Shown here in pieces: positions 1-32,000 of a DNA stretch of 32,000 nt (positions within the stretch are counted from its first letter, which is position 1; every line of letters begins with the position of its first letter). Position numbers and translations under genes: made by a program. This stretch comes from Okeania sp. Lineage in GTDB: Bacteria > Cyanobacteriota > Cyanobacteriia > Cyanobacteriales > Microcoleaceae. The notes under the pieces were generated by a model, which was given only the letters and a program-made list of their open reading frames with translations, had not been told where the DNA came from and did not search any database. The stretch covers positions 47,436 to 79,435 of the forward strand of contig NZ_JAYKGW010000171.1 in the NCBI RefSeq assembly GCF_035285525.1, read 5' to 3'.

Positions 1-3000
1 GATGTCAGTTATAAAGACTTAACAGATGGTGGTTATGAAGTCAAACTAGATAATTTTGATTTGCAGAAATTTGTCAAAGATACCACCAAAGTCGAGTTAC
101 CTATAGATGCCAAAGTAGATGATGCAGTAATTAAAATTACCAAAGTCACCAAAGGCGAGCAAGAGGTAAATAATTATGATATCAGCGGTAAGATAAATAA
201 CGCCGATGTCAGTTATAAAGACTTAACAGATGGTGGTTATGAAGTCAAATTTGATGACGAGTTAGACCTGAGTGCTGTGGTGAAGGCAGCAGCTAACGAT
301 CCTAATTTACCAATTCCTTCCCTCAGCTTAAATAAACCTAGTCTGACTTACAGCAAGGATGACTCTGAGACAAAATATAGTTTCACCCTGGCAGATGAGT
401 CATCAATTAGCTACACCAAAAAATCTAATAACGATTATGAGTTTATCGTAGATCATTTCCCCATTGGTAAATTAAGCGAATGGATTGACACTGATCTGGG
501 CATCTCTGGTGCTAGTGAAGTCTTTAAAGGGAACCTTGATGTTGAAATCAGCCCCAATAAGAAAGAAATAGTTTTAGATGGCACTGTAGATTTTGGCAAG
601 TTTATGAAACCGCTCATTAATTATGATGTTTCTTGGAAAGTTAATAAACCTACCTTAAGCTACACAACTCTAGGGGGAGAAACTAAATACAGTTTCTCAG
701 ATACGAGCAAATCTATTAGCTACGCCAAAGATGCTAAAGGGCAAACTACTTTTAAGGTTGATAACTTCCCAATAGGAGATATCGCTAATGTCGTTGCTAG
801 CGGACTAGGATTAAGCAGTAGTAATTTACCAAAATGGATAGTTGATGCGACAATCAGTCCCACTGAGAAGAGTTTAAGTGTTGATGGCGAAATTGCTGTC
901 AAAGACTTTGCAGACTTCGTAGGGTTAAATTTACCAGATGGATTAAATTTAAGTTTGAAAAACCCCAATCTTAGCGTCAAAGGGACAGATAAAAATAAGA
1001 GCTTCGATTTTTCAGGAACCGGGACACTGACTTTACCTAAAGACTCTTTTGATGATTTTACAGAAATTGCCGATTTGTTACCAGGTATAGAGGCAACAGC
1101 TTCAGGGTTAGAGGTATCGGGAGATATTGCAGTTAGCAAATTAAGCTCTGGTGATATTGGATTGCAATTGGGAGTGCCAGTGCTAGGAGCTATCCGGTTA
1201 GAGCGCGAAAACGATAAATGGAAATTAGCAGCTATAGAGGATGGCGATCGCCTAACCATAGCAGACTTAGGAGTAGTCGCCACCAACGACGAATACAGTT
1301 TTACAGATTTATTTAACTATGAATTTAAGGGTGATGCCAATCTGGGATTAAAAACCAAGACGAGCATAGAAGGTAACTCAGCTTTCCCTTCTTTTAATGT
1401 TGATATCGCTGCCGATCTACCTTTATTTAACTATGGCAGTCAGGAAGAAGCAGATGATCGAGGTTTCGATATTGCCTTCAATAATCTCGAAATCGACCTC
1501 GGCACCTTCTTGAGCGACCTTGCTAAACCTGTAGTCGTTGAAGTTGACAGAATTATCGATCCGATTAAGCCAGTTATTAAAGCTCTACAAGCTGATACTA
1601 AGTTACTGTCCAAATTAAAGTTAGAAAGCAAGTTTGATAAAGATGGAAAACCAGGTGTATCTATATTAGAGATTGCGGAAACACTACTTCCTGAAAACAA
1701 AAAAATACAAACAGCAATTACATTTGCCAAGACTGTCAGCGGAATAGTTGATACAGTTGATGCTTTAAATAAGCAGGAAGGCAATAAAAGAATTCCTTTA
1801 GGAAGCTACAATCTAGATGATTTTAAAGCTGCAAGTCAGGATGATGCTGATGATGCCAGCAAGAAGAGTGACTCCATTAAGTTAGATACAGATGATAAAT
1901 CGAAAGACACATCCGAGGATAAATCGAAAGATAAATCTACACCAGAAGAACAAGCAAAAGAAAATGAGGCTTATAAGTCATTTAGTTCTTTAGAAGGAAT
2001 TTCTATTCCTTTGATTGAGAAACCTATCAATGCAGCTTACTTGCTTTTAGGAAAAAATGTGGATTTGATTAAGTATGATATTCCCGATCTTGAATTTGGT
2101 TTTGAACTCAGCCAAAGTTTCCCCTTTTGGACTCCGCCTCTAATTTCCGGCAAATTAGGAGGAGGTATTACGGCGAAAACAGACCTAGCCATTGGTTTTG
2201 ATACTTACGGTGTTAATCAATGGTGGAAAAAATATAATTTCGATCCTGCTAAAGCTTATTTAGTATTTGATGGTTTCTACTTAGACGACTTTGACAAAGA
2301 CGGCAAGGATAAGCCGGAGTTCAGTTTGGACGGTGACATTAGTGCAGGCGTGAATGTCAGCATATTAGCCGCCTCTGCTGAAGTAAAAGGTGGTGTTGAT
2401 GGCAATGTTAGTTTTGATGTCGAAGATGTGGGCGAGAAAACTGGTAAAAACGATGGTAAAATCCGAGGTTCGGAAATTCTTTCTCGAATTAACGACCCAT
2501 TATCCTTATTTGAGCTTTACGGTAAGATCGATGCTTACCTCAAAGGAGAAGCTAAAGTTTTTGGTTTGGGAACAGTTTGGGAGAAAGAATTTGCTCGTTT
2601 CAACTTAGCAGAATTCCGTATCGACAAATCAGGTGCTAGTGCTTCCGCTATTGGTGGCAAATATTCTACCAGTTATATTGCTGATGCCACTATCTTCCTA
2701 GATGCCAACCTCAACGGATTACTAGACGACAATGAACCTGTCACCGTCACTGATAGCAATGGTAACTACAACCTAGAATTTGACATCGAATACTACGATA
2801 CTAACGGCAATGGAAAATTGGATGCAGAAGAAGGGCAAATAGTTGCCATGGGGGGTGTCGATACTTCCAGTGGCGTGAACATTACCACTCAAATGGTGGG
2901 CAGCGTAGAATCTGCAGTGCTAACACCTCTAACTAACCTACAAAAGTTTTTAGTCCAAGAAGAATATGTAGCATCTAACAAAGCAGCCGACAAACTGATG

Positions 3001-6000
3001 ACTGAGAAATTAGATTTACCAAAAGGAGGAAGTTTAGCAGACAACGACCCCATAGCTGATATTGGTGACGACCAAGGGTTAGTCCAGAAAGTAGGTGTAG
3101 AATTTTATCTAGCTCATGTGGAATTGCAAAATATCATCGTTCATGCTAACGCTTTGGTTCAAGGTGTTAATTCTGAAATTGATTCTATCTACTTAGAGAA
3201 AATCGTCACTCAAGGGTTAGCTGAAGCATTGACATCTGAGAAAGTAAGTTTCGACCTCAGCAATGCTGAGGATGTAGAATTTATATTAAAAGAAATTGCT
3301 GCACAAAGCACTAAACCAGATATTGCCAATGGTGAAGAAGAAGAAGGCACTAAACCAGATATTGCCAATGGTGAAGAGATATCTGCTGATATCATCGAAA
3401 CAGTAGCCGAAATGGTGGCTGAAGCTAACGCCCTCATTGATGAAATGGCAACCGCAGCAGAAAAACAAAGTCTCGAACTGGTGATGCCAACTGTTGCTCC
3501 CGTTAAGCGATCTACCCAAGGAGAACTGACGAAAATCACAAAAGAACTTGCTGCGGGCAAATCAACTCCCGAAACTGCACAAGAGCAATTTACAACCCAG
3601 CTAGAAGAAAGCAACCGGTTGGAGCCACAACTCATTAGTGATACTCGCAAGGTCAAAGTTTACTCCACAGGAGATGGGGAGATAGATGAAAACACTGGTA
3701 AAACTATTGACATCGTTATTGAATTAGGAGAACCAGCACCAAATCAAGGTGTGAATATTCTCTACAATATTTCCGGTACTGCTACCGAAGGGGAAGATTA
3801 TCAAATAGTAGGACTACCTAATGGTGGTTCCGAAATTTACATAGAACCAGGAGAAACTCAAAAAACTATAACTATCTCTCCCGAAAACGATGAGATTAGC
3901 GAGCTAACAGAATTTATCACTTTGAATCTCCGGTACGCAGCGGAAAGTTTTGTCATAGATTCGGAAATGCAAACTGCTGTGGTTCGGATTATTGATGATG
4001 AAGAACTAACAACTGGAGATCAACCAGAAGGAATATGGAAACCAGGAACAGTTGACGATGATACTTTAGTGGGCACAAAAAAACAAGACACCTTGAGTGG
4101 TAATTATGGTAACGACTCTATCAAGGGTAAGGCAGGTGCAGATGTCCTCCAAGGTAGTCATGGCAATGACACCATTATTGGTGGAACTGGTTCAGATGTT
4201 GTTGAAGGCAACTATGGCGATGACCTCCTTCAAGGAAACCAAGGAAATGACCAAATTCATGGGGGTTCTGGGGTAGATAGAATTTCCGGTGGTGCAGATA
4301 ACGATGACATTTATGGTGGTGCAGATGATGACAATATTTCTGGTGGTGCAGGCAATGACAATATTTCTGGTGATACAGGCAATGATAATATTTCTGGTGA
4401 TGCTAATAATGACTGGATACAAGGCGGTGTTGGTAACGATGTCATCACTGGTGGCGAAGGTCAAGATGTAGTCAATGGAGGTGATGGGGCAGATTACTTT
4501 GTCTTAAAATCTCCAGAGGAAGGATTAGATATAGTAGTTGACTTCGATCCGACTCAGGGTGACAAAATTATTATTGACTCTGCTGGTTTCAACAATCCTA
4601 CCCTGGAGGATTTCCAATTCCTCAATGGTTACTTGTATTTCCAAAAGCAACAAATTGCTCTGATCCAAAATGAAGGAGTTAGCTACAACTACTTCTCATA
4701 TTTATCAGAAATTCTGGAAATCAAAAACACTAAAACTCTGAAAACTCCGGTTAGTCCTAAAGTTACAATCCAAGAAACAGAGGGCGCTGAAGCAGAAGAA
4801 CCATCAACATCTTCTAATATTGTCTCTCGTAAAGAACCAGCCAATTTGTTCGCAGAAATATTACAGAGGGGTGTTGTCAAAGTGGGAGTTGTAAATAATC
4901 CCGTAGTTTATGAGGAACTAGAAGATGGAACAGCGCGGGGAACAGGTGCTGAATTGGGTAAAACATTAGCAAGTGCCCTGTTTGGTGATGAGAATGCAGT
5001 TGAGTATGTACTTTTAGACTTTAACCAAGGGTTTGAAGCAGTAGCTAACAAAGAAGTTGATATTCTAGATTCGGGAGCAACTTACAACCTAGTCAGAGAT
5101 GCTCTATTAGATATTGACTTTGCTCCAGTTCGCTTTTATGATAACGATGCAATAATTGTTAAAGCTGATAGGGATATTGATAATGCTCAAGAACTCCAAG
5201 GTTTGACTATTGGTGTATTTGCCGGTTCGACTACGGAGCAAAATCTCAAAGATTTCTTAGCCGAAAATAGTATAGAAGTTGAGATCATAAGCTTTAGTAG
5301 CAAGCAAGATATATTTGTATCTTATGATAACGGTGAGATAGATGCAGTAGCAAGCGATCGTACTGTTTTAGCAAGCTTGATTCCCACTTTCTCTAATCCC
5401 GACAACCACAAAATACTAGACGAAGAAATTTCGGAAGGACCTTTAGCACCAATCCTGCCAGAAAATGAATCAGAGTGGGCAGATGTGGTGCGTTGGGTAA
5501 CTTATGTACCTATTCAAGCTGAAGAATTTGCCATTACCTCTAAAAACATTGACCAAGTGAAAGCCGATAGCCAAGACCCAGCTATACGTCGCTTCTTAGG
5601 ATTAGGTGGCAATTTAGAAGGTAATTTAGGGGAAACCCTCGGTTTACCCGCAGACTTCGCAGAAAATGTAATTAAATCTGTTGGTAATTACGATGAAATA
5701 TATAAACGTGTTTTCCCTGGTTTAGAACGTAAACGCAACCATCTCTGGACTAACGAAGGTTTACATTACTCACTACCTTTCTCCGGTACAACAATTTCAT
5801 CAGAATTGATTAATAATGATGAACGAGGTCTTCTGCAGGAAATATTGGAGCGTGGTGTGGTAAATGTAGGTCTCCCTGGTAATAGTCCTGGTTTTGGTGA
5901 ACAAAGAGAAGGAGAATGGCAAGGCTTTGATGTTGATTTAGGTCGCGCATTAGCAGCAGCTTTATTTGGCGATCCTGATCGAGTTAATTTTGTGGAACAG

Positions 6001-7734
6001 GATTTTGCTAAGGGTTTCCCCAATGTAGCCAATGGTAAAGTAGATGTTTCGGCAATGGCTGTTTCCCACAACTTAGTACGAGATGCAGGTTTAGGTATCG
6101 ACTACGGTCCTACCTATCTCTATACCGGACAAGGAATATTAGTCAGAAATAATAGTGGTATCACTTCTTTGCCCATGTTAAATGGTCTGAGAATAGGAGT
6201 GGTAGCAGAAAGGACTACTAAGCAAAATCTGGAAGATAACTTGGCAAAAATAGGAGGTACCTTTGTTCCCGTAGAATTTAACAGCAATAAGGACCTGTTT
6301 GCTGCCTATGAAAGTAATGAAATAGATGCCCTAGCAACAGATTTAACGATTATTGCTACCAGGATTAATGATTTTTCTAATCCTTCGGAACATCGCATCT
6401 TAAATGAAGTCTTGTCTAAAGAACCTTTAGCATTAGTGATTGATGAAAATCAGTCAGACTGGGCAGATGTTGTCCGATGGGTGACTCATACTCTGGTACA
6501 AGCAGAAGAATTTGGCATTACTCAAGAAAATGTAGATGATGTTATTGCTAATAGCGAAAATCTCCAGATTCGTCGTTTCTTAGGTTTAGAAGAAAATATA
6601 GGCGAAACTCTAGGTTTACCTAAAGATTACGCGGTACAAATAATTAAAGCTGTGGGTAACTATGGGGAAGCTTACGATCGCCACTTTAATAAGTTTAATA
6701 GCAATATTTTGCCTCGGGGTACTAACGAATTATTGAGCGACTTTGGCTTACAATATGCTTATCCTTTGGGAGTACCTCCAGTTACTGAAGATGAACCAAC
6801 TGTCCCTATTCAGGAAGACTCTTCGCCACAACAACAAGATGATGAAATTGATGCTGCTGATACTACCACACCTGATGAGACTGAAGATACAGAGACGTCT
6901 GATGAAACTCAAGACACAGAGGATACTACGTCTGATGAGACTGAAGATACAGAAAGTACCATATCTGATGAGACTGAAGATACAGAAAATACCTCAACTC
7001 TAGAAGATGAAACAGGAGAACAGACAACTCTCGACCCTAATGATGGACAAGAGTCTATAGAAGAGGAAGTAGAAGCAGGTCAAGTTACAATAGGTACTGA
7101 TGGTAGCAATACTTTGTCAGGCGGTTCGGACAATAATGTGCTTTACGGTATGCGGGATGACGATGTGCTTTATGGTAATGCAGGAGAGGACACTACTTAT
7201 GGTGGTAAAGGGAATGACCTAATTATTGGAGGCGACGGTGACGACCTTCTTTATGGAAATAATGACAATGATACTATTGAAGGTGAAGGGGGTAACGATG
7301 AAGTTCATGGTAATCGTGGATTAGATTTTATTAATGGTGGCGATGGTGACGATCTACTTTATGGTGGTAAAGATTCTGATCGTATTTTGGGAGGTGCAGA
7401 TAACGACACTATCTTTGGCGATCAGGGTAATGACTTATTAGAAGGTAATGAAGGGGATGATTTGATTGATGGTGGTGAGGGAGATAATACTCTTAGTGGT
7501 GGTCAGGGTGGCGATCGCTTTGTATTAGCTCCAGGTAACAGCAATCTGATTCTAGATTTTGAGGATGGTATTGATTTCTTACAGCTTGAAGATGGTATTG
7601 CTTTTGAGGATTTGACTTTAACTGAAGAATCAGGAAACACTGTGGTTGAGTTGAACTCGGAACGCTTGGCTATTGTTTCGGGGGTAGCTTCTGGTTTGCT
7701 AACAGCAGAAGATTTTCTCATTGCTGAAAGTTAA
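1..7734 (+). CDS. Giant secreted multidomain protein, 5'-partial (repeat modules / Calx-beta / RTX / 2x solute-binding domain / acidic repeats / RTX plus C-terminal tail)
   Basis: Frame 1 is open from nt 1, and the listed start at 61 is only the first TTG. Stop is TAA 7732-7734. The ORF contains GGxGxD nonapeptide runs, a Calx-beta-like segment and AapJ-like segments in one uninterrupted 7.7-kb reading frame. Confidence 0.9.
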   Translation, partial: DVSYKDLTDGGYEVKLDNFDLQKFVKDTTKVELPIDAKVDDAVIKITKVTKGEQEVNNYDISGKINNADVSYKDLTDGGYEVKFDDELDLSAVVKAAANDPNLPIPSLSLNKPSLTYSKDDSETKYSFTLADESSISYTKKSNNDYEFIVDHFPIGKLSEWIDTDLGISGASEVFKGNLDVEISPNKKEIVLDGTVDFGKFMKPLINYDVSWKVNKPTLSYTTLGGETKYSFSDTSKSISYAKDAKGQTTFKVDNFPIGDIANVVASGLGLSSSNLPKWIVDATISPTEKSLSVDGEIAVKDFADFVGLNLPDGLNLSLKNPNLSVKGTDKNKSFDFSGTGTLTLPKDSFDDFTEIADLLPGIEATASGLEVSGDIAVSKLSSGDIGLQLGVPVLGAIRLERENDKWKLAAIEDGDRLTIADLGVVATNDEYSFTDLFNYEFKGDANLGLKTKTSIEGNSAFPSFNVDIAADLPLFNYGSQEEADDRGFDIAFNNLEIDLGTFLSDLAKPVVVEVDRIIDPIKPVIKALQADTKLLSKLKLESKFDKDGKPGVSILEIAETLLPENKKIQTAITFAKTVSGIVDTVDALNKQEGNKRIPLGSYNLDDFKAASQDDADDASKKSDSIKLDTDDKSKDTSEDKSKDKSTPEEQAKENEAYKSFSSLEGISIPLIEKPINAAYLLLGKNVDLIKYDIPDLEFGFELSQSFPFWTPPLISGKLGGGITAKTDLAIGFDTYGVNQWWKKYNFDPAKAYLVFDGFYLDDFDKDGKDKPEFSLDGDISAGVNVSILAASAEVKGGVDGNVSFDVEDVGEKTGKNDGKIRGSEILSRINDPLSLFELYGKIDAYLKGEAKVFGLGTVWEKEFARFNLAEFRIDKSGASASAIGGKYSTSYIADATIFLDANLNGLLDDNEPVTVTDSNGNYNLEFDIEYYDTNGNGKLDAEEGQIVAMGGVDTSSGVNITTQMVGSVESAVLTPLTNLQKFLVQEEYVASNKAADKLMTEKLDLPKGGSLADNDPIADIGDDQGLVQKVGVEFYLAHVELQNIIVHANALVQGVNSEIDSIYLEKIVTQGLAEALTSEKVSFDLSNAEDVEFILKEIAAQSTKPDIANGEEEEGTKPDIANGEEISADIIETVAEMVAEANALIDEMATAAEKQSLELVMPTVAPVKRSTQGELTKITKELAAGKSTPETAQEQFTTQLEESNRLEPQLISDTRKVKVYSTGDGEIDENTGKTIDIVIELGEPAPNQGVNILYNISGTATEGEDYQIVGLPNGGSEIYIEPGETQKTITISPENDEISELTEFITLNLRYAAESFVIDSEMQTAVVRIIDDEELTTGDQPEGIWKPGTVDDDTLVGTKKQDTLSGNYGNDSIKGKAGADVLQGSHGNDTIIGGTGSDVVEGNYGDDLLQGNQGNDQIHGGSGVDRISGGADNDDIYGGADDDNISGGAGNDNISGDTGNDNISGDANNDWIQGGVGNDVITGGEGQDVVNGGDGADYFVLKSPEEGLDIVVDFDPTQGDKIIIDSAGFNNPTLEDFQFLNGYLYFQKQQIALIQNEGVSYNYFSYLSEILEIKNTKTLKTPVSPKVTIQETEGAEAEEPSTSSNIVSRKEPANLFAEILQRGVVKVGVVNNPVVYEELEDGTARGTGAELGKTLASALFGDENAVEYVLLDFNQGFEAVANKEVDILDSGATYNLVRDALLDIDFAPVRFYDNDAIIVKADRDIDNAQELQGLTIGVFAGSTTEQNLKDFLAENSIEVEIISFSSKQDIFVSYDNGEIDAVASDRTVLASLIPTFSNPDNHKILDEEISEGPLAPILPENESEWADVVRWVTYVPIQAEEFAITSKNIDQVKADSQDPAIRRFLGLGGNLEGNLGETLGLPADFAENVIKSVGNYDEIYKRVFPGLERKRNHLWTNEGLHYSLPFSGTTISSELINNDERGLLQEILERGVVNVGLPGNSPGFGEQREGEWQGFDVDLGRALAAALFGDPDRVNFVEQDFAKGFPNVANGKVDVSAMAVSHNLVRDAGLGIDYGPTYLYTGQGILVRNNSGITSLPMLNGLRIGVVAERTTKQNLEDNLAKIGGTFVPVEFNSNKDLFAAYESNEIDALATDLTIIATRINDFSNPSEHRILNEVLSKEPLALVIDENQSDWADVVRWVTHTLVQAEEFGITQENVDDVIANSENLQIRRFLGLEENIGETLGLPKDYAVQIIKAVGNYGEAYDRHFNKFNSNILPRGTNELLSDFGLQYAYPLGVPPVTEDEPTVPIQEDSSPQQQDDEIDAADTTTPDETEDTETSDETQDTEDTTSDETEDTESTISDETEDTENTSTLEDETGEQTTLDPNDGQESIEEEVEAGQVTIGTDGSNTLSGGSDNNVLYGMRDDDVLYGNAGEDTTYGGKGNDLIIGGDGDDLLYGNNDNDTIEGEGGNDEVHGNRGLDFINGGDGDDLLYGGKDSDRILGGADNDTIFGDQGNDLLEGNEGDDLIDGGEGDNTLSGGQGGDRFVLAPGNSNLILDFEDGIDFLQLEDGIAFEDLTLTEESGNTVVELNSERLAIVSGVASGLLTAEDFLIAES
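331..1200 (+). repeat. Three tandem ~104-aa modules inside the giant ORF
   Basis: Units begin NKPSLTY (331), NKPTLSY (643) and KNPNLSV (958). The first two share ETKYSF, SISY.K, F.VD.FPIG and ISP..K...DG motifs. Period is 312-315 nt. Confidence 0.6.
3652..4005 (+). other. Calx-beta-like domain of the giant protein
   Basis: VKVYSTGDGE...ISGTATEGEDYQIV...IEPGETQKTITISPENDEISELTEFITLNL...VVRIIDDE matches the Calx-beta pattern GTA..G.DY...F..GE..K.......D...E..E.F. Confidence 0.7.
4056..4506 (+). other. RTX block 1 (about 14 haemolysin-type Ca-binding nonapeptides)
   Basis: GNYGNDSIKGKAGADVLQGSHGNDTIIGGTGSDVVEGNYGDDLLQGNQGNDQIHGG...GGDGADYFVL, with a 27-nt DNA periodicity. Confidence 0.85.
4846..5785 (+). 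other. Solute-binding (AapJ/BztA-like, SBP_bac_3-type) domain 1
   Basis: LQRGVVKVGV...ELGKTLASALFGD...VEYVLLDFNQGFEAVANKEVDIL...TYNLVRD...ISEGPLAPILPENESEWADVVRWVTYVPIQAEEFAITSKNIDQV...IRRFLGL...GLPADFAENVIKSVGNYDEIY...GLHYSLPF, recalled as similar along the domain length to general L-amino-acid-binding proteins. Confidence 0.75.
5830..6771 (+). other. Solute-binding (AapJ/BztA-like) domain 2
   Basis: LERGVVNVGLPGNSPGFGEQREGEWQGFDVDLGRALAAALFGDPDRVNFVEQDFAKGFPNVANGKVDV...SHNLVRDAGLGIDYGPTYLYTGQGILVR...LSKEPLALVIDENQSDWADVVRWVTHTLVQAEEFGITQENVD...IKAVGNYGEAYDRHF...GLQYAYPL. It is a paralogue of domain 1. Confidence 0.8.
6775..7075 (+). repeat. Acidic Thr/Asp/Glu-rich linker with 33-36 nt repeats
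   Basis: The DNA unit tctgatgagactgaagatacaga recurs, giving (T/S)DETEDTE repeated at the protein level. Confidence 0.7.
7093..7525 (+). other. RTX block 2 followed by a C-terminal non-repeat tail (7526-7731)
   Basis: GGSDNNVLYGMRDDDVLYGNAGEDTTYGGKGNDLIIGGDGDDLLYGNNDNDTIEGEGGNDEVHGN...GGQGGDRFVL. Terminal placement is typical of type I secretion substrates. Confidence 0.85.
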
Positions 7735-7740
7735 AGTAAT

Positions 7741-7843
7741 TAGGACTTACGCAAAGAAACCGGGTTTCTAGGATAAATTGTTGTTTTGAGCAATAGACGT
7801 CTACCCTCGTACCGGGTTTCTGGGTTCACTTGCGTAAGTCCTG
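7741..7843. mobile_element. MITE-like element, copy 1 (103 bp)
   Basis: Termini are TAGGACTTACGCAAAG...CACTTGCGTAAGTCCTG. Flanking direct repeats AGTAAT lie at 7735-7740 and 7844-7849. The interior has AGAAACCGGGTTTCT-type palindromes, and the left repeat abuts the TAA stop of the giant gene. Confidence 0.85.
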
Positions 7844-7907
7844 AGTAATATTATAGGATTTATAGGGGCAAGTGGCCATCTACTCCCTACTTCCTTAAAT
7901 AAATAAT

Positions 7908-8525
7908 ATGAAAATTCAAAAAACAACTTTAATATTAATGTTAATAGCACTTACTTTAGGAGGATTCGTTTACTTATTTGAAATTGTAGGTAAACAAAAG
8001 CAAGCAGAAATTCAAGAACAAAGAAAACGAGTGTTTGATTTTGAGGACGAACAAATTCAGGCTGTTACTATCAAACAAAAGTCAGGAATATTAACTTTAA
8101 AGATTGACGAACAAGCAGAAGAAAAATCTTGGAATATAACTGCACCTATAGCCAAAAAAGCTGATTTACAAACAGTCGAATTTTTGTTAGATGAACTAGA
8201 AAATCTCAAAAGCGATCACTCAATTACTACTTCAGTTTCTCAGTTATCAGAATATGGTTTAGAAAAACCAGAAATAACTTTAGAAATTCAACTTAAAGAT
8301 GGTAAAACAAATCGTTTATTTTTAGGTCAACCAGACTTTGATAATAGATTTATATATTCTCAATTAGAATTGGAGGGAGAAGCACCGGAAAAAGTATCTA
8401 TTTTGTTGTTATCTATCAACTTCAAAAATATAATAACTAAACCAGTTTCTGAATGGGAAGAACAAGAAAAAATTGAAGAATCATCGGATAAAACAGAAGA
8501 ATCTTTAGATAAAAAAGATGAGTGA
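7908..8525 (+). CDS. Membrane-anchored hypothetical protein, DUF4340-like
   Basis: 205-aa ORF with an N-terminal TM helix (TLILMLIALTLGGFVYLF). The remainder resembles DUF4340-family proteins from memory, and the C-terminal tail is acidic. Confidence 0.7.
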   Translation: MKIQKTTLILMLIALTLGGFVYLFEIVGKQKQAEIQEQRKRVFDFEDEQIQAVTIKQKSGILTLKIDEQAEEKSWNITAPIAKKADLQTVEFLLDELENLKSDHSITTSVSQLSEYGLEKPEITLEIQLKDGKTNRLFLGQPDFDNRFIYSQLELEGEAPEKVSILLLSINFKNIITKPVSEWEEQEKIEESSDKTEESLDKKDE

Positions 8526-8569
8526 TAAAATTAAAATTAATTTAGTATTCTAGAGGTATTTCCTGTTAT

Positions 8570-8867
8570 TTAAACAACAGCAAACTCAGTTAAATTAAGA
8601 GTTTCCAGATCGTAGAAAGGTAAAAGAATATCTTCTTTTGGTACATTTTCCCTTAATAACTCATTAGCAATTCCTTCTTCCGTCCAATCTTCCTGAATAT
8701 AAATCTTCTCATTTTTAATCCGAATATAAACAGAAATTGCTTTAATTATTTGACCATTTTTCCAACCAATATTAAACCAAGGATATTTACTTCTTTGGTC
8801 ATTAAACATTAATAGCTAATCAATATCAGGAGCGATAACCTGTTTGATAATTAATCAATTTGTACAT
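8570..8867 (-). pseudogene. xisI: xisI-like gene, disrupted
   Basis: ATG at 8867 gives MYKLINYQTGYRS then a stop. The 79-codon ORF 8570-8809 (FNIGWKNG...IYIQEDWTEEGIANELL...VPKEDILLPF...LTEFAVV) matches the XisI C-terminal two thirds. About 20 codons are missing in between. Confidence 0.7.
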
Positions 8868-9364
8868 TTAATAATCTCCTCTTTTTTGACGTCAATTACT
8901 AATAGTATAATTTGATATTTTTGCAGTATTAATTCAATTGCAACTTGTACAAAAAAAAATCATAAATTTCGCGATCAACTGCTAAATAAACTTGATAACT
9001 AGGATGTATAATATAGCAATGTGCGCACTTAATATTTACAAATTGCCGGAGGTGTCGAATAGCTAAAAACTTTATATTATAGGCTATTCATTCTTCCTCC
9101 ATACCTGTTCCCTGTTGCCTCTTCCCTAAAAGCAGCGCTATAGAAAGAAATGTTTGATAAATTAAGTATTGTCCTAATGCTGTTTCAAATTCAAGCATCG
9201 GAGAGGGAGTCACAAAACTTTTAATTTCAATCACAATTTGTTGCCCTTCTCTGGTTGCAGAAATTGTTTTTTCACCAGCTATATCTGCAAACAATTTAAC
9301 TTCTTCATATTTAATAGGATAAGGGTCATTTCAGTTATTAGTATCTCCTGAAATCAGGAGGCAT
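8855..9364 (-). pseudogene. xisH: xisH-like gene, disrupted in three fragments
   Basis: The start fragment is MPPDF.. with a stop (9364-9338). The core is NDPYPIKYEEVKLFADIAGEK...IVIEIKSF...ALGQYLIYQ (about 9330-9145). The C-terminal fragment is QVYLAVDREIYDFFFVQVAIELILQKYQIILLVIDVKKEEIIKCTN* (about 9012-8855). Core and C-terminus are separated by about 100-130 nt carrying a GGGAACAGGGAA-type repeat, and the stop overlaps the xisI ATG. Confidence 0.7.
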
Positions 9365-9679
9365 TGAGTTATAAATAAAACTTTTATTATATCATACTTT
9401 GACAATTATTGAAAAAAGATTCTTCCTTTGAATTTTTCTTTTCCTTCTACCTTCCTCTAAATTATCGGAAGACTGAAATAAAGTCTGGTATAGCTATTAC
9501 AGCCAAGATAGTTATACTTTATCTATAAAACAGACAAGATACCTGTTAGTGTTTTACTTCACTGAAGTGAAATGAACTACAAAGACCTTAAAAATAATTT
9601 AAAATACTAAACAATCTCATACTTAAATTTATTAAGACCCAATTTCCCAATCATATTCCCAAATTAAAACATAGCAATT

Positions 9680-10819
9680 ATGACTCAAACTGCACTAAAT
9701 ATTGGGACAACCCTAACCAAAACCCAAAACGACGTTGAATTGCGTAAAGTCTTCAAAGTATTTGATGGCCATGCAGCAGTACGAGGCGTGGACTTCAATA
9801 TTCGTCAAGGAGAATTTTTCAGTATTCTCGGCCCTTCTGGTTGTGGTAAAACTACCACATTACGCTTAATAGCTGGATTTGAAACCCCATCAGCAGGTGA
9901 AATAATGATTAGGGGTAAATCGATGAGCCAAATTCCGGCTTATCGTCGCCCAGTCAACACTGTTTTTCAAAGCTACGCTTTATTCAACCATCTAACTGTT
10001 GAAAATAACATTGCTTTTGGACTCCGAATCAAAGGTTTAGGAAAAGTAGAAACTGAGGAAAAGGTAGCACAAGCTCTACAGTTAGTGAAAATGGAGAAAT
10101 TTGCCGAGCGCTATCCGAATCAAATATCTGGTGGACAACAACAACGGGTAGCTTTAGCTAGGGCTTTAGTAAATCGTCCAGCAGTATTATTATTAGATGA
10201 ACCCCTTGGTGCCTTAGACTTGAAATTACGCAAACAAATGCAAATGGAATTGTCCAATTTACACCGAAATTTGGGGGTGACATTTGTAATGGTGACTCAC
10301 GACCAGGAAGAGGCCATGAGTATGTCCGACCGTATTGCGGTAATGCACGAAGGCAGAATAGAGCAAATAGGTTCTCCCCAAGAAATTTATGAACGCCCCG
10401 CAAGTCCGTTTGTGGCAGATTTTATTGGAGATACAAATTTATTTCAAGGTCGGGTCGAATATAATGATGACTCTCATCTGGTTGTGAAGACAAATAGTGG
10501 TCTGAAGATTTTTGTACAACAACCACAAGTGAGTCAAAAAAATGGAGAAATATATGGTGGTGCTTCAGTATTTGTAAGTGTGCGGCCAGAAAAGGTTAGT
10601 ATAAGTCTTTATTCTCCAGATGTATCAGAAAATTGTTTTGAAGGCAGGTTAATTAATGTAATGTATTTGGGAACTCATGTACATTATCAAGTAAATTTGT
10701 TGTCAGGCGAGCAGGTAATGGTGAGGCAACCAAATACTGAAGGAACATTGCCTGACCCCAATACTCCTATCTATGTTTATTGGGCAAAACACCATTGTTT
10801 GGCTTTAAGTGAATCATAA
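9680..10819 (+). CDS. potA: Spermidine/putrescine ABC transporter ATP-binding protein
   Basis: Walker A GPSGCGKTT, signature ISGGQQQRVALARAL, Walker B LLLDEPLGALD and H-loop VTHDQEEA, plus a C-terminal TOBE-like region. Confidence 0.9.
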   Translation: MTQTALNIGTTLTKTQNDVELRKVFKVFDGHAAVRGVDFNIRQGEFFSILGPSGCGKTTTLRLIAGFETPSAGEIMIRGKSMSQIPAYRRPVNTVFQSYALFNHLTVENNIAFGLRIKGLGKVETEEKVAQALQLVKMEKFAERYPNQISGGQQQRVALARALVNRPAVLLLDEPLGALDLKLRKQMQMELSNLHRNLGVTFVMVTHDQEEAMSMSDRIAVMHEGRIEQIGSPQEIYERPASPFVADFIGDTNLFQGRVEYNDDSHLVVKTNSGLKIFVQQPQVSQKNGEIYGGASVFVSVRPEKVSISLYSPDVSENCFEGRLINVMYLGTHVHYQVNLLSGEQVMVRQPNTEGTLPDPNTPIYVYWAKHHCLALSES

Positions 10820-10886
10820 AAAGTAATTAAACATATTTAAAACTTCAACCTAGACTTACTTGTGACCTTGAACTTTTATAACTACC

Positions 10887-12044
10887 GTGCCTCCAACTAA
10901 TTTACAGAAATACCAGCATGATGTAGCTAAATCAATTTACCCCAAAATTGGTAATAATTCTAGACGTAAATTTTTGAAAGCGTCAGCAGCTACTATCGCA
11001 GTTTCAACTCTATCCAGTTGTGGTTGGAAATTAGCCGAAGTGAAATCCGATCCTCCAACACAGGGCGATCCAGATTCACTCTATATTTATACTTGGGCTG
11101 GCTACACAGATCAAGATATGCTTGATCGCTTCTACGATGAAACTGGAATTAAAGTAACCGCAGATGTGTTTGACTCTAATGAATCAATGCTAGCTAGAAT
11201 CCAAGCGGGAGGAGGTGGAGCTTATAGTATCATCTATCCATCTGACTATATGGTGAAAAAAATGGCTGGGCTAAATTTGCTGACAGAGTTAGACCAGTCT
11301 CTAATTATTGGTTTGGAGGATCTATTTCCTCAATTTCAAAACCCTATATACGATCCAGGTAATGCCTATAGTGTACCCGTAGCTTGGGGAACTACTGGTT
11401 TAATTTACAATAGCAAATTGTTACCAACAACTCCTGATGATTGGGAATATCTCTGGGAAAATCAAGATTTGGTATCAAAGCGGATGACTTTAATCAATGA
11501 TGTCCGTGAGGTGATGGGGTGTACTTTAAGAAAATTAGGATATTCTTATAATTCTACTAATGAAGAACATATTAAGCAAGCTTATGAAGAGTTACTGAGA
11601 CTCAAACCAGCGATCGCTTCTTTTACTACATATGGTTGGCAAGCTCAAATGTTGGTGGAAGATTTGTTGATTGCAATGTGTTATTCTTCTGATGCTGCGG
11701 AAGTTCAACCAGAAAATGAAGATTTAGAATATGTTGTTCCCAGTAGTGGTTCATCCTTGTGGACGGATACATTAGTCATTCCCAAAAATGCTCCTAACCG
11801 AGATGGTGCTTATCAATGGATTAACTTTATTTTACAGCCAGATGTAGCAGCTCAAGTTGTGGAAAGACTTAGTTTTGCCACAGCTTCTCGTGCAGCTTAT
11901 GAAATGTTACCAGAAGAAATCAAAGAAGACCCTACTTTATTTGCTCCAGAGTCAGTTATTCAAAACTGTGAAGGTATAGCTCCATTGGGTGAATCTTGGG
12001 AAGAAGTTTATGACAAATATTGGACTCAATTAACAAGTGGATAA
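10887..12044 (+). CDS. potD: Polyamine ABC transporter substrate-binding lipoprotein
   Basis: Twin-arginine motif SRRKFLK followed by lipobox LSSC. PotD/PotF-like body (LYIYTWAGYTD, PVAWGTTGLIYN). GTG start at 10887. Confidence 0.85.
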   Translation: MPPTNLQKYQHDVAKSIYPKIGNNSRRKFLKASAATIAVSTLSSCGWKLAEVKSDPPTQGDPDSLYIYTWAGYTDQDMLDRFYDETGIKVTADVFDSNESMLARIQAGGGGAYSIIYPSDYMVKKMAGLNLLTELDQSLIIGLEDLFPQFQNPIYDPGNAYSVPVAWGTTGLIYNSKLLPTTPDDWEYLWENQDLVSKRMTLINDVREVMGCTLRKLGYSYNSTNEEHIKQAYEELLRLKPAIASFTTYGWQAQMLVEDLLIAMCYSSDAAEVQPENEDLEYVVPSSGSSLWTDTLVIPKNAPNRDGAYQWINFILQPDVAAQVVERLSFATASRAAYEMLPEEIKEDPTLFAPESVIQNCEGIAPLGESWEEVYDKYWTQLTSG

Positions 12045-12049
12045 TTTAA

Positions 12050-12290
12050 GGAAGAAGGAAGAAGGAACAAGGAGGAAGGAGGAAGAAAAAAGGAGGAAGA
12101 AAGAAGACAAATTTCTAAGTTTATTTGAGGGAATTATTCTACCAACTTTTTTTTAAGTTATTAAGTTTTAAAAAGAGGAAGGAAGAAGAAGGAAGTAGAT
12201 AAGGAAGAAGTAAATAAGGAAGAAGACAAGTTCCTAAGTTTATTTTATGGAATTATTCTACCAACTTTTTTCAAGTTATTAAGTTTTCAA
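12050..12290. repeat. Tandem duplication of a ~120-bp unit (polypurine GGAAGAAGG/GGAGG tract plus AT-rich tail)
   Basis: agaagacaaatttctaagtttatttgagggaattattctaccaac at 12102 recurs as agaagacaagttcctaagtttattttatggaattattctaccaac at 12221. Each copy is preceded by about 50-60 nt of almost pure purine. Confidence 0.85.
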
Positions 12291-12318
12291 ATTTTAACTT
12301 GAACTGAAAGCTGATAAT

Positions 12319-12367
12319 TAGACATCCTCAAAAATTAAAAATATCATCAATTAGTCTCCCCTATTCC
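12319..12367. repeat. Copy of the GGGAAYAGGGA / TTTTTGGAGATGTCT small repeat family (reverse orientation)
   Basis: tagacatcctcaaaaattaaaaatatcatcaattagtctcccctattccc parallels 15638-15679, 20313-20392 and 28966-29033. Confidence 0.6.
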
Positions 12368-12466
12368 CAGTTAAGTGTTCCCTGTTTCCTAGCGCCTAGC
12401 GCTATAATTACTCCCCCCTATTCCCAGTTAAGTGTTCCCTGTTCCCTAGCGCCTAGCGCCATAACT
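12356..12466. repeat. Tandem 55-nt duplication immediately upstream of potB
   Basis: ctcccctattcccagttaagtgttccctgtttcctagcgcctagcgctataatta (12356-12410) is repeated at 12411-12466 with few changes. The second copy ends 4 nt before the potB ATG. Confidence 0.85.
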
Positions 12467-12470
12467 GATT

Positions 12471-13367
12471 ATGACTAAACCATCTATTCTTAATTCTCAG
12501 TCAAAAAATAATATAAGTCAAATATTTTCCAAAATTTTAGGTCCTACAGTTTTATTAGGTCCGGCAGGTGTATGGTTACTATTTTTATTAGTATTTCCAA
12601 CTTTAGTAATTTTTGAGCTGAGTTTAGTCGAAAATATTCGACCAGGAGATTTAGTAATTCCTGATGGTATTGCTAACTATTTACGAGTTTTTGAACCTCT
12701 GAATTTAAAAGTAATTTGGCGTTCAATATATTTAGCTATAGGTACAACAATTTTATGTTTATTATTAGGTTTTCCTGTAGCTTATTGGATTGCTTTAATG
12801 TCACCCAAAAAATGGCGAAACTTACTTTTATTAGGTTTTGTTTTACCACTTTGGACTTCATCTTTGCTACGTTCTTATGCTTGGATTACAATTCTACGTC
12901 CTACTGGTGTATTAAATTCAATTATTGGGATTATCGGATTACCTCCTTTAGAAATATTGAATCGAACTCCGGCAGTTTTAATAGGTATGAGTTACAGTTA
13001 TTTACCTTATATTGTAACAGTTCTTTATGCCTCTTTAGAAAAATTAGACCGGAGATTATTAGAAGCATCATCAGATTTAGGTGCTACTCCTATCCAAACT
13101 TTTTGGAAAGTCACAGTTCCCCAAAGTTTACCTGGTATTGCAGCAGGTTCTTTATTAGTTTTTATCATTTCTTTGGGAGATTTTGTAGACCCAGAATTAT
13201 TAGGTGGAGCTTCAAGTATGACCGCTGCTCGATTAATTTATAATCAGTTTTTAGGAGCTACTCAAAATTGGGGTTTTGGTTCATCTTTGAGTATGGTGTT
13301 AATTTTAGGAGTGAGTATAGCGATCGCTCTCTTACTAAAATTTGGTGACGGTAGACCCTCTAAATAA
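12471..13367 (+). CDS. potB: Polyamine ABC transporter permease
   Basis: 298-aa multi-TM protein with the EAA loop EASSDLGATPIQTFWKVTVPQSLPGI. Lies in the pot cluster. Confidence 0.85.
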   Translation: MTKPSILNSQSKNNISQIFSKILGPTVLLGPAGVWLLFLLVFPTLVIFELSLVENIRPGDLVIPDGIANYLRVFEPLNLKVIWRSIYLAIGTTILCLLLGFPVAYWIALMSPKKWRNLLLLGFVLPLWTSSLLRSYAWITILRPTGVLNSIIGIIGLPPLEILNRTPAVLIGMSYSYLPYIVTVLYASLEKLDRRLLEASSDLGATPIQTFWKVTVPQSLPGIAAGSLLVFIISLGDFVDPELLGGASSMTAARLIYNQFLGATQNWGFGSSLSMVLILGVSIAIALLLKFGDGRPSK

Positions 13368-13838
13368 AGTCAAAAGTCAAAATTTATGCATTCAAAAGTA
13401 ATATAGGAGTCAGCTATCAGCTAGTCTTATTCAGAGGAACTTCAAGTTATTAACTTAACTATCACACCAAATCAAGAATTAAAGCGCATAAATAATTTCA
13501 TTCATCATCTTACCTTTAATTTGTAATTTGCTTGATTTGTTCAAAAGCTCAATACGAATGCATTCCGCAGGAAGAGCTAATAACTAATAGCTGTTTGCAC
13601 AGCATTCCGCAGGAAATGCTTACCGAATAGTTAATAATTAATAATTAAAAGTTGATAGTCAATAATTATTCATTCAACAATTCACGTCTGGAAGCCTCCC
13701 CTATCCTAGGGAATAAATCAAAAATTTTCCTTTTAGTCAATCCCTTTCTTTGAAGAAGGGTTAATTATTAATTATTAATTGTTATTAATTGCTAAAATAT
13801 TTTTAACAAAAAATTAAGATTAACTAACAAGTTTCAAG

Positions 13839-14687
13839 ATGACAAATACAGTAACAACTAAAGAAGATGATATCCCAATAGATATGTCTAAATCTCAACT
13901 TAAACTTCAGATTTCTTGGCAGGTAATATTTACAATTTCCATGTTTTTGTTCATGTACTTGCCGATTTTTGTATTAACTTTTTATAGTTTTAATAAATCC
14001 AAATATAGTGCCGGATGGGAAGGTTTTACCCTGCAATGGTATGTCAAACTTTTTCAAGATACAAGAATTTTAACTGCTCTCCAAACCAGTTTAACTGTAG
14101 CTATTTTGGCTGTAGCTGTTTCAGCAGTTATTGGTACTTTAATGGCAGTAGGTTTAGCCAAATATAAATTTCGTGGTAAGTCCTTATATTTAGGTATTTC
14201 TTATTTGCCATTAATTATTCCTGATATCGCGATCGCTGTAGCTACTTTAGTATTCTTAGCTGCATTAGCTATTAGATTAAGTTTATGGACAATTATTGCC
14301 GCCCATATTGTTTTTTGTTTAGCTTATGTAGGCTTAGTTGTTTCCACCAGATTAGCAGATTTAGACCCTAATTTAGAAGAAGCTGCCCTTGATTTAGGAG
14401 CAACCCCATTAGAAGCTTTTATCAAAGTATTATTACCTCAATTAATACCAGGAATTGTGTCTGGATGTCTATTAGCTTTTGTACTAAGTATGGATGATTT
14501 TTTAATATCTAGTTTTACCGCAGGGAGTGGCGCAACCACATTGCCAATGGAAATTTTTAGTCGGATTCGTACAGGGGTAAAACCTGATATTAATGCCCTT
14601 AGTGTAATTCTAATTATCGGCTCTGGAGCGATAGCTATTGTTGGGGAATTTTTGCGGAATAATAGTGAAAAAAAGAAGAGAAACTAA
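13839..14687 (+). CDS. potC: Polyamine ABC transporter permease
   Basis: 282-aa multi-TM protein with the EAA loop EAALDLGATPLEAFIKVLLPQLIPGI. Lies in the pot cluster. Confidence 0.85.
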   Translation: MTNTVTTKEDDIPIDMSKSQLKLQISWQVIFTISMFLFMYLPIFVLTFYSFNKSKYSAGWEGFTLQWYVKLFQDTRILTALQTSLTVAILAVAVSAVIGTLMAVGLAKYKFRGKSLYLGISYLPLIIPDIAIAVATLVFLAALAIRLSLWTIIAAHIVFCLAYVGLVVSTRLADLDPNLEEAALDLGATPLEAFIKVLLPQLIPGIVSGCLLAFVLSMDDFLISSFTAGSGATTLPMEIFSRIRTGVKPDINALSVILIIGSGAIAIVGEFLRNNSEKKKRN

Positions 14688-14845
14688 ATGAATGTTTGGC
14701 GGAGGAACTATAAAAATTAAATGAATGTTGGCTACGGGATCTTTCCGGCTGCCACTGCTGTGTTTTGTAAATGATTTATAAGAAAGGATTGTAGGGGTTT
14801 GGTCTCCAAATCCGTATCAAACTAATAAGATGAAACTAGGAGTAT

Positions 14846-15541
14846 ATGGGAGAAAATTTAACTATTCGTAGAAACAAAAAAATTAAAAAAATACTCTTGT
14901 TGGTATTTTTACCAATAATTTCTGGTCTATTAGTTTGGTTAGTAGGAAATACTATTTTGCTTAACTCAGCAGCAAAAGCTCCTGTTGATGCTTACTTGGT
15001 TTTGGGTGGTAGTATTAAACGGGAAATTTATATTGCTCAAATCGCTAAAAAATATCCTGAAATACCTATATTAATTTCTAGTGGTTCCGCAGAACCCTGT
15101 GTTGTGGGATTATTTCGACAAGCAAATGCTCCTTTAGATCGGGTTTGGTTAGAATATTGCTCTAAATCTACTTTTGGTAACTTCTTTTTTAGTCTGCCAA
15201 TTTTGGAGAAATGGGGAGTTAAACATATTAAATTAGTGACATCTCGTACTCATTTACCGAGAGCAAAATGGTTAGGACAAATTATTCTGGGTTCTCATGG
15301 AATTTGGGTAGAAACTGATATTATTGAGCAAAAAGGTATACCAGGAAATCGTGAATCTCTTCTCAAGGCAGGTTTAGATGTTATTCGTAGTTTAATGTGG
15401 GCATTTGCAAGTCAGTTCATTGAACCAAAATGTACGGATATAGCAAAACTTTCAGAGGTGAATGTGCAAAAATGGTGCGATTCTGGCTTTAAGTGTGAGC
15501 ATAAAAGAGAATTAAAGCTACATTTAATTTGTAATCCTTAG
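14846..15541 (+). CDS. YdcF/DUF218-family protein with N-terminal membrane anchor
   Basis: AYLVLGGSIKRE...ILISSGS...EYCSKSTFGNFFFS...IKLVTSRTHLPRAKW follows the DUF218 motif order. Confidence 0.75.
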   Translation: MGENLTIRRNKKIKKILLLVFLPIISGLLVWLVGNTILLNSAAKAPVDAYLVLGGSIKREIYIAQIAKKYPEIPILISSGSAEPCVVGLFRQANAPLDRVWLEYCSKSTFGNFFFSLPILEKWGVKHIKLVTSRTHLPRAKWLGQIILGSHGIWVETDIIEQKGIPGNRESLLKAGLDVIRSLMWAFASQFIEPKCTDIAKLSEVNVQKWCDSGFKCEHKRELKLHLICNP

Positions 15542-15577
15542 TAAGTAGTCGTGCTTTTAGGAATTTCCTAGTTGAGA

Positions 15578-15679
15578 GAGGGAACAGGGAGCAGAAAGAA
15601 AGAATTAATAATTTCTCGATAAAATTGGAGATGTCTAATAGACATCTACAAAAATTAACAATATAATCAATTATTACCC
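15578..15679. repeat. Head-to-head pair of GGGAAYAGGGA/TTTTTGGAGATGTCT family repeats with a perfect 19-nt palindrome at the junction
   Basis: AGATGTCTA-A-TAGACATCT lies at 15629-15647. The left arm begins gagggaacaggga and the right arm is tagacatctacaaaaattaacaatataatcaatta. Confidence 0.65.
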
Positions 15680-15747
15680 ATAAATCATCAATTACTCCTG
15701 CAAAATATTACTTTTTAATTTTGACTTTTAATAAAGTTTTGGGTCTC

Positions 15748-16344
15748 TCAAATCTTACTTTTGAATTTGAATAAGGATGCAATTTCAGTTGAATTTAAGT
15801 CTCGCCACTCACCAGGTTTGAGTTCATCAAGACGAAGATCAGCGATCGCTATTCTTACTAACCGCAATGTGGGAAAACCTACTGCTGCTGTCATCCTTCG
15901 TACTTGACGATTTCGACCTTCTGTGATCATGATTTCTAACCATGCAGTAGGTACAGTTTTACGAAATCTAATGGGTGGGTTGCGGGGTGGTAGAGAGGGT
16001 TCTACAGATAATAATTTAACTTTTGCAGGTCGTGTTCTATAATTTTTGATAGTTATACCCTCCTCTAGTTGCTTCAATGCTGTGGTATCTGGTATTCGTT
16101 CTACTTGCACCCAATAAGTACGAGGATGAGCAAATTTAGGATCAGTTAGTCTATGTTGAAGTTGTCCGTGATTGGTTAAGAGTAACAAACCTTCACTGTC
16201 TTGGTCTAATCTACCAACTGGATATACTGAATCAACTGAAATGTACTCTTTTAAAGTATGATGTCGATGGTTACTATCAGAGTTGTCAGTAAACTGACTC
16301 AAAACATTATAGGGTTTATTAAACAATATATATCGATAAACCAT
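15748..16344 (-). CDS. rluE: 23S rRNA pseudouridine synthase, RluE-like (no S4 domain)
   Basis: [16 protein letters not shown], catalytic [23 protein letters not shown] and [26 protein letters not shown] at 16344 is preferred. An upstream in-frame TTG at 16371 lies 3 nt from a MITE. Confidence 0.85.
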
Positions 16345-16374
16345 AAATTTTTTTCGTTTTTGGTGAATCAAGTT

Positions 16375-16465
16375 CAGGACTTACACAAAGGTACTATGTA
16401 TAGAGTTCAAAAACTATTGTCCAATAGTTTTGGGCTCTATATATAGCGTCTCTGCGTAAGTCCTG
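16375..16465. mobile_element. MITE-like element, copy 2 (91 bp)
   Basis: Termini are CAGGACTTACAC...CTGCGTAAGTCCTG, with an inner hairpin AAAACTATT-gtcc-AATAGTTTT. No clear TSD. Sits between the divergent rluE and hydrolase starts. Confidence 0.7.
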
Positions 16466-16497
16466 GTAAAGTATTTTGAGATGACAAAATAAGAATT

Positions 16498-17340
16498 ATG
16501 TTCCCATTATCACCCCTACATTTTCAACTCCAAGGAGCAGGTTTTCCTATTCTCTGTCTCCACGGACATCCAGGTAATAGTCAATGTATGTCAGTCTTTA
16601 CCAACTCTCTATCCCAAAAATTTCAAACTATTGCTCCAGACTTAAGAGGATACGGCAAAAGTTCTACGAAAACCAACTTTAAAATTACTCAACATTTAAT
16701 AGACTTAGAAAAACTTCTCGAACAACTGCAAATCTCTAGATATTTAATCTTAGGATGGTCATTAGGTGGAATTATTGGCATAGAATTAGCTCTGAGAAAC
16801 CCAGAGAAAGTTGCAGGTTTAATCTTAATTTCTACAGCAGCAAGACCTCGAAGTAATCATCCACCCATAACTTGGCAAGATAATTTTTATACAGGTTTAG
16901 CCGGAATCATAAATTATTTTGTGCCTGGTTGGCAATGGAATATTAATACCTTTGGCAAGCGATCGCTATTTCGATATCTCATCCAACATCACACTCCTGC
17001 TACCTATCAATACCTAGCAAAAGAAGCAGTTCCCGCTTATTGGCAAACTTCTAAAATAGCAACTAGAGCTTTGAATCAAGCTTTAAAAGAAGGTTATAAT
17101 AGATTAACCGAAATATCCCAGATTAAATGTCCTTGCTTAGTATTAGCAGGGGAGAGCGATCGCCATATTACTCCTGAGTCTAGTCAAGAAACTGCTCTTC
17201 ACCTCAAAAATGCTATTTGGCAATGCTATCCCAATACTGCTCATTTATTTCCTTGGGAAATTCCTAACCAAGTGCTAACAGATATTGAAAATTGGATAGA
17301 GCATCACCAAACACATTTTAGACTCTTCAACCAGAACTAA
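16498..17340 (+). CDS. Alpha/beta-fold hydrolase
   Basis: LCLHGHPGN, nucleophile elbow GWSLGG and a C-terminal NTAHLFPWE histidine region. 280 aa. Confidence 0.8.
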   Translation: MFPLSPLHFQLQGAGFPILCLHGHPGNSQCMSVFTNSLSQKFQTIAPDLRGYGKSSTKTNFKITQHLIDLEKLLEQLQISRYLILGWSLGGIIGIELALRNPEKVAGLILISTAARPRSNHPPITWQDNFYTGLAGIINYFVPGWQWNINTFGKRSLFRYLIQHHTPATYQYLAKEAVPAYWQTSKIATRALNQALKEGYNRLTEISQIKCPCLVLAGESDRHITPESSQETALHLKNAIWQCYPNTAHLFPWEIPNQVLTDIENWIEHHQTHFRLFNQN

Positions 17341-17420
17341 ACTTGACTTTTTTCACTTTTACAGGTAGAGGGTAAATGGTGAAAGTATTGTCGTGTCGGC
17401 ATCTTGCCCGCAATGTACGT

Positions 17421-17529
17421 AGCTGATATAGGAGCCGAAGCCAAGGGGGCGGACGCATCAAAAGTCTAAAACCCAGACAGAGCAGGATTTTTCCTTCTGC
17501 CTTCAGCATAGCTGTCTTCAGCATAGCTG
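17421..17529 (-). repeat. Dispersed ~105-nt repeat, copy X1 (reverse orientation of 27016-27122)
   Basis: The reverse complement gcagctatgctgaag..gcagaaggaaaaatcctgctctgtctgggttttagacttttgatgcgtcc...ctatatcagc aligns with 27030-27122. Confidence 0.7.
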
Positions 17530-17617
17530 CTATAACAACGGAAAGTGCTGTAAATTATAAGCGATGCAATAGTAATTTTATCAGTCTCATGGAAAGAAAC
17601 TCTGAAATTATCATACA

Positions 17618-17767
17618 CAGAACTTACGCATTAGGAAAGAGCTTTGGTCATTTTAGATTGCTTTCCTTTCCTACGGAATACTACGCAAAGGGAATGCTCA
17701 GCAAAAGCTGTCCCTGGCGCTGCGAGTAGTGCAATGACAGAAATACGTTGCGCGTGCGTAAGTCCTG
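17618..17767. mobile_element. MITE-like element, copy 3 (150 bp)
   Basis: Termini are CAGAACTTACGCA...GTGCGTAAGTCCTG, with TSD ATACA at 17613-17617 and 17768-17772. The right arm gcaatgacagaaatacgttgcgcgtgcgtaagtcct is shared with 23936-23970. Confidence 0.85.
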
Positions 17768-17782
17768 ATACAGATCTATCGT

Positions 17783-18052
17783 TTAGCTCAATACAGAATT
17801 TACCATTACCTTAGTATTTGGCAATTCATCAGATATAGTCAATTCTTCAGGTTGACACTGCTCAATAGAAACCTGAATAACTTGAGCGCCTTCACCTTCC
17901 AAATCTTCTATATAACCTGTCTCAGCATTTTTAGCTTCTTGATCTGTGACAAAAGGACCAAAATAATAAGTGCAATGGGGGTTTGTAGTAGAAATTTTAA
18001 CCCACCAAGCTATTCCAGATAAGTTTAGAATATTGACGAATGTTTCTTTCAT
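17783..18052 (-). CDS. DUF1816-family small protein
   Basis: WWVKISTTNPHCTYYFGPFVTDQEAKNAETGYIEDLEGEGAQ...CQPEELTI. Start is probably the ATG at 18052 (MKETFVNILN). The ORF track extends to 18112. Confidence 0.75.
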   Translation of the reverse strand: MKETFVNILNLSGIAWWVKISTTNPHCTYYFGPFVTDQEAKNAETGYIEDLEGEGAQVIQVSIEQCQPEELTISDELPNTKVMVNSVLS

Positions 18053-18590
18053 GTTATTTAAAAGTCTGACTATTAGTAATTGATTATTGAATGTACTGAT
18101 TTTAATTTCCAATCATATTGATAACTTCCAAGTTTAGAAGTTATAAGTGAACTATCCAGGGAAAATTTAATCCATGACTAAACTAAGTTCTGGAAACTAT
18201 AGTGACTCTTTATTATAGTAAAAAAAGCTAGTATTAGGTTTGTAATATAGCAATTTTCAATAGGTTCCAATATTTTATAGTAGGGGTTTAGTATCCAAAC
18301 CTTAGCAAAATGGGATTTGGAAACTCCATCCCCACAGTTTTTTTTCACAAATTATTTTTGATACTTATACTAAGCAACTTCTGTTTTTTAATCGTGTAAC
18401 ATTTTTCTCATAAGTCAGACATATTAATAAGTTATTAAATTACTTATATTATGTACCCTTTAGTCTTTTTAGAAGTTACTCAAAATTTCAAATTTTATAT
18501 CTTAGGGAGTAGGGAGTAGTTAAAAGTATTAATAGGTTTGAGTTTTCATTTTTTCCTAACTAAGTTATTTCCCAAAAATTCTATTATTTT

Positions 18591-18748
18591 CAGGACTTAC
18601 ACGGGAGGCACTATATATGGAGTATTGCTCAGTTACGACATACGCTTTACATGTCCCGTAGCGTTTCGGCGCTTGAGCCGACATATAAAGCGGAGCTTTG
18701 CGGAACGCAAAACACACCCTACCCATAGCGTTCATGGCTTTAGTCCTG
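18591..18748. mobile_element. MITE-like element, copy 4 (158 bp)
   Basis: Left end is CAGGACTTACAC and the variant right end is CATAGCGTTCATGGCTTTAGTCCTG. TSD ATTTT at 18586-18590 and 18749-18753. Confidence 0.85.
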
Positions 18749-18936
18749 ATTTTTTTATTAGAACTTACGCAAAGAAAGGCACTGATAGATAGGTTCTTGG
18801 TGCGTTACCAAGTCCGCTTTTCATGTCCCGTAGCGTTTCGGCGCTTGAGCCGACATATAAAGCGGAGCTTTGCGGAACGCAAAACACACCCTACTGGACT
18901 TTTTCATCTTAAATGGTGCATTAGAAAATGGGAGAT

Positions 18937-18966
18937 GGGGTGATGGAGGGGGATGGGGGGATGGGG
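18937..18966 (+). other. G-quadruplex-forming motif
   Basis: GGGG-tgatgga-GGGGG-at-GGGGGG-at-GGGG gives four G-runs of at least 4 with loops of 7 nt or less. Confidence 0.6.
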
Positions 18967-19041
18967 TGACGAAAAAAGCTATTTTAGGTGAAACAATGCA
19001 CTACTACACTGACACACCTAAAACTGTGCAGAGCGATTTTT

Positions 19042-19311
19042 TCTACCTTGTCTACCTTATCTACCTTATCTACCTTGTCTACCTTATCTACCTTGTCTAC
19101 CTTATCTACCTTATCTACCTTGTCTACCTTATCTACCTTATCTACCTTATCTACCTTGTCTACCTTATCTACCTTGTCTACCTTATCTACCTTGTCTACC
19201 TTATCTACCTTGTCTACCTTATCTACCTTGTCTACCTTGTCTACCTTATCTACCTTGTCTACCTTATCTACCTTATCTACCTTATCTACCTTATCTACCT
19301 TGTCTACCTTA
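19042..19311. repeat. Tandem nonamer array, 30 perfect copies of TCTACCTTR
   Basis: Counted unit by unit. Position 9 reads G A A G A G A A G A A A G A G A G A G A G G A G A A A A G A. A degenerate tail runs to about 19335. The array is flanked by inverted repeat ACTGACACAC (19008-19017) and GTGTGTCAGT (19360-19369). Confidence 0.95.
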
Positions 19312-19401
19312 TCTACCTGTCCTCCTTGTCTACCCATAACCAAAAAGTAACGCACCATTGTGTGTCAGTCCACTATAGTGTTCATGGGTAAGTCCTATCT
19401 A

Positions 19402-20268
19402 TTACATACGCAAACTTTTTGACCAGCGTTGACGATGTATTTCATAAATGGCCATACCAGTTGCTACTGATACATTTAAACTAGGGGTACTTCCCGACAT
19501 TGGTATAGAAACTAAGACGTCACAGTTTTTTTGAATAAGAAGACTTAAACCCTCTGCTTCGCTACCAACAACTAAAACAATAGCTCCGGTAAATTTTATG
19601 GTATGGATAGGTTCCCCATCATTTGCCACAGTACCATATATCCAGAAACCCTCTTTCTTCAACTCTTCCAAAGCATTGCTAAGATTAACAACTCTAGCTA
19701 CAGGAAAATTTTCTAAGGCTCCTGCTGCAACTTTGGTCACAGTGGAAGTTATTCCCACGGCTCGTCTTTGTGGAATAATTAAACCTTGTATTCCCAGAGC
19801 TTCTGCAGTACGAATAATGGCTCCTAAATTATGAGGATCGTTGAGACCATCAGCTACCAACAATACAGGTTGCTCGGTTTTGGATTTTGCTTGAGATATT
19901 AATTCGTGAAGTTCTTTATACTGATAAGGACATACTTGAGCTGCTATACCCTGATGATTTTTTCTATGGGTAATTTGAGTTAAGCGTCGATCGTCTACTT
20001 CATCTATAATTGTACCTTTGGTTTTCGCTTCATTTAGTAATGTATGAAACCGGGGATCGTATCGCAGTGGAGGAATAATCCAAATTCGGTTTAAATATCG
20101 TTCACTCTGGAGAGCAGCTTGCACACTATGTCGTCCGTAGATTAAATCATCATTTTCGTCATTGATATTTGTGGAACTATCATTTTTGGGCTGTATATCT
20201 TTTAGTTTAATTTGTTTCTTTTTTTGCGGTTTTTCTTGAGAATTTAATTTCAAATTTTTCGTAGACAT
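19402..20268 (-). CDS. rlmB: 23S rRNA (guanosine-2'-O)-methyltransferase, SpoU/TrmH family
   Basis: [11 protein letters not shown] substrate-binding region plus SpoU motifs [23 protein letters not shown] and [22 protein letters not shown]. Confidence 0.85.
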
Positions 20269-20312
20269 AATCTTATAGCAAATCTAGTTTAATACCAATA
20301 ATATTTATCAAA

Positions 20313-20392
20313 TAAACATCTCCAAAAATCCCAAATATAATCAATTTTTTTTCATTATTTATGATGAAAAAAAATTATTTTCCCTGTTCCCT
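20313..20392. repeat. Copy of the GGGAAYAGGGA/TTTTTGGAGATGTCT repeat family (reverse orientation)
   Basis: aaacatctccaaaaatcccaaatataatcaatttttttt...ttttccctgttccctc. Confidence 0.55.
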
Positions 20393-20440
20393 CTTTATAT
20401 TTTACAGAAATAATAAAGTCAAATTTTTAACTGTTGAAAT

Positions 20441-20588
20441 AATTAGGGTTTGCTGATTTATCGGGAACCGTAAAAGTATTTTAGTAGCAAGGAGAAGCCA
20501 GAATCCAGACATCCTGCAATCCAGCAGGAATAGGAATTACAGAAGAAGAATTATCCCTTGATTTTCGGCTAATTAGCAAACCTTAATT
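20441..20588. repeat. 148-bp inverted-repeat element (second MITE-like type)
   Basis: The left arm AATTAGGGTTTGCTGATTTATCGG pairs with the reverse complement of the right arm, AATTAAGGTTTGCTAATTAGCCG. A related arm fragment ctgatttatcggcaaccgta lies near 29850. Confidence 0.5.
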
Positions 20589-20816
20589 ATTTTTACCTAA
20601 GAATTAATAATCAAATAATTCAGCTTTATTAGCAATCGTTAGCGGAGCTTCCCGGCGGAGGGTGAGATGGCAAGGTTTATTGATCTTATAGAGTCGCGTT
20701 TTATATTAAGTAAAGATTTTTATAAAGCATAGCTCTAAAAGGGAGAAGTAATTATCCATTATTAATCATCCATTATTCATTATTCATTAATTCCTACTCC
20801 CTTATTTTCCCGAATA

Positions 20817-21209
20817 TTAATCTAATGCTATATAACCTAATAATTGATTTAATCTTTGAGGATCGGTCAAATATAAATATCCAATTAAAGTCTCTAAACT
20901 CGTAGCTTGTTGATAAACCTCTGGGTCTAATCTTTTTGGTTTCCCAAAAGTAGCATTACGTCCTCGCTTCAGAATATCTAACTCTGCACTGGTAAGATGT
21001 GGCTTCAAATTATGTAAATGATCGGCTTGAGTTTCTGCCCTAACTTGGGCCACAACTAATTGATGATAGTAATGCGATCGCTTCGGTGGTATCAAGTAGT
21101 AATTCCGAATATACAATTCATAAACAGCATCTCCTAAATACGCCCAAGCTGAAGGCGAAATTCTTTGAATTTCTGCTGGTGTGAGGATAGGGTAGTTTAA
21201 CTCATGCAA
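20817..21209 (-). CDS. mrnC: Mini-ribonuclease III
   Basis: AWAYLGDAVYELYIR, RAETQA and RGRNA motifs. TTG start at 21209 is preceded by AAGGAG 10 nt upstream. Lies upstream of rlmB, as in other bacteria. Confidence 0.8.
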   Translation of the reverse strand: MHELNYPILTPAEIQRISPSAWAYLGDAVYELYIRNYYLIPPKRSHYYHQLVVAQVRAETQADHLHNLKPHLTSAELDILKRGRNATFGKPKRLDPEVYQQATSLETLIGYLYLTDPQRLNQLLGYIALD

Positions 21210-21497
21210 ACTAATTATTCTCCTTTTAAGGTTATCATTTCTACTTGATCAAACATTAATCTATCCCTCATTTTCTATCCGAAATATTTATCTATCATAC
21301 CAAATTACTTTAGGAATATCAGAAATAGTTTCCCACTTAAAAATGTCTGATTAAGGTTTTTAGTTAATCAAATCTAATCTTCTGGCTACAGTAAAACGGT
21401 ATAACTTATCTGATAGATGACCCCCGTCTAGAGTTTTGTTTTCTGACGGGAGATAAAATCTATCTAGATTTAGATAATTGGTTTTTGCATTGCCTGG

Positions 21498-21842
21498 TCA
21501 AGACTTTTTGAAGTTTTCGATAGCTTCATCTAGTGAAGTTCGTAAAGATAAAAACTTCTCTAAACGAACCAACTTAACTGTTTGAGTTACACGAGCATTA
21601 GAAACTATCTGCAAAGCACCTTTATATTGTTGGGTATACTTTACCAGTTGCACAAGTGCTCCTAATCCAGAGCTATCAACAAAGTCTATCTTGGACAAAT
21701 CCAAGATAATATTTTTTGGTCCTTGATCGATTTTTTTCTTCAGCGTTTTGCTAAAAGTAGCTTCTGAGAAGGCATCTAATAACCCTGTTAGGCGGAATAG
21801 CTGGTAGTTATCCTTGACGTCTTGAGTGCCTCTCAGGCTCAC
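21498..21842 (-). CDS. STAS-domain anti-sigma-factor antagonist
   Basis: LTGLLDAFSE...ILDLSKIDFVDSSGLGALVQL (SpoIIAA-like, with a conserved Ser). GTG start. Confidence 0.8.
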   Translation of the reverse strand: MSLRGTQDVKDNYQLFRLTGLLDAFSEATFSKTLKKKIDQGPKNIILDLSKIDFVDSSGLGALVQLVKYTQQYKGALQIVSNARVTQTVKLVRLEKFLSLRTSLDEAIENFKKS

Positions 21843-22056
21843 AGTCAGGGTTAATTGTTCAGGAATAACACCCTCCTCGCTTGATTCTGCATAATTTAGA
21901 ATAGATATTTTACTCCATAAAGTGAAATTTGTCTACTATATAATGACTTGTTTTTATAGACAAATGTCTAAATTGAAACAATGGAAGATTTTAACCAATA
22001 GTCAAGATTTGCAAACAAAATCAGATTTCTATTTTAAGGTTAACCGTGAGATAATA

Positions 22057-23211
22057 TCATATTTTGGCTGTAGCTTTTCGAGAATCTTCCATTGCTTGAA
22101 CAAAACGTTCAAACAAGTAATCAGCATCGTGAGGACCAGGACTTGCTTCAGGATGGTACTGGACAGAGAACAAAGGCAAAGATTTATGTCGTAAACCAGC
22201 AACAGTTCGGTCATTTAAGTTAAGGTGAGTAATTTCTACTTCAGGCACTAAAGAATCTGCCTTAATTGCAAAGCCATGATTTTGACTGGTAATCTCTACT
22301 TGCTGCTGTAAACCCGCTGGGTGATTAAGACCCCGGTGACCAAATTTTAGTTTAAAAGTTTCAGCTCCCAGAGCTAGACCAAGGACTTGATGTCCCATAC
22401 AAATGCCAAACACAGGCTTAGATGATTTTAGCAACTCTTTAGTAGTTTCAATCCCCTCTGTTACAGCAGATGGGTCTCCAGGACCATTAGACAGAAATAT
22501 ACCATCAGGGTTATGCTTCAGAATTTCTGCTGCTGGGGTATTAGCAGGAACAACTACAACTCGGCAACCATAACTAGCTAAACGTCGTAGGATATTTTTT
22601 TTCACTCCAAAATCTATGGCAACAACTGTAAAATTTTCTTCCGTATTACCAGAAACAGAAGGGTTAAACTCCCAATGTGAATTAGTTGTTTCTGACCATT
22701 CATATACTTCTTTAGTTGTGACTTTCTGAACTAAATTTAATCCAGCCATACTAGGAGCAGATTGGACTTGTTCTAACAATTCATTTGGACTAAGAATTTC
22801 TGTAGAAATTGCCCCATTCATGGCTCCGACAGTCCTAATTTTGCGAGTCAAAGCACGAGTATCTATACCATAAATTCCCGGAATTTTATGTTTTATAAGA
22901 TATTCTGATAAAGATTGAGTAGAGCGCCAGTTACTAGGACGTGGACAAATATTACGAGCGATCACCCCTTTGATGTGTGGTTGATTGGACTCTTCATCTT
23001 CCGGGTTAACTCCTGTATTTCCCAATTCTGGATAAGTAAAAGTAACAATTTGCCCACTATAACTTGGGTCGGTGAGGACTTCCTGATAACCAGTCATTCC
23101 TGTATTGAATACTACTTCTCCGATGGTAGTTCCTGGAGCGCCAAAAGATAGACCACGGTAAGCAGTTCCATCTGCTAGAACAAGTAAAGCGGGTTGACCT
23201 GAGATTGACAT
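22057..23211 (-). CDS. carA: Carbamoyl-phosphate synthase small (glutaminase) subunit
   Basis: [21 protein letters not shown], GATase triad region GICMGHQ and VQYHPE. Confidence 0.95.
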
Positions 23212-23280
23212 TATTAATTCCTCTTGCAGCTTTTAATTTAAAATTTGAGTCCTTTTATTTATAGCAATTCTAATTTATTT

Positions 23281-23407
23281 TAGTAGACAGATACAGATAA
23301 AATGTTGCATGGGGTAGGGGCGGGTTTTAGCTAGAATTTTCATGCTTACTCTAAGATTTATATAAACCCGCCAATCATGCACACTCATTAGCTGTGTCTG
23401 TCTAGTA
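23281..23407. repeat. 127-nt multi-tier imperfect palindrome
   Basis: Outer arms TAGTAGACAGATACAG / CTGTGTCTGTCTAGTA match 14/16. Middle arms are TTGCATG/CATGCAC and inner arms are GGCGGGTTT (23319-27) / AAACCCGCC (23364-72). A paralogue lies at 27364-27505. Confidence 0.75.
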
Positions 23408-23420
23408 GGGATTTAGTATC

Positions 23421-23641
23421 TAAATCCTATTTCAGATTTCGTTTAGAGACCAAACCTTTACAGTTTTTTTTGAGAAATTTCTTCATCAGGACTTACGCAA
23501 AGGCTCTATATACAGAGTATAGGTGCGTTACGCTACGCTTTTCATATCGCGCAGCGAAACGCACCCTACCAATAGCTAAATCCTATTTTAGATTTCGTTT
23601 GGAGACCAAACCCTTACAGTTTTTTTTAGAAGTTTCTTCAT
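23421..23641. repeat. Two 65-66-nt direct repeats flanking a truncated MITE
   Basis: taaatcctatttcagatttcgtttagagaccaaacctttacagttttttttgagaaatttcttcat (23421-23486) recurs at 23577-23641 with a few substitutions. Confidence 0.85.
23487..23576. mobile_element. MITE-like element, copy 6, right end missing (90 bp)
   Basis: CAGGACTTACGCAAAGGCTCTATATACAGAG...GCACCCTACCAATAGC. It stops where other copies continue to GTTCATGGCTTTAGTCCT. Confidence 0.7.
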
Positions 23642-23747
23642 ATTGCTATATTATTTAGTTATCAAGACATCCAGCTAAATCTATAGTTTTGAAATACTAA
23701 ATTTTATTATTTGCATCATTCTTTACTTAGGTTATTTAGAATATAAT

Positions 23748-23842
23748 CAGGACTGACGCAAGTGCAATGTATTTTCGTCCGATACGACGGTCGGGAAGCA
23801 ATCTCAAACCCCTGTTTTTCGTACCTCATGGCTTTAGTCCTC
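23748..23842. mobile_element. MITE-like element, copy 7a (95 bp)
   Basis: CAGGACTGACGCAAGTGCAATGTATTTTCG...CCTCATGGCTTTAGTCCTC. Looks closely similar to copy 10 (27123-27215) over its full length by eye. Confidence 0.75.
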
Positions 23843-23852
23843 ATCATATTAA

Positions 23853-23971
23853 CAGGACTAAAGCCATGAGGAGCGGAATTTTCTTGGCTTGAGATTGCTA
23901 TCCTGACGGACTGCTTCGCCAACGCTCCTCGCGGGCAATGACAGAAATACGTTGCGCGTGCGTAAGTCCTA
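23853..23971. mobile_element. MITE-like element, copy 7b (119 bp)
   Basis: Variant left end CAGGACTAAAGCCATGAGG and right end GCGTGCGTAAGTCCTA. The interior ttgagattgctatcctgacggactgc is shared with copy 13. Only 10 nt separate it from copy 7a. Confidence 0.7.
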
Positions 23972-24096
23972 AGTAAATAAAAAAACTAAAATTCTCACCT
24001 ATTCCCTCCATACCTATTCCCTAAAAATTAGATAAAATTAACTTAAAGTTTAGAACTTAATCATAAACAAATAATTGATATTCTGAAAAAGTAATA

Positions 24097-24759
24097 ATGA
24101 TGGAAAATTTTTCACTCTATAATTCTACTAATAGAAGTCTATTTAAGCAAATTAAGCAAAATTTTCAACAGCAACAACAGGTTAAAACTATTTTTGGGAA
24201 AATACCATCCATATTATTAACAACATTTATTTGTACCACAGCGATCGCTCAAGAATATCCAGGATGTTTTATACTTGACCAAGCTGGCAATAGGAAAGAT
24301 TTAACCATATCAATTTGTAATCTATCTGTAGAAGAATTATCAGAACAAGTATCAACTTCAACAACTACAGTAGCAGGAATATATCAAATACCAATCAAAA
24401 GTCGTCGCGGAGGTAGTCCGGTAATTGATGTTACTTTTAATGGTAATCAAACTTATGAAATGATTTTAGATACTGGTGCAAGTTCTACTTTAATTACTCA
24501 AGAAATGGCAAAAACTCTCAAAGTTATAACTTTAGAAAAAAGAAATTTTACTTTAGCGGATGGCAAAGATGTACAATTAGGGGTTGGCAAAGTTGGTTCT
24601 ATTTCTGCGGGAGGTTTAACACTTAGCCAATTTGATGTTGCTGTTGCTCCTACAGATGCAGATCAAGAATTAGGGTTACTGGGGCAAAATTTTTTTGGCT
24701 CCTATGATATAACCATCAAGGAAAATGTAGTAGAATTGAAGGTACGTTCTGGTGGTTAG
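24097..24759 (+). CDS. Retropepsin-like (clan AA) aspartic protease with N-terminal anchor
   Basis: Catalytic ILDTGASSTLIT, a hydrophobic N-terminal segment ILLTTFICTTAIA and a poly-Q run. Confidence 0.75.
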   Translation: MMENFSLYNSTNRSLFKQIKQNFQQQQQVKTIFGKIPSILLTTFICTTAIAQEYPGCFILDQAGNRKDLTISICNLSVEELSEQVSTSTTTVAGIYQIPIKSRRGGSPVIDVTFNGNQTYEMILDTGASSTLITQEMAKTLKVITLEKRNFTLADGKDVQLGVGKVGSISAGGLTLSQFDVAVAPTDADQELGLLGQNFFGSYDITIKENVVELKVRSGG

Positions 24760-24777
24760 AAGCTAGAAATGTTTAAA

Positions 24778-24940
24778 TATTGGTAACACAACCTTCTAGG
24801 TTGTTACAGCAAACGAAGGCTGTGTTACTCTAAATATGCAGATAGCGTTCATGGGTAAGTCCTGATCTAATCGTCTATTGGTAACACAACCTTCTAGGTT
24901 GTGACAGCAAACGAAGGCTGTGTTACTCTAAATATGCAGA
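24778..24940. repeat. Two 65-nt hairpin units (24778-24842, 24876-24940) flanking a MITE end fragment
   Basis: tattggtaacacaaccttctaggttgtKacagcaaacgaaggctgtgttactctaaatatgcaga occurs twice with 1 mismatch. Each unit has a 14-bp stem GTAACACAACCTTC / GAAGGCTGTGTTAC. Confidence 0.9.
24843..24864. mobile_element. MITE right-end fragment (22 nt)
   Basis: TAGCGTTCATGGGTAAGTCCTG equals the right ends of copies 4 and 5. Confidence 0.6.
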
Positions 24941-24971
24941 AGGTTTTTTTCATTTCAAATCTAGAAATTTT

Positions 24972-26024
24972 TCAGATTCGTAAGAATTTAACTAACTGTT
25001 CTAACTTTGACCAAGCTGCCCCACTTTGGAGAATATTTTTAGCTTTACTAATACCTTCTCCATGAGCTTCTAATGGTACAACACCTGCTACCTGTAGTGC
25101 TAAAGAACTATTCAAAGCAACCACATCTGTCTGTGCAGAAGTTCCCTTACCCTGAAGGACATTCTTGAGAATTTCTGCATTTTTGGCCACATCTCCACCC
25201 TGTAAAGCACTTATTGGGGCAAGATTCAAGCCTAAATCTTGAGGGTTAACAGTTGTCATTTTTACCTTACCATTAGATAAAATAGCTATATCTGTAATAT
25301 CCCCCAAACCAGCTTCATCAAGTTTTTCTCTACCGTGGAGAACAATCCCAGATTCTAATCCTAATATTCCCAAAGCTTGAGCCACAGTTTCTACTAAGTT
25401 AGGATTGTACACCCCAATAACTTGACCTTGGGGACACAAAGGATTAACTAAAGGACCCAAAAGATTAAATACAGTTCTTACCTTCAAAGTACGACGTAGA
25501 GGAACTACAGACTTCATTGCTGGATGCCAACCTGGTGCAAATAAAAAAGTAACTCCTACCTCAGATAAAGCAGATCTTACTTTTTCTGTGGGAGCGCTCA
25601 AAGCTATTCCTAATGCTTCCAAAACATCAGCGGAACCAACTTTACCAGAAGCGGAACGGTTGCCATGTTTAGCTACTGGTACTCCGGCCGCAGCTACAAC
25701 AAAAGCAACAGCAGTAGAAATATTGAATGTAGAAGCTCCATCCCCACCAGTACCACAGGTATCAATGACTGGGTATTGGAAGTGGTTCATGTTTTGTTTA
25801 TCATCATTATGTTCTTTTGTCAATGATAAAGATTGTAATACTTTTGCCATACCAGCTAATTCTTCAGCAGAAACACCTTTAGCTTGTAAGGCGGCTAAAA
25901 TTGCTCCAGAGAGAACAGGTGGAATTTCTTCTTGTAGCCATTTTTGCATTAAATTTGAGGCTTGAGAGGAAGATAAAGATTGATTATCAAGTAATTGCTG
26001 TAATAAACTAGGCCATTCAGTCAT
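24972..26024 (-). CDS. trpD: Anthranilate phosphoribosyltransferase
   Basis: [38 protein letters not shown] and a glycine-rich C-terminal fold. 350 aa. Confidence 0.95.
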
Positions 26025-26115
26025 ATAAGTTTAGCTTACTGGTTATCAAAGTAGTTGTTTGAAGTTAAATATTACAGAATTTAGGTGCAAGAAAAGCAAA
26101 ACATAATAATTTTAT

Positions 26116-26270
26116 TAGGACTTACCCATGGGGAAGGAAATTTAAAGGTTTGAGATTGCTTTCGGTCTGGAATGCGGAGCATTCATGTCGCGGAGCGCAA
26201 AACGCTGTGGCTTGCGCTTCCCAAAGCTGCGCTGACACAATGACAAAATTGCGTTTATGCGTAAGTCCTG
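26116..26270. mobile_element. MITE-like element, copy 9 (155 bp)
   Basis: TAGGACTTACCCATGGGG...TTATGCGTAAGTCCTG, with TSD TTTAT at 26111-26115 and 26271-26275. Confidence 0.85.
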
Positions 26271-26314
26271 TTTATAAGTTATTGCGCAGATTGTTGTTCA
26301 AACCAGAAAATTTA

Positions 26315-26345
26315 TGCAAAGAAACCCGGTTTCTGCGTAAATCCT
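26315..26345. mobile_element. Collapsed MITE remnant
   Basis: GCAAAGAAACCCGGTTTCTGCGTAAATCCTG keeps the palindrome module and right end but lacks the AGGACTTAC left end. Ends 7 nt from the stop of the 26353 gene. Confidence 0.5.
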
Positions 26346-26352
26346 GACTATT

Positions 26353-26961
26353 CTACCGACCAGGATACAAACGTATGAGAGCAATCCCTGTAATTGCAGC
26401 AACCAGAAACCAGGTGACAGATAAACCAATTACCTCACTAATAAAGAAACCGCTCTCTTGATAAATCAACCCACCGACTGCCCAACCTAGAGATAAACCA
26501 ATTGCCCAAGCAATAATATTTGCAATCATCCACCACTCTTCCCAATATATTTGCTTCCTCAAGACAAACCATTGACCTAATCCTAAAATCCCTCCCACAA
26601 TAGCACCATTAATAAATCCGTAAAATAACCTTAGCCAAATTTGTTCGGTTCTGGGAGCGATCCAACCTAATGCTCCCAAACTACCTGCCCCAATTAATAA
26701 CCAAGTCAAAATGCTTACCACTATCCACCATTTACTGCGGTAGATCAGATTTCTCAGTACCAACCATTGTGTTAGTCCAATGATACCTCCACCAATAGCT
26801 CCGGAAAAAGCTCCAACATAGGGTCTCACTCCGACTTCCACAAATATTAAGCTGAGGAAAAAGCCGATAATAGTGAAAAATACCCACTGTAACCAAAAAC
26901 CCCATCCAATTTGTTGGGGTGTAGTCTGGGAGAAATTATAGTACAACTTGGTAAGTGACAT
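26353..26961 (-). CDS. Integral membrane protein with internally duplicated module
   Basis: 202 aa and very hydrophobic. GGGIIGLTQWLVLRNLIYRSKWWIVVSILTW and VGGILGLGQWFVLRKQIYWEEWWMIANIIAW are clear paralogous units. Confidence 0.75.
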   Translation of the reverse strand: MSLTKLYYNFSQTTPQQIGWGFWLQWVFFTIIGFFLSLIFVEVGVRPYVGAFSGAIGGGIIGLTQWLVLRNLIYRSKWWIVVSILTWLLIGAGSLGALGWIAPRTEQIWLRLFYGFINGAIVGGILGLGQWFVLRKQIYWEEWWMIANIIAWAIGLSLGWAVGGLIYQESGFFISEVIGLSVTWFLVAAITGIALIRLYPGR

Positions 26962-27015
26962 TAAAGATATTTTCTTAGTTATAGAAACTGGGTTGGCATT
27001 AAATATTATACTATA

Positions 27016-27122
27016 GCAGAAGGCAGAAGGCAGCTATGCTGAAAGCAGAAGGAAAAATCTGGCTTTGTCTAGGTTTTAGGCTTTTGATACATCCTAACCG
27101 CCTTGGGAGTTGCTATATATAG
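27016..27122 (+). repeat. Dispersed ~105-nt repeat, copy X2
   Basis: Aligns with the reverse complement of 17421-17529. Abuts MITE copy 10. Confidence 0.7.
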
Positions 27123-27215
27123 CAGGACTTACGCAACTGCAACGTATTTTCCTCCGATATGACAACAGGAAGCAATCTCAAACCCCTGTTTTTCCTACCT
27201 CATGGTTTAGTCCTA
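27123..27215. mobile_element. MITE-like element, copy 10 (93 bp)
   Basis: CAGGACTTACGCAACTGC...CCTCATGGTTTAGTCCTA, with TSD TATAG at 27118-27122 and 27216-27220. Confidence 0.85.
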
Positions 27216-27380
27216 TATAGATTAACAGCACTAATAGATAGATGGGCATTACAGCAATTTTCATTTCAGTAGACCAAAGTAGAGAGCTTGCATAAGGGCG
27301 TCCCTGCAAGGTTGTGGTTATGGCTCCAGTCCGGTGGTTCATCAAGAGTGAAAAGCGCTGTAGGGCGGGTTTATGTAAAT

Positions 27381-27451
27381 TAGGACTTACGCAAAGAAAC
27401 CCGATTTCTAGGCTCGTACCGGGTTTCTGGGTTCGCGTGGCTTTAGTCCTG
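27381..27451. mobile_element. MITE-like element, copy 11 (71 bp)
   Basis: TAGGACTTACGCAAAGAAACCCGATTTCTAGG...GCGTGGCTTTAGTCCTG, with TSD TAAAT at 27376-27380 and 27452-27456. It interrupts a paralogue of the 23281-23407 palindrome. Confidence 0.9.
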
Positions 27452-27539
27452 TAAATCTTAAGAGTAAACATTAAAATTCTAGCTAAAAACTGCTCCTACT
27501 ATTGGGTGGGTGAGACACTCCCTGTACTTCTATAATCAA

Positions 27540-27659
27540 CAGGACGCAAAGGCACTATATATAGCGTCTTGCTCAGTTACGAGATACGCTTTACATGTCG
27601 CGTAGCGTTAGCGGAACGCAAAACACACCCTACCAGTAACGTTCATGGCTTTAGTCCTA
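27540..27659. mobile_element. MITE-like element, copy 12 (120 bp, left end lacks TTAC)
   Basis: CAGGACGCAAAGGCACTATATATAGCG...AACGTTCATGGCTTTAGTCCTA, with TSD ATCAA at 27535-27539 and 27660-27664. The right TSD contains the stop codon of the adjacent gene. Confidence 0.85.
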
Positions 27660-27660
27660 A

Positions 27661-28959
27661 TCAAGTTTCTTTCGGACGAGATACAGAAGTAGGAAACATT
27701 TGCTTAAACCGAATACGTCGCTCTTGGGGTGAGTCTGGAGTCATATAACTCCATAAAGTTTCCCAATAGAAAAAAGATACACCGGCAAAGTTGCGATCGC
27801 GTACTGCTTGCACTTGTTCTTGAATTTTCTCAATTCTCATAGTGGTTTTTAAGGTTCCTGCGAGAATACCAATACTAAAAGGAATTTTATTTCTAGTATT
27901 TTTGACAGGAGGTTGTTCCAACTCTTCTACAAATGAAGATAAACCATCTCTATACACCTGCAAAATAAATTCATCTACAAAACCTCTCTCGATCCAAGTT
28001 TGCCAGTCTTGTAAATATAAATTGTAGGAAAAATCATAAGGATTAGAAGATACAGAGACAATACAGTTGGGTTTAACAGCTTTGATAGATTTATAAAGTC
28101 TTTCCAGGAAGGCAGTAATTTGATTCGCTCGCCATTGCATCCATTCTGGGTTGGTAAAATCTTCTGGAGGATTTTTCCCTTGATGTTGTTGCCGATAAAG
28201 TTGTACTGTAACCGGATCGTAGCCAAATTGTACTGGCATTCCGAAGCGATCGTCTACTTGGATGCCATCGACATCGTATTTTTGCACAACTTCTAATATT
28301 AACTCTAGAATAAAGTTTTGCACCTGGGGATTAATAGGATTCAGCCAAACATTGTTGATGGAGAGTGACTGCTGAAGTTGGTTTAATAAAGATTTTTCAT
28401 CTGATTCCGGGAGTAAATCTTTTAATTCTAATTCAAATATACTTTCAGAAAAATTGCTGTTTTTGTCAATGCTCGTTGTTACCCAATGGGGATGACGTTT
28501 GACTAATACAGAATTGACTGGGGCCATGAAACCATATTCAAACCAAGGGATAACTCGGAGACCTTGGCGATGAGATTGTTTAAATATTTCTTTGAGTACA
28601 TCTCGCCCCAGACGAAATAAAGCTAAAGTAGAGTCTTGAGATTTACCTGTAACTTTTTTGGCGACTTTACTTGGGTAAAAGGTGTTACCCCGGTTCCAGG
28701 TTACGGGATAAACTGTGTTGAAATTGAGTTGAGAAAGTTGACGGAGAGCGCGATTAATTGCCCAAGGAGTGAATAATACACTACTGCTAACGTTGGTGAT
28801 CCAGACTCCCCGCACTTCTTTTTCTGTTGTGATTTTGGCATTGACTGGAGTTGGAGGGGTTAATATTGTGCTGAGGGCAATGGAGAGGATAGCGATCGCT
28901 ACTCCTACGACTAGACATATTTTTAATTGTTTTAATTTATGATTAATTTTATTAGTCAT
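27661..28959 (-). CDS. Glycoside-hydrolase-like family 10 (GHL10/DUF187) protein with signal anchor
   Basis: N-terminal TM segment ICLVVGVAIAILSIAL. EVRGVWITNV...LNFNTVYPVTWNRGNTFYPS...VIPWFEYGF...VWLNPINPQVQNF...DGIQVDDRFG follows the GHL10 pattern. Confidence 0.8.
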   Translation of the reverse strand: MTNKINHKLKQLKICLVVGVAIAILSIALSTILTPPTPVNAKITTEKEVRGVWITNVSSSVLFTPWAINRALRQLSQLNFNTVYPVTWNRGNTFYPSKVAKKVTGKSQDSTLALFRLGRDVLKEIFKQSHRQGLRVIPWFEYGFMAPVNSVLVKRHPHWVTTSIDKNSNFSESIFELELKDLLPESDEKSLLNQLQQSLSINNVWLNPINPQVQNFILELILEVVQKYDVDGIQVDDRFGMPVQFGYDPVTVQLYRQQHQGKNPPEDFTNPEWMQWRANQITAFLERLYKSIKAVKPNCIVSVSSNPYDFSYNLYLQDWQTWIERGFVDEFILQVYRDGLSSFVEELEQPPVKNTRNKIPFSIGILAGTLKTTMRIEKIQEQVQAVRDRNFAGVSFFYWETLWSYMTPDSPQERRIRFKQMFPTSVSRPKET

Positions 28960-28965
28960 TTACAG

Positions 28966-29033
28966 AAAAGAGGGAATAGGGAATAGGGAATAGGGAATAA
29001 TAATTGATTTTACTTTTGATTTTTGGAGATATC
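28966..29033. repeat. 68-bp GGGAATAGGGAAT/TTTTTGGAGATATC family element flanked by a 16-bp direct repeat
   Basis: TATTAGTCATTTACAG at 28950-28965 and 29034-29049 is identical (16/16). The interior is aaaagagggaatagggaatagggaatagggaataataattgattttacttttgatttttggagatatc. Confidence 0.8.
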
Positions 29034-29069
29034 TATTAGTCATTTACAGTTTGATCAATTTTTAAGTTG

Positions 29070-29312
29070 TCAATTCATTCCCATAACCTCTGAAATAGGT
29101 AGCAAGAGAATATCTGAGAATTCAAGTTCAATTTGAATAGTTTCATAGCTTTGTTCCAGTGATAACTTACCAATATTCAACTTAATAGCAATTTCCCAGA
29201 GACTAGCAATACTTAGATAAACTTTATCTGCTACATCAATCATATTTCTTATGTTATTAGGCAAATTAGGATCGTTTTCAGATAACCAAATAAAGGTATG
29301 AGTATCTAACAA
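29070..29312 (-). pseudogene. vapC: PIN-domain (VapC-like) toxin, C-terminally truncated
   Basis: LLDTHTFIW and SLWEIAIKLNIGKL match the PIN N-terminal half. The ORF ends at about 80 aa without the C-terminal acidic/PFDR region. The only available start is a TTG. Confidence 0.6.
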
Positions 29313-29320
29313 AAAATTAC

Positions 29321-29551
29321 TTATTCCATGTACTCCTTAAAATCTACCAATGGCTCGTCAAAATCATCAGGTAATGGTAAAACAAACGTTCCTTTTAATA
29401 TACCAGAACGACGTTTTTTTAAAGGATACTGCTCTATGGCAACATCTTTCGAGTAGTTTTCCATCAAATACTTGGCATAATGTAGAACTTCTTGTTTGAG
29501 AGATTCTGGCGTTTTTTCGATCATTTTCCAAATTTCTGTGTCAGTCTTCAT
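29321..29551 (-). CDS. DUF2281-like antitoxin
   Basis: MKTDTEIWKMIEKTPESLKQEVLHYAKYLMENY...GILKGTFVLPLPDDFDEPLVDFKEYME. ATG at 29551. Stop is 8 nt upstream of the PIN start. Confidence 0.7.
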   Translation of the reverse strand: MKTDTEIWKMIEKTPESLKQEVLHYAKYLMENYSKDVAIEQYPLKKRRSGILKGTFVLPLPDDFDEPLVDFKEYME

Positions 29552-30027
29552 GGTTGTTATTAGCTTATATTTTGTATTTATAGATACCCATAAAATAGAA
29601 AGCATATATCAATAAAAAATAATTGATATTTTAGGTTGTCAAAATAATAATTTTTACAGAAAATAAGATACTTCTTTTATTCTAAAAATGCTAATTTTTT
29701 TGGGTAAGGATTCAGCTATTAGCTGTCAGCTAACCTCCTGGGTCGGAGCTGCGCTAACAGCAATAAAAACCTCAGTTCTTAAAGAGAATATTTAAACGAA
29801 TCAAGAAAGTAAAAACTGAATTTTGTATCAGAAAAATTTCTGATTTATCGGCAACCGTATCATTAAGCTTTTTTCTCAAAATAAAATCAATAGCTGACCG
29901 CTGAATGCTGAGTGCTGAATGCTTAAACTTTTTGCAGTTTTAGGAACTAAAAAGCCAGCATTTTTTCGGGTAAAAAAAGGCACTTAATTCTTGACATTTT
30001 CAAAGTTACAGCTATTTATAATTAAAT

Positions 30028-30224
30028 CAGGACTTACGCATGAGGAACGAAATTTCAAGGTTTGAGGTTGCTATCCTGACGGACTGCGACCCATTCATGT
30101 CGCGGAGCGAAACTCTGTCGCTGGCGCAGCGCCAGCGCAGCGCTTTTCATGTCGCGTAGCGTTTTATGTCGGCTCAAGCGCCGAAAACGCAATAACGGCA
30201 ATACCTTATTTTGCGTAAGTCCTA
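30028..30224. mobile_element. MITE-like element, copy 13 (197 bp)
   Basis: CAGGACTTACGCATGAGGAACG...TTATTTTGCGTAAGTCCTA, with TSD TAAAT at 30023-30027 and 30225-30229. Confidence 0.85.
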
Positions 30225-30240
30225 TAAATGTTGATAACTA

Positions 30241-30257
30241 GCGGGCATTTTGCCCGC
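30241..30257 (-). terminator. Candidate stem-loop downstream of argD
   Basis: GCGGGCA-ttt-TGCCCGC is a 7-bp GC-rich stem 44 nt past the argD stop. The trailing sequence on the minus strand is only moderately U-rich. Confidence 0.35.
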
Positions 30258-30301
30258 GTAGATGTACATCGCGCCTGGTAGAATCCGCTGTGTTTCGCTA
30301 C

Positions 30302-31573
30302 CTACTTAACAACATTAGCGATCGCTTTTGCTAAAATATTTATACCCTCTGTTACTTCAGTCTCATTAACTATCAGTGGAGGCACAAACCGCAAAACCTT
30401 TGGACCTGCTGGCACGATTAATAAACCTTCATTCATAGCAGCTTTAACTAGCTCGATAGAAGTCAACTCGATATCTGCATTTAACTGCATACCATTAATC
30501 AAACCCCAACCGCGAACTTCCGTAAACAAATTAGGATACTTAGTTGCAATAGCATTTAATCCTACCCGCAACTGTTCCCCCCGCTGCTGTACATTTGTCA
30601 ATAAATTTTCCTGTTCCAAAGTTTGACAAACCGCCAACGCTACCGCGCAAGCAAAAGGGTTGCCACCAAAAGTGCTAGCATGACTTCCTGGCGCAAACAC
30701 ATCACAGTCAGATTTACATAACATTGCACCAATGGGGATACCGCCACCTAACCCCTTTGCAGAAGTGAAAATATCTGGTTCAATGCCCAGATTTTCATAT
30801 CCCCAAAGTTTGCCACTACGTCCCATTCCTACTTGTACTTCATCCAATATTAAAAGAATACCTTTCTCATTACAAATTTCCCTAATTCTTTGGAAATAAG
30901 CTACATCACCAGGACGGACACCCCCTTCTCCCTGAAGGGGTTCCAGCATAATAGCTGCAACCTGTCGTTCATCTTTATCTAAGAGAGCGATCGCTTTTTC
31001 TATAGCAGCAATATCATTGTAGGGAACATAATAAAATCCTGGCATCAACGGACTAAAACCTTTATGATATTTCGGTTGTCCAGTGGCAGTAATAGTTGCC
31101 AAAGTACGTCCATGAAAACTAGCATGAGCAGTCAAAATTGTAGGATTTTCTATATTTAACTTTTCATGGGCATATTTCCTGGCAAGTTTGATTGCTGCTT
31201 CATTCGCTTCTGCTCCAGAATTACAGAAAAATGCCTTGTCAGCACAAGAATGTTCTACTAACCATTGTGCTAATTCTCCCTGAGCTGGAATATAGTATAA
31301 ATTAGACACATGATGCAGTCTTTGAATTTGCTCTGACACTGTTGCCATCATCACGGGATGAGCATGACCTAAGGTACAAGTAGCTATTCCGGCCACAAAA
31401 TCTAAATATTCTTTGCCTTCAGTATCCCAAACCCGACAACCTTGACCCCGTTCGAGGGCAAGGGGGAAACGCCCGTAAGTGTTCATCACATAAGCGTTGA
31501 AATTCTCAGCACTAAATGTTGTGTATGTACCAATTGTTTCTAGAGACTGTTTAACTATTGTTTCTGGAGTCAT
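30302..31573 (-). CDS. argD: Acetylornithine aminotransferase (class III PLP aminotransferase)
   Basis: YGRFPLALERGQGCRVWDTEGKEYLDF, LILDEVQVGMGRSGKLW and the PLP-lysine region TSAKGLGGGIPIGA. Confidence 0.9.
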   Translation of the reverse strand: MTPETIVKQSLETIGTYTTFSAENFNAYVMNTYGRFPLALERGQGCRVWDTEGKEYLDFVAGIATCTLGHAHPVMMATVSEQIQRLHHVSNLYYIPAQGELAQWLVEHSCADKAFFCNSGAEANEAAIKLARKYAHEKLNIENPTILTAHASFHGRTLATITATGQPKYHKGFSPLMPGFYYVPYNDIAAIEKAIALLDKDERQVAAIMLEPLQGEGGVRPGDVAYFQRIREICNEKGILLILDEVQVGMGRSGKLWGYENLGIEPDIFTSAKGLGGGIPIGAMLCKSDCDVFAPGSHASTFGGNPFACAVALAVCQTLEQENLLTNVQQRGEQLRVGLNAIATKYPNLFTEVRGWGLINGMQLNADIELTSIELVKAAMNEGLLIVPAGPKVLRFVPPLIVNETEVTEGINILAKAIANVVK

Positions 31574-31668
31574 AGATTATATCTTTCAGTTATGTTCGTA
31601 AAATTAAATGTCAATACTACCTTAATTTTAGGAGAGGATATAAATTTTTTCCGCTTTTTTTAATTTAT

Positions 31669-31795
31669 CAGAACTTACGATAAAGAAACCCGGTTTCTAG
31701 GTTCCTCCGCCAAGAAACCGGGTTTCTAAGTTCTCCCGCCAAGAAACCCGACTTCTAAGTTCCCCCGCCAAGAAACCGGGTTTCTAGATTCGCCT
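31669..31795. mobile_element. MITE-like element, copy 14, with expanded internal unit and no recognisable right end
   Basis: The left end is CAGAACTTACGATAAAGAAACCCGGTTTCTAGG. It is followed by tandem 29-nt units. Confidence 0.6.
31683..31794. repeat. 3.9 tandem copies of a 29-nt unit
   Basis: Unit 1 is aagaaacccggtttctaggttcctccgcc (31683-31711), unit 2 aagaaaccgggtttctaagttctcccgcc (31712-31740) and unit 3 aagaaacccgacttctaagttcccccgcc (31741-31769). A partial fourth unit runs to 31794. Confidence 0.9.
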
Positions 31796-31937
31796 GAATA
31801 ATACGAATGATAAAAAAGTTGATTAAATAAATTTTCCCAACTTTCACTATTATGTAAAATACAAGAATATTTAGTATCCGCTCAATAAATTGGGGTAAGA
31901 AGAGAAAAAGTGCAGCTAGTATGGTAAAATATTACCC

Positions 31938-32000
31938 ATGACGCCAAAAATATCATCATCAAAATTAGTGGCCACATTACTGCAATCAATTGACCCAGAA
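31938..32000 (+). CDS. Possible 5' end of an ORF running off the window
   Basis: ATG at 31938 with 21 open codons (MTPKISSSKLVATLLQSIDPE), divergent from argD. Too short to judge. Confidence 0.2.
   Translation, partial: MTPKISSSKLVATLLQSIDPE

What the first reader, a model, noticed from the sequence alone, without database searches (positions are those of the whole stretch)
4846..6771. Two tandem AapJ/BztA-type solute-binding domains embedded in a giant RTX/Calx-beta exoprotein
**Seen in the sequence.** One uninterrupted frame (nt 1-7734, over 2570 codons, 5' end off-window) contains, in order:
- about 104-aa repeat modules
- a Calx-beta segment
- an RTX block
- two paralogous ~313-aa segments that resemble the whole length of general L-amino-acid-binding proteins, from L(Q/E)RGVV.VG to GL(H/Q)Y(S/A).P
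- an acidic TDE linker
- a second RTX block
- a short C-terminal tail

**Established knowledge.** SBP_bac_3/AapJ-type proteins normally work in the periplasm with an ABC importer. Terminal RTX nonapeptide blocks mark type I secretion substrates that end up at or outside the outer membrane.

**Inference.** The solute-binding fold appears to be used here as an extracellular, Ca-stiffened ligand-binding module. It could serve as an adhesin-like region, capture amino acids or peptides, or sense them. No amino-acid ABC permease lies next to it, and the nearby pot genes are of the polyamine type. I cannot tell whether this architecture is already catalogued.
Basis: partly seen in the sequence, partly recalled or inferred. 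Interest (0 to 1): 0.8.

Follow-up and report, generated by a model that had tools for sequence, protein, structure and literature searches.

The report
Amino-acid-binding domain pair inside giant RTX exoprotein
A giant calcium-binding surface-type protein of a Trichodesmium-like filamentous cyanobacterium carries two complete copies of a fold that normally catches amino acids for import inside the cell envelope. The same arrangement recurs in at least 17 other giant cyanobacterial proteins, so it is a real, uncharacterised reuse of a transporter part, apparently outside the cell.

Summary
Frame 1 is open over 1-7734 (2577 codons, 5' end off the window). In order it holds a Calx-beta domain, an RTX block with its own terminal cap, two full-length AapJ/BztA-type solute-binding domains, an acidic linker, a second RTX block and a C-terminal tail.

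- **Domain identity:** SBP1 spans nt 4849-5781 and SBP2 nt 5833-6768. They match PDB 4Z9N at E 1e-50 and 3e-62. The AF2 model has pLDDT 91.5 and TM 0.94 to 4Z9N.
- **Not a one-off:** a colinear cassette (window aa ~890-2258) is shared at 38-47% identity by at least 17 giant proteins (1100-6571 aa) of filamentous cyanobacteria. Examples are Microcoleus, Scytonema, Hormoscilla and Elainellaceae.
- **Fusion and fission:** in one Nostoc the tandem is a separate gene 94 nt downstream of the giant RTX gene.
- **Difference from periplasmic relatives:** the embedded domains have no signal peptide and have lost both invariant cysteines. The window protein has 0 Cys in 2577 aa.
- **Pocket:** SBP2 keeps the alpha-amino-acid-binding Arg, Asp and Thr in 17 of 17 giants. 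SBP1 is partly degenerate in the family but intact here.

The best reading is the distal ligand-binding module of a type-I-secreted giant surface protein. Secretion, location and ligand are all inferred. I found no paper describing it. It is a new variant of a known kind.

The parts
1..7734 (+). Giant ORF, 2577 codons plus stop; the 5' end lies outside the window
   Evidence: Translation and ORF list. 0 Cys, 18.7% D+E against 7.7% K+R.
331..960 (+). Two ~104-aa repeat modules (aa 111-214 and 215-320) of unknown family
   Evidence: Pairwise alignment z = 22.9; a third copy is not significant. Related modules recur in the Planktothrix and MAG82 orthologues.
2638..3615 (+). Start of the conserved cassette: a beta-sandwich (aa 884-968) plus a ~230-aa helical bundle
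   Evidence: Colinear with all giants. AF2 pLDDT 82, pTM 0.82. No PDB fold match, best E 0.33.
3679..3999 (+). Calx-beta domain (aa 1227-1333)
   Evidence: Pfam PF03160, 27.1 bits against a cut-off of 27, E 4.5e-6 on the fragment. Also hit in relatives P0067 and P0071.
4045..4503 (+). RTX block 1, about 16 nonapeptides (aa 1349-1501)
   Evidence: HemolysinCabind; regex positions.
4504..4725 (+). Cap and pseudo-C-terminal segment after RTX block 1 (aa 1502-1575)
   Evidence: Aligns with the true C-terminal end of the protein, 38% identity over RTX plus tail. Resembles the real C-terminus of the Nostoc giant.
4726..4848 (+). Fusion linker (aa 1576-1616); this position is intergenic in Nostoc
4849..5781 (+). 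SBP1, AapJ/BztA-type solute-binding domain (aa 1617-1927)
   Evidence: 4Z9N E 1.4e-50; TIGR01096 E 3e-30. Pocket residues T1694, R1699, D1700, T1744, T1745 and D1786 are kept.
5782..5832 (+). Conserved 17-18-aa inter-domain linker (aa 1928-1944)
   Evidence: Same spacing in all tandem members. Invariant residues listed.
5833..6768 (+). SBP2, AapJ/BztA-type solute-binding domain (aa 1945-2256)
   Evidence: 4Z9N E 2.6e-62. Pocket residues S2022, R2027, D2028, T2072, T2073 and D2114. Arg and both Asp are invariant in 17 of 17 giants.
6769..7110 (+). Acidic T/D/E-rich linker (aa 2257-2370), includes a 33-nt x 3 repeat at 6895-6993
7111..7560 (+). RTX block 2 (aa 2371-2520)
   Evidence: HemolysinCabind E 2.6e-30 on the fragment.
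7561..7731 (+). C-terminal tail (aa 2521-2577), candidate uncleaved type I secretion signal
   Evidence: Position and similarity to the C-termini of relatives, of the form '...LA.L.GV....L....F'. Signal function is inferred, not tested.

Best explanation
The segment encodes a rigid pair of Venus-flytrap (type II periplasmic-binding-protein fold) domains descended from AapJ/BztA/NatF-type amino-acid-binding proteins. I read the pair as the ligand-binding module near the distal (C-terminal) end of a giant, acidic, cysteine-free, Ca2+-binding RTX protein.

**Proposed mechanism**
1. The protein has no Sec signal and is exported C-terminus first by a type I secretion system encoded elsewhere in the genome.
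2. Outside the cell, Ca2+ folds the two RTX beta-rolls and the Calx-beta domain. These flank and present the SBP pair.
3. SBP2, and in this organism also SBP1, closes on a ligand that offers a free alpha-amino-acid group. This could be a free amino acid or a gamma-linked or terminal residue, as glutathione is in 4Z9N. The side-chain pocket differs from that of the periplasmic relatives.
4. Binding serves adhesion or recognition at the filament surface rather than import.

**Shown here:** domain identity, architecture, its conservation and fusion/fission, loss of signal peptide and cysteines, and retention of the pocket residues.

**Inferred:** secretion route, location, Ca dependence, ligand class and biological role.
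For: **Domain identity and fold**
- Full-length SBP matches.
- AF2 model of the tandem has pLDDT 91.5 and pTM 0.91. Its TM-score to 4Z9N is 0.94, rmsd 1.8 A.

**Type-I-secretion-type features**
- Two RTX blocks, the second ending 57 aa before the stop.
- 0 Cys in 2577 aa and an acidic composition.

**Recurrence**
- A colinear cassette (window aa ~890-2258) is shared at 38-47% identity with at least 17 giants carrying 0-4 Cys each.
- Intact single frames in L006, L007 and L008.
- The full-length relative P0068 starts with DUF4347, not a signal peptide.
- The Nostoc tandem-SBP gene lies directly after a giant RTX gene.

**Age and constraint**
- The duplication predates the family: SBP1 v SBP1 55%, SBP2 v SBP2 53%, SBP1 v SBP2 42%, either v periplasmic singles 35%.
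- Periplasmic homologues have lipoprotein or signal peptides and 3-5 Cys. Their invariant C136 and C178 are G and I/V in all embedded copies.
- In SBP2, R95, D96 and D184 are 17/17, T/S90 is 17/17 and T142 is 16/17. Enrichment of these residues among conserved columns gives P = 0.02.

**Layout.** Ligand-binding domains near the C-terminal RTX end are the known layout of RTX adhesins (PMC5550230 and PMC12077191, abstracts).
Against: - No T1SS ABC, MFP or TolC gene lies in the window, nor within 10 kb of seven relatives.
- The N-terminus is missing, so a retention module or signal peptide cannot be checked here.
- There is no experimental evidence of secretion or ligand binding for any family member.
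- SBP1's pocket is degenerate in about 40% of the giants (R95 in 10 of 17), so at least one of the two domains is not always a ligand binder.
- R73, R87 and E144, invariant in periplasmic relatives, are replaced, so the ligand cannot be read off from AapJ/BztA.
- A pocket for a small free ligand is unusual for an adhesin.
Confidence: 0.58

Rival explanations
1. Extracellular amino-acid retention or scavenging. The surface-tethered SBP pair captures amino acids leaking from, or diffusing towards, the filament and so raises their local concentration for re-uptake by the cell's ordinary importers.
For: - Canonical alpha-amino-acid pocket residues are kept in both domains of the window protein and in SBP2 of every giant.
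- Tandem SBDs fused to a transporter (GlnPQ, 6H30) are a known way to raise local substrate capture.
Against: - Stoichiometry is poor: two sites per protein of 2600-6500 aa.
- An SBP outside the outer membrane cannot dock on an inner-membrane permease.
- No amino-acid permease gene is linked here or in relatives.
- The side-chain-specifying R73, R87 and E144 are lost.
Confidence: 0.12
2. The SBP fold is kept as a structural or protein-protein interaction module without small-ligand binding. Possible roles are self-association between filaments, a docking platform for a partner, or a bulky fast-folding unit that helps secretion. MltF's non-transport SBP domain and the closed, ligand-free VFT2 of BvgS are precedents.
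For: - SBP1's pocket is degenerate in many giants (R95 in 10 of 17; only 1 of 5 canonical positions is at least 94% conserved).
- The fixed 17-18-aa linker and pTM 0.91 suggest a rigid two-domain body.
- NCBIfam gives weak MltF hits, and Foldseek finds BvgS and EvgS tandem VFTs.
- The tail after SBP2 is interchangeable: RTX, DUF4114 or other.
Against: In SBP2 the Arg/Asp/Asp/Thr that hold the alpha-carboxylate and alpha-ammonium are invariant in 17 of 17 giants, at ~53% overall identity. That is hard to explain without a ligand.
Confidence: 0.2
3. Ligand-gated sensor. Amino-acid binding closes the flytraps and changes the adhesive or mechanical state of the giant protein or its interaction with a receptor, coupling surface behaviour (aggregation, gliding) to amino-acid availability.
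For: - Tandem VFT sensors (BvgS 4Q0C, EvgS 9ILW) are among the best fold matches for the pair.
- The SBP2 pocket is conserved.
- The family is restricted to filamentous, mostly gliding or mat-forming cyanobacteria.
Against: There is no signalling output domain in the protein. No partner has been identified. This reading rests on inference only.
Confidence: 0.08
4. Artefact: an assembly chimera, or a decaying pseudogene that happens to join an RTX gene to a periplasmic SBP gene.
For: The Planktothrix GU0601_MAG3 orthologue is split by 1-nt frame changes, one of them exactly between SBP1 and SBP2 next to an A3 run. The window itself could not be checked against reads.
Against: - The same junctions and order appear in at least 17 independent genomes or MAGs with uninterrupted frames.
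- There is no stop in 2577 codons at 37% G+C.
- The embedded domains form their own Cys-free clades, distinct from periplasmic SBPs.
Confidence: 0.02

Closest known systems
AapJ / BztA / NatF-type general L-amino-acid-binding proteins (SBP_bac_3, cluster F); structure 4Z9N (Brucella ovis, glutathione bound)
   Same: - Full-length sequence and fold match: E to 1e-62, TM 0.94, 37-38% identity.
- Includes the long C-terminal helical extension.
- Keeps the Thr/Arg/Asp/Thr/Asp that hold the alpha-amino-acid group.
   Different: - No signal peptide or lipobox.
- Both invariant cysteines lost.
- R73, R87 and E144 replaced.
- Duplicated in tandem and embedded in a giant RTX protein.
- No cognate permease genes nearby.
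RTX adhesins exported by type I secretion (MpIBP of Marinomonas primoryensis, FrhA of Vibrio cholerae, LapA, the Aeromonas hydrophila adhesin)
   Same: - Giant, acidic and Ca2+-binding.
- Repeat-rich N-terminal part.
- Ligand-binding domains placed just before the C-terminal RTX repeats and tail (PMC5550230 and PMC12077191).
   Different: - Known ligand-binding domains are sugar-, peptide- or ice-binding beta-rich folds. A survey of RTX adhesins does not mention SBP folds.
- Here there is a second, internal RTX block with its own cap.
- Relatives have DUF4347 at the N-terminus rather than a described retention module.
- No Lap-type or T1SS genes are linked.
Tandem substrate-binding domains of GlnPQ (6H30) and tandem Venus-flytrap sensors BvgS and EvgS (4Q0C, 9ILW)
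   Same: Two SBP_bac_3-type domains in one chain. They are found as structural neighbours of the pair as a whole.
   Different: Those are fused to a permease or a histidine kinase in the cytoplasmic membrane. TM-scores for the pair are low (0.28-0.31), so the mutual arrangement differs. No membrane or signalling domain is present here.
PEB1a / CBF1 of Campylobacter jejuni (2V25), a 'bifunctional adhesin / aspartate-glutamate-binding protein'
   Same: An SBP_bac_3 protein credited with an adhesin role at the cell surface. It was hit by both segments.
   Different: PEB1a is a single-domain, Sec-exported protein of an ABC importer. It is not part of an RTX protein.
Cyanobacterial RTX surface proteins (oscillin, SwmA, Sll1951)
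   Same: Ca2+-binding RTX exoproteins of cyanobacteria, acidic and Cys-poor, linked to the surface layer and to motility (PMC3034196).
   Different: They are much smaller and none is reported with SBP domains. Homology beyond the RTX repeats was not tested here.

Membership tests
SBP_bac_3 / AapJ-BztA-type solute-binding proteins | Full-length sequence match to the family and a two-lobe type II binding-protein fold | tested here: met
   - Pfam SBP_bac_3 E 2e-21, two stretches.
- 4Z9N E 1.4e-50 and 2.6e-62 over the whole chain.
- AF2 pLDDT 91.5, TM 0.94.
- TIGR01096 scores 105-121 bits, below its 256-bit cut-off.
SBP_bac_3 / AapJ-BztA-type solute-binding proteins | Residues that bind the alpha-carboxylate and alpha-ammonium of the amino acid (4Z9N T90, R95, D96, T142/T143, D184) | tested here: met
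   All are kept in the window's SBP1 and SBP2 (S for T at position 90 in SBP2). In the family, SBP2 is invariant and SBP1 is variable. The mapping to ligand contacts is by homology to GlnBP/HisJ-type proteins (my own knowledge), not from coordinates.
SBP_bac_3 / AapJ-BztA-type solute-binding proteins | Sec or lipoprotein signal peptide and periplasmic location | tested here: not met
   The domains are internal (aa 1617-2256). None of 47 tandem relatives starts with a signal peptide, whereas all 12 single-domain homologues do.
SBP_bac_3 / AapJ-BztA-type solute-binding proteins | Conserved cysteine pair of the periplasmic subfamily (4Z9N C136, C178) | tested here: not met
   13 of 13 singles have Cys at both positions. 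All embedded copies have G and I/V/L instead.
SBP_bac_3 / AapJ-BztA-type solute-binding proteins | Genetic linkage to amino-acid ABC permease and ATPase genes | tested here: not met
   The only ABC genes in the window are PotA/D/B/C-like. None lies near relatives.
RTX proteins / type I secretion substrates | Tandem GGxGxDxUx nonapeptides | tested here: met
   HemolysinCabind E 5e-57, 10 stretches. About 16 and about 13 in-register nonapeptides in the two blocks.
RTX proteins / type I secretion substrates | Repeat block close to the C-terminus, followed by an uncleaved secretion signal | tested here: inconclusive
   Block 2 ends 57 aa before the stop, and the tail resembles those of relatives. 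No sequence test of signal function exists.
RTX proteins / type I secretion substrates | Acidic, Cys-poor, no N-terminal signal peptide | tested here: met
   0 Cys in 2577 aa; D+E 18.7% against K+R 7.7%. The N-terminus is missing here. The full-length relative P0068 begins with DUF4347.
RTX proteins / type I secretion substrates | Cognate ABC exporter, membrane fusion protein and TolC-like channel | not testable with these tools
   None is found in the 32-kb window or within 10 kb of seven relatives. The source genome is not available: only Logan fragments of SRR19514071 were found.
RTX adhesins (LapA / MpIBP / FrhA type) | N-terminal retention module that anchors the protein in the outer-membrane channel | not testable with these tools
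   The 5' end is off the window. Relatives carry DUF4347 at the N-terminus, whose role is unknown.
RTX adhesins (LapA / MpIBP / FrhA type) | Long extender of tandem beta-sandwich repeats | tested here: inconclusive
   The window has only two clear 104-aa modules. By eye, the MAG82 orthologue P0065 has about 20 copies of a ~62-aa unit. The folds were not modelled.
RTX adhesins (LapA / MpIBP / FrhA type) | Ligand-binding domains placed just upstream of the C-terminal RTX repeats | tested here: met
   The SBP pair lies between RTX block 1 and the linker plus RTX block 2.
Tandem VFT sensors (BvgS/EvgS) and GlnPQ-type fused SBDs | SBP pair fused to a transmembrane kinase or permease | tested here: not met
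   There is no kinase, permease or membrane domain in the ORF.

The most novel reading that the evidence does not exclude
Filamentous cyanobacteria export, through type I secretion, a cysteine-free Venus-flytrap pair that works outside the outer membrane as an amino-acid-dependent recognition device on a giant surface fibre. Examples would be gating filament-filament or filament-partner adhesion (colony or mat formation) by the presence of a specific amino-acid-type ligand. This would be a use of the solute-binding fold that is neither transport, nor membrane-receptor signalling, nor catalysis.
Probability: 0.2. Interest if true: 0.85.

Novelty: new variant of a known kind. Interest (0 to 1): 0.62.

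Why it matters
Solute-binding proteins are a textbook case of one fold reused for import, chemoreception, two-component sensing, neurotransmitter receptors and even enzymes. A version that has shed its signal peptide and disulfide, and rides on giant RTX exoproteins, would add an extracellular type-I-secreted use.

It would also give the RTX-adhesin field a new class of ligand-binding tip. Cyanobacteria encode more RTX proteins than any other group, and most have no known function (PMC3034196).

This family is confined to filamentous, mat-, colony- or sheath-forming forms, including a Trichodesmium relative. It is therefore a concrete candidate for how filaments recognise surfaces, partners or each other.

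The conserved SBP2 pocket makes the question directly testable by ligand screening of a 640-residue soluble fragment.

Tried and rejected
**Recovering the 5' end and the source genome.**
- Exact-protein look-ups of two window genes found only short Logan contigs of SRR19514071.
- The GTDB representative scan held no identical locus.
- An exact 36-mer scan of JGI metagenomes found nothing.

**T1SS genes.** None lies in the window or within 10 kb of seven related loci.

**Apparent tandems outside filamentous cyanobacteria.** The 'tandem' matches in Waterburya, Pleurocapsa and a Promineifilaceae MAG are two adjacent, separate, Cys-containing periplasmic SBP genes. I excluded them.

**N-terminus from the closest orthologue.** In L006 the upstream region is broken by N runs.

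**Fold of the conserved module upstream of Calx-beta.** The model is confident, but nothing in the PDB matches it.

**Other scans.** Rfam and tRNA scans of the window were empty.

**Literature.** Searches for SBP plus RTX, SBP_bac_3 plus HemolysinCabind, DUF4347, and Trichodesmium RTX gave no description of this architecture.

**N-terminal repeats.** A self-BLAST found nothing. Only a direct pairwise alignment showed two copies.

**Artefact or chimera.** Considered and rejected, as set out among the rival explanations.
Full report
**1. The observation**

Frame 1 of the + strand is open from nt 1 to a stop at 7732-7734 (2577 codons). The window has 37% G+C, so an open frame of this length cannot be chance.

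Pfam finds HemolysinCabind (E 5e-57, 10 stretches) and SBP_bac_3 (E 2e-21, two stretches). Scanned alone, aa 1227-1333 just reach the Calx-beta threshold, at 27.1 bits against 27.

Each putative SBP segment aligns from end to end with the 328-residue periplasmic binding protein 4Z9N, at E 1.4e-50 and 2.6e-62. The phmmer envelopes are aa 1617-1927 and 1945-2256.

4Z9N is a Brucella ovis protein crystallised with glutathione (PMC6191719; description). It is regarded as a BztA orthologue and AapJ homologue (bioRxiv 10.64898/2026.05.04.722672).

An AlphaFold2 model of the pair is confident (pLDDT 91.5, pTM 0.91). It superposes on 4Z9N with TM 0.94 and rmsd 1.8 A.

The other parts are as follows:
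- The RTX blocks cover aa 1349-1501 and about 2371-2520.
- The linker between SBP2 and RTX block 2 is 37% D+E and 21% T, with no basic residue. It holds a 33-nt x 3 repeat.
- The downstream ABC genes are PotA/D/B/C-like.
- Only the '104-aa modules' are weaker than described. There are two clear copies, and a third is not significant.

**2. It is a family, not a one-off**

A search with the pair found a set of tandem-SBP proteins. All named ones come from filamentous cyanobacteria: Laspinema, Nostoc, Hormoscilla, Planktothrix, Coleofasciculus, Aerosakkonema, Oscillatoria and Limnoraphis.

A profile search of 1.84 billion representatives added many giants that carry the pair near the C-terminus. 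The only names they carry are generic source names such as 'DUF4347 domain-containing', 'transporter substrate-binding domain-containing' and 'LamG-like jellyroll'. They include:
- Scytonema sp. UIC 10036, WP_155746486.1, 5524 aa
- Microcoleus sp. FACHB-672, WP_190665576.1, 2728 aa
- Microcoleus sp. MON1_C1, WP_333406596.1, 2261 aa
- an Elainellaceae MAG, 6571 aa
- a Hormoscilla MAG, 6366 aa

The window protein aligns colinearly with all of them over aa ~890-2258, at 38-47% identity. It aligns with its two closest relatives over almost its whole length, at 56% and 59%.

The shared cassette runs in this order:
1. a beta-sandwich plus helical bundle
2. Calx-beta
3. RTX block with cap
4. SBP1
5. 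SBP2

What precedes the cassette varies: DUF4347, LamG, FG-GAP, PA14 or beta-helix repeats. What follows also varies: RTX with a secretion-type tail, or DUF4114.

Three loci fetched from genomes hold the pair in uninterrupted ORFs of 3041-4275 aa.

The 'tandem' matches outside filamentous cyanobacteria are two adjacent ordinary SBP genes.

**3. Fusion and fission**

RTX block 1 with the ~75 residues after it aligns with RTX block 2 and the true C-terminus, at 38% identity through the cap. The protein therefore contains an internal copy of a complete 'RTX end'.

In a Nostoc genome the giant RTX gene stops exactly there. A separate gene for the SBP pair plus DUF4114 starts 94 nt later, with no signal peptide.

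Stand-alone pairs also exist, in Laspinema, Microcoleus and Phormidium.

The Planktothrix GU0601_MAG3 orthologue is cut by 1-nt frame changes. One lies between SBP1 and SBP2 next to an A3 run. I cannot tell whether this is sequencing error or decay.

The repeated linkage of the pair to giant RTX proteins argues for a shared function.

**4. How the embedded domains differ from periplasmic SBPs**

| Comparison | Mean identity |
|---|---|
| SBP1 with SBP1, across members | 55% |
| SBP2 with SBP2, across members | 53% |
| SBP1 with SBP2 | 42% |
| Either with single-domain periplasmic homologues | 35% |

The duplication therefore predates the radiation of the family. The spacer is always 17-18 residues.

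The 12 single-domain homologues all begin with a signal or lipoprotein peptide and have 3-5 cysteines. None of 47 tandem relatives does, and most have no cysteine at all.

Two cysteines invariant in the singles (4Z9N C136 and C178) are G and I/V/L in every embedded copy.

The window protein has 0 Cys in 2577 residues. The giants have 0-4 Cys in up to 6571 residues.

An acidic, Cys-free composition, terminal RTX repeats and the lack of an N-terminal signal peptide are the accepted hallmarks of type I secretion substrates (PMC3034196). The secretion route itself is inferred, not shown.

**5. The pocket**

These residues correspond, by spacing and homology to GlnBP/HisJ-type proteins (my own knowledge), to those that hold the amino acid's alpha-carboxylate and alpha-ammonium.

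| 4Z9N residue | Window SBP1 | Window SBP2 | SBP1 in 17 giants | SBP2 in 17 giants |
|---|---|---|---|---|
| T90 | T1694 | S2022 | 13/17 | 17/17 (T or S) |
| R95 | R1699 | R2027 | 10/17 | 17/17 |
| D96 | D1700 | D2028 | 14/17 | 17/17 |
| T142 | T1744 | T2072 | 11/17 | 16/17 |
| T143 | T1745 | T2073 | 1/17 (S 7, G 4, A 4) | 2/17 (S 8, A 5) |
| D184 | D1786 | D2114 | 16/17 | 17/17 |

Window residues are and family counts. All are present in both domains of the window protein.

SBP2 keeps these residues across the giants and SBP1 does not. For SBP2, four of five a-priori positions are among the 28% most conserved columns (P = 0.02).

Three residues invariant in periplasmic relatives (R73, R87 and E144) are replaced by small or hydrophobic ones. 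The side-chain specificity must therefore differ.

I conclude that SBP2 most likely still binds a ligand presenting a free alpha-amino-acid group. SBP1 is a second site in this organism but a degenerate partner in others.

**6. Most likely mechanism, and rivals**

The layout is a variable repeat-rich N-terminal part, then ligand-binding domains, then RTX repeats and a C-terminal tail. This is the layout of RTX adhesins such as MpIBP and FrhA (PMC5550230 and PMC12077191).

I therefore read the SBP pair as the distal ligand-binding module of a type-I-secreted, Ca2+-folded giant surface protein.

- **Amino-acid scavenger role.** This is unlikely on cost (two sites per 280-700 kDa) and on topology (no access to an inner-membrane permease).
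- **Purely structural or protein-docking role.** This is the main rival, because SBP1 is often degenerate and the pair looks rigid.
- **Ligand-gated recognition role.** This is the most interesting reading that is not excluded.
- **Assembly artefact.** This is effectively excluded by the recurrence in independent genomes.

**7. Source organism and context**

The ArgD-like protein of the window is 87-91% identical to proteins of Trichodesmium MAGs and about 79% identical to Microcoleus. The window thus comes from a Trichodesmium-related member of the Microcoleaceae.

No T1SS gene lies in the window or near seven relatives. The source genome could not be found.

**8. Novelty**

The parts are known: RTX exoproteins and AapJ-type SBPs. 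So are other reuses of the fold: GlnPQ tandem SBDs, BvgS/EvgS sensors, the PEB1a adhesin and MltF.

I found no description of SBP domains inside RTX or type I secretion proteins. That covers the searchable literature, the RTX review and a 2026 survey of RTX adhesins.

I rate it a new variant of a known kind. The family is widespread but uncharacterised, and it can be tested directly.

Noticed in passing
window 2638-3615 (aa 880-1205): A beta-sandwich with a D/N-rich Ca-site-like motif (FLDANLNGLLDDNEPVTVTDSNGNYNL) plus a ~230-aa helical bundle. It is conserved in every giant just upstream of Calx-beta. The AF2 model is confident (pLDDT 82, pTM 0.82), but no PDB fold match was found (best E 0.33).
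   Followed up: partly
L088 1370-13348 (Nostoc sp., JBALCS010000038.1): A giant RTX gene (2845 aa) ends with its RTX cap. A separate gene for the SBP pair plus DUF4114 starts 94 nt later in the same frame, with two stop codons between. This is a split version of the window's fused gene.
   Followed up: yes
L002/L004/L005 (Planktothrix sp. GU0601_MAG3, CP136572.1 and JAULAM010000015.1): The orthologous giant gene is cut into at least 8 ORFs by frame changes. One change lies between SBP1 and SBP2, next to an A3 run at L002:13172-13178. Whether this is long-read error or pseudogenisation is unresolved.
   Followed up: partly
P0060 (Scytonema sp. UIC 10036, WP_155746486.1), C-terminal ~450 aa: After the SBP pair and a DUF4114-like segment, the protein ends in what looks by eye like a subtilase (S8) domain (HGTHVAG ... 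GTSMAAA). It was not scanned because the protein exceeds the 5000-aa limit.
   Followed up: no
P0006, P0009, P0011-P0014, P0017, P0018, P0028-P0030; L009, L010, L015: Stand-alone tandem SBPs (~740-830 aa) carry a conserved N-terminal motif, NFNENTYLQQNxDVAxAVxxGxFxSGxxHWxxxGFxEGR. They have no signal peptide and no Pfam domain on record for that part.
   Followed up: no
window 19042-19318: A 9-bp unit (TCTACCTTA) is repeated about 31 times at 92% match. It creates spurious overlapping ORFs on both strands (18870-19391, 'YLIYLVYL...').
   Followed up: no
window 12048-12464: The spacer between the PotD-like and PotB-like genes is full of repeats: purine-rich 7/21-bp units at 12048-12111 and a 57-bp x 2 repeat at 12349-12464.
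   Followed up: no
window 31683-31786: A 29-bp unit (AAGAAACCCGGTTTCTAAGTTCCCCCGCC) is repeated 3.6 times just upstream of the argD-like gene. Each copy holds a short palindrome, GAAACCCGGTTTC.
   Followed up: no
window 7908-9679: A DUF4340 gene (7908-8525) follows the giant ORF. After it come about 1.15 kb with no ORF of 100 aa or more before the potA-like gene.
   Followed up: no
window 30302-31573 and the whole window: The ArgD-like protein is 87-91% identical to Trichodesmium MAG proteins. The only exact matches to window proteins in public assemblies are short Logan contigs from run SRR19514071. The source genome therefore seems absent from the GTDB representatives and from the gene index.
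   Followed up: partly

Follow-up and report, generated by a model that had tools for sequence, protein, structure and literature searches.

The window, meaning the whole analysed stretch of 32,000 nt of DNA from Okeania, a marine cyanobacterium of filamentous form, contains 16 copies or fragments of MITE-like elements, which together make up 2282 bp when every end in it is read (Table 1). None of the 16 overlaps an ORF of at least 100 aa, in agreement with the sequence-only reading that all copies are intergenic, and they account for 24.7% of the intergenic DNA in the window, which totals 9.2 kb. Twelve pieces possess both ends and measure 71–197 bp, with the addition of a 639-bp composite. 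The remaining pieces are two separated halves of one element, a decayed copy of about 41 bp and a copy that is truncated on the right and contains a 29-bp tandem. The earlier description, at least 15 copies of 71–224 bp plus a 639-bp composite, was right as to the number, but its 224-bp copy consists of the adjacent elements E7 and E8. Neither a transposase gene, the absence of which had been claimed before, nor a remnant of one was found in the window by tblastn and Pfam searches. The host is not one of the Nostocales, the order for which such repeats had been cited as known; Okeania belongs to the Oscillatoriales (Microcoleaceae).

Table 1. Positions of the elements, their flanks and a paralogous empty site in the window
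Feature	Type	Position	Strand	Flanks	Remarks
E1	family C MITE, 103 bp	7741..7843	+	AGTAAT at 7735-7740 and 7844-7849	AGAAACCSGGTTTCT palindrome arms
E2	short family A element, 91 bp	16375..16465	.	no TSD	
E3	family B MITE, 150 bp	17618..17767	+	TSD ATACA	
E4	family A MITE, 158 bp	18591..18748	+	TSD ATTTT	right end is the variant CATGGCTTTAGTCCTG
E5	composite, 639 bp	18759..19397	+	TTTAT/TCTAT (4/5)	
E6	left 89 bp of family A element	23487..23575	+		broken after ...CCTACCAATAG
E6, other half	right end TAGCGTTCATGGGTAAGTCCTG, complements E6	24843..24864	+		3-bp overlap TAG
E7	short, internally deleted family B element, 95 bp	23748..23842	-	ATAAT/ATCAT (4/5)	
E8	family B MITE, 119 bp	23853..23971	+	ATTAA/AGTAA (4/5)	10 bp from E7
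E10	family B MITE, 155 bp	26116..26270	+	TSD TTTAT	
Decayed copy	family C, about 41 bp	26306..26346	+		one palindrome and right end GCGTAAATCCTG
E11	short family B element, 93 bp	27123..27215	-	TSD TATAG	reverse orientation
E12	family C MITE, 71 bp	27381..27451	+	TSD TAAAT	inside a copy of a hairpin repeat
Empty site	paralogous to E12; intact hairpin repeat GGCGGGTTTATATAAATCTTAGAGTAAGC...AAACCCGCC	23314..23372	-	single TAAAT	
E13	family A MITE, 120 bp	27540..27659	+	TSD ATCAA	left terminus with 5-nt deletion
E14	family B MITE, 197 bp	30028..30224	+	TSD TAAAT	
E15	old family C copy	31669..31795	+	no TSD	3.6 tandem 29-bp palindrome units

Several elements lie very close to genes. E1 begins 7 bp past the stop codon of the gene for a 2557-aa RTX protein, E2 takes up most of the 126-bp spacer separating two divergent genes, and only 1 bp lies between the end of E13 and the GHL10 stop codon.

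Termini and target-site duplications

The terminus AGGACTTACGCA was found 19 times in the window with at most one mismatch, against 0.08 matches expected, and none of 100 shuffled sequences contained more than one match. A variant end, AGGACTAAAGCCATG, occurred five times with at most two mismatches (0.06 expected). A perfect 5-bp target-site duplication (TSD) borders seven of the 12 two-ended copies. The other five are the copies E5, E7 and E8, of which the flanks agree at four of five positions, E2, which has no TSD, and E1, where the duplication is 6 bp, or 5 bp with one extra T. Non-cognate pairs of left and right flanks were identical at all five positions in 3 of 132 cases (2.3%) and random positions with the same spacing in 0.25%, and the binomial probability of at least seven perfect duplications in 12 copies is about 2e-9. 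No element showed a match when flank lengths of 3, 4, 7 and 8 were tested, which indicates that the duplication length is specifically 5. The eight direct repeats listed in the sequence-only reading are all present at their places, seven of exactly 5 bp and that of E1 of 6 bp, and the statistical test of TSD length that it had called for thus puts the 5-bp duplication far above chance. Together with the architectures that copies share (see below), the terminus and the fixed TSD length bear out the proposal of a MITE-like family with inverted termini.

When the flanks of E12 are joined via one TAAAT, they give the uninterrupted paralogous repeat of Table 1. This empty site shows directly that E12 was inserted into another repeat. 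Orthologous loci, the comparison of which had also been advised, do not always carry the element, as the GHL10–hyp202 spacer lacks all of E11–E13 both in Okeania SIO2C2 and in a second Okeania; in the relatives compared, with protein identities of 70–82%, the orthologous spacers have diverged too far for alignment, and a clean orthologous filled/empty pair was not obtained. The gene-proximal boundary of E15, of which the left terminus is degenerate (CAGAACTTACGAT) and the right one truncated, is common to a degenerate element in Trichodesmium erythraeum. Because the MITE copies are 80–92% identical to one another, their activity is not demonstrably recent.

Three families with a common end

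Judged from their sequences, the elements form three separate families, A, B and C, that share only the terminal ~13 nt. Within family A, E4 and E13 have a 60-nt repeat in common at 92% identity and a further 54 nt at 91%; within family B, E10 and E14 are 80% identical over 95 nt, and short, internally deleted, reverse-oriented forms (E7 and E11) are included. An internal architecture is common to E7 and E11, and another to E1 and E12. Sharing across families is limited to the motif CATGTCSCGKAGCG and a 20-nt hairpin in either orientation. The interiors had been described as a mosaic of interchangeable modules; three families with internal deletions account for most of this, and the description holds only for the CATGTCSCGKAGCG motif and the hairpin. 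Family B and C copies are also present in Trichodesmium-like relatives, one of them with the TSD ATAGT.

The hairpin module, TCGGCGCTTGAGCCGACATA, occurs in three copies in the window. In the MITEs it has one fixed context, in either orientation, and is missing from sister copies; it is nested in E4 (18666-18685) and inverted in E14 (30165-30184), where it lies in a family-A-like segment. Small dispersed repeats are reportedly nested in cyanobacterial MITEs. The likeness to these, drawn from their description, is confined to the nested 20-nt module and does not concern the MITEs. The outer portions of the composite E5 are a family A left part and a family A right end; between them lie a tract of G runs and the 9-bp unit TCTACCTTA, present in 30.8 copies (19042-19318). 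The right half of E6 sits between 65-bp direct repeats (24778-24842 and 24876-24940); an apparent decayed right end of the left half was rejected, as it belongs to the flanking duplication.

A probable IS701-type partner

ISPlag1 of Planktothrix agardhii belongs to the IS701 group and has CAGGACTTACGCAAGCACGCTATATATAG as its TIR (Christiansen et al., 2008, PMC2464740). A full copy of 1306 bp, encoding a 337-aa transposase and flanked by the TSD ACTGT, is present on plasmid AP017993.1. Its 13-nt terminus, CAGGACTTACGCA, is identical to that of the elements in the window, family A has in addition the TIR extension ...CTATATATAG, and the two systems are alike in the 5-bp TSD, the short non-coding derivatives and the host family Microcoleaceae. 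They differ in that the window elements are non-coding, only 71–197 bp long and hosted by Okeania, and that the interiors of families B and C are unrelated to ISPlag1. A genome scan with the transposase profile yielded 79 loci. Among 116 distinct IS ends, whose hosts range from cyanobacteria to Chloroflexota and Verrucomicrobiota, the sequence YAGGACTTACGCA is 99–100% conserved, positions 10–13 included, and conservation drops to 30–69% from position 15 onwards. Perfect 5-bp TSDs were present at 43 distinct IS insertions (73% A+T versus 55% in the background).

The search for an IS with the same TIR and a transposase, recommended in the sequence-only reading, was thereby successful in other genomes, among which that of Okeania sp. 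SIO2C9. This strain has an intact IS of 1513 bp (L214:9688-11200) with the TSD TTAAT and a transposase (P0228) of 336 aa that scores 374 bits on NCBIfam NF049921 (cut-off 250 bits). Its perfect 37-nt TIR, CAGGACTTACGCAAAGACACTATATATAGTGTATGGC, is identical at 28 of 29 positions to the family A TIR of the window. Another intact copy, with the TSD TTACA and a transposase meeting NF049921, was found in Dapis sp. BLCC M172 (L174:354-1709). Both come from the same or a neighbouring marine genus and have AT-rich 5-bp TSDs; unlike the window elements they are autonomous, 1356–1513 bp long, and reside in other species. MITE ends were not found in the 21 kb around the SIO2C9 copy. In a related MAG a decayed copy of the IS adjoins an orthologous gene.

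Subterminal sequences of family A are identical to IS ends at 19 and 16 of 22 positions (the latter being the right TIR of E2), with a null 95th percentile of 13, whereas families B and C reach 10–12 of 22 against the 116 IS ends, which is the null level. The long family A copies are hybrids of an IS-type left TIR and a variant right end that matches IS ends over the terminal ~13 nt only, and AGGACTAAAGCCATG was seen on none of the IS ends examined.

Origin of the elements

The 16 pieces are, with high confidence, MITEs with the ends of a known ISPlag1-like IS of the IS701 family, and they duplicate 5 bp upon insertion. A DDE transposase encoded elsewhere would recognize both ends of an element by the terminus YAGGACTTACGCA of about 13 nt. 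The gene for this protein, which is predicted to be about 337 aa long and to match NF049921, may lie at another place in the Okeania genome or may no longer be present there. The element would be excised or copied and joined to target DNA cleaved with a stagger of 5 nt, after which gap repair would leave the AT-biased 5-bp direct repeat. Because about 30 nt of the TIR of the IS are kept, family A is probably a deletion derivative of this IS. Families B and C have only the terminal 13 nt in common with it, and family B also has shorter descendants with internal deletions. We infer that the IS transposase moves the MITEs in trans, that the 13-nt terminus suffices for families B and C, and that amplification took place in this Okeania lineage. 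The split E6 element with its flanking duplications of 65–67 bp does not fit simple DDE insertion.

It is conceivable, though rather unlikely, that the connection with the ISPlag1-like IS is restricted to family A and that B and C were mobilized by a different autonomous element, either of another sublineage of the IS701 clade or of another family that makes 5-bp duplications. As subterminal identity is at the null level, the partner of B, C and the variant-end copies could indeed be a different sublineage. However, conservation across the whole IS clade is confined to the terminus, and subterminal sequence varies freely between IS lineages, which suggests that these 13 nt are the main determinant. 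Moreover, B and C make the same AT-rich 5-bp TSDs, and hybrids exist, i.e. the long family A copies with a variant right end and E14, a family B element with a family A interior.

That the pieces are instead the wreckage of many full-length ISPlag1-like copies, deleted internally in place and never moved as small units, is very improbable. The IS-type TIR in family A would agree with it, as would the decayed full-size IS in a relative and the 197-bp remnants that ISPlag1 leaves in Planktothrix, which had been presented as scars of deletion at the mcy locus and not as an amplified MITE family (PMC2464740). Independent decay, however, would not repeat the same deletion end-points, and E4/E13, E10/E14, E7/E11 and E1/E12 share architectures. 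Furthermore, B and C lack any IS-like interior, no copy contains a transposase-coding remnant, and E12 is a 71-bp unit with its TSD inside a repeat of which the paralogue is intact.

Host-selected structured elements (REP-like sequences, terminators, promoters or small RNAs) spread by recombination hardly come into consideration: E1 folds into a long hairpin (z = -5.3), E2 is nearly one perfect hairpin of two ~30-nt ISPlag1-like TIRs (z = -7.2), E12 is structured as well (z = -3.2), and some of the intergenic copies abut gene ends or fill promoter spacers, but E11 (z = -0.6) and E13 (z = -0.4) are unstructured beyond their TIRs, no Rfam family reached threshold, the region shows no enrichment of consensus terminator-like sites, the best promoter-like matches lie in a different repeat outside the MITEs, and REP-type elements are not expected to have fixed 5-bp duplications and the terminus of a transposase-bearing IS. 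Individual MITE copies may have been exapted by the host.

Relation to known MITEs

The Nezha MITE of Anabaena variabilis and Nostoc PCC 7120 (Zhou et al., 2008) resembles the window elements in its size (~130–170 bp), A+T-rich targets and TIRs shared with an IS. It was rejected as their identity, since it has direct repeats of 10 bp (the reference copy shows CATTATCTAC) and an ISNpu3-like partner, as opposed to 5 bp and IS701-type ends in the window. Catalogued cyanobacterial MITEs comprise MaeMITEa–h of Microcystis (PMC2779907), which also has an IS701-family IS, ISMae34, and 147 MITEs in Anabaena sp. 90, classed without an IS partner in their own genome (PMC3542288). Like the window elements, these are TIR-bearing and intergenic, with hundreds of 77–541 bp per genome. 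The texts consulted on catalogued MITEs, compared by description, mention neither the present terminus nor a MITE link to an IS701-type partner. In a prokaryote-wide census Okeania was the most MITE-diverse prokaryote, with 278 MITEs of 225 kinds in Okeania sp. KiyG1 and 320 of 221 kinds in O. hirsuta (PMC11602168). The family in the window is not undescribed in kind, as ISPlag1, which has the same terminus, is published (PMC2464740) and the MITE diversity of Okeania has already been reported (PMC11602168). It is real but ordinary selfish DNA.

Copies and their termini in the window

When one mismatch was allowed, the terminus AGGACTTACGCA was matched 19 times within the 32-kb window, whereas shuffles gave an expectation of 0.08, and the variant end AGGACTAAAGCCATG was matched five times, against 0.06 expected. 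Copies were delimited by reading each end in its context, and the boundary of an element was taken as the base outside AGGACT (Y...R). In total 26 element ends carry the terminus YAGGACTTACGCA or the variant AGGACTAAAGCCATG. Among the numbered copies, 12 are two-ended (E1, E2, E3, E4, E5, E7, E8, E10, E11, E12, E13 and E14) and measure 71–197 bp, except for E5, the length of which (639 bp) is inflated by a 9-bp tandem array. The whole window holds 16 pieces, which were assigned to three alignable families, A, B and C. The sequence-only reading had described many MITE-like copies with inverted termini, all of them intergenic, and this was borne out, none of the pieces overlapping an ORF of at least 100 aa. 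The MITE sequence sums to 2282 bp and makes up 7.1% of the window; of the 9.2 kb that are intergenic it takes up 24.7%. Copies are absent from the first 7.7 kb, which is one RTX-repeat protein gene, and E1 begins 7 bp past the stop codon of this gene. E2, which occupies a divergent promoter spacer, E13, whose end is 1 bp away from a stop codon, and E15, which is upstream of argD, are placed where they could affect neighbouring genes.

The window was also said to be without a transposase gene, and the searches agree. With the transposase of the insertion sequence (IS) ISPlag1 as query, tblastn gave a single weak, non-significant match (E = 0.44) in the RTX gene, far from the copies, and in Pfam scans of 22 window ORFs no type of transposase was recognized. 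The window was also without matches in Rfam and tRNA scans.

Positions of repeats and related features in the window and at loci (L numbers) in other genomes
Feature	Position	Strand	Family	Remarks
RTX-repeat protein gene	61-7734			2557-aa protein; 10 RTX calcium-binding repeat matches and two SBP_bac_3 domains
Gene hyp202	26353-26961			202-aa hypothetical protein
Split element	23487-23575 and 24843-24864		A	two separated halves
Layout around split element	23420-24940			A-ML-A'-X-B-MR-t-B'
Decayed copy	26306-26346		C	~41 bp
E15	31669-31795		C	right-truncated; 3.6 tandem 29-bp palindrome units
20-nt hairpin, forward	18666-18685	+		in E4
20-nt hairpin, forward	18838-18857	+		in E5
20-nt hairpin, inverted	30165-30184	-		in E14
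Interior of E5	18930-19318			G-run tract and 9-bp tandem array
Uninterrupted paralogue of E12 site	23325-23372			opposite strand
Hairpin repeat GGCGGGTTTATATAAATCTTAGAGTAAGCATGAAAATTCTAGCTAAAACCCGCC	23314-23372 and 27355-27505			second copy broken by E12
~55-nt repeat	12314-12368, 15634-15688, 20308-20362	+		
~55-nt repeat	28998-29056	-		
Promoter match in ~55-nt repeat	15639-15667			TAGACA-17-TATAAT
72-nt inverted pair	17451-17522 and 27023-27094			
Complete ISPlag1	L124:20002-21307			plasmid AP017993.1
Intact IS, Okeania sp. SIO2C9	L214:9688-11200			
Decayed ISPlag1-like IS, related MAG	L211 6709-7846			
Degenerate element, T. erythraeum	L209 ~5258-5350		C	
MITE upstream of argD, Okeania SIO2C2	L204 5075-5166			92 bp
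MITE-sized elements, IMG/VR	L012 1972-2072, L017 350-464, L060 14512-14626			

Three families of elements

The three families share their terminal ~13 nt only. Family A comprises E4, E13, the short hairpin E2, E6 together with its detached right end, and the ends of E5; its left terminal inverted repeat (TIR) is CAGGACTTACGCAAAGGCACTATATATAG, which also forms the right end unless this is the variant ...GTTCATGGCTTTAGTCCTG. Family B, which has unlike ends, comprises E3, E8, E10 and E14, and E7 and E11 are reverse-oriented family B copies that have lost the middle part. Family C (E1, E12, the 41-bp copy and E15) is made of AGAAACCSGGTTTCT palindromes. Little sequence is truly common between the families: the motif CATRTCSCGNAGCG occurs seven times, always within MITEs, and the 20-nt hairpin TCGGCGCTTGAGCCGACATA is found at three places directly after this motif (CATGTCSCGTAGCGTT) and is missing at the same spot in E13 and E6. 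The interiors had been described as mosaics of interchangeable modules. Of this description the small sharing between families stands, but the elements are mostly three separate families. The 20-nt hairpin may have arisen as a nested mini-insertion of SDR-like kind or by inversion between its GCGTTT and AAACGC arms, and may represent an ultra-small SDR-type mobile unit in an oscillatorian cyanobacterium. In E1, E2 and E12 the fold is a strong hairpin; in E11 and E13 no folding is seen beyond the termini. Inside E5 a G-run tract GGGAGATGGGGGGATGGA, present in about two copies, precedes an array in which the 9-bp TCTACCTTA is repeated 30.8 times in tandem, and in relatives G-rich or TCAAAAG-type short tandem repeats were seen in other spacers.

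The halves of the split family A element are complementary, with a 3-bp overlap (TAG), and lie 1267 bp apart. E7, E8 and a retropepsin-like ORF are located in the DNA that separates them. The first 67 bp of this DNA repeat the sequence immediately to the left of the left half, and its last 65 bp repeat, with 98% identity, a sequence that lies 11 bp beyond the right half. Terminal inverted repeats were sought in this inserted segment and were not found. The split element is not a simple 5-bp-stagger insertion.

The window contains other repeats as well. A separate intergenic repeat of ~55 nt, with four copies of 69–81% identity, contains several of the best sigma-70-like promoter matches of the window, the top one included. 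A 72-nt inverted pair, 86% complementary and located in two intergenic regions 9.5 kb apart, is another repeat family that is unrelated to the MITE termini.

Target-site duplications and an empty site

Eight copies had been reported to be flanked by direct repeats, and all eight were recovered. Identical 5-mers are present on both sides of seven of the 12 two-ended copies (ATACA, ATTTT, TTTAT, TATAG, TAAAT, ATCAA and TAAAT), and the flanking repeat of E1 is 6 bp long (AGTAAT). The flanks of E5, E7 and E8 agree at four of five positions, and E2 has no flanking duplication. As a control, the left flank of one element was paired with the right flank of another. Such non-cognate pairs were identical at all five positions in 3 of 132 cases, a rate that is not zero because the targets are alike (T/A-rich), and random positions at equal spacing matched in 0.25%. 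The binomial P for seven or more perfect 5-bp target-site duplications (TSDs) among 12, calculated against the non-cognate control, is ~2e-9. When flank lengths of 3, 4, 7 and 8 were tried no element matched; the duplication is therefore specifically 5 bp. The seven perfect TSDs are 91% A+T, compared with 65% in intergenic DNA.

For each element the two flanks were joined with one copy of the TSD and uninterrupted copies of the joined sequence were then sought. One match was obtained, for E12 (92% over 49 nt). The uninterrupted paralogue is GGCGGGTTTATATAAATCTTAGAGTAAGC and the filled site is GGCGGGTTTATGTAAAT-(E12, 71 bp)-TAAATCTTAAGAGTAAAC; therefore, E12 was inserted as a unit of 71 bp into a copy of another hairpin repeat, with duplication of TAAAT. 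This hairpin repeat, of which the window has two copies, may be another small mobile or REP-like family.

The 700-bp spacer between the neighbouring genes GHL10 and hyp202 contains E11, E12 and E13. The corresponding spacers of Okeania SIO2C2 and of another Okeania measure 396–417 bp, are too diverged for base-level alignment of the empty site and have zero termini; therefore E11–E13 are not conserved at the orthologous loci. The indels in related MAG contigs (L211–L213) were complex and not clean, and when JGI metagenomes were scanned with a 20-nt flank, the only two matches were due to chance. E15 looks old. Its boundary upstream of argD, between ...GTAAGTTCTG and ATAAATTAAAAAAA, is base-exact in a degenerate family C element of T. 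erythraeum. Two other relatives are without an element at this site, and Okeania SIO2C2 has a different MITE, with the TSD AAAAT, 110 bp further upstream of argD. The sharing of the E15 site may go back to one ancient insertion or to a hot spot of insertion. The sequence-only reading had named elements that are always present at the orthologous loci of relatives as a refuting outcome; E11–E13 did not show this, and one old copy, E15, does share its boundary with an element of a relative.

Host and distribution in relatives

The Nostocales background that had been supposed is ruled out by the identity of the 202-aa protein, by gene order and by the taxonomy of Okeania, which belongs to the Oscillatoriales, family Microcoleaceae. 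The protein is 100% identical to an 'Okeania sp.' protein, and its identity to those of Trichodesmium sp. MO_231.B1, Okeania sp. SIO2C2 and T. erythraeum is 82%, 77% and 71% respectively; the gene order argD–GHL10–hyp202 is common to these relatives and the window. Exact-protein look-ups with three window genes led to short Logan contigs of one run (SRR19514071). These short-read contigs terminate within or beside repeats, one of them inside E14.

In comparable regions the density of termini is 0.84 per kb in the window and 0.65–0.72 in MAGs with 80% protein identity; it is 0.42 per kb in a Trichodesmium-like MAG and at most 0.05 in Okeania SIO2C2 and T. erythraeum. Only one MITE-sized pair was present in ~695 kb around IS copies in other genomes, and we conclude that the amplification is lineage-specific. 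Families B and C are present in Trichodesmium-like relatives too, one copy having the TSD ATAGT. A 14-nt terminus scan of IMG/VR revealed at least three real MITE-like copies, most of the matches listed being chance. MITE-sized elements with the same termini lie there on contigs classed as viral, and the one in L012 has a 5-bp TSD, ACCTA.

The probable partner insertion sequence

An IS with the same terminus and a transposase, which the sequence-only reading envisaged as the autonomous partner, was found in the ISPlag1-like IS701 clade. ISPlag1 of Planktothrix agardhii came up in a full-text literature search for the terminus; this IS701-group element of 1306 bp has the TIR CAGGACTTACGCAAGCACGCTATATATAG and codes for a transposase of 337 aa, and short remnants of it are already published (Christiansen et al., 2008; PMC2464740). 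The 32-nt TIR matched 13 Planktothrix plasmids in PLSDB, one of which carries a complete copy with a 337-aa ORF and ACTGT on both flanks. A blastn search of two window MITEs against the PLSDB plasmids gave no match.

Thousands of relatives of the ISPlag1 transposase were returned by protein search. A profile of 20 transposase sequences, applied to one genome per species, yielded 79 loci, and the intact IS copies among these are 1.06–1.39 kb long and end in YAGGACTTACGCA. Cyanobacterial hosts include Microcoleus, Planktothrix, Phormidium, Nostoc, Aliinostoc, Spirirestis, Pseudanabaena and Moorena, and these ends were also seen in Chloroflexota, Verrucomicrobiota, Latescibacteria, Caballeronia and Thioploca. 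At loci L175–L203, IS copies of the clade that have the identical 13-nt terminus and a 5-bp TSD are numerous in MAGs of Chloroflexota and Verrucomicrobiota, and the clade is further represented in Caballeronia, Undibacterium, Thioploca and a Legionella-like (Tatlockia) MAG. Its distribution suggests horizontal spread across a wide host range. Over 116 distinct IS ends, positions 10–13 of the terminus, which lay outside the imposed search pattern, are 99–100% conserved; conservation is 82% at position 14 and 30–69% beyond it. Perfect 5-bp TSDs, equal in length to those of the window MITEs, were found on 43 distinct IS insertions, with 73% A+T against a background of 55%.

A second protein search, with a marine relative as query, recovered a transposase of Okeania sp. 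SIO2C9, so that an intact partner exists in the genus itself. This 1513-bp IS has a perfect 37-nt TIR CAGGACTTACGCAAAGACACTATATATAGTGTATGGC, which is that of family A at 28 of 29 positions, and the TSD TTAAT. A further intact copy, with the TSD TTACA, is present in Dapis sp. In a related MAG a decayed ISPlag1-like IS, the TIR of which (CAGGACTTAGGCAAAGACACTATATATAGCGT) is the same as that of the SIO2C9 IS, lies beside the hyp202 orthologue. Its transposase is frameshifted and without N-terminus, and a 98-bp MITE is located at its far end. The SIO2C9, ISPlag1 and Dapis proteins score 374–408 bits with NCBIfam NF049921 'IS701 family transposase' (cut-off 250), and Pfam DDE_5 and DDE_Tnp_1 also match the partner transposases.

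Discussion

The best-supported reading of the window elements is the one already proposed from the sequence, namely that they are MITEs, non-autonomous DNA transposons derived from an IS. They are small, non-coding and dispersed, they have TIRs, a fixed TSD and termini shared with an IS, and one of them is matched by an empty site. An ISPlag1-like DDE transposase of the IS701 group would bind the conserved 13-nt ends and would integrate at a 5-nt staggered cut in A+T-rich DNA, giving a 5-bp TSD. The elements would thus have been mobilized in trans by the transposase of the partner, presumably supplied by an IS that is, or was, active in the window's own genome.

In its subterminal sequence family A agrees with the IS ends at 19/22 and 16/22 positions (95th percentile of the null, 13), and families B and C are not above the null. 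We infer that for the latter two the 13-nt terminus would be sufficient; that they were moved by a different partner is improbable. That the copies are host-selected structured repeats is very unlikely: an Rfam match is absent, a promoter and terminator scan gave no association with the MITEs, and TSDs are present. In-place decay of full-length IS copies fails, as deletion architectures are shared between copies and E12 is a 71-bp unit with a TSD inside a repeat that has an intact paralogue.

MITEs are well known in cyanobacteria, for example the MaeMITEs (PMC2779907), those of Anabaena 90 (PMC3542288) and Nezha, and in a census of 2024 Okeania sp. KiyG1 and O. hirsuta were the prokaryotes with the most diverse MITEs (PMC11602168). 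Nezha, with its ISNpu3-like partner, was rejected for the window elements, which have no matching flanks at 7 or 8 bp; it is a different family because its direct repeat (CATTATCTAC in the reference copy) is ~10 bp. REP and REPIN sequences are short palindromes without TSD, whereas the window elements have 5-bp TSDs and termini that match a DDE-type IS. In the literature, where MITE catalogues were compared without sequences, no text was found that gives this terminus for a MITE family or ties Okeania MITEs to an IS701-type partner.

With the MITE reading three Okeania repeat families gain a name, a mechanism and a partner; the understanding of how MITEs work is unchanged by them. The combination of YAGGACTTACGCA and a 5-bp duplication is a practical finder of ISPlag1-type IS and their derivatives across several phyla. 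It is a tentative and rather doubtful idea that YAGGACTTACGCA is the only sequence needed by the whole cross-phylum clade of IS701-type transposases (cyanobacteria, Chloroflexota, Verrucomicrobiota and Proteobacteria). If it is true, unrelated short sequences that gain YAGGACTTACGCA would turn mobile, families B and C being examples. An 'orphan' MITE burst would then account for about one-quarter of the intergenic DNA in this Okeania lineage, and would contribute in part to the non-coding fraction, which is unusually large in the Okeania/Trichodesmium group.

Follow-up and report, generated by a model that had tools for sequence, protein, structure and literature searches.

Mobile DNA of about 20 nt stands at the lower size limit for an element, and the SDRs of Nostoc, made known in 2008, are to our knowledge its sole described case. 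SDR1-8 were reportedly found by Elhai et al. in 2008 in Nostoc punctiforme and its relatives; they are said to be 21-27 nt long, some of them with hairpins, and to lie embedded in mini-transposons, tandem repeats and copies of their own families, and an RNA intermediate was reportedly proposed. We know of no description of the enzyme or mechanism behind these repeats. Among IS200/IS605 elements, the target motif is TTAC for IS608 and TTGAT for ISDra2. SDR5 inserts between the third and fourth base of the palindrome HIP1 (PMC4390886), and SDRs have been reported from Nostocaceae only (PMC5861425). ISPlag1, an element of the IS701 group from Planktothrix, carries a 29-bp terminal inverted repeat, CAGGACTTACGCAAGCACGCTATATATAG (PMC2464740). 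The 23-nt unit described here belongs to a family of tiny dispersed modules, each bearing a hairpin, in the marine filamentous cyanobacteria of the Okeania/Dapis/Trichodesmium clade.

A pattern search of the window, that is, the whole 32-kb stretch of DNA analysed, found exact matches to the core TCGGCGCTTGAGCCGA at 18666-18681 (+), 18838-18853 (+) and 30169-30184 (-), against an expected number of 0.06; a count of three was reached in 0 of 100 shuffles. Exact copies of the anchor CATGTCSCGTAGCGTT start at 18650, 18822, 27594 and 30148, on the plus strand in all four cases, and degenerate ones lie at 26184 and 30096, giving six copies in total where 0.18 are expected. The anchor of copy 12 (27594-27609) is empty: it runs directly into AGCGGAACGCAAAAC, and with AGCGGAACGC as the immediately following sequence the site has no unit. 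According to the original prediction, a unit is absent, forward or reverse-complemented at one and the same anchor, and direct reading together with the pattern search bore out the core, the anchor and the filled and empty states at their positions. The three-state pattern is a real, non-random feature.

Several details of the picture have changed. The consensus of the unit is 23 nt long and consists of TCGGCGCTTGAGCCGA followed by CAT(G/A)(A/T/G)A(A/T). The unit of copy 13, taken before to be 2 nt short, has all 23 nt, the TT at 30162-30163 being its own tail and not the end of the anchor, and it differs by one substitution from the units of copies 4 and 5, whose tail reads ..CATATAA. These last two copies had been counted as separate cases; they represent one event, since the 73-nt block 18650-18722 is identical to 18822-18894. 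Their left arms are about 68% alike, and the event was possibly a block transfer by recombination. The description of copies 4 and 5 as a 23-nt unit plus a 10-nt duplication holds in part: copy 12 and copy 4 can be read as differing by indels of 23 nt and 10 nt, but MAFFT prefers a single 33-nt gap and one substitution, and the indel that separates copy 12 from copies 4 and 5 may measure 33 nt rather than 23 nt. The nesting of elements is real: the MITE holds an insert of 13 nt (TTAGCGGAACGCA in copy 12), and inside this insert lies the unit of copies 4 and 5. On the plus strand of copy 4 the anchor arm CGCTTTACATGTC pairs with GACATATAAAGCG (18680-18692). The features of the window and the empty/filled pairs are listed in Table 1.

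Table 1. Units, anchor and short modules, host MITEs and exact empty/filled pairs; positions are those of the window, and L numbers denote loci outside it.
Feature	Position	Strand	Description
23-nt unit, copy 4	18666..18688	+	TCGGCGCTTGAGCCGA, hairpin TCGGC-GCTTGA-GCCGA, tail CATATAA; directly 3' of GCGTT
23-nt unit, copy 5	18838..18860	+	Within 73-nt block 18822-18894; same event as copy 4
23-nt unit, copy 13	30162..30184	-	TCGGCGCTTGAGCCGACATAAAA; GCGTTT before, anchor module head-to-tail after
Anchor module, copy 4	18643..18665	-	AACGCTACGGGACATGTAAAGCG, i.e. small hairpin + CATGTAA + AGCG
Anchor module, copy 5	18815..18837	-	..CGCTACGGGACATGAAAAGCG
Anchor module, copy 12	27587..27609	-	AACGCTACGCGACATGTAAAGCG; empty site between 27609 and 27610 (GCGTT^AGCGG)
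Anchor module, copy 13	30141..30161	-	CGCTACGCGACATGAAAAGCG; directly downstream of unit, in the unit's orientation
13-nt insert TTAGCGGAACGCA	27608..27620	+	Copy 12; expanded in copies 4 and 5 with unit inside; absent from the element at 23485 (alignment)
Further short module in MITE of copy 13	30087..30109	-	CGCTCCGCGACATGAAT
Short module without unit	23536..23570	-	GGTAGGGTGCGTTT^CGCTGCGCGATATGAAAAGCG; empty counterpart of filled L137 and L060/L136/L139
Short module	26176..26197	-	CGCTCCGCGACATGAAT; inside MITE at 26117-26269
Host MITE, copy 4	18590..18750	+	Left end CAGGACTTACAC..GGCACTATATATGG, right end ..GGCTTTAGTCCTG
Host MITE, copy 5	18760..18894	+	Right side truncated
Host MITE, copy 12	27537..27661	+	Copy 4 family; without unit; left end degenerate
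Host MITE, copy 13	30029..30223	+	Different internal family (related to 26117-26269), same AGGACTTACGCA ends
Exact 23-nt pair	23543-23570		L137 versus this segment of the window
Exact 23-nt pair			L062 versus L109
Exact 23-nt pair			L123 versus L129
Exact 23-nt pair			L142 versus L122/L123/L136
Exact 23-nt pair			L144 versus L122/L136

Twenty MITE ends of the AGGACTTACGCA type are present in the window, where (C)AGGACTTACGCA is often continued by GC(A/T)CTATATATAG. These ends match the 29-bp repeat of ISPlag1, the one at 16453-16464 agreeing with it by eye at 26 of 29 positions, and the elements that carry the unit are thus true MITEs of the ISPlag1 (IS701-group) type. Like ISPlag1-type MITEs, the host elements are non-coding, measure 90-210 bp and end in CAGGACTTACGCA...GC(T/A)CTATATATAG. 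The resemblance concerns the shell only: the unit itself lacks terminal inverted repeats and is found also outside these MITEs.

The window is a chromosomal region of housekeeping character, with carA, trpD, rlmB, an ABC transporter, a pseudouridine synthase and an aminotransferase. It contains neither a transposase nor a recombinase gene, and a Pfam scan of 20 of its ORFs returned housekeeping and transport functions only. The RlmB protein (19402-20268) is 91-92% identical to those of Dapis sp. BLCC M126/M229, Okeania sp. SIO2F4, Hydrocoleum sp. CS-953 and 'Trichodesmium sp. MO_231.B1', and the gene order around rlmB is syntenic in these relatives. A Nostoc origin, to which HIP1 sites and the AGGACTTACGCA ends had pointed, was rejected on the strength of these RlmB homologues. 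The MITEs at 18590-18894 and the adjoining 9-mer array are absent from the orthologous rlmB-DUF1816 spacer at the four loci compared (L146, L147, L149 and L150), of which L149 and L150 have one and the same spacer sequence. The orthologous spacers of the relatives lack these MITEs altogether, and the state of the unit within the same MITE is thus not comparable there. Elsewhere, locus L110 (2.2 kb), a match to the window's GHL10 protein, overlaps the window at copy 12 by 86 nt, and the overlap is identical.

On its other strand the anchor reads AACGCTACGCGACATGAAAAGCG; it is a short member of the unit's own module family, composed of a small GC hairpin and CATGAAA(AGCG). It had been treated as a MITE landmark, but this module occurs also outside these MITEs. 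A census of the family, performed by searching for GACATGAAA-like tails, revealed a common plan in which (C)GTT(T) is followed by a small hairpin, then by CATGAAA and often by AGCG. Each short module joins CGC-NNN-GCG, with the loop TAC, TGC, TTC, TCC or GGA, to ACATGAAA, and the long hairpins comprise TCGGC-GCTTGA-GCCGA (the unit), TCGGC-TAAGA-GCCGA and TCGGCG-CTT-CGCCGA. Between subfamilies the stem is swapped whole (TCGC/GCGA, TCGGC/GCCGA or TCGGCG/CGCCGA) and the tail stays constant, as would be expected of recognition of a hairpin together with a single-stranded tag. Folded individually, the hairpins are weak and no better than those of shuffled sequence (z = -0.4 to -0.6).

The unit is not restricted to the loci where it was first noticed. 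A metagenome scan with TCGGCGCTTGAGCCGACAT as the query yielded 25 loci, 16 of them low-GC contigs of the clade and nine chance matches in high-GC DNA. A scan of a genome collection with the bare 16-mer yielded at least four Okeania and at least three Dapis loci, the matches listed being mostly chance ones in high-GC genomes; one further locus bearing the unit is an orthologous Dapis locus that had been chosen without a search for the unit. In the metagenomes and among the genome matches listed, the exact unit is confined to the Okeania/Dapis/Trichodesmium clade. A search of PLSDB plasmids with the MITE and with the unit gave no cyanobacterial match, and viral contigs gave no match to the unit or the short module and chance matches only to the anchor.

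Clustering by flanks sorted the units of the window and of its relatives (Okeania, Dapis and "Trichodesmium" MAGs) into 16 distinct contexts, three of which (L129, L132 and the group L125/L138/L140/L141) have no other recognisable module on either side. The original prediction had raised the possibility that its core would be confined to a few contexts, and also that the unit would occur outside these MITEs with duplications of its own; the unit does occur outside them, and no duplications are seen at its junctions. GTT or GTTT stands immediately 5' of the unit in 16/16 contexts, the background frequency of GTT being 0.018 per position. Eleven contexts have the tail CATGAAA, and five have a tail that departs from it by one base. 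The 3' flank varies more, with AGCG in six contexts, CGCT or CGCG in six and other sequences in four. The 23-nt unit is a discrete module, and its polarity is fixed relative to its own target.

Empty counterparts were sought by joining the flanks of each unit and using the joined sequence as a query. Outside the window's anchors, this gave five empty/filled pairs differing by exactly 23 nt, and in all five the empty site retains GTT or GTTT. No target duplication accompanies the unit in these pairs, and inspection of their junctions revealed no microhomology. Because the difference is exactly 23 nt, with neither duplication nor microhomology, replication slippage is disfavoured and a site-specific process favoured. 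The short modules (17 nt) likewise appear as indels, in two pairs. Gain or loss thus affects each module as an exact block, insertion and precise excision being distinguishable only with a phylogeny.

The relation of the unit to the anchor was surveyed in about 250 kb of DNA containing 26 anchor-type modules, 16 without a unit, eight in tandem with it as in copy 13 and two inverted, the latter being copies 4 and 5 only; these frequencies are biased, since the data set was gathered by searching for the unit. The tandem arrangement, accounting for 8/10 unit-bearing anchors, is head-to-tail, with the unit followed by the anchor module CGCTACGCGACATGAAAAGCG, so that the unit abuts the anchor on the opposite strand. 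The composite of copy 13 shows 83-96% identity over 45-61 nt to about nine loci of relatives (matching loci: L060, L122, L123, L128, L134, L136, L137, L139, L143 and L144), and because of these matches copy 13 is an inherited or recurrent standard arrangement and not a local flip. Its empty form, GTTT^CGCTNCGCGACATGAAA, is present in the window at 23536-23570. In copies 4 and 5 the unit follows GCGTT^ on the plus strand, inside the 13-nt insert, and in copy 13 it follows GTTT^ on the minus strand; since the near-palindrome GCGTT..AACGC offers GTT on both strands, the unit is found facing either way with respect to the anchor. What remains of the earlier proposal is a smaller element at a preferred site within larger repeats, its two orientations at the anchor being reduced to one fixed polarity relative to GTT, while its inversion is not supported.

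Taken as a whole, these data are best explained by a family of hairpin modules undergoing exact, GTT-directed insertion, with the likely participation of a trans-acting single-strand enzyme (probability about 0.6). The GTT target would outlast each insertion, and repeated insertions at one spot would build head-to-tail arrays such as those of copy 13 and most of the relatives' sites. Where GC-rich near-palindromes offer GTT on both strands, a module could land either way with respect to its neighbours, as in copies 4 and 5, and the arrays would be carried passively inside ISPlag1-type MITEs. The agent would most likely be a trans-acting enzyme operating on single-stranded DNA and reading the hairpin and short flanking motifs. 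Judging from the anatomy of the modules, an HUH/Y1 transposase of the IS200/IS605 or RAYT type would fit this profile, and insertion 3' of GTT would then be hairpin-guided and proceed through a single strand. No candidate enzyme was found in the available DNA (the window and about 250 kb of related sequence), and tblastn with an approximate IS200 TnpA query sequence produced no match in the related 250 kb. Tentatively, and with odds that we place rather low, the unit and its short relatives (17-23 nt, each carrying a single interchangeable hairpin and ending in an unvarying CATGAAA) could be the smallest HUH-type substrates, inserting 3' of GTT, regenerating their target, building arrays and colonising MITEs.

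With no dedicated means of mobility, an old, BIME-like vocabulary of GC-rich modules could also be reshuffled between its many copies, through recombination (homologous or illegitimate) and through gene conversion, the unit moving along with its neighbours. Such shuffling is unlikely as the general process, although parts of the data look like it: copies 4 and 5 combine an identical 73-nt core with divergent left arms, as after conversion or patch transfer, their junction GACATATAAAGCGGAGCTTTGCG recurs in L142 behind a different module, a 33-nt block is preferred by MAFFT for copy 12 versus copy 4, and the orthologous spacer of relatives holds different module sets at one spot. It accounts poorly for the five exact 23-nt pairs, the flanks of which otherwise match, for the three contexts that offer no neighbouring module as exchange homology (L129, L132 and the L125 group), and for junctions devoid of visible microhomology; nor is a strict 5' GTT expected from homology-driven exchange. 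The RNA route proposed for Nostoc SDRs, in which the module would be transcribed and the resulting small structured RNA be reverse-transcribed or reverse-spliced into preferred DNA sites, has a precedent in what Elhai and colleagues reportedly suggested, and it is compatible with precise insertion without target duplication and with fixed polarity. The data fit a DNA-level route equally, however, the hairpin is weak, no reverse transcriptase or intron-like feature lies near any copy, and no Rfam family matches in the window, making this route quite improbable here.

Inversion of the segment, as suggested in the original prediction, would have the unit flip between its GCGTT and AACGC arms by means of a site-specific recombinase or hairpin-mediated strand switching. 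The unit of copy 13 is indeed flanked by the 5-bp inverted repeat GCGTT..AACGC, and both orientations relative to the anchor exist. The junctions nevertheless stand at different places in or beside the anchor module (GCG^AAAC versus GCGTT^AGCGG), each orientation has a host element of its own, 'reverse' is the usual order and is conserved in relatives, and the extra AGCGGAGCTTTGCGGA of copies 4 and 5 is not a product of inversion. The 5-bp repeat is the sole flanking inverted repeat, whereas known invertases use inverted repeats far longer than this, and the window holds no recombinase gene. Inversion is largely refuted and, as an account of the pattern, very improbable.

Compared with the known small repeats, exact GTT-directed insertion of hairpin modules places the family closest to SDRs. 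The unit falls in the same size class (23 nt versus 21-27 nt) and is dispersed over 16 contexts, it shows precise presence or absence (the five exact pairs, and copy 12 versus copies 4 and 5), and it lies inside ISPlag1-type MITEs and in head-to-tail arrays of family members. The lineages differ, the unit coming from Okeania, Dapis and Trichodesmium and the SDRs from Nostocaceae, and the likeness considered here is one of description. A literature search for SDR sequences and for the motif strings gave the ISPlag1 repeat as the sole match. We know of no description for SDRs of a shared CATGAAA tail behind interchangeable hairpins, of a 5' GTT rule or of head-to-tail arrays. New with respect to described repeats are thus the GTT rule itself, with an exact 23-nt block and no duplication, and the design of a variable hairpin and a constant tail. 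The nesting of such modules makes intergenic regions hypervariable and difficult to assemble or align.

Like REP/REPIN-RAYT systems and the BIMEs of E. coli, the modules are short, imperfectly palindromic and extragenic, have an unpaired, conserved tag beside the stem, and occur as singles, pairs and mosaics with other short motifs. As in a REPIN, the anchor arm and unit tail of copy 4 form a long hairpin (-13.2 kcal/mol). Unlike in REP/REPIN, there is no conserved GTAG/CGTC tag, the conserved tag here being CATGAAA, located 3' of the hairpin; direct tandems dominate (8/10 unit-anchor pairs), inverted ones being copies 4 and 5 only; and no RAYT gene was seen in the DNA examined (the window and about 250 kb of related sequence). 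Classification of the anchor as a GTAG-tagged REP was rejected, its GTAG being a variable loop in which GCAG, GGAG and GAAG also occur. A 'tiny MITE' with CGCTTTTCATGTC...GACATGAAAAGCG ends was likewise discarded as a general model, inverted pairs being rare.

The resemblance to IS200/IS605 elements and PATEs lies in polar insertion immediately 3' of a short motif, here GTT or GTTT in all 16 contexts, without target duplication and with the target regenerated at the left flank, and in a hairpin, not terminal inverted repeats, being recognised. IS200/IS605 elements have two distinct subterminal hairpin ends, whereas the 23-nt unit has a single hairpin, and PATEs measure at least about 100 nt. 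REP/REPIN, BIME and IS200/IS605-PATE may accordingly serve as mechanistic analogues, the defining features of each being missing here. If the reading of the modules as HUH substrates is true, it would supply a concrete, testable mechanism for the 'very small mobile repeats' of cyanobacteria, beyond Nostocaceae. SDR-like repeats were thought to belong to one lineage, and a comparable family in Okeania, Dapis and Trichodesmium now extends them. The modules constitute a new family of very small repeat outside Nostocaceae, SDR- and REP-like by description, in a lineage for which the searchable literature holds no prior description of such repeats.

Three relatives, compared over the orthologous spacer between rlmB and the DUF1816 gene, carry differing sets of G+C-rich modules at one orthologous spot, 3' of CCA(A/G)CCGTTT. 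The module content of this spot is hypervariable among species whose RlmB proteins share about 91% identity. The modules and their locations are listed in the table together with the other features described here.

Positions of repeat modules, predicted ORFs and other features in the window and in related loci (L-numbers)
Feature	Source	Position (strand)	Details
rlmB-DUF1816 spacer	L146	10868-11792	module set: string of about 90 nt
rlmB-DUF1816 spacer	L147	10868-11671	module set: CGCTGCGCGTTATATCTCGCGGAGCG
rlmB-DUF1816 spacer	L149	10868-11815	module set: GCGCAGCG
Composite element	L078	about 4190-4560	about 370 nt; bounds GTAGGGGC...GCCCCTAC
Unit	L129	2829-2851	ATG is mechanical start of 236-aa ORF (predicted start only)
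Unit	L140	420-438	97-aa ORF starts at ATG, other strand (predicted start only)
Unit	L132	5679-5697	stop codon about 30 nt upstream, same strand
9-mer tandem array	window	19042-19318	about 31 copies of TCTACCTT(A/G), 92% matches; reaches on to about 19380
Heptamer and G-rich runs	window	18505-18520; 18925-18965	GGGAGTA GGGAGTA; GGGAGATGGGGTGATGGAGGGGGATGGGGGGATGGGGTGA
Palindrome family	window	31683-31794; 7738-7832; 27378-27439; 26303-26337	AAGAAACCCGGTTTCT; at 31683 a 29-mer in 3.6 tandem copies
Tandem duplication	window	12349-12464	57 nt, copies 93% identical
Near-perfect palindrome	window	23826-23869	TCATGGCTTTAGTCCT-CATCATATTAAC-AGGACTAAAGCCATGA
Composite element	window	23749-23970	encloses the preceding palindrome
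Giant ORF	window	61-7734 (+)	at least 2557 aa
Aspartyl protease-domain protein	window	24097-24759 (+)	220 aa

Short G+C modules also make up nearly all of the composite element of L078. It contains an exact copy of the anchor, a short module of the same family as the hairpin-bearing 23-nt unit, as CATGTCGCGTAGCGTT followed by AACGTTTGCGGAGC, a succession that represents a further state of the anchor site.

The CATG in the tail of the unit supplies an ATG on either strand, and the ORF contexts of three units in related loci are given in the table.

A second repeat family in the window is based on the palindrome AAGAAACCCGGTTTCT, and this family also occupies the central part of short MITEs that end in AGGACTTACGCA. 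The 57-nt tandem duplication, located between the gene for the solute-binding protein of an ABC transporter and the first permease gene, includes CCCTATTCCC-type heptamers and TAGCGCCTAGCGC. The near-perfect palindrome consists of two facing MITE right-end motifs.

Two of the window's proteins may be mentioned. The giant ORF, the true start of which probably lies upstream of the window, contains internal repeats with periods of 204, 33 and 27 nt; no Pfam family matches the first 980 aa of its product. The 220-aa protein carries a retroviral-type (gag-associated) aspartyl protease domain and is kept at the same position in the syntenic loci L146, L147, L149, and L150 of relatives.

The 9-mer array is placed between the MITE pair and rlmB; it is crossed by mechanical ORFs only and is missing from the orthologous spacer of the relatives. 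The MITE pair itself is flanked by a heptamer run and a G-rich run, which resemble the STRR-type short tandem repeats of cyanobacteria.

Follow-up and report, generated by a model that had tools for sequence, protein, structure and literature searches.

The rlmB–DUF1816 spacer of this genome holds a 639-bp block whose two ends resemble those of a MITE and whose interior is an accumulation of short repeats, and the question it raises is whether the whole is a single mobile element carrying cargo, as the original prediction had it, or something built up in several steps. The 32,000-nt stretch of DNA in which the block lies (hereafter the window) belongs to a filamentous marine cyanobacterium whose RlmB protein is 91–92% identical to those of its close relatives Dapis, Okeania, Hydrocoleum and Trichodesmium. 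It starts 4 nt past the stop codon (19402–19404) of rlmB (19402–20268, minus strand), in the spacer that separates this gene from the DUF1816 gene (17783–18112, minus strand). The gene neighbourhood is a housekeeping one and contains no transposase. Rfam and tRNA scans of the 32-kb window returned no Rfam family and no tRNA, and a promoter and terminator scan of 18100–19450 was uninformative, with seven promoter-like sites where 4.4 would be expected and without a terminator. Every feature attributed to the composite beforehand is present, with some coordinates displaced by 1 nt, while its interpretation as a whole found partial support. According to our analysis, the block is very probably a host MITE broken at a CTAC by two members of a second family of miniature elements, here called family B, that is, an ordinary nesting of selfish DNA.

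The block is absent from related species. The orthologous spacers of Dapis (L003) and of a Trichodesmium sp. (L005) lack the entire segment 18505–19399; in both, homology with the window restarts with the spacer sequence beyond the two MITEs, at a point about 26 nt past the stop codon of rlmB. Compared with those species, the segment is thus inserted DNA, and the pre-insertion spacer that we reconstructed resembles the sequence of L003 and L005. Since loci L002–L007 lack the block in its entirety, the order of the nested events is unreadable from these orthologous sites. An exact look-up of the RlmB protein returned nothing beyond a 1.1-kb contig (Logan) from the same strain, which ends inside the nonamer array described below. 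A search of the plasmid database gave no match to the left cargo or to copy 4, the intact MITE that precedes the block.

Copy 4 (18591–18748, plus strand) is flanked by perfect ATTTT duplications (18586–18590 and 18749–18753), contains a single CTAC (18719–18722) and serves as a paralogous empty site for the block. The left part of the host MITE (18759–18894, plus strand) had been described as a reproduction of the left two thirds of copy 4; the two are colinear throughout, with about 65% likeness over roughly the first 60 nt and a perfect match over the last 73 nt. The length and perfection of this match stand as reported, and its coordinates move by one, from 18651–18723 and 18823–18895 to 18650–18722 and 18822–18894. 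The left part closes with the target CTAC at 18891–18894. As predicted, the host then resumes in alignment with the right end of copy 4, at 19373 instead of 19374: its right part (19373–19397, plus strand), CTATAGTGTTCATGGGTAAGTCCTA, aligns with CCATAGCGTTCATGGCTTTAGTCCTG of copy 4 (18723–18748). Deleting the 478 bp in between (18895–19372) leaves a 161-nt sequence that is colinear with the 158-nt copy 4 and gapless at the joint. The restored element is bordered by TTTAT (18754–18758) and TCTAT (19398–19402, of which position 19402 is also the final base of the stop codon of rlmB), two 5-bp target duplications that match at four of five positions. The spacing of 10 nt between copy 4 and the composite (18749–18758) was also given correctly, and consists of two abutting 5-nt duplications, ATTTT and TTTAT. 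The colinearity with copy 4, the 4/5 duplication and the same architecture on a metagenome contig (L024, see below) establish that the outer ends of the block belong to one ordinary ISPlag1-type MITE; the single-MITE reading of these ends thus held.

MITEs of this kind, here family A, are common in the window. The terminus AGGACTTAC occurs 30 times against 6.9 expected and delimits no fewer than 12 short elements, whose interiors vary, and 7 of the 12 sister MITEs have perfect AT-rich duplications of 5 nt. The terminal inverted repeats of the host itself are TAGAACTTACGCA at 18759 and TGGGTAAGTCCTA at 19397. Without its inserts it measures about 160 bp, and its left end (TAGAACTTAC) is decayed, with a degenerate terminus (TAGAAC). 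A literature string search matched the MITE ends of the window to the published repeat of ISPlag1, an insertion sequence of the IS701 group from Planktothrix agardhii with a 29-nt terminal inverted repeat and 197-bp remnants (Christiansen et al., 2008; PMC2464740). Agreement reached 13 of the 13 outer nucleotides and 28 of 29 overall, and each of the two ends of the composite matches 11 of the first 13 nt. We recovered a full-length ISPlag1 of 1,306 bp from a Planktothrix plasmid (L038, 17213–18518); it encodes a 337-aa transposase carrying the published CAIRWKIEEFHREIK motif, has a 5-bp duplication (ACAGT/ACAGT), and the homologues of its transposase are named IS701 family transposase. The host and at least 12 sisters in the window share the ISPlag1 terminal repeat (CAGGACTTACGCA...CTATATATAG) and have 5-bp duplications like the L038 copy. 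They differ from ISPlag1 in their size of 70–200 bp, in their modular and unrelated interiors, in carrying no transposase and in their genus, and the DNA examined holds no full-length partner. Family A combines terminal repeats, target duplication, a small non-coding multi-copy body and a pair of filled and empty sites, as a MITE does, and as a derivative of IS701/ISPlag1 it shares both the terminal repeats and the duplication length of the autonomous insertion sequence. A query with the ISPlag1 transposase yielded thousands of IS701-family homologues, and none of the 120 matches listed was named from the Okeania/Dapis/Trichodesmium clade; tblastn found no homologue in the window or related loci (319 kb). 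Our literature search found no description of Trichodesmium or Okeania MITEs, and the abundant YAGGACTTACGCA elements of the clade are now tied to ISPlag1/IS701.

The interior had been taken for cargo that the MITE acquired or generated, and here the original prediction did not hold. Terminal inverted repeats belonging to the interior itself lie exactly at its junctions with the host. The left one reads TGGACT(11 nt)AATGGTGCATTA and the right one TAACGCACCATT(7 nt)AGTCCA, and mapping of the variants of this repeat revealed two complete elements, not one. We designated them E1 (18895–19000, plus strand) and E2 (19005–19372, minus strand). The order in the window is CTAC-E1-CTAC-E2-CTAT: E1 has CTAC on both sides, the CTAC at 19001–19004 is common to both elements, and E2 is flanked by CTAC and CTAT. 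At the junction of host and E1, ACACACCCTAC meets TGGACTTTTTC, and at that of E2 and host, GTCAGTCCA meets CTATAGTG. The right junction is 4 nt shorter than predicted from two 4-bp duplications (CTAT followed by AGTG vs. CTAC followed by CCATAGTG), so a small deletion must be assumed under a duplication model.

E1 consists of a left terminal repeat (18895–18924), a G-quadruplex-prone tract (18930–18966) and a decayed right terminal repeat (18978–19000). The tract fits the G3+N1-7 G-quadruplex motif and is one of only two that do so in the 32 kb. Elements in Okeania and in a Microcoleaceae genome (L020, L021, L017 and L014) align with E1 from end to end at 84–87% identity and share its layout, in which a terminal repeat and AAAATGGGG are followed by a run of G-rich 7–8-mers, by GGGGTGACGAAAAAAGCTAATGCAC... 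and by the second terminal repeat. The intact members L020 and L021 fold as long hairpins, with the left repeat pairing with the right (z −4.9 and −5.8), whereas E1 has lost 8 nt of its right repeat and, with them, the fold (z −0.4).

E2 represents the nonamer subfamily and comprises an inner terminal repeat (19005–19034), the nonamer array (19042–19311), a conserved block (19333–19346) and an outer terminal repeat (19347–19372). The array holds exactly 30 perfect nonamers (18 TCTACCTTA and 12 TCTACCTTG), followed by about three degenerate units, to approximately 19335. The 10-bp inverted pair lies at 19008–19017 and 19360–19369; together with the G-rich tract and the 30 nonamers, it completes the set of interior features that were originally reported, all of which we found. 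Read as its reverse complement, E2 shares AATGGTGCGTTACTTTTTGGTTATGGG (27/27), and then the nonamer array, with an Okeania element at L022 (7256–7428), relative to which it is inverted. The arrays of the two, the only members of the subfamily in our set, differ in length, with about nine AAGACAAGG units in L022 vs. 30 TAGAYAAGG in the window. The terminal repeats of E2 are damaged as well, and both E1 and E2 are old copies. We considered a CRISPR-like array for the nonamer tract and rejected it, as the 30 units are contiguous, without spacers, and an A/G difference at one position is the only one among them. A coding repeat was also rejected, as the open reading frame through the array has no Pfam match; open reading frames in this tract are artefacts.

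We built a pattern for family B from the positions common to both cargo ends and scanned 185,579 species with it, one genome each. Of the 15 stretches obtained, 12 lie in Okeania (four genomes), Dapis BLCC M172 and Microcoleaceae MO_207.B10, and the remaining three, approximately a chance number, in unrelated bacteria. Another 14 loci came from a scan of metagenomes with an internal 21-mer. The resulting set comprises 35 non-identical elements of 89–377 nt, all bounded by terminal inverted repeats roughly 30 nt long (consensus TGGACTGACACACCTTAAATGGTGCATTAG, ends TGGACTGACACACC) and with a central repeat whose unit and number vary among copies. Exact direct flanks border 24 of them, CTAC in 13 cases and GTAG in 11, and the flanks of five others differ by a single mismatch; of the remaining six, half have inverted flanks and half have ends that are unclear. 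The two tetranucleotides are thus about equally frequent at the same internal orientation. A TA duplication of the IS630/mariner type was rejected for these elements, because the base beside the element co-varies with the outer base (CTAC vs. GTAG), and from this co-variation it follows that all four bases of the tetranucleotide derive from the target. Tandem arrays in which a single tetranucleotide separates the members occur in L008, L014, L017, L026 and L036, as they do in the window, the longest being five in a row (L008); solo terminal-repeat units also exist and, like the three pairs of inverted flanks, count against the nested reading. Solitary copies in L012, L018, L021 and L022 contradict a restriction of the family to MITEs of family A. 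With terminal repeats and a hairpin, direct target repeats and copies dispersed over unrelated sites, family B has the properties of a MITE. Its arrays are an integral part of the elements, which spread them, and probably change length in place afterwards. The original suggestion that elements here carry and spread structured non-coding DNA applies in this sense to family B, and no evidence supports it for the composite as a unit. A literature string search did not find the family B terminal sequences, and the literature searched gave no description of the family.

The place of the insertion is a recurrent target. Intact sister MITEs have a single CTAC at the matching place (in copy 4, ACACACC-CTAC-CCATAGCG), and on metagenome contig L024 an ISPlag1-type MITE (5581–5781) is broken at the same CTAC by a different subfamily of family B. 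There the insertion is flanked by CTAC and CCAC, so that the extra tetranucleotide is present, and the host is then intact. Many family B copies also adjoin TAACRCACC-CTAC. The pattern used in the genome scan would match a second junction between host and E1, and it detected none in the 185,579 species genomes, the source genome not being among them. The sole analogous case in the metagenome scan, L024, has a different host subfamily as well as a different B subfamily. The simplest account of these observations is repeated site-specific insertion, not a travelling composite.

This has to be weighed against the idea that the block functions as one composite MITE, with cargo that it either captured or made itself, and moves as a unit via its outer ISPlag1-type ends, spreading the G-tract and the nonamers as it goes. 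Its outer ends are indeed a matched pair with a 4/5 duplication, on which an ISPlag1-like transposase could in principle act, and MITEs that bear minisatellites do exist, such as BrickBuilt (PMC4596501). Nevertheless, the host's left terminus is degenerate, the interior resolves fully into two independent family B elements with repeats and flanks of their own, no further host/E1 junction occurs in the genome collection, and the different subfamilies combined in L024 indicate independent insertion. We consider movement of the composite as a unit highly improbable. Even less can be said for the idea that the two ends come from different truncated MITE copies, with unrelated repeat DNA lying between them by chance, which we regard as barely credible. 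Solo MITE ends are present in the window (24842–24864 and at about 31669), but the two host parts rebuild a full-length element once the inner 478 bp are taken out, with no base missing or extra at the joint. The flanking 5-mers, moreover, agree at four of five positions, and L024 has the same interrupted architecture.

With the block read as a host MITE interrupted by two family B elements, its history may be sketched in three steps. First, a MITE measuring about 160 bp, which has ends of the ISPlag1 type and the 5-bp duplication of this IS701-family group, would have entered the spacer 4 nt beyond the stop codon of rlmB. Two family B members would then have entered side by side at the single CTAC within it. 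An insertion at CTAC would leave CTAC on both sides, and each resident copy thus offers new CTAC targets, which explains the tandem pair. Finally, the nonamer core of E2 would have expanded in place by replication slippage, from a shorter array resembling that of L022 (about nine units) to 30 units, and both inner elements and the host would have decayed afterwards. The perfect 73-nt match may be a conversion tract from the adjacent copy 4, one that stops at the insertion point. We infer both the slippage and the conversion from the pattern of identity.

Regarding the enzyme, we lean slightly towards an IS701-family DDE transposase that acts on family B in trans and makes a 4-bp staggered cut at CTAC. 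Target duplications in the IS701 family have been described as highly conserved and exactly 4 bp long (PMC2266710) and as 4 or 5 bp long (PMC8024623). The 4-bp duplications of this family, the long true repeats starting with TG, the agreement of the outer 13 nt of the family B repeat with the ISPlag1 repeat at 10 of 13 positions and the extra tetranucleotide in L024 all favour a DDE enzyme. The 319 kb of loci yielded neither an autonomous element of family B nor any kind of transposase, and the IS701 C1 motif was absent as well. One inverted pair of family B termini lies 500–4000 bp apart (L036, 1541–2203), and it proved to be a tandem array with no coding element. The same nesting would also arise if family B were moved by a single-strand HUH tyrosine enzyme, of the RAYT or the IS200/IS605 type, that reads a GTAG/CTAC tag; insertion would then occur 3′ of CTAC, and the second CTAC would be part of the element instead of a duplication. 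The invariant flanking tetranucleotide recalls both the targets of IS200/IS605 and the GTAG tag of REPs (PMC6006769; PMC3733652), and the favoured target complements a GTAG tag that stands beside a GGTGYGTTA...TAACRCACC palindrome. Palindromes with this tag are plentiful in the window and the loci, self-targeting arrays would follow naturally, and the right junction in the window lacks the expected extra tetranucleotide. On the other hand, the long terminal inverted repeats starting with TG are typical of DDE elements and speak against an IS200/IS605 type, in spite of the fixed tetranucleotide. Flanks are direct in 29 of the 35 elements, unlike those of REP doublets, and CTAC and GTAG are about equally frequent at one internal orientation (13 vs. 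11). Inspection of repeat variants v1–v4 showed weak, non-conserved hairpins in single units, and a regular-expression search of about 208 kb of loci found no open reading frame with an HUH...Y motif. The absence of a duplication that marks IS200/IS605-type elements is seen at the right junction in the window, and in L024 a duplication is present. All this makes an HUH enzyme a doubtful candidate, though one to be taken seriously.

A broader version of the RAYT idea, which we think unlikely, would make family B a group of undescribed, strictly CTAC-specific, self-targeting miniature elements with a hypervariable core, mobilised by a RAYT-like tyrosine enzyme that reads the tag, and not by a DDE transposase, and forming a bridge between MITEs and REPINs. 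Such elements would belong to the Okeania/Dapis/Trichodesmium clade, insert beside their own flank and beside GTAG-tagged palindromes, and have a microsatellite core of the G-quadruplex-prone or the nonamer kind.

Among described systems, family B can be compared with BrickBuilt of Porphyromonas gingivalis (Klein et al., 2015; PMC4596501), a small non-coding element with inverted-repeat ends whose body is a tandem array of variable length between a leader and a tail. Family B, and E2 especially, has the same design. The sequences are unrelated, however, the units are 23 nt long in BrickBuilt vs. 7–9 nt in family B, and neither fixed-tetranucleotide targeting nor tandem nesting has been reported for BrickBuilt (PMC4596501). 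Family B behaves like a MITE that harbours a micro- or minisatellite, in the manner of BrickBuilt. The REP/REPIN-RAYT system (PMC3116915; PMC3733652; PMC6006769) forms doublets of about 100 nt from inverted units of about 30 nt with a short variable spacer, and resembles family B in its association with GTAG/CTAC, its clustering in arrays and its intergenic position. The tags of REPINs are inverted, in contrast to the family B flanks, among which direct pairs prevail (29 of 35 elements) and inverted ones number three. REPIN units are stable G+C-rich hairpins, while those of family B are AT-rich, with stems of 3–5 bp in shifting registers (v1–v4). Inverted tags and stable G+C-rich hairpin units define REPINs, and family B fails on both counts; no RAYT was found near its members, the search for HUH...Y open reading frames covering about 208 kb of loci. 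The host MITE finds a counterpart in Nezha, a MITE of Anabaena and Nostoc with a length of 130–170 bp and terminal repeats in common with an insertion sequence (Zhou et al., 2008, as summarized in PMC3184786). According to that summary, Nezha is likewise bordered by direct repeats, and its sites may be filled in one species and empty in a relative; its partner is ISNpu3, its ends are different, and the summary mentions neither internal arrays nor nesting (PMC3184786).

The small dispersed repeats of Nostoc punctiforme, associated with Elhai and co-workers (2008), are said to be nested in MITEs and in each other. Reportedly very small mobile repeats of a filamentous cyanobacterium with Russian-doll insertions, they resemble family B in this respect, and differ from it in their length of 21–27 nt and in having neither long terminal repeats nor a tandem-repeat core.

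The marine filamentous cyanobacteria of this clade have large non-coding fractions, and family B, by targeting one tetranucleotide and forming tandem arrays through re-use of its own flank, seeds length-variable G-rich and nonamer microsatellites between their genes. For annotation, the block counts as a nest of three non-autonomous elements; labels such as gene, RNA or cargo-carrying transposon do not apply to it. It is real but ordinary, selfish DNA in an intergenic spacer without a demonstrated cellular function, and nothing suggests a new one. Arrays of this type also break short-read assemblies, as seen in the Logan contig of the same strain that ends in the array, and could be of use as strain markers.

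The two adjacent ISPlag1-type MITEs, the intact copy 4 and copy 5, which is interrupted by the family B elements E1 and E2, share 73 identical nucleotides (18650-18722 and 18822-18894), while outside this stretch they are only about 65-80% alike. The tract ends exactly at the point of family B insertion and, judged from the alignment, looks like a gene-conversion tract that was halted by heterology. Within each of these two copies lies a module some 28-33 nt long, TTTCGGCGCTTGAGCCGACATATAAAGC (18664-18691 and 18836-18863). It recurs in inverted orientation at 30159-30186, inside the MITE at 30028-30224, and the sister copy at 27540-27659 lacks it. This module may represent a third level of nesting.

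Other MITEs of the same type, with ends YAGGACTTACGCA...TGCGTAAGTCCTR, are scattered through the window, at 7741-7843, 16375-16465, 17618-17767, 23487-23842, 23853-23971, 26116-26270, 27123-27215, 27381-27451, 27540-27659, and 30028-30224, and solo ends lie at 24842-24864 and about 31669. Their interiors are modular and unrelated, and most are accompanied by 5-bp AT-rich duplications. Two of these MITEs, 7741-7843 and 27381-27451, have the hairpin AAGAAACCCGGTTTCT as their interior, and this hairpin also supplies the unit of a 29-nt tandem repeat (3.6 copies, 31683-31786) that adjoins a solo MITE end. Another solo end is directly preceded by a 65-nt direct repeat (24778-24842 and 24876-24940), whose copies are 98% identical and 98 nt apart.

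Long family B elements carry extra insertions of 100-270 nt within their TTATAC core (L026 663-883, L035 7217-7512, and L036 1684-2060), so in related genomes the nesting goes at least one level deeper. At L032 (4450-4815), a family B element together with about 130 nt of sequence resembling a MITE interior constitutes the unit of a tandem duplication. We also found solo family B terminal-repeat units, flanked as CTAC|unit|GTAG, and three elements with inverted flanks; these exceptions (L002 4762-4795, L011 about 5697-5727, L008 6891-7130, and L034 3278-3387) are not accounted for by a simple duplication model.

The window also contains GTAG-tagged palindromic repeats, GTAGGGGTTTGGTCTCCAAACC... 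and GTAGGGGCGGGTTT..., which are REP/REPIN in appearance (14783-14810, 18280-18336, 23442-23478, 23598-23625; 23314-23352 and 27461-27499), and another lies at 5472-5540 of the metagenome contig L024. The CTAC end of these palindromes is a frequent site of family B insertion, for example at loci L022 and L012.

L001, a Logan contig assembled from short reads of the strain that supplied the window (SRR19514071), is identical to the window through 19330 and terminates inside the nonamer array that forms the core of E2, which indicates that the array breaks assemblies. Elsewhere in the window, heptamer arrays accompany the dispersed repeat …ATAATCAATTATTACCC… (12314-12464, 15634-15688, 20308-20362, and 28964-29056). 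Four copies of AGGGAAT (28971-28999) make up the only G-quadruplex motif in the window besides that of E1. Finally, a very long ORF of 2557 aa (61-7734) contains many 27-nt repeats encoding glycine/aspartate-rich nonapeptides, which, judging from their sequence, would be of the RTX calcium-binding type.
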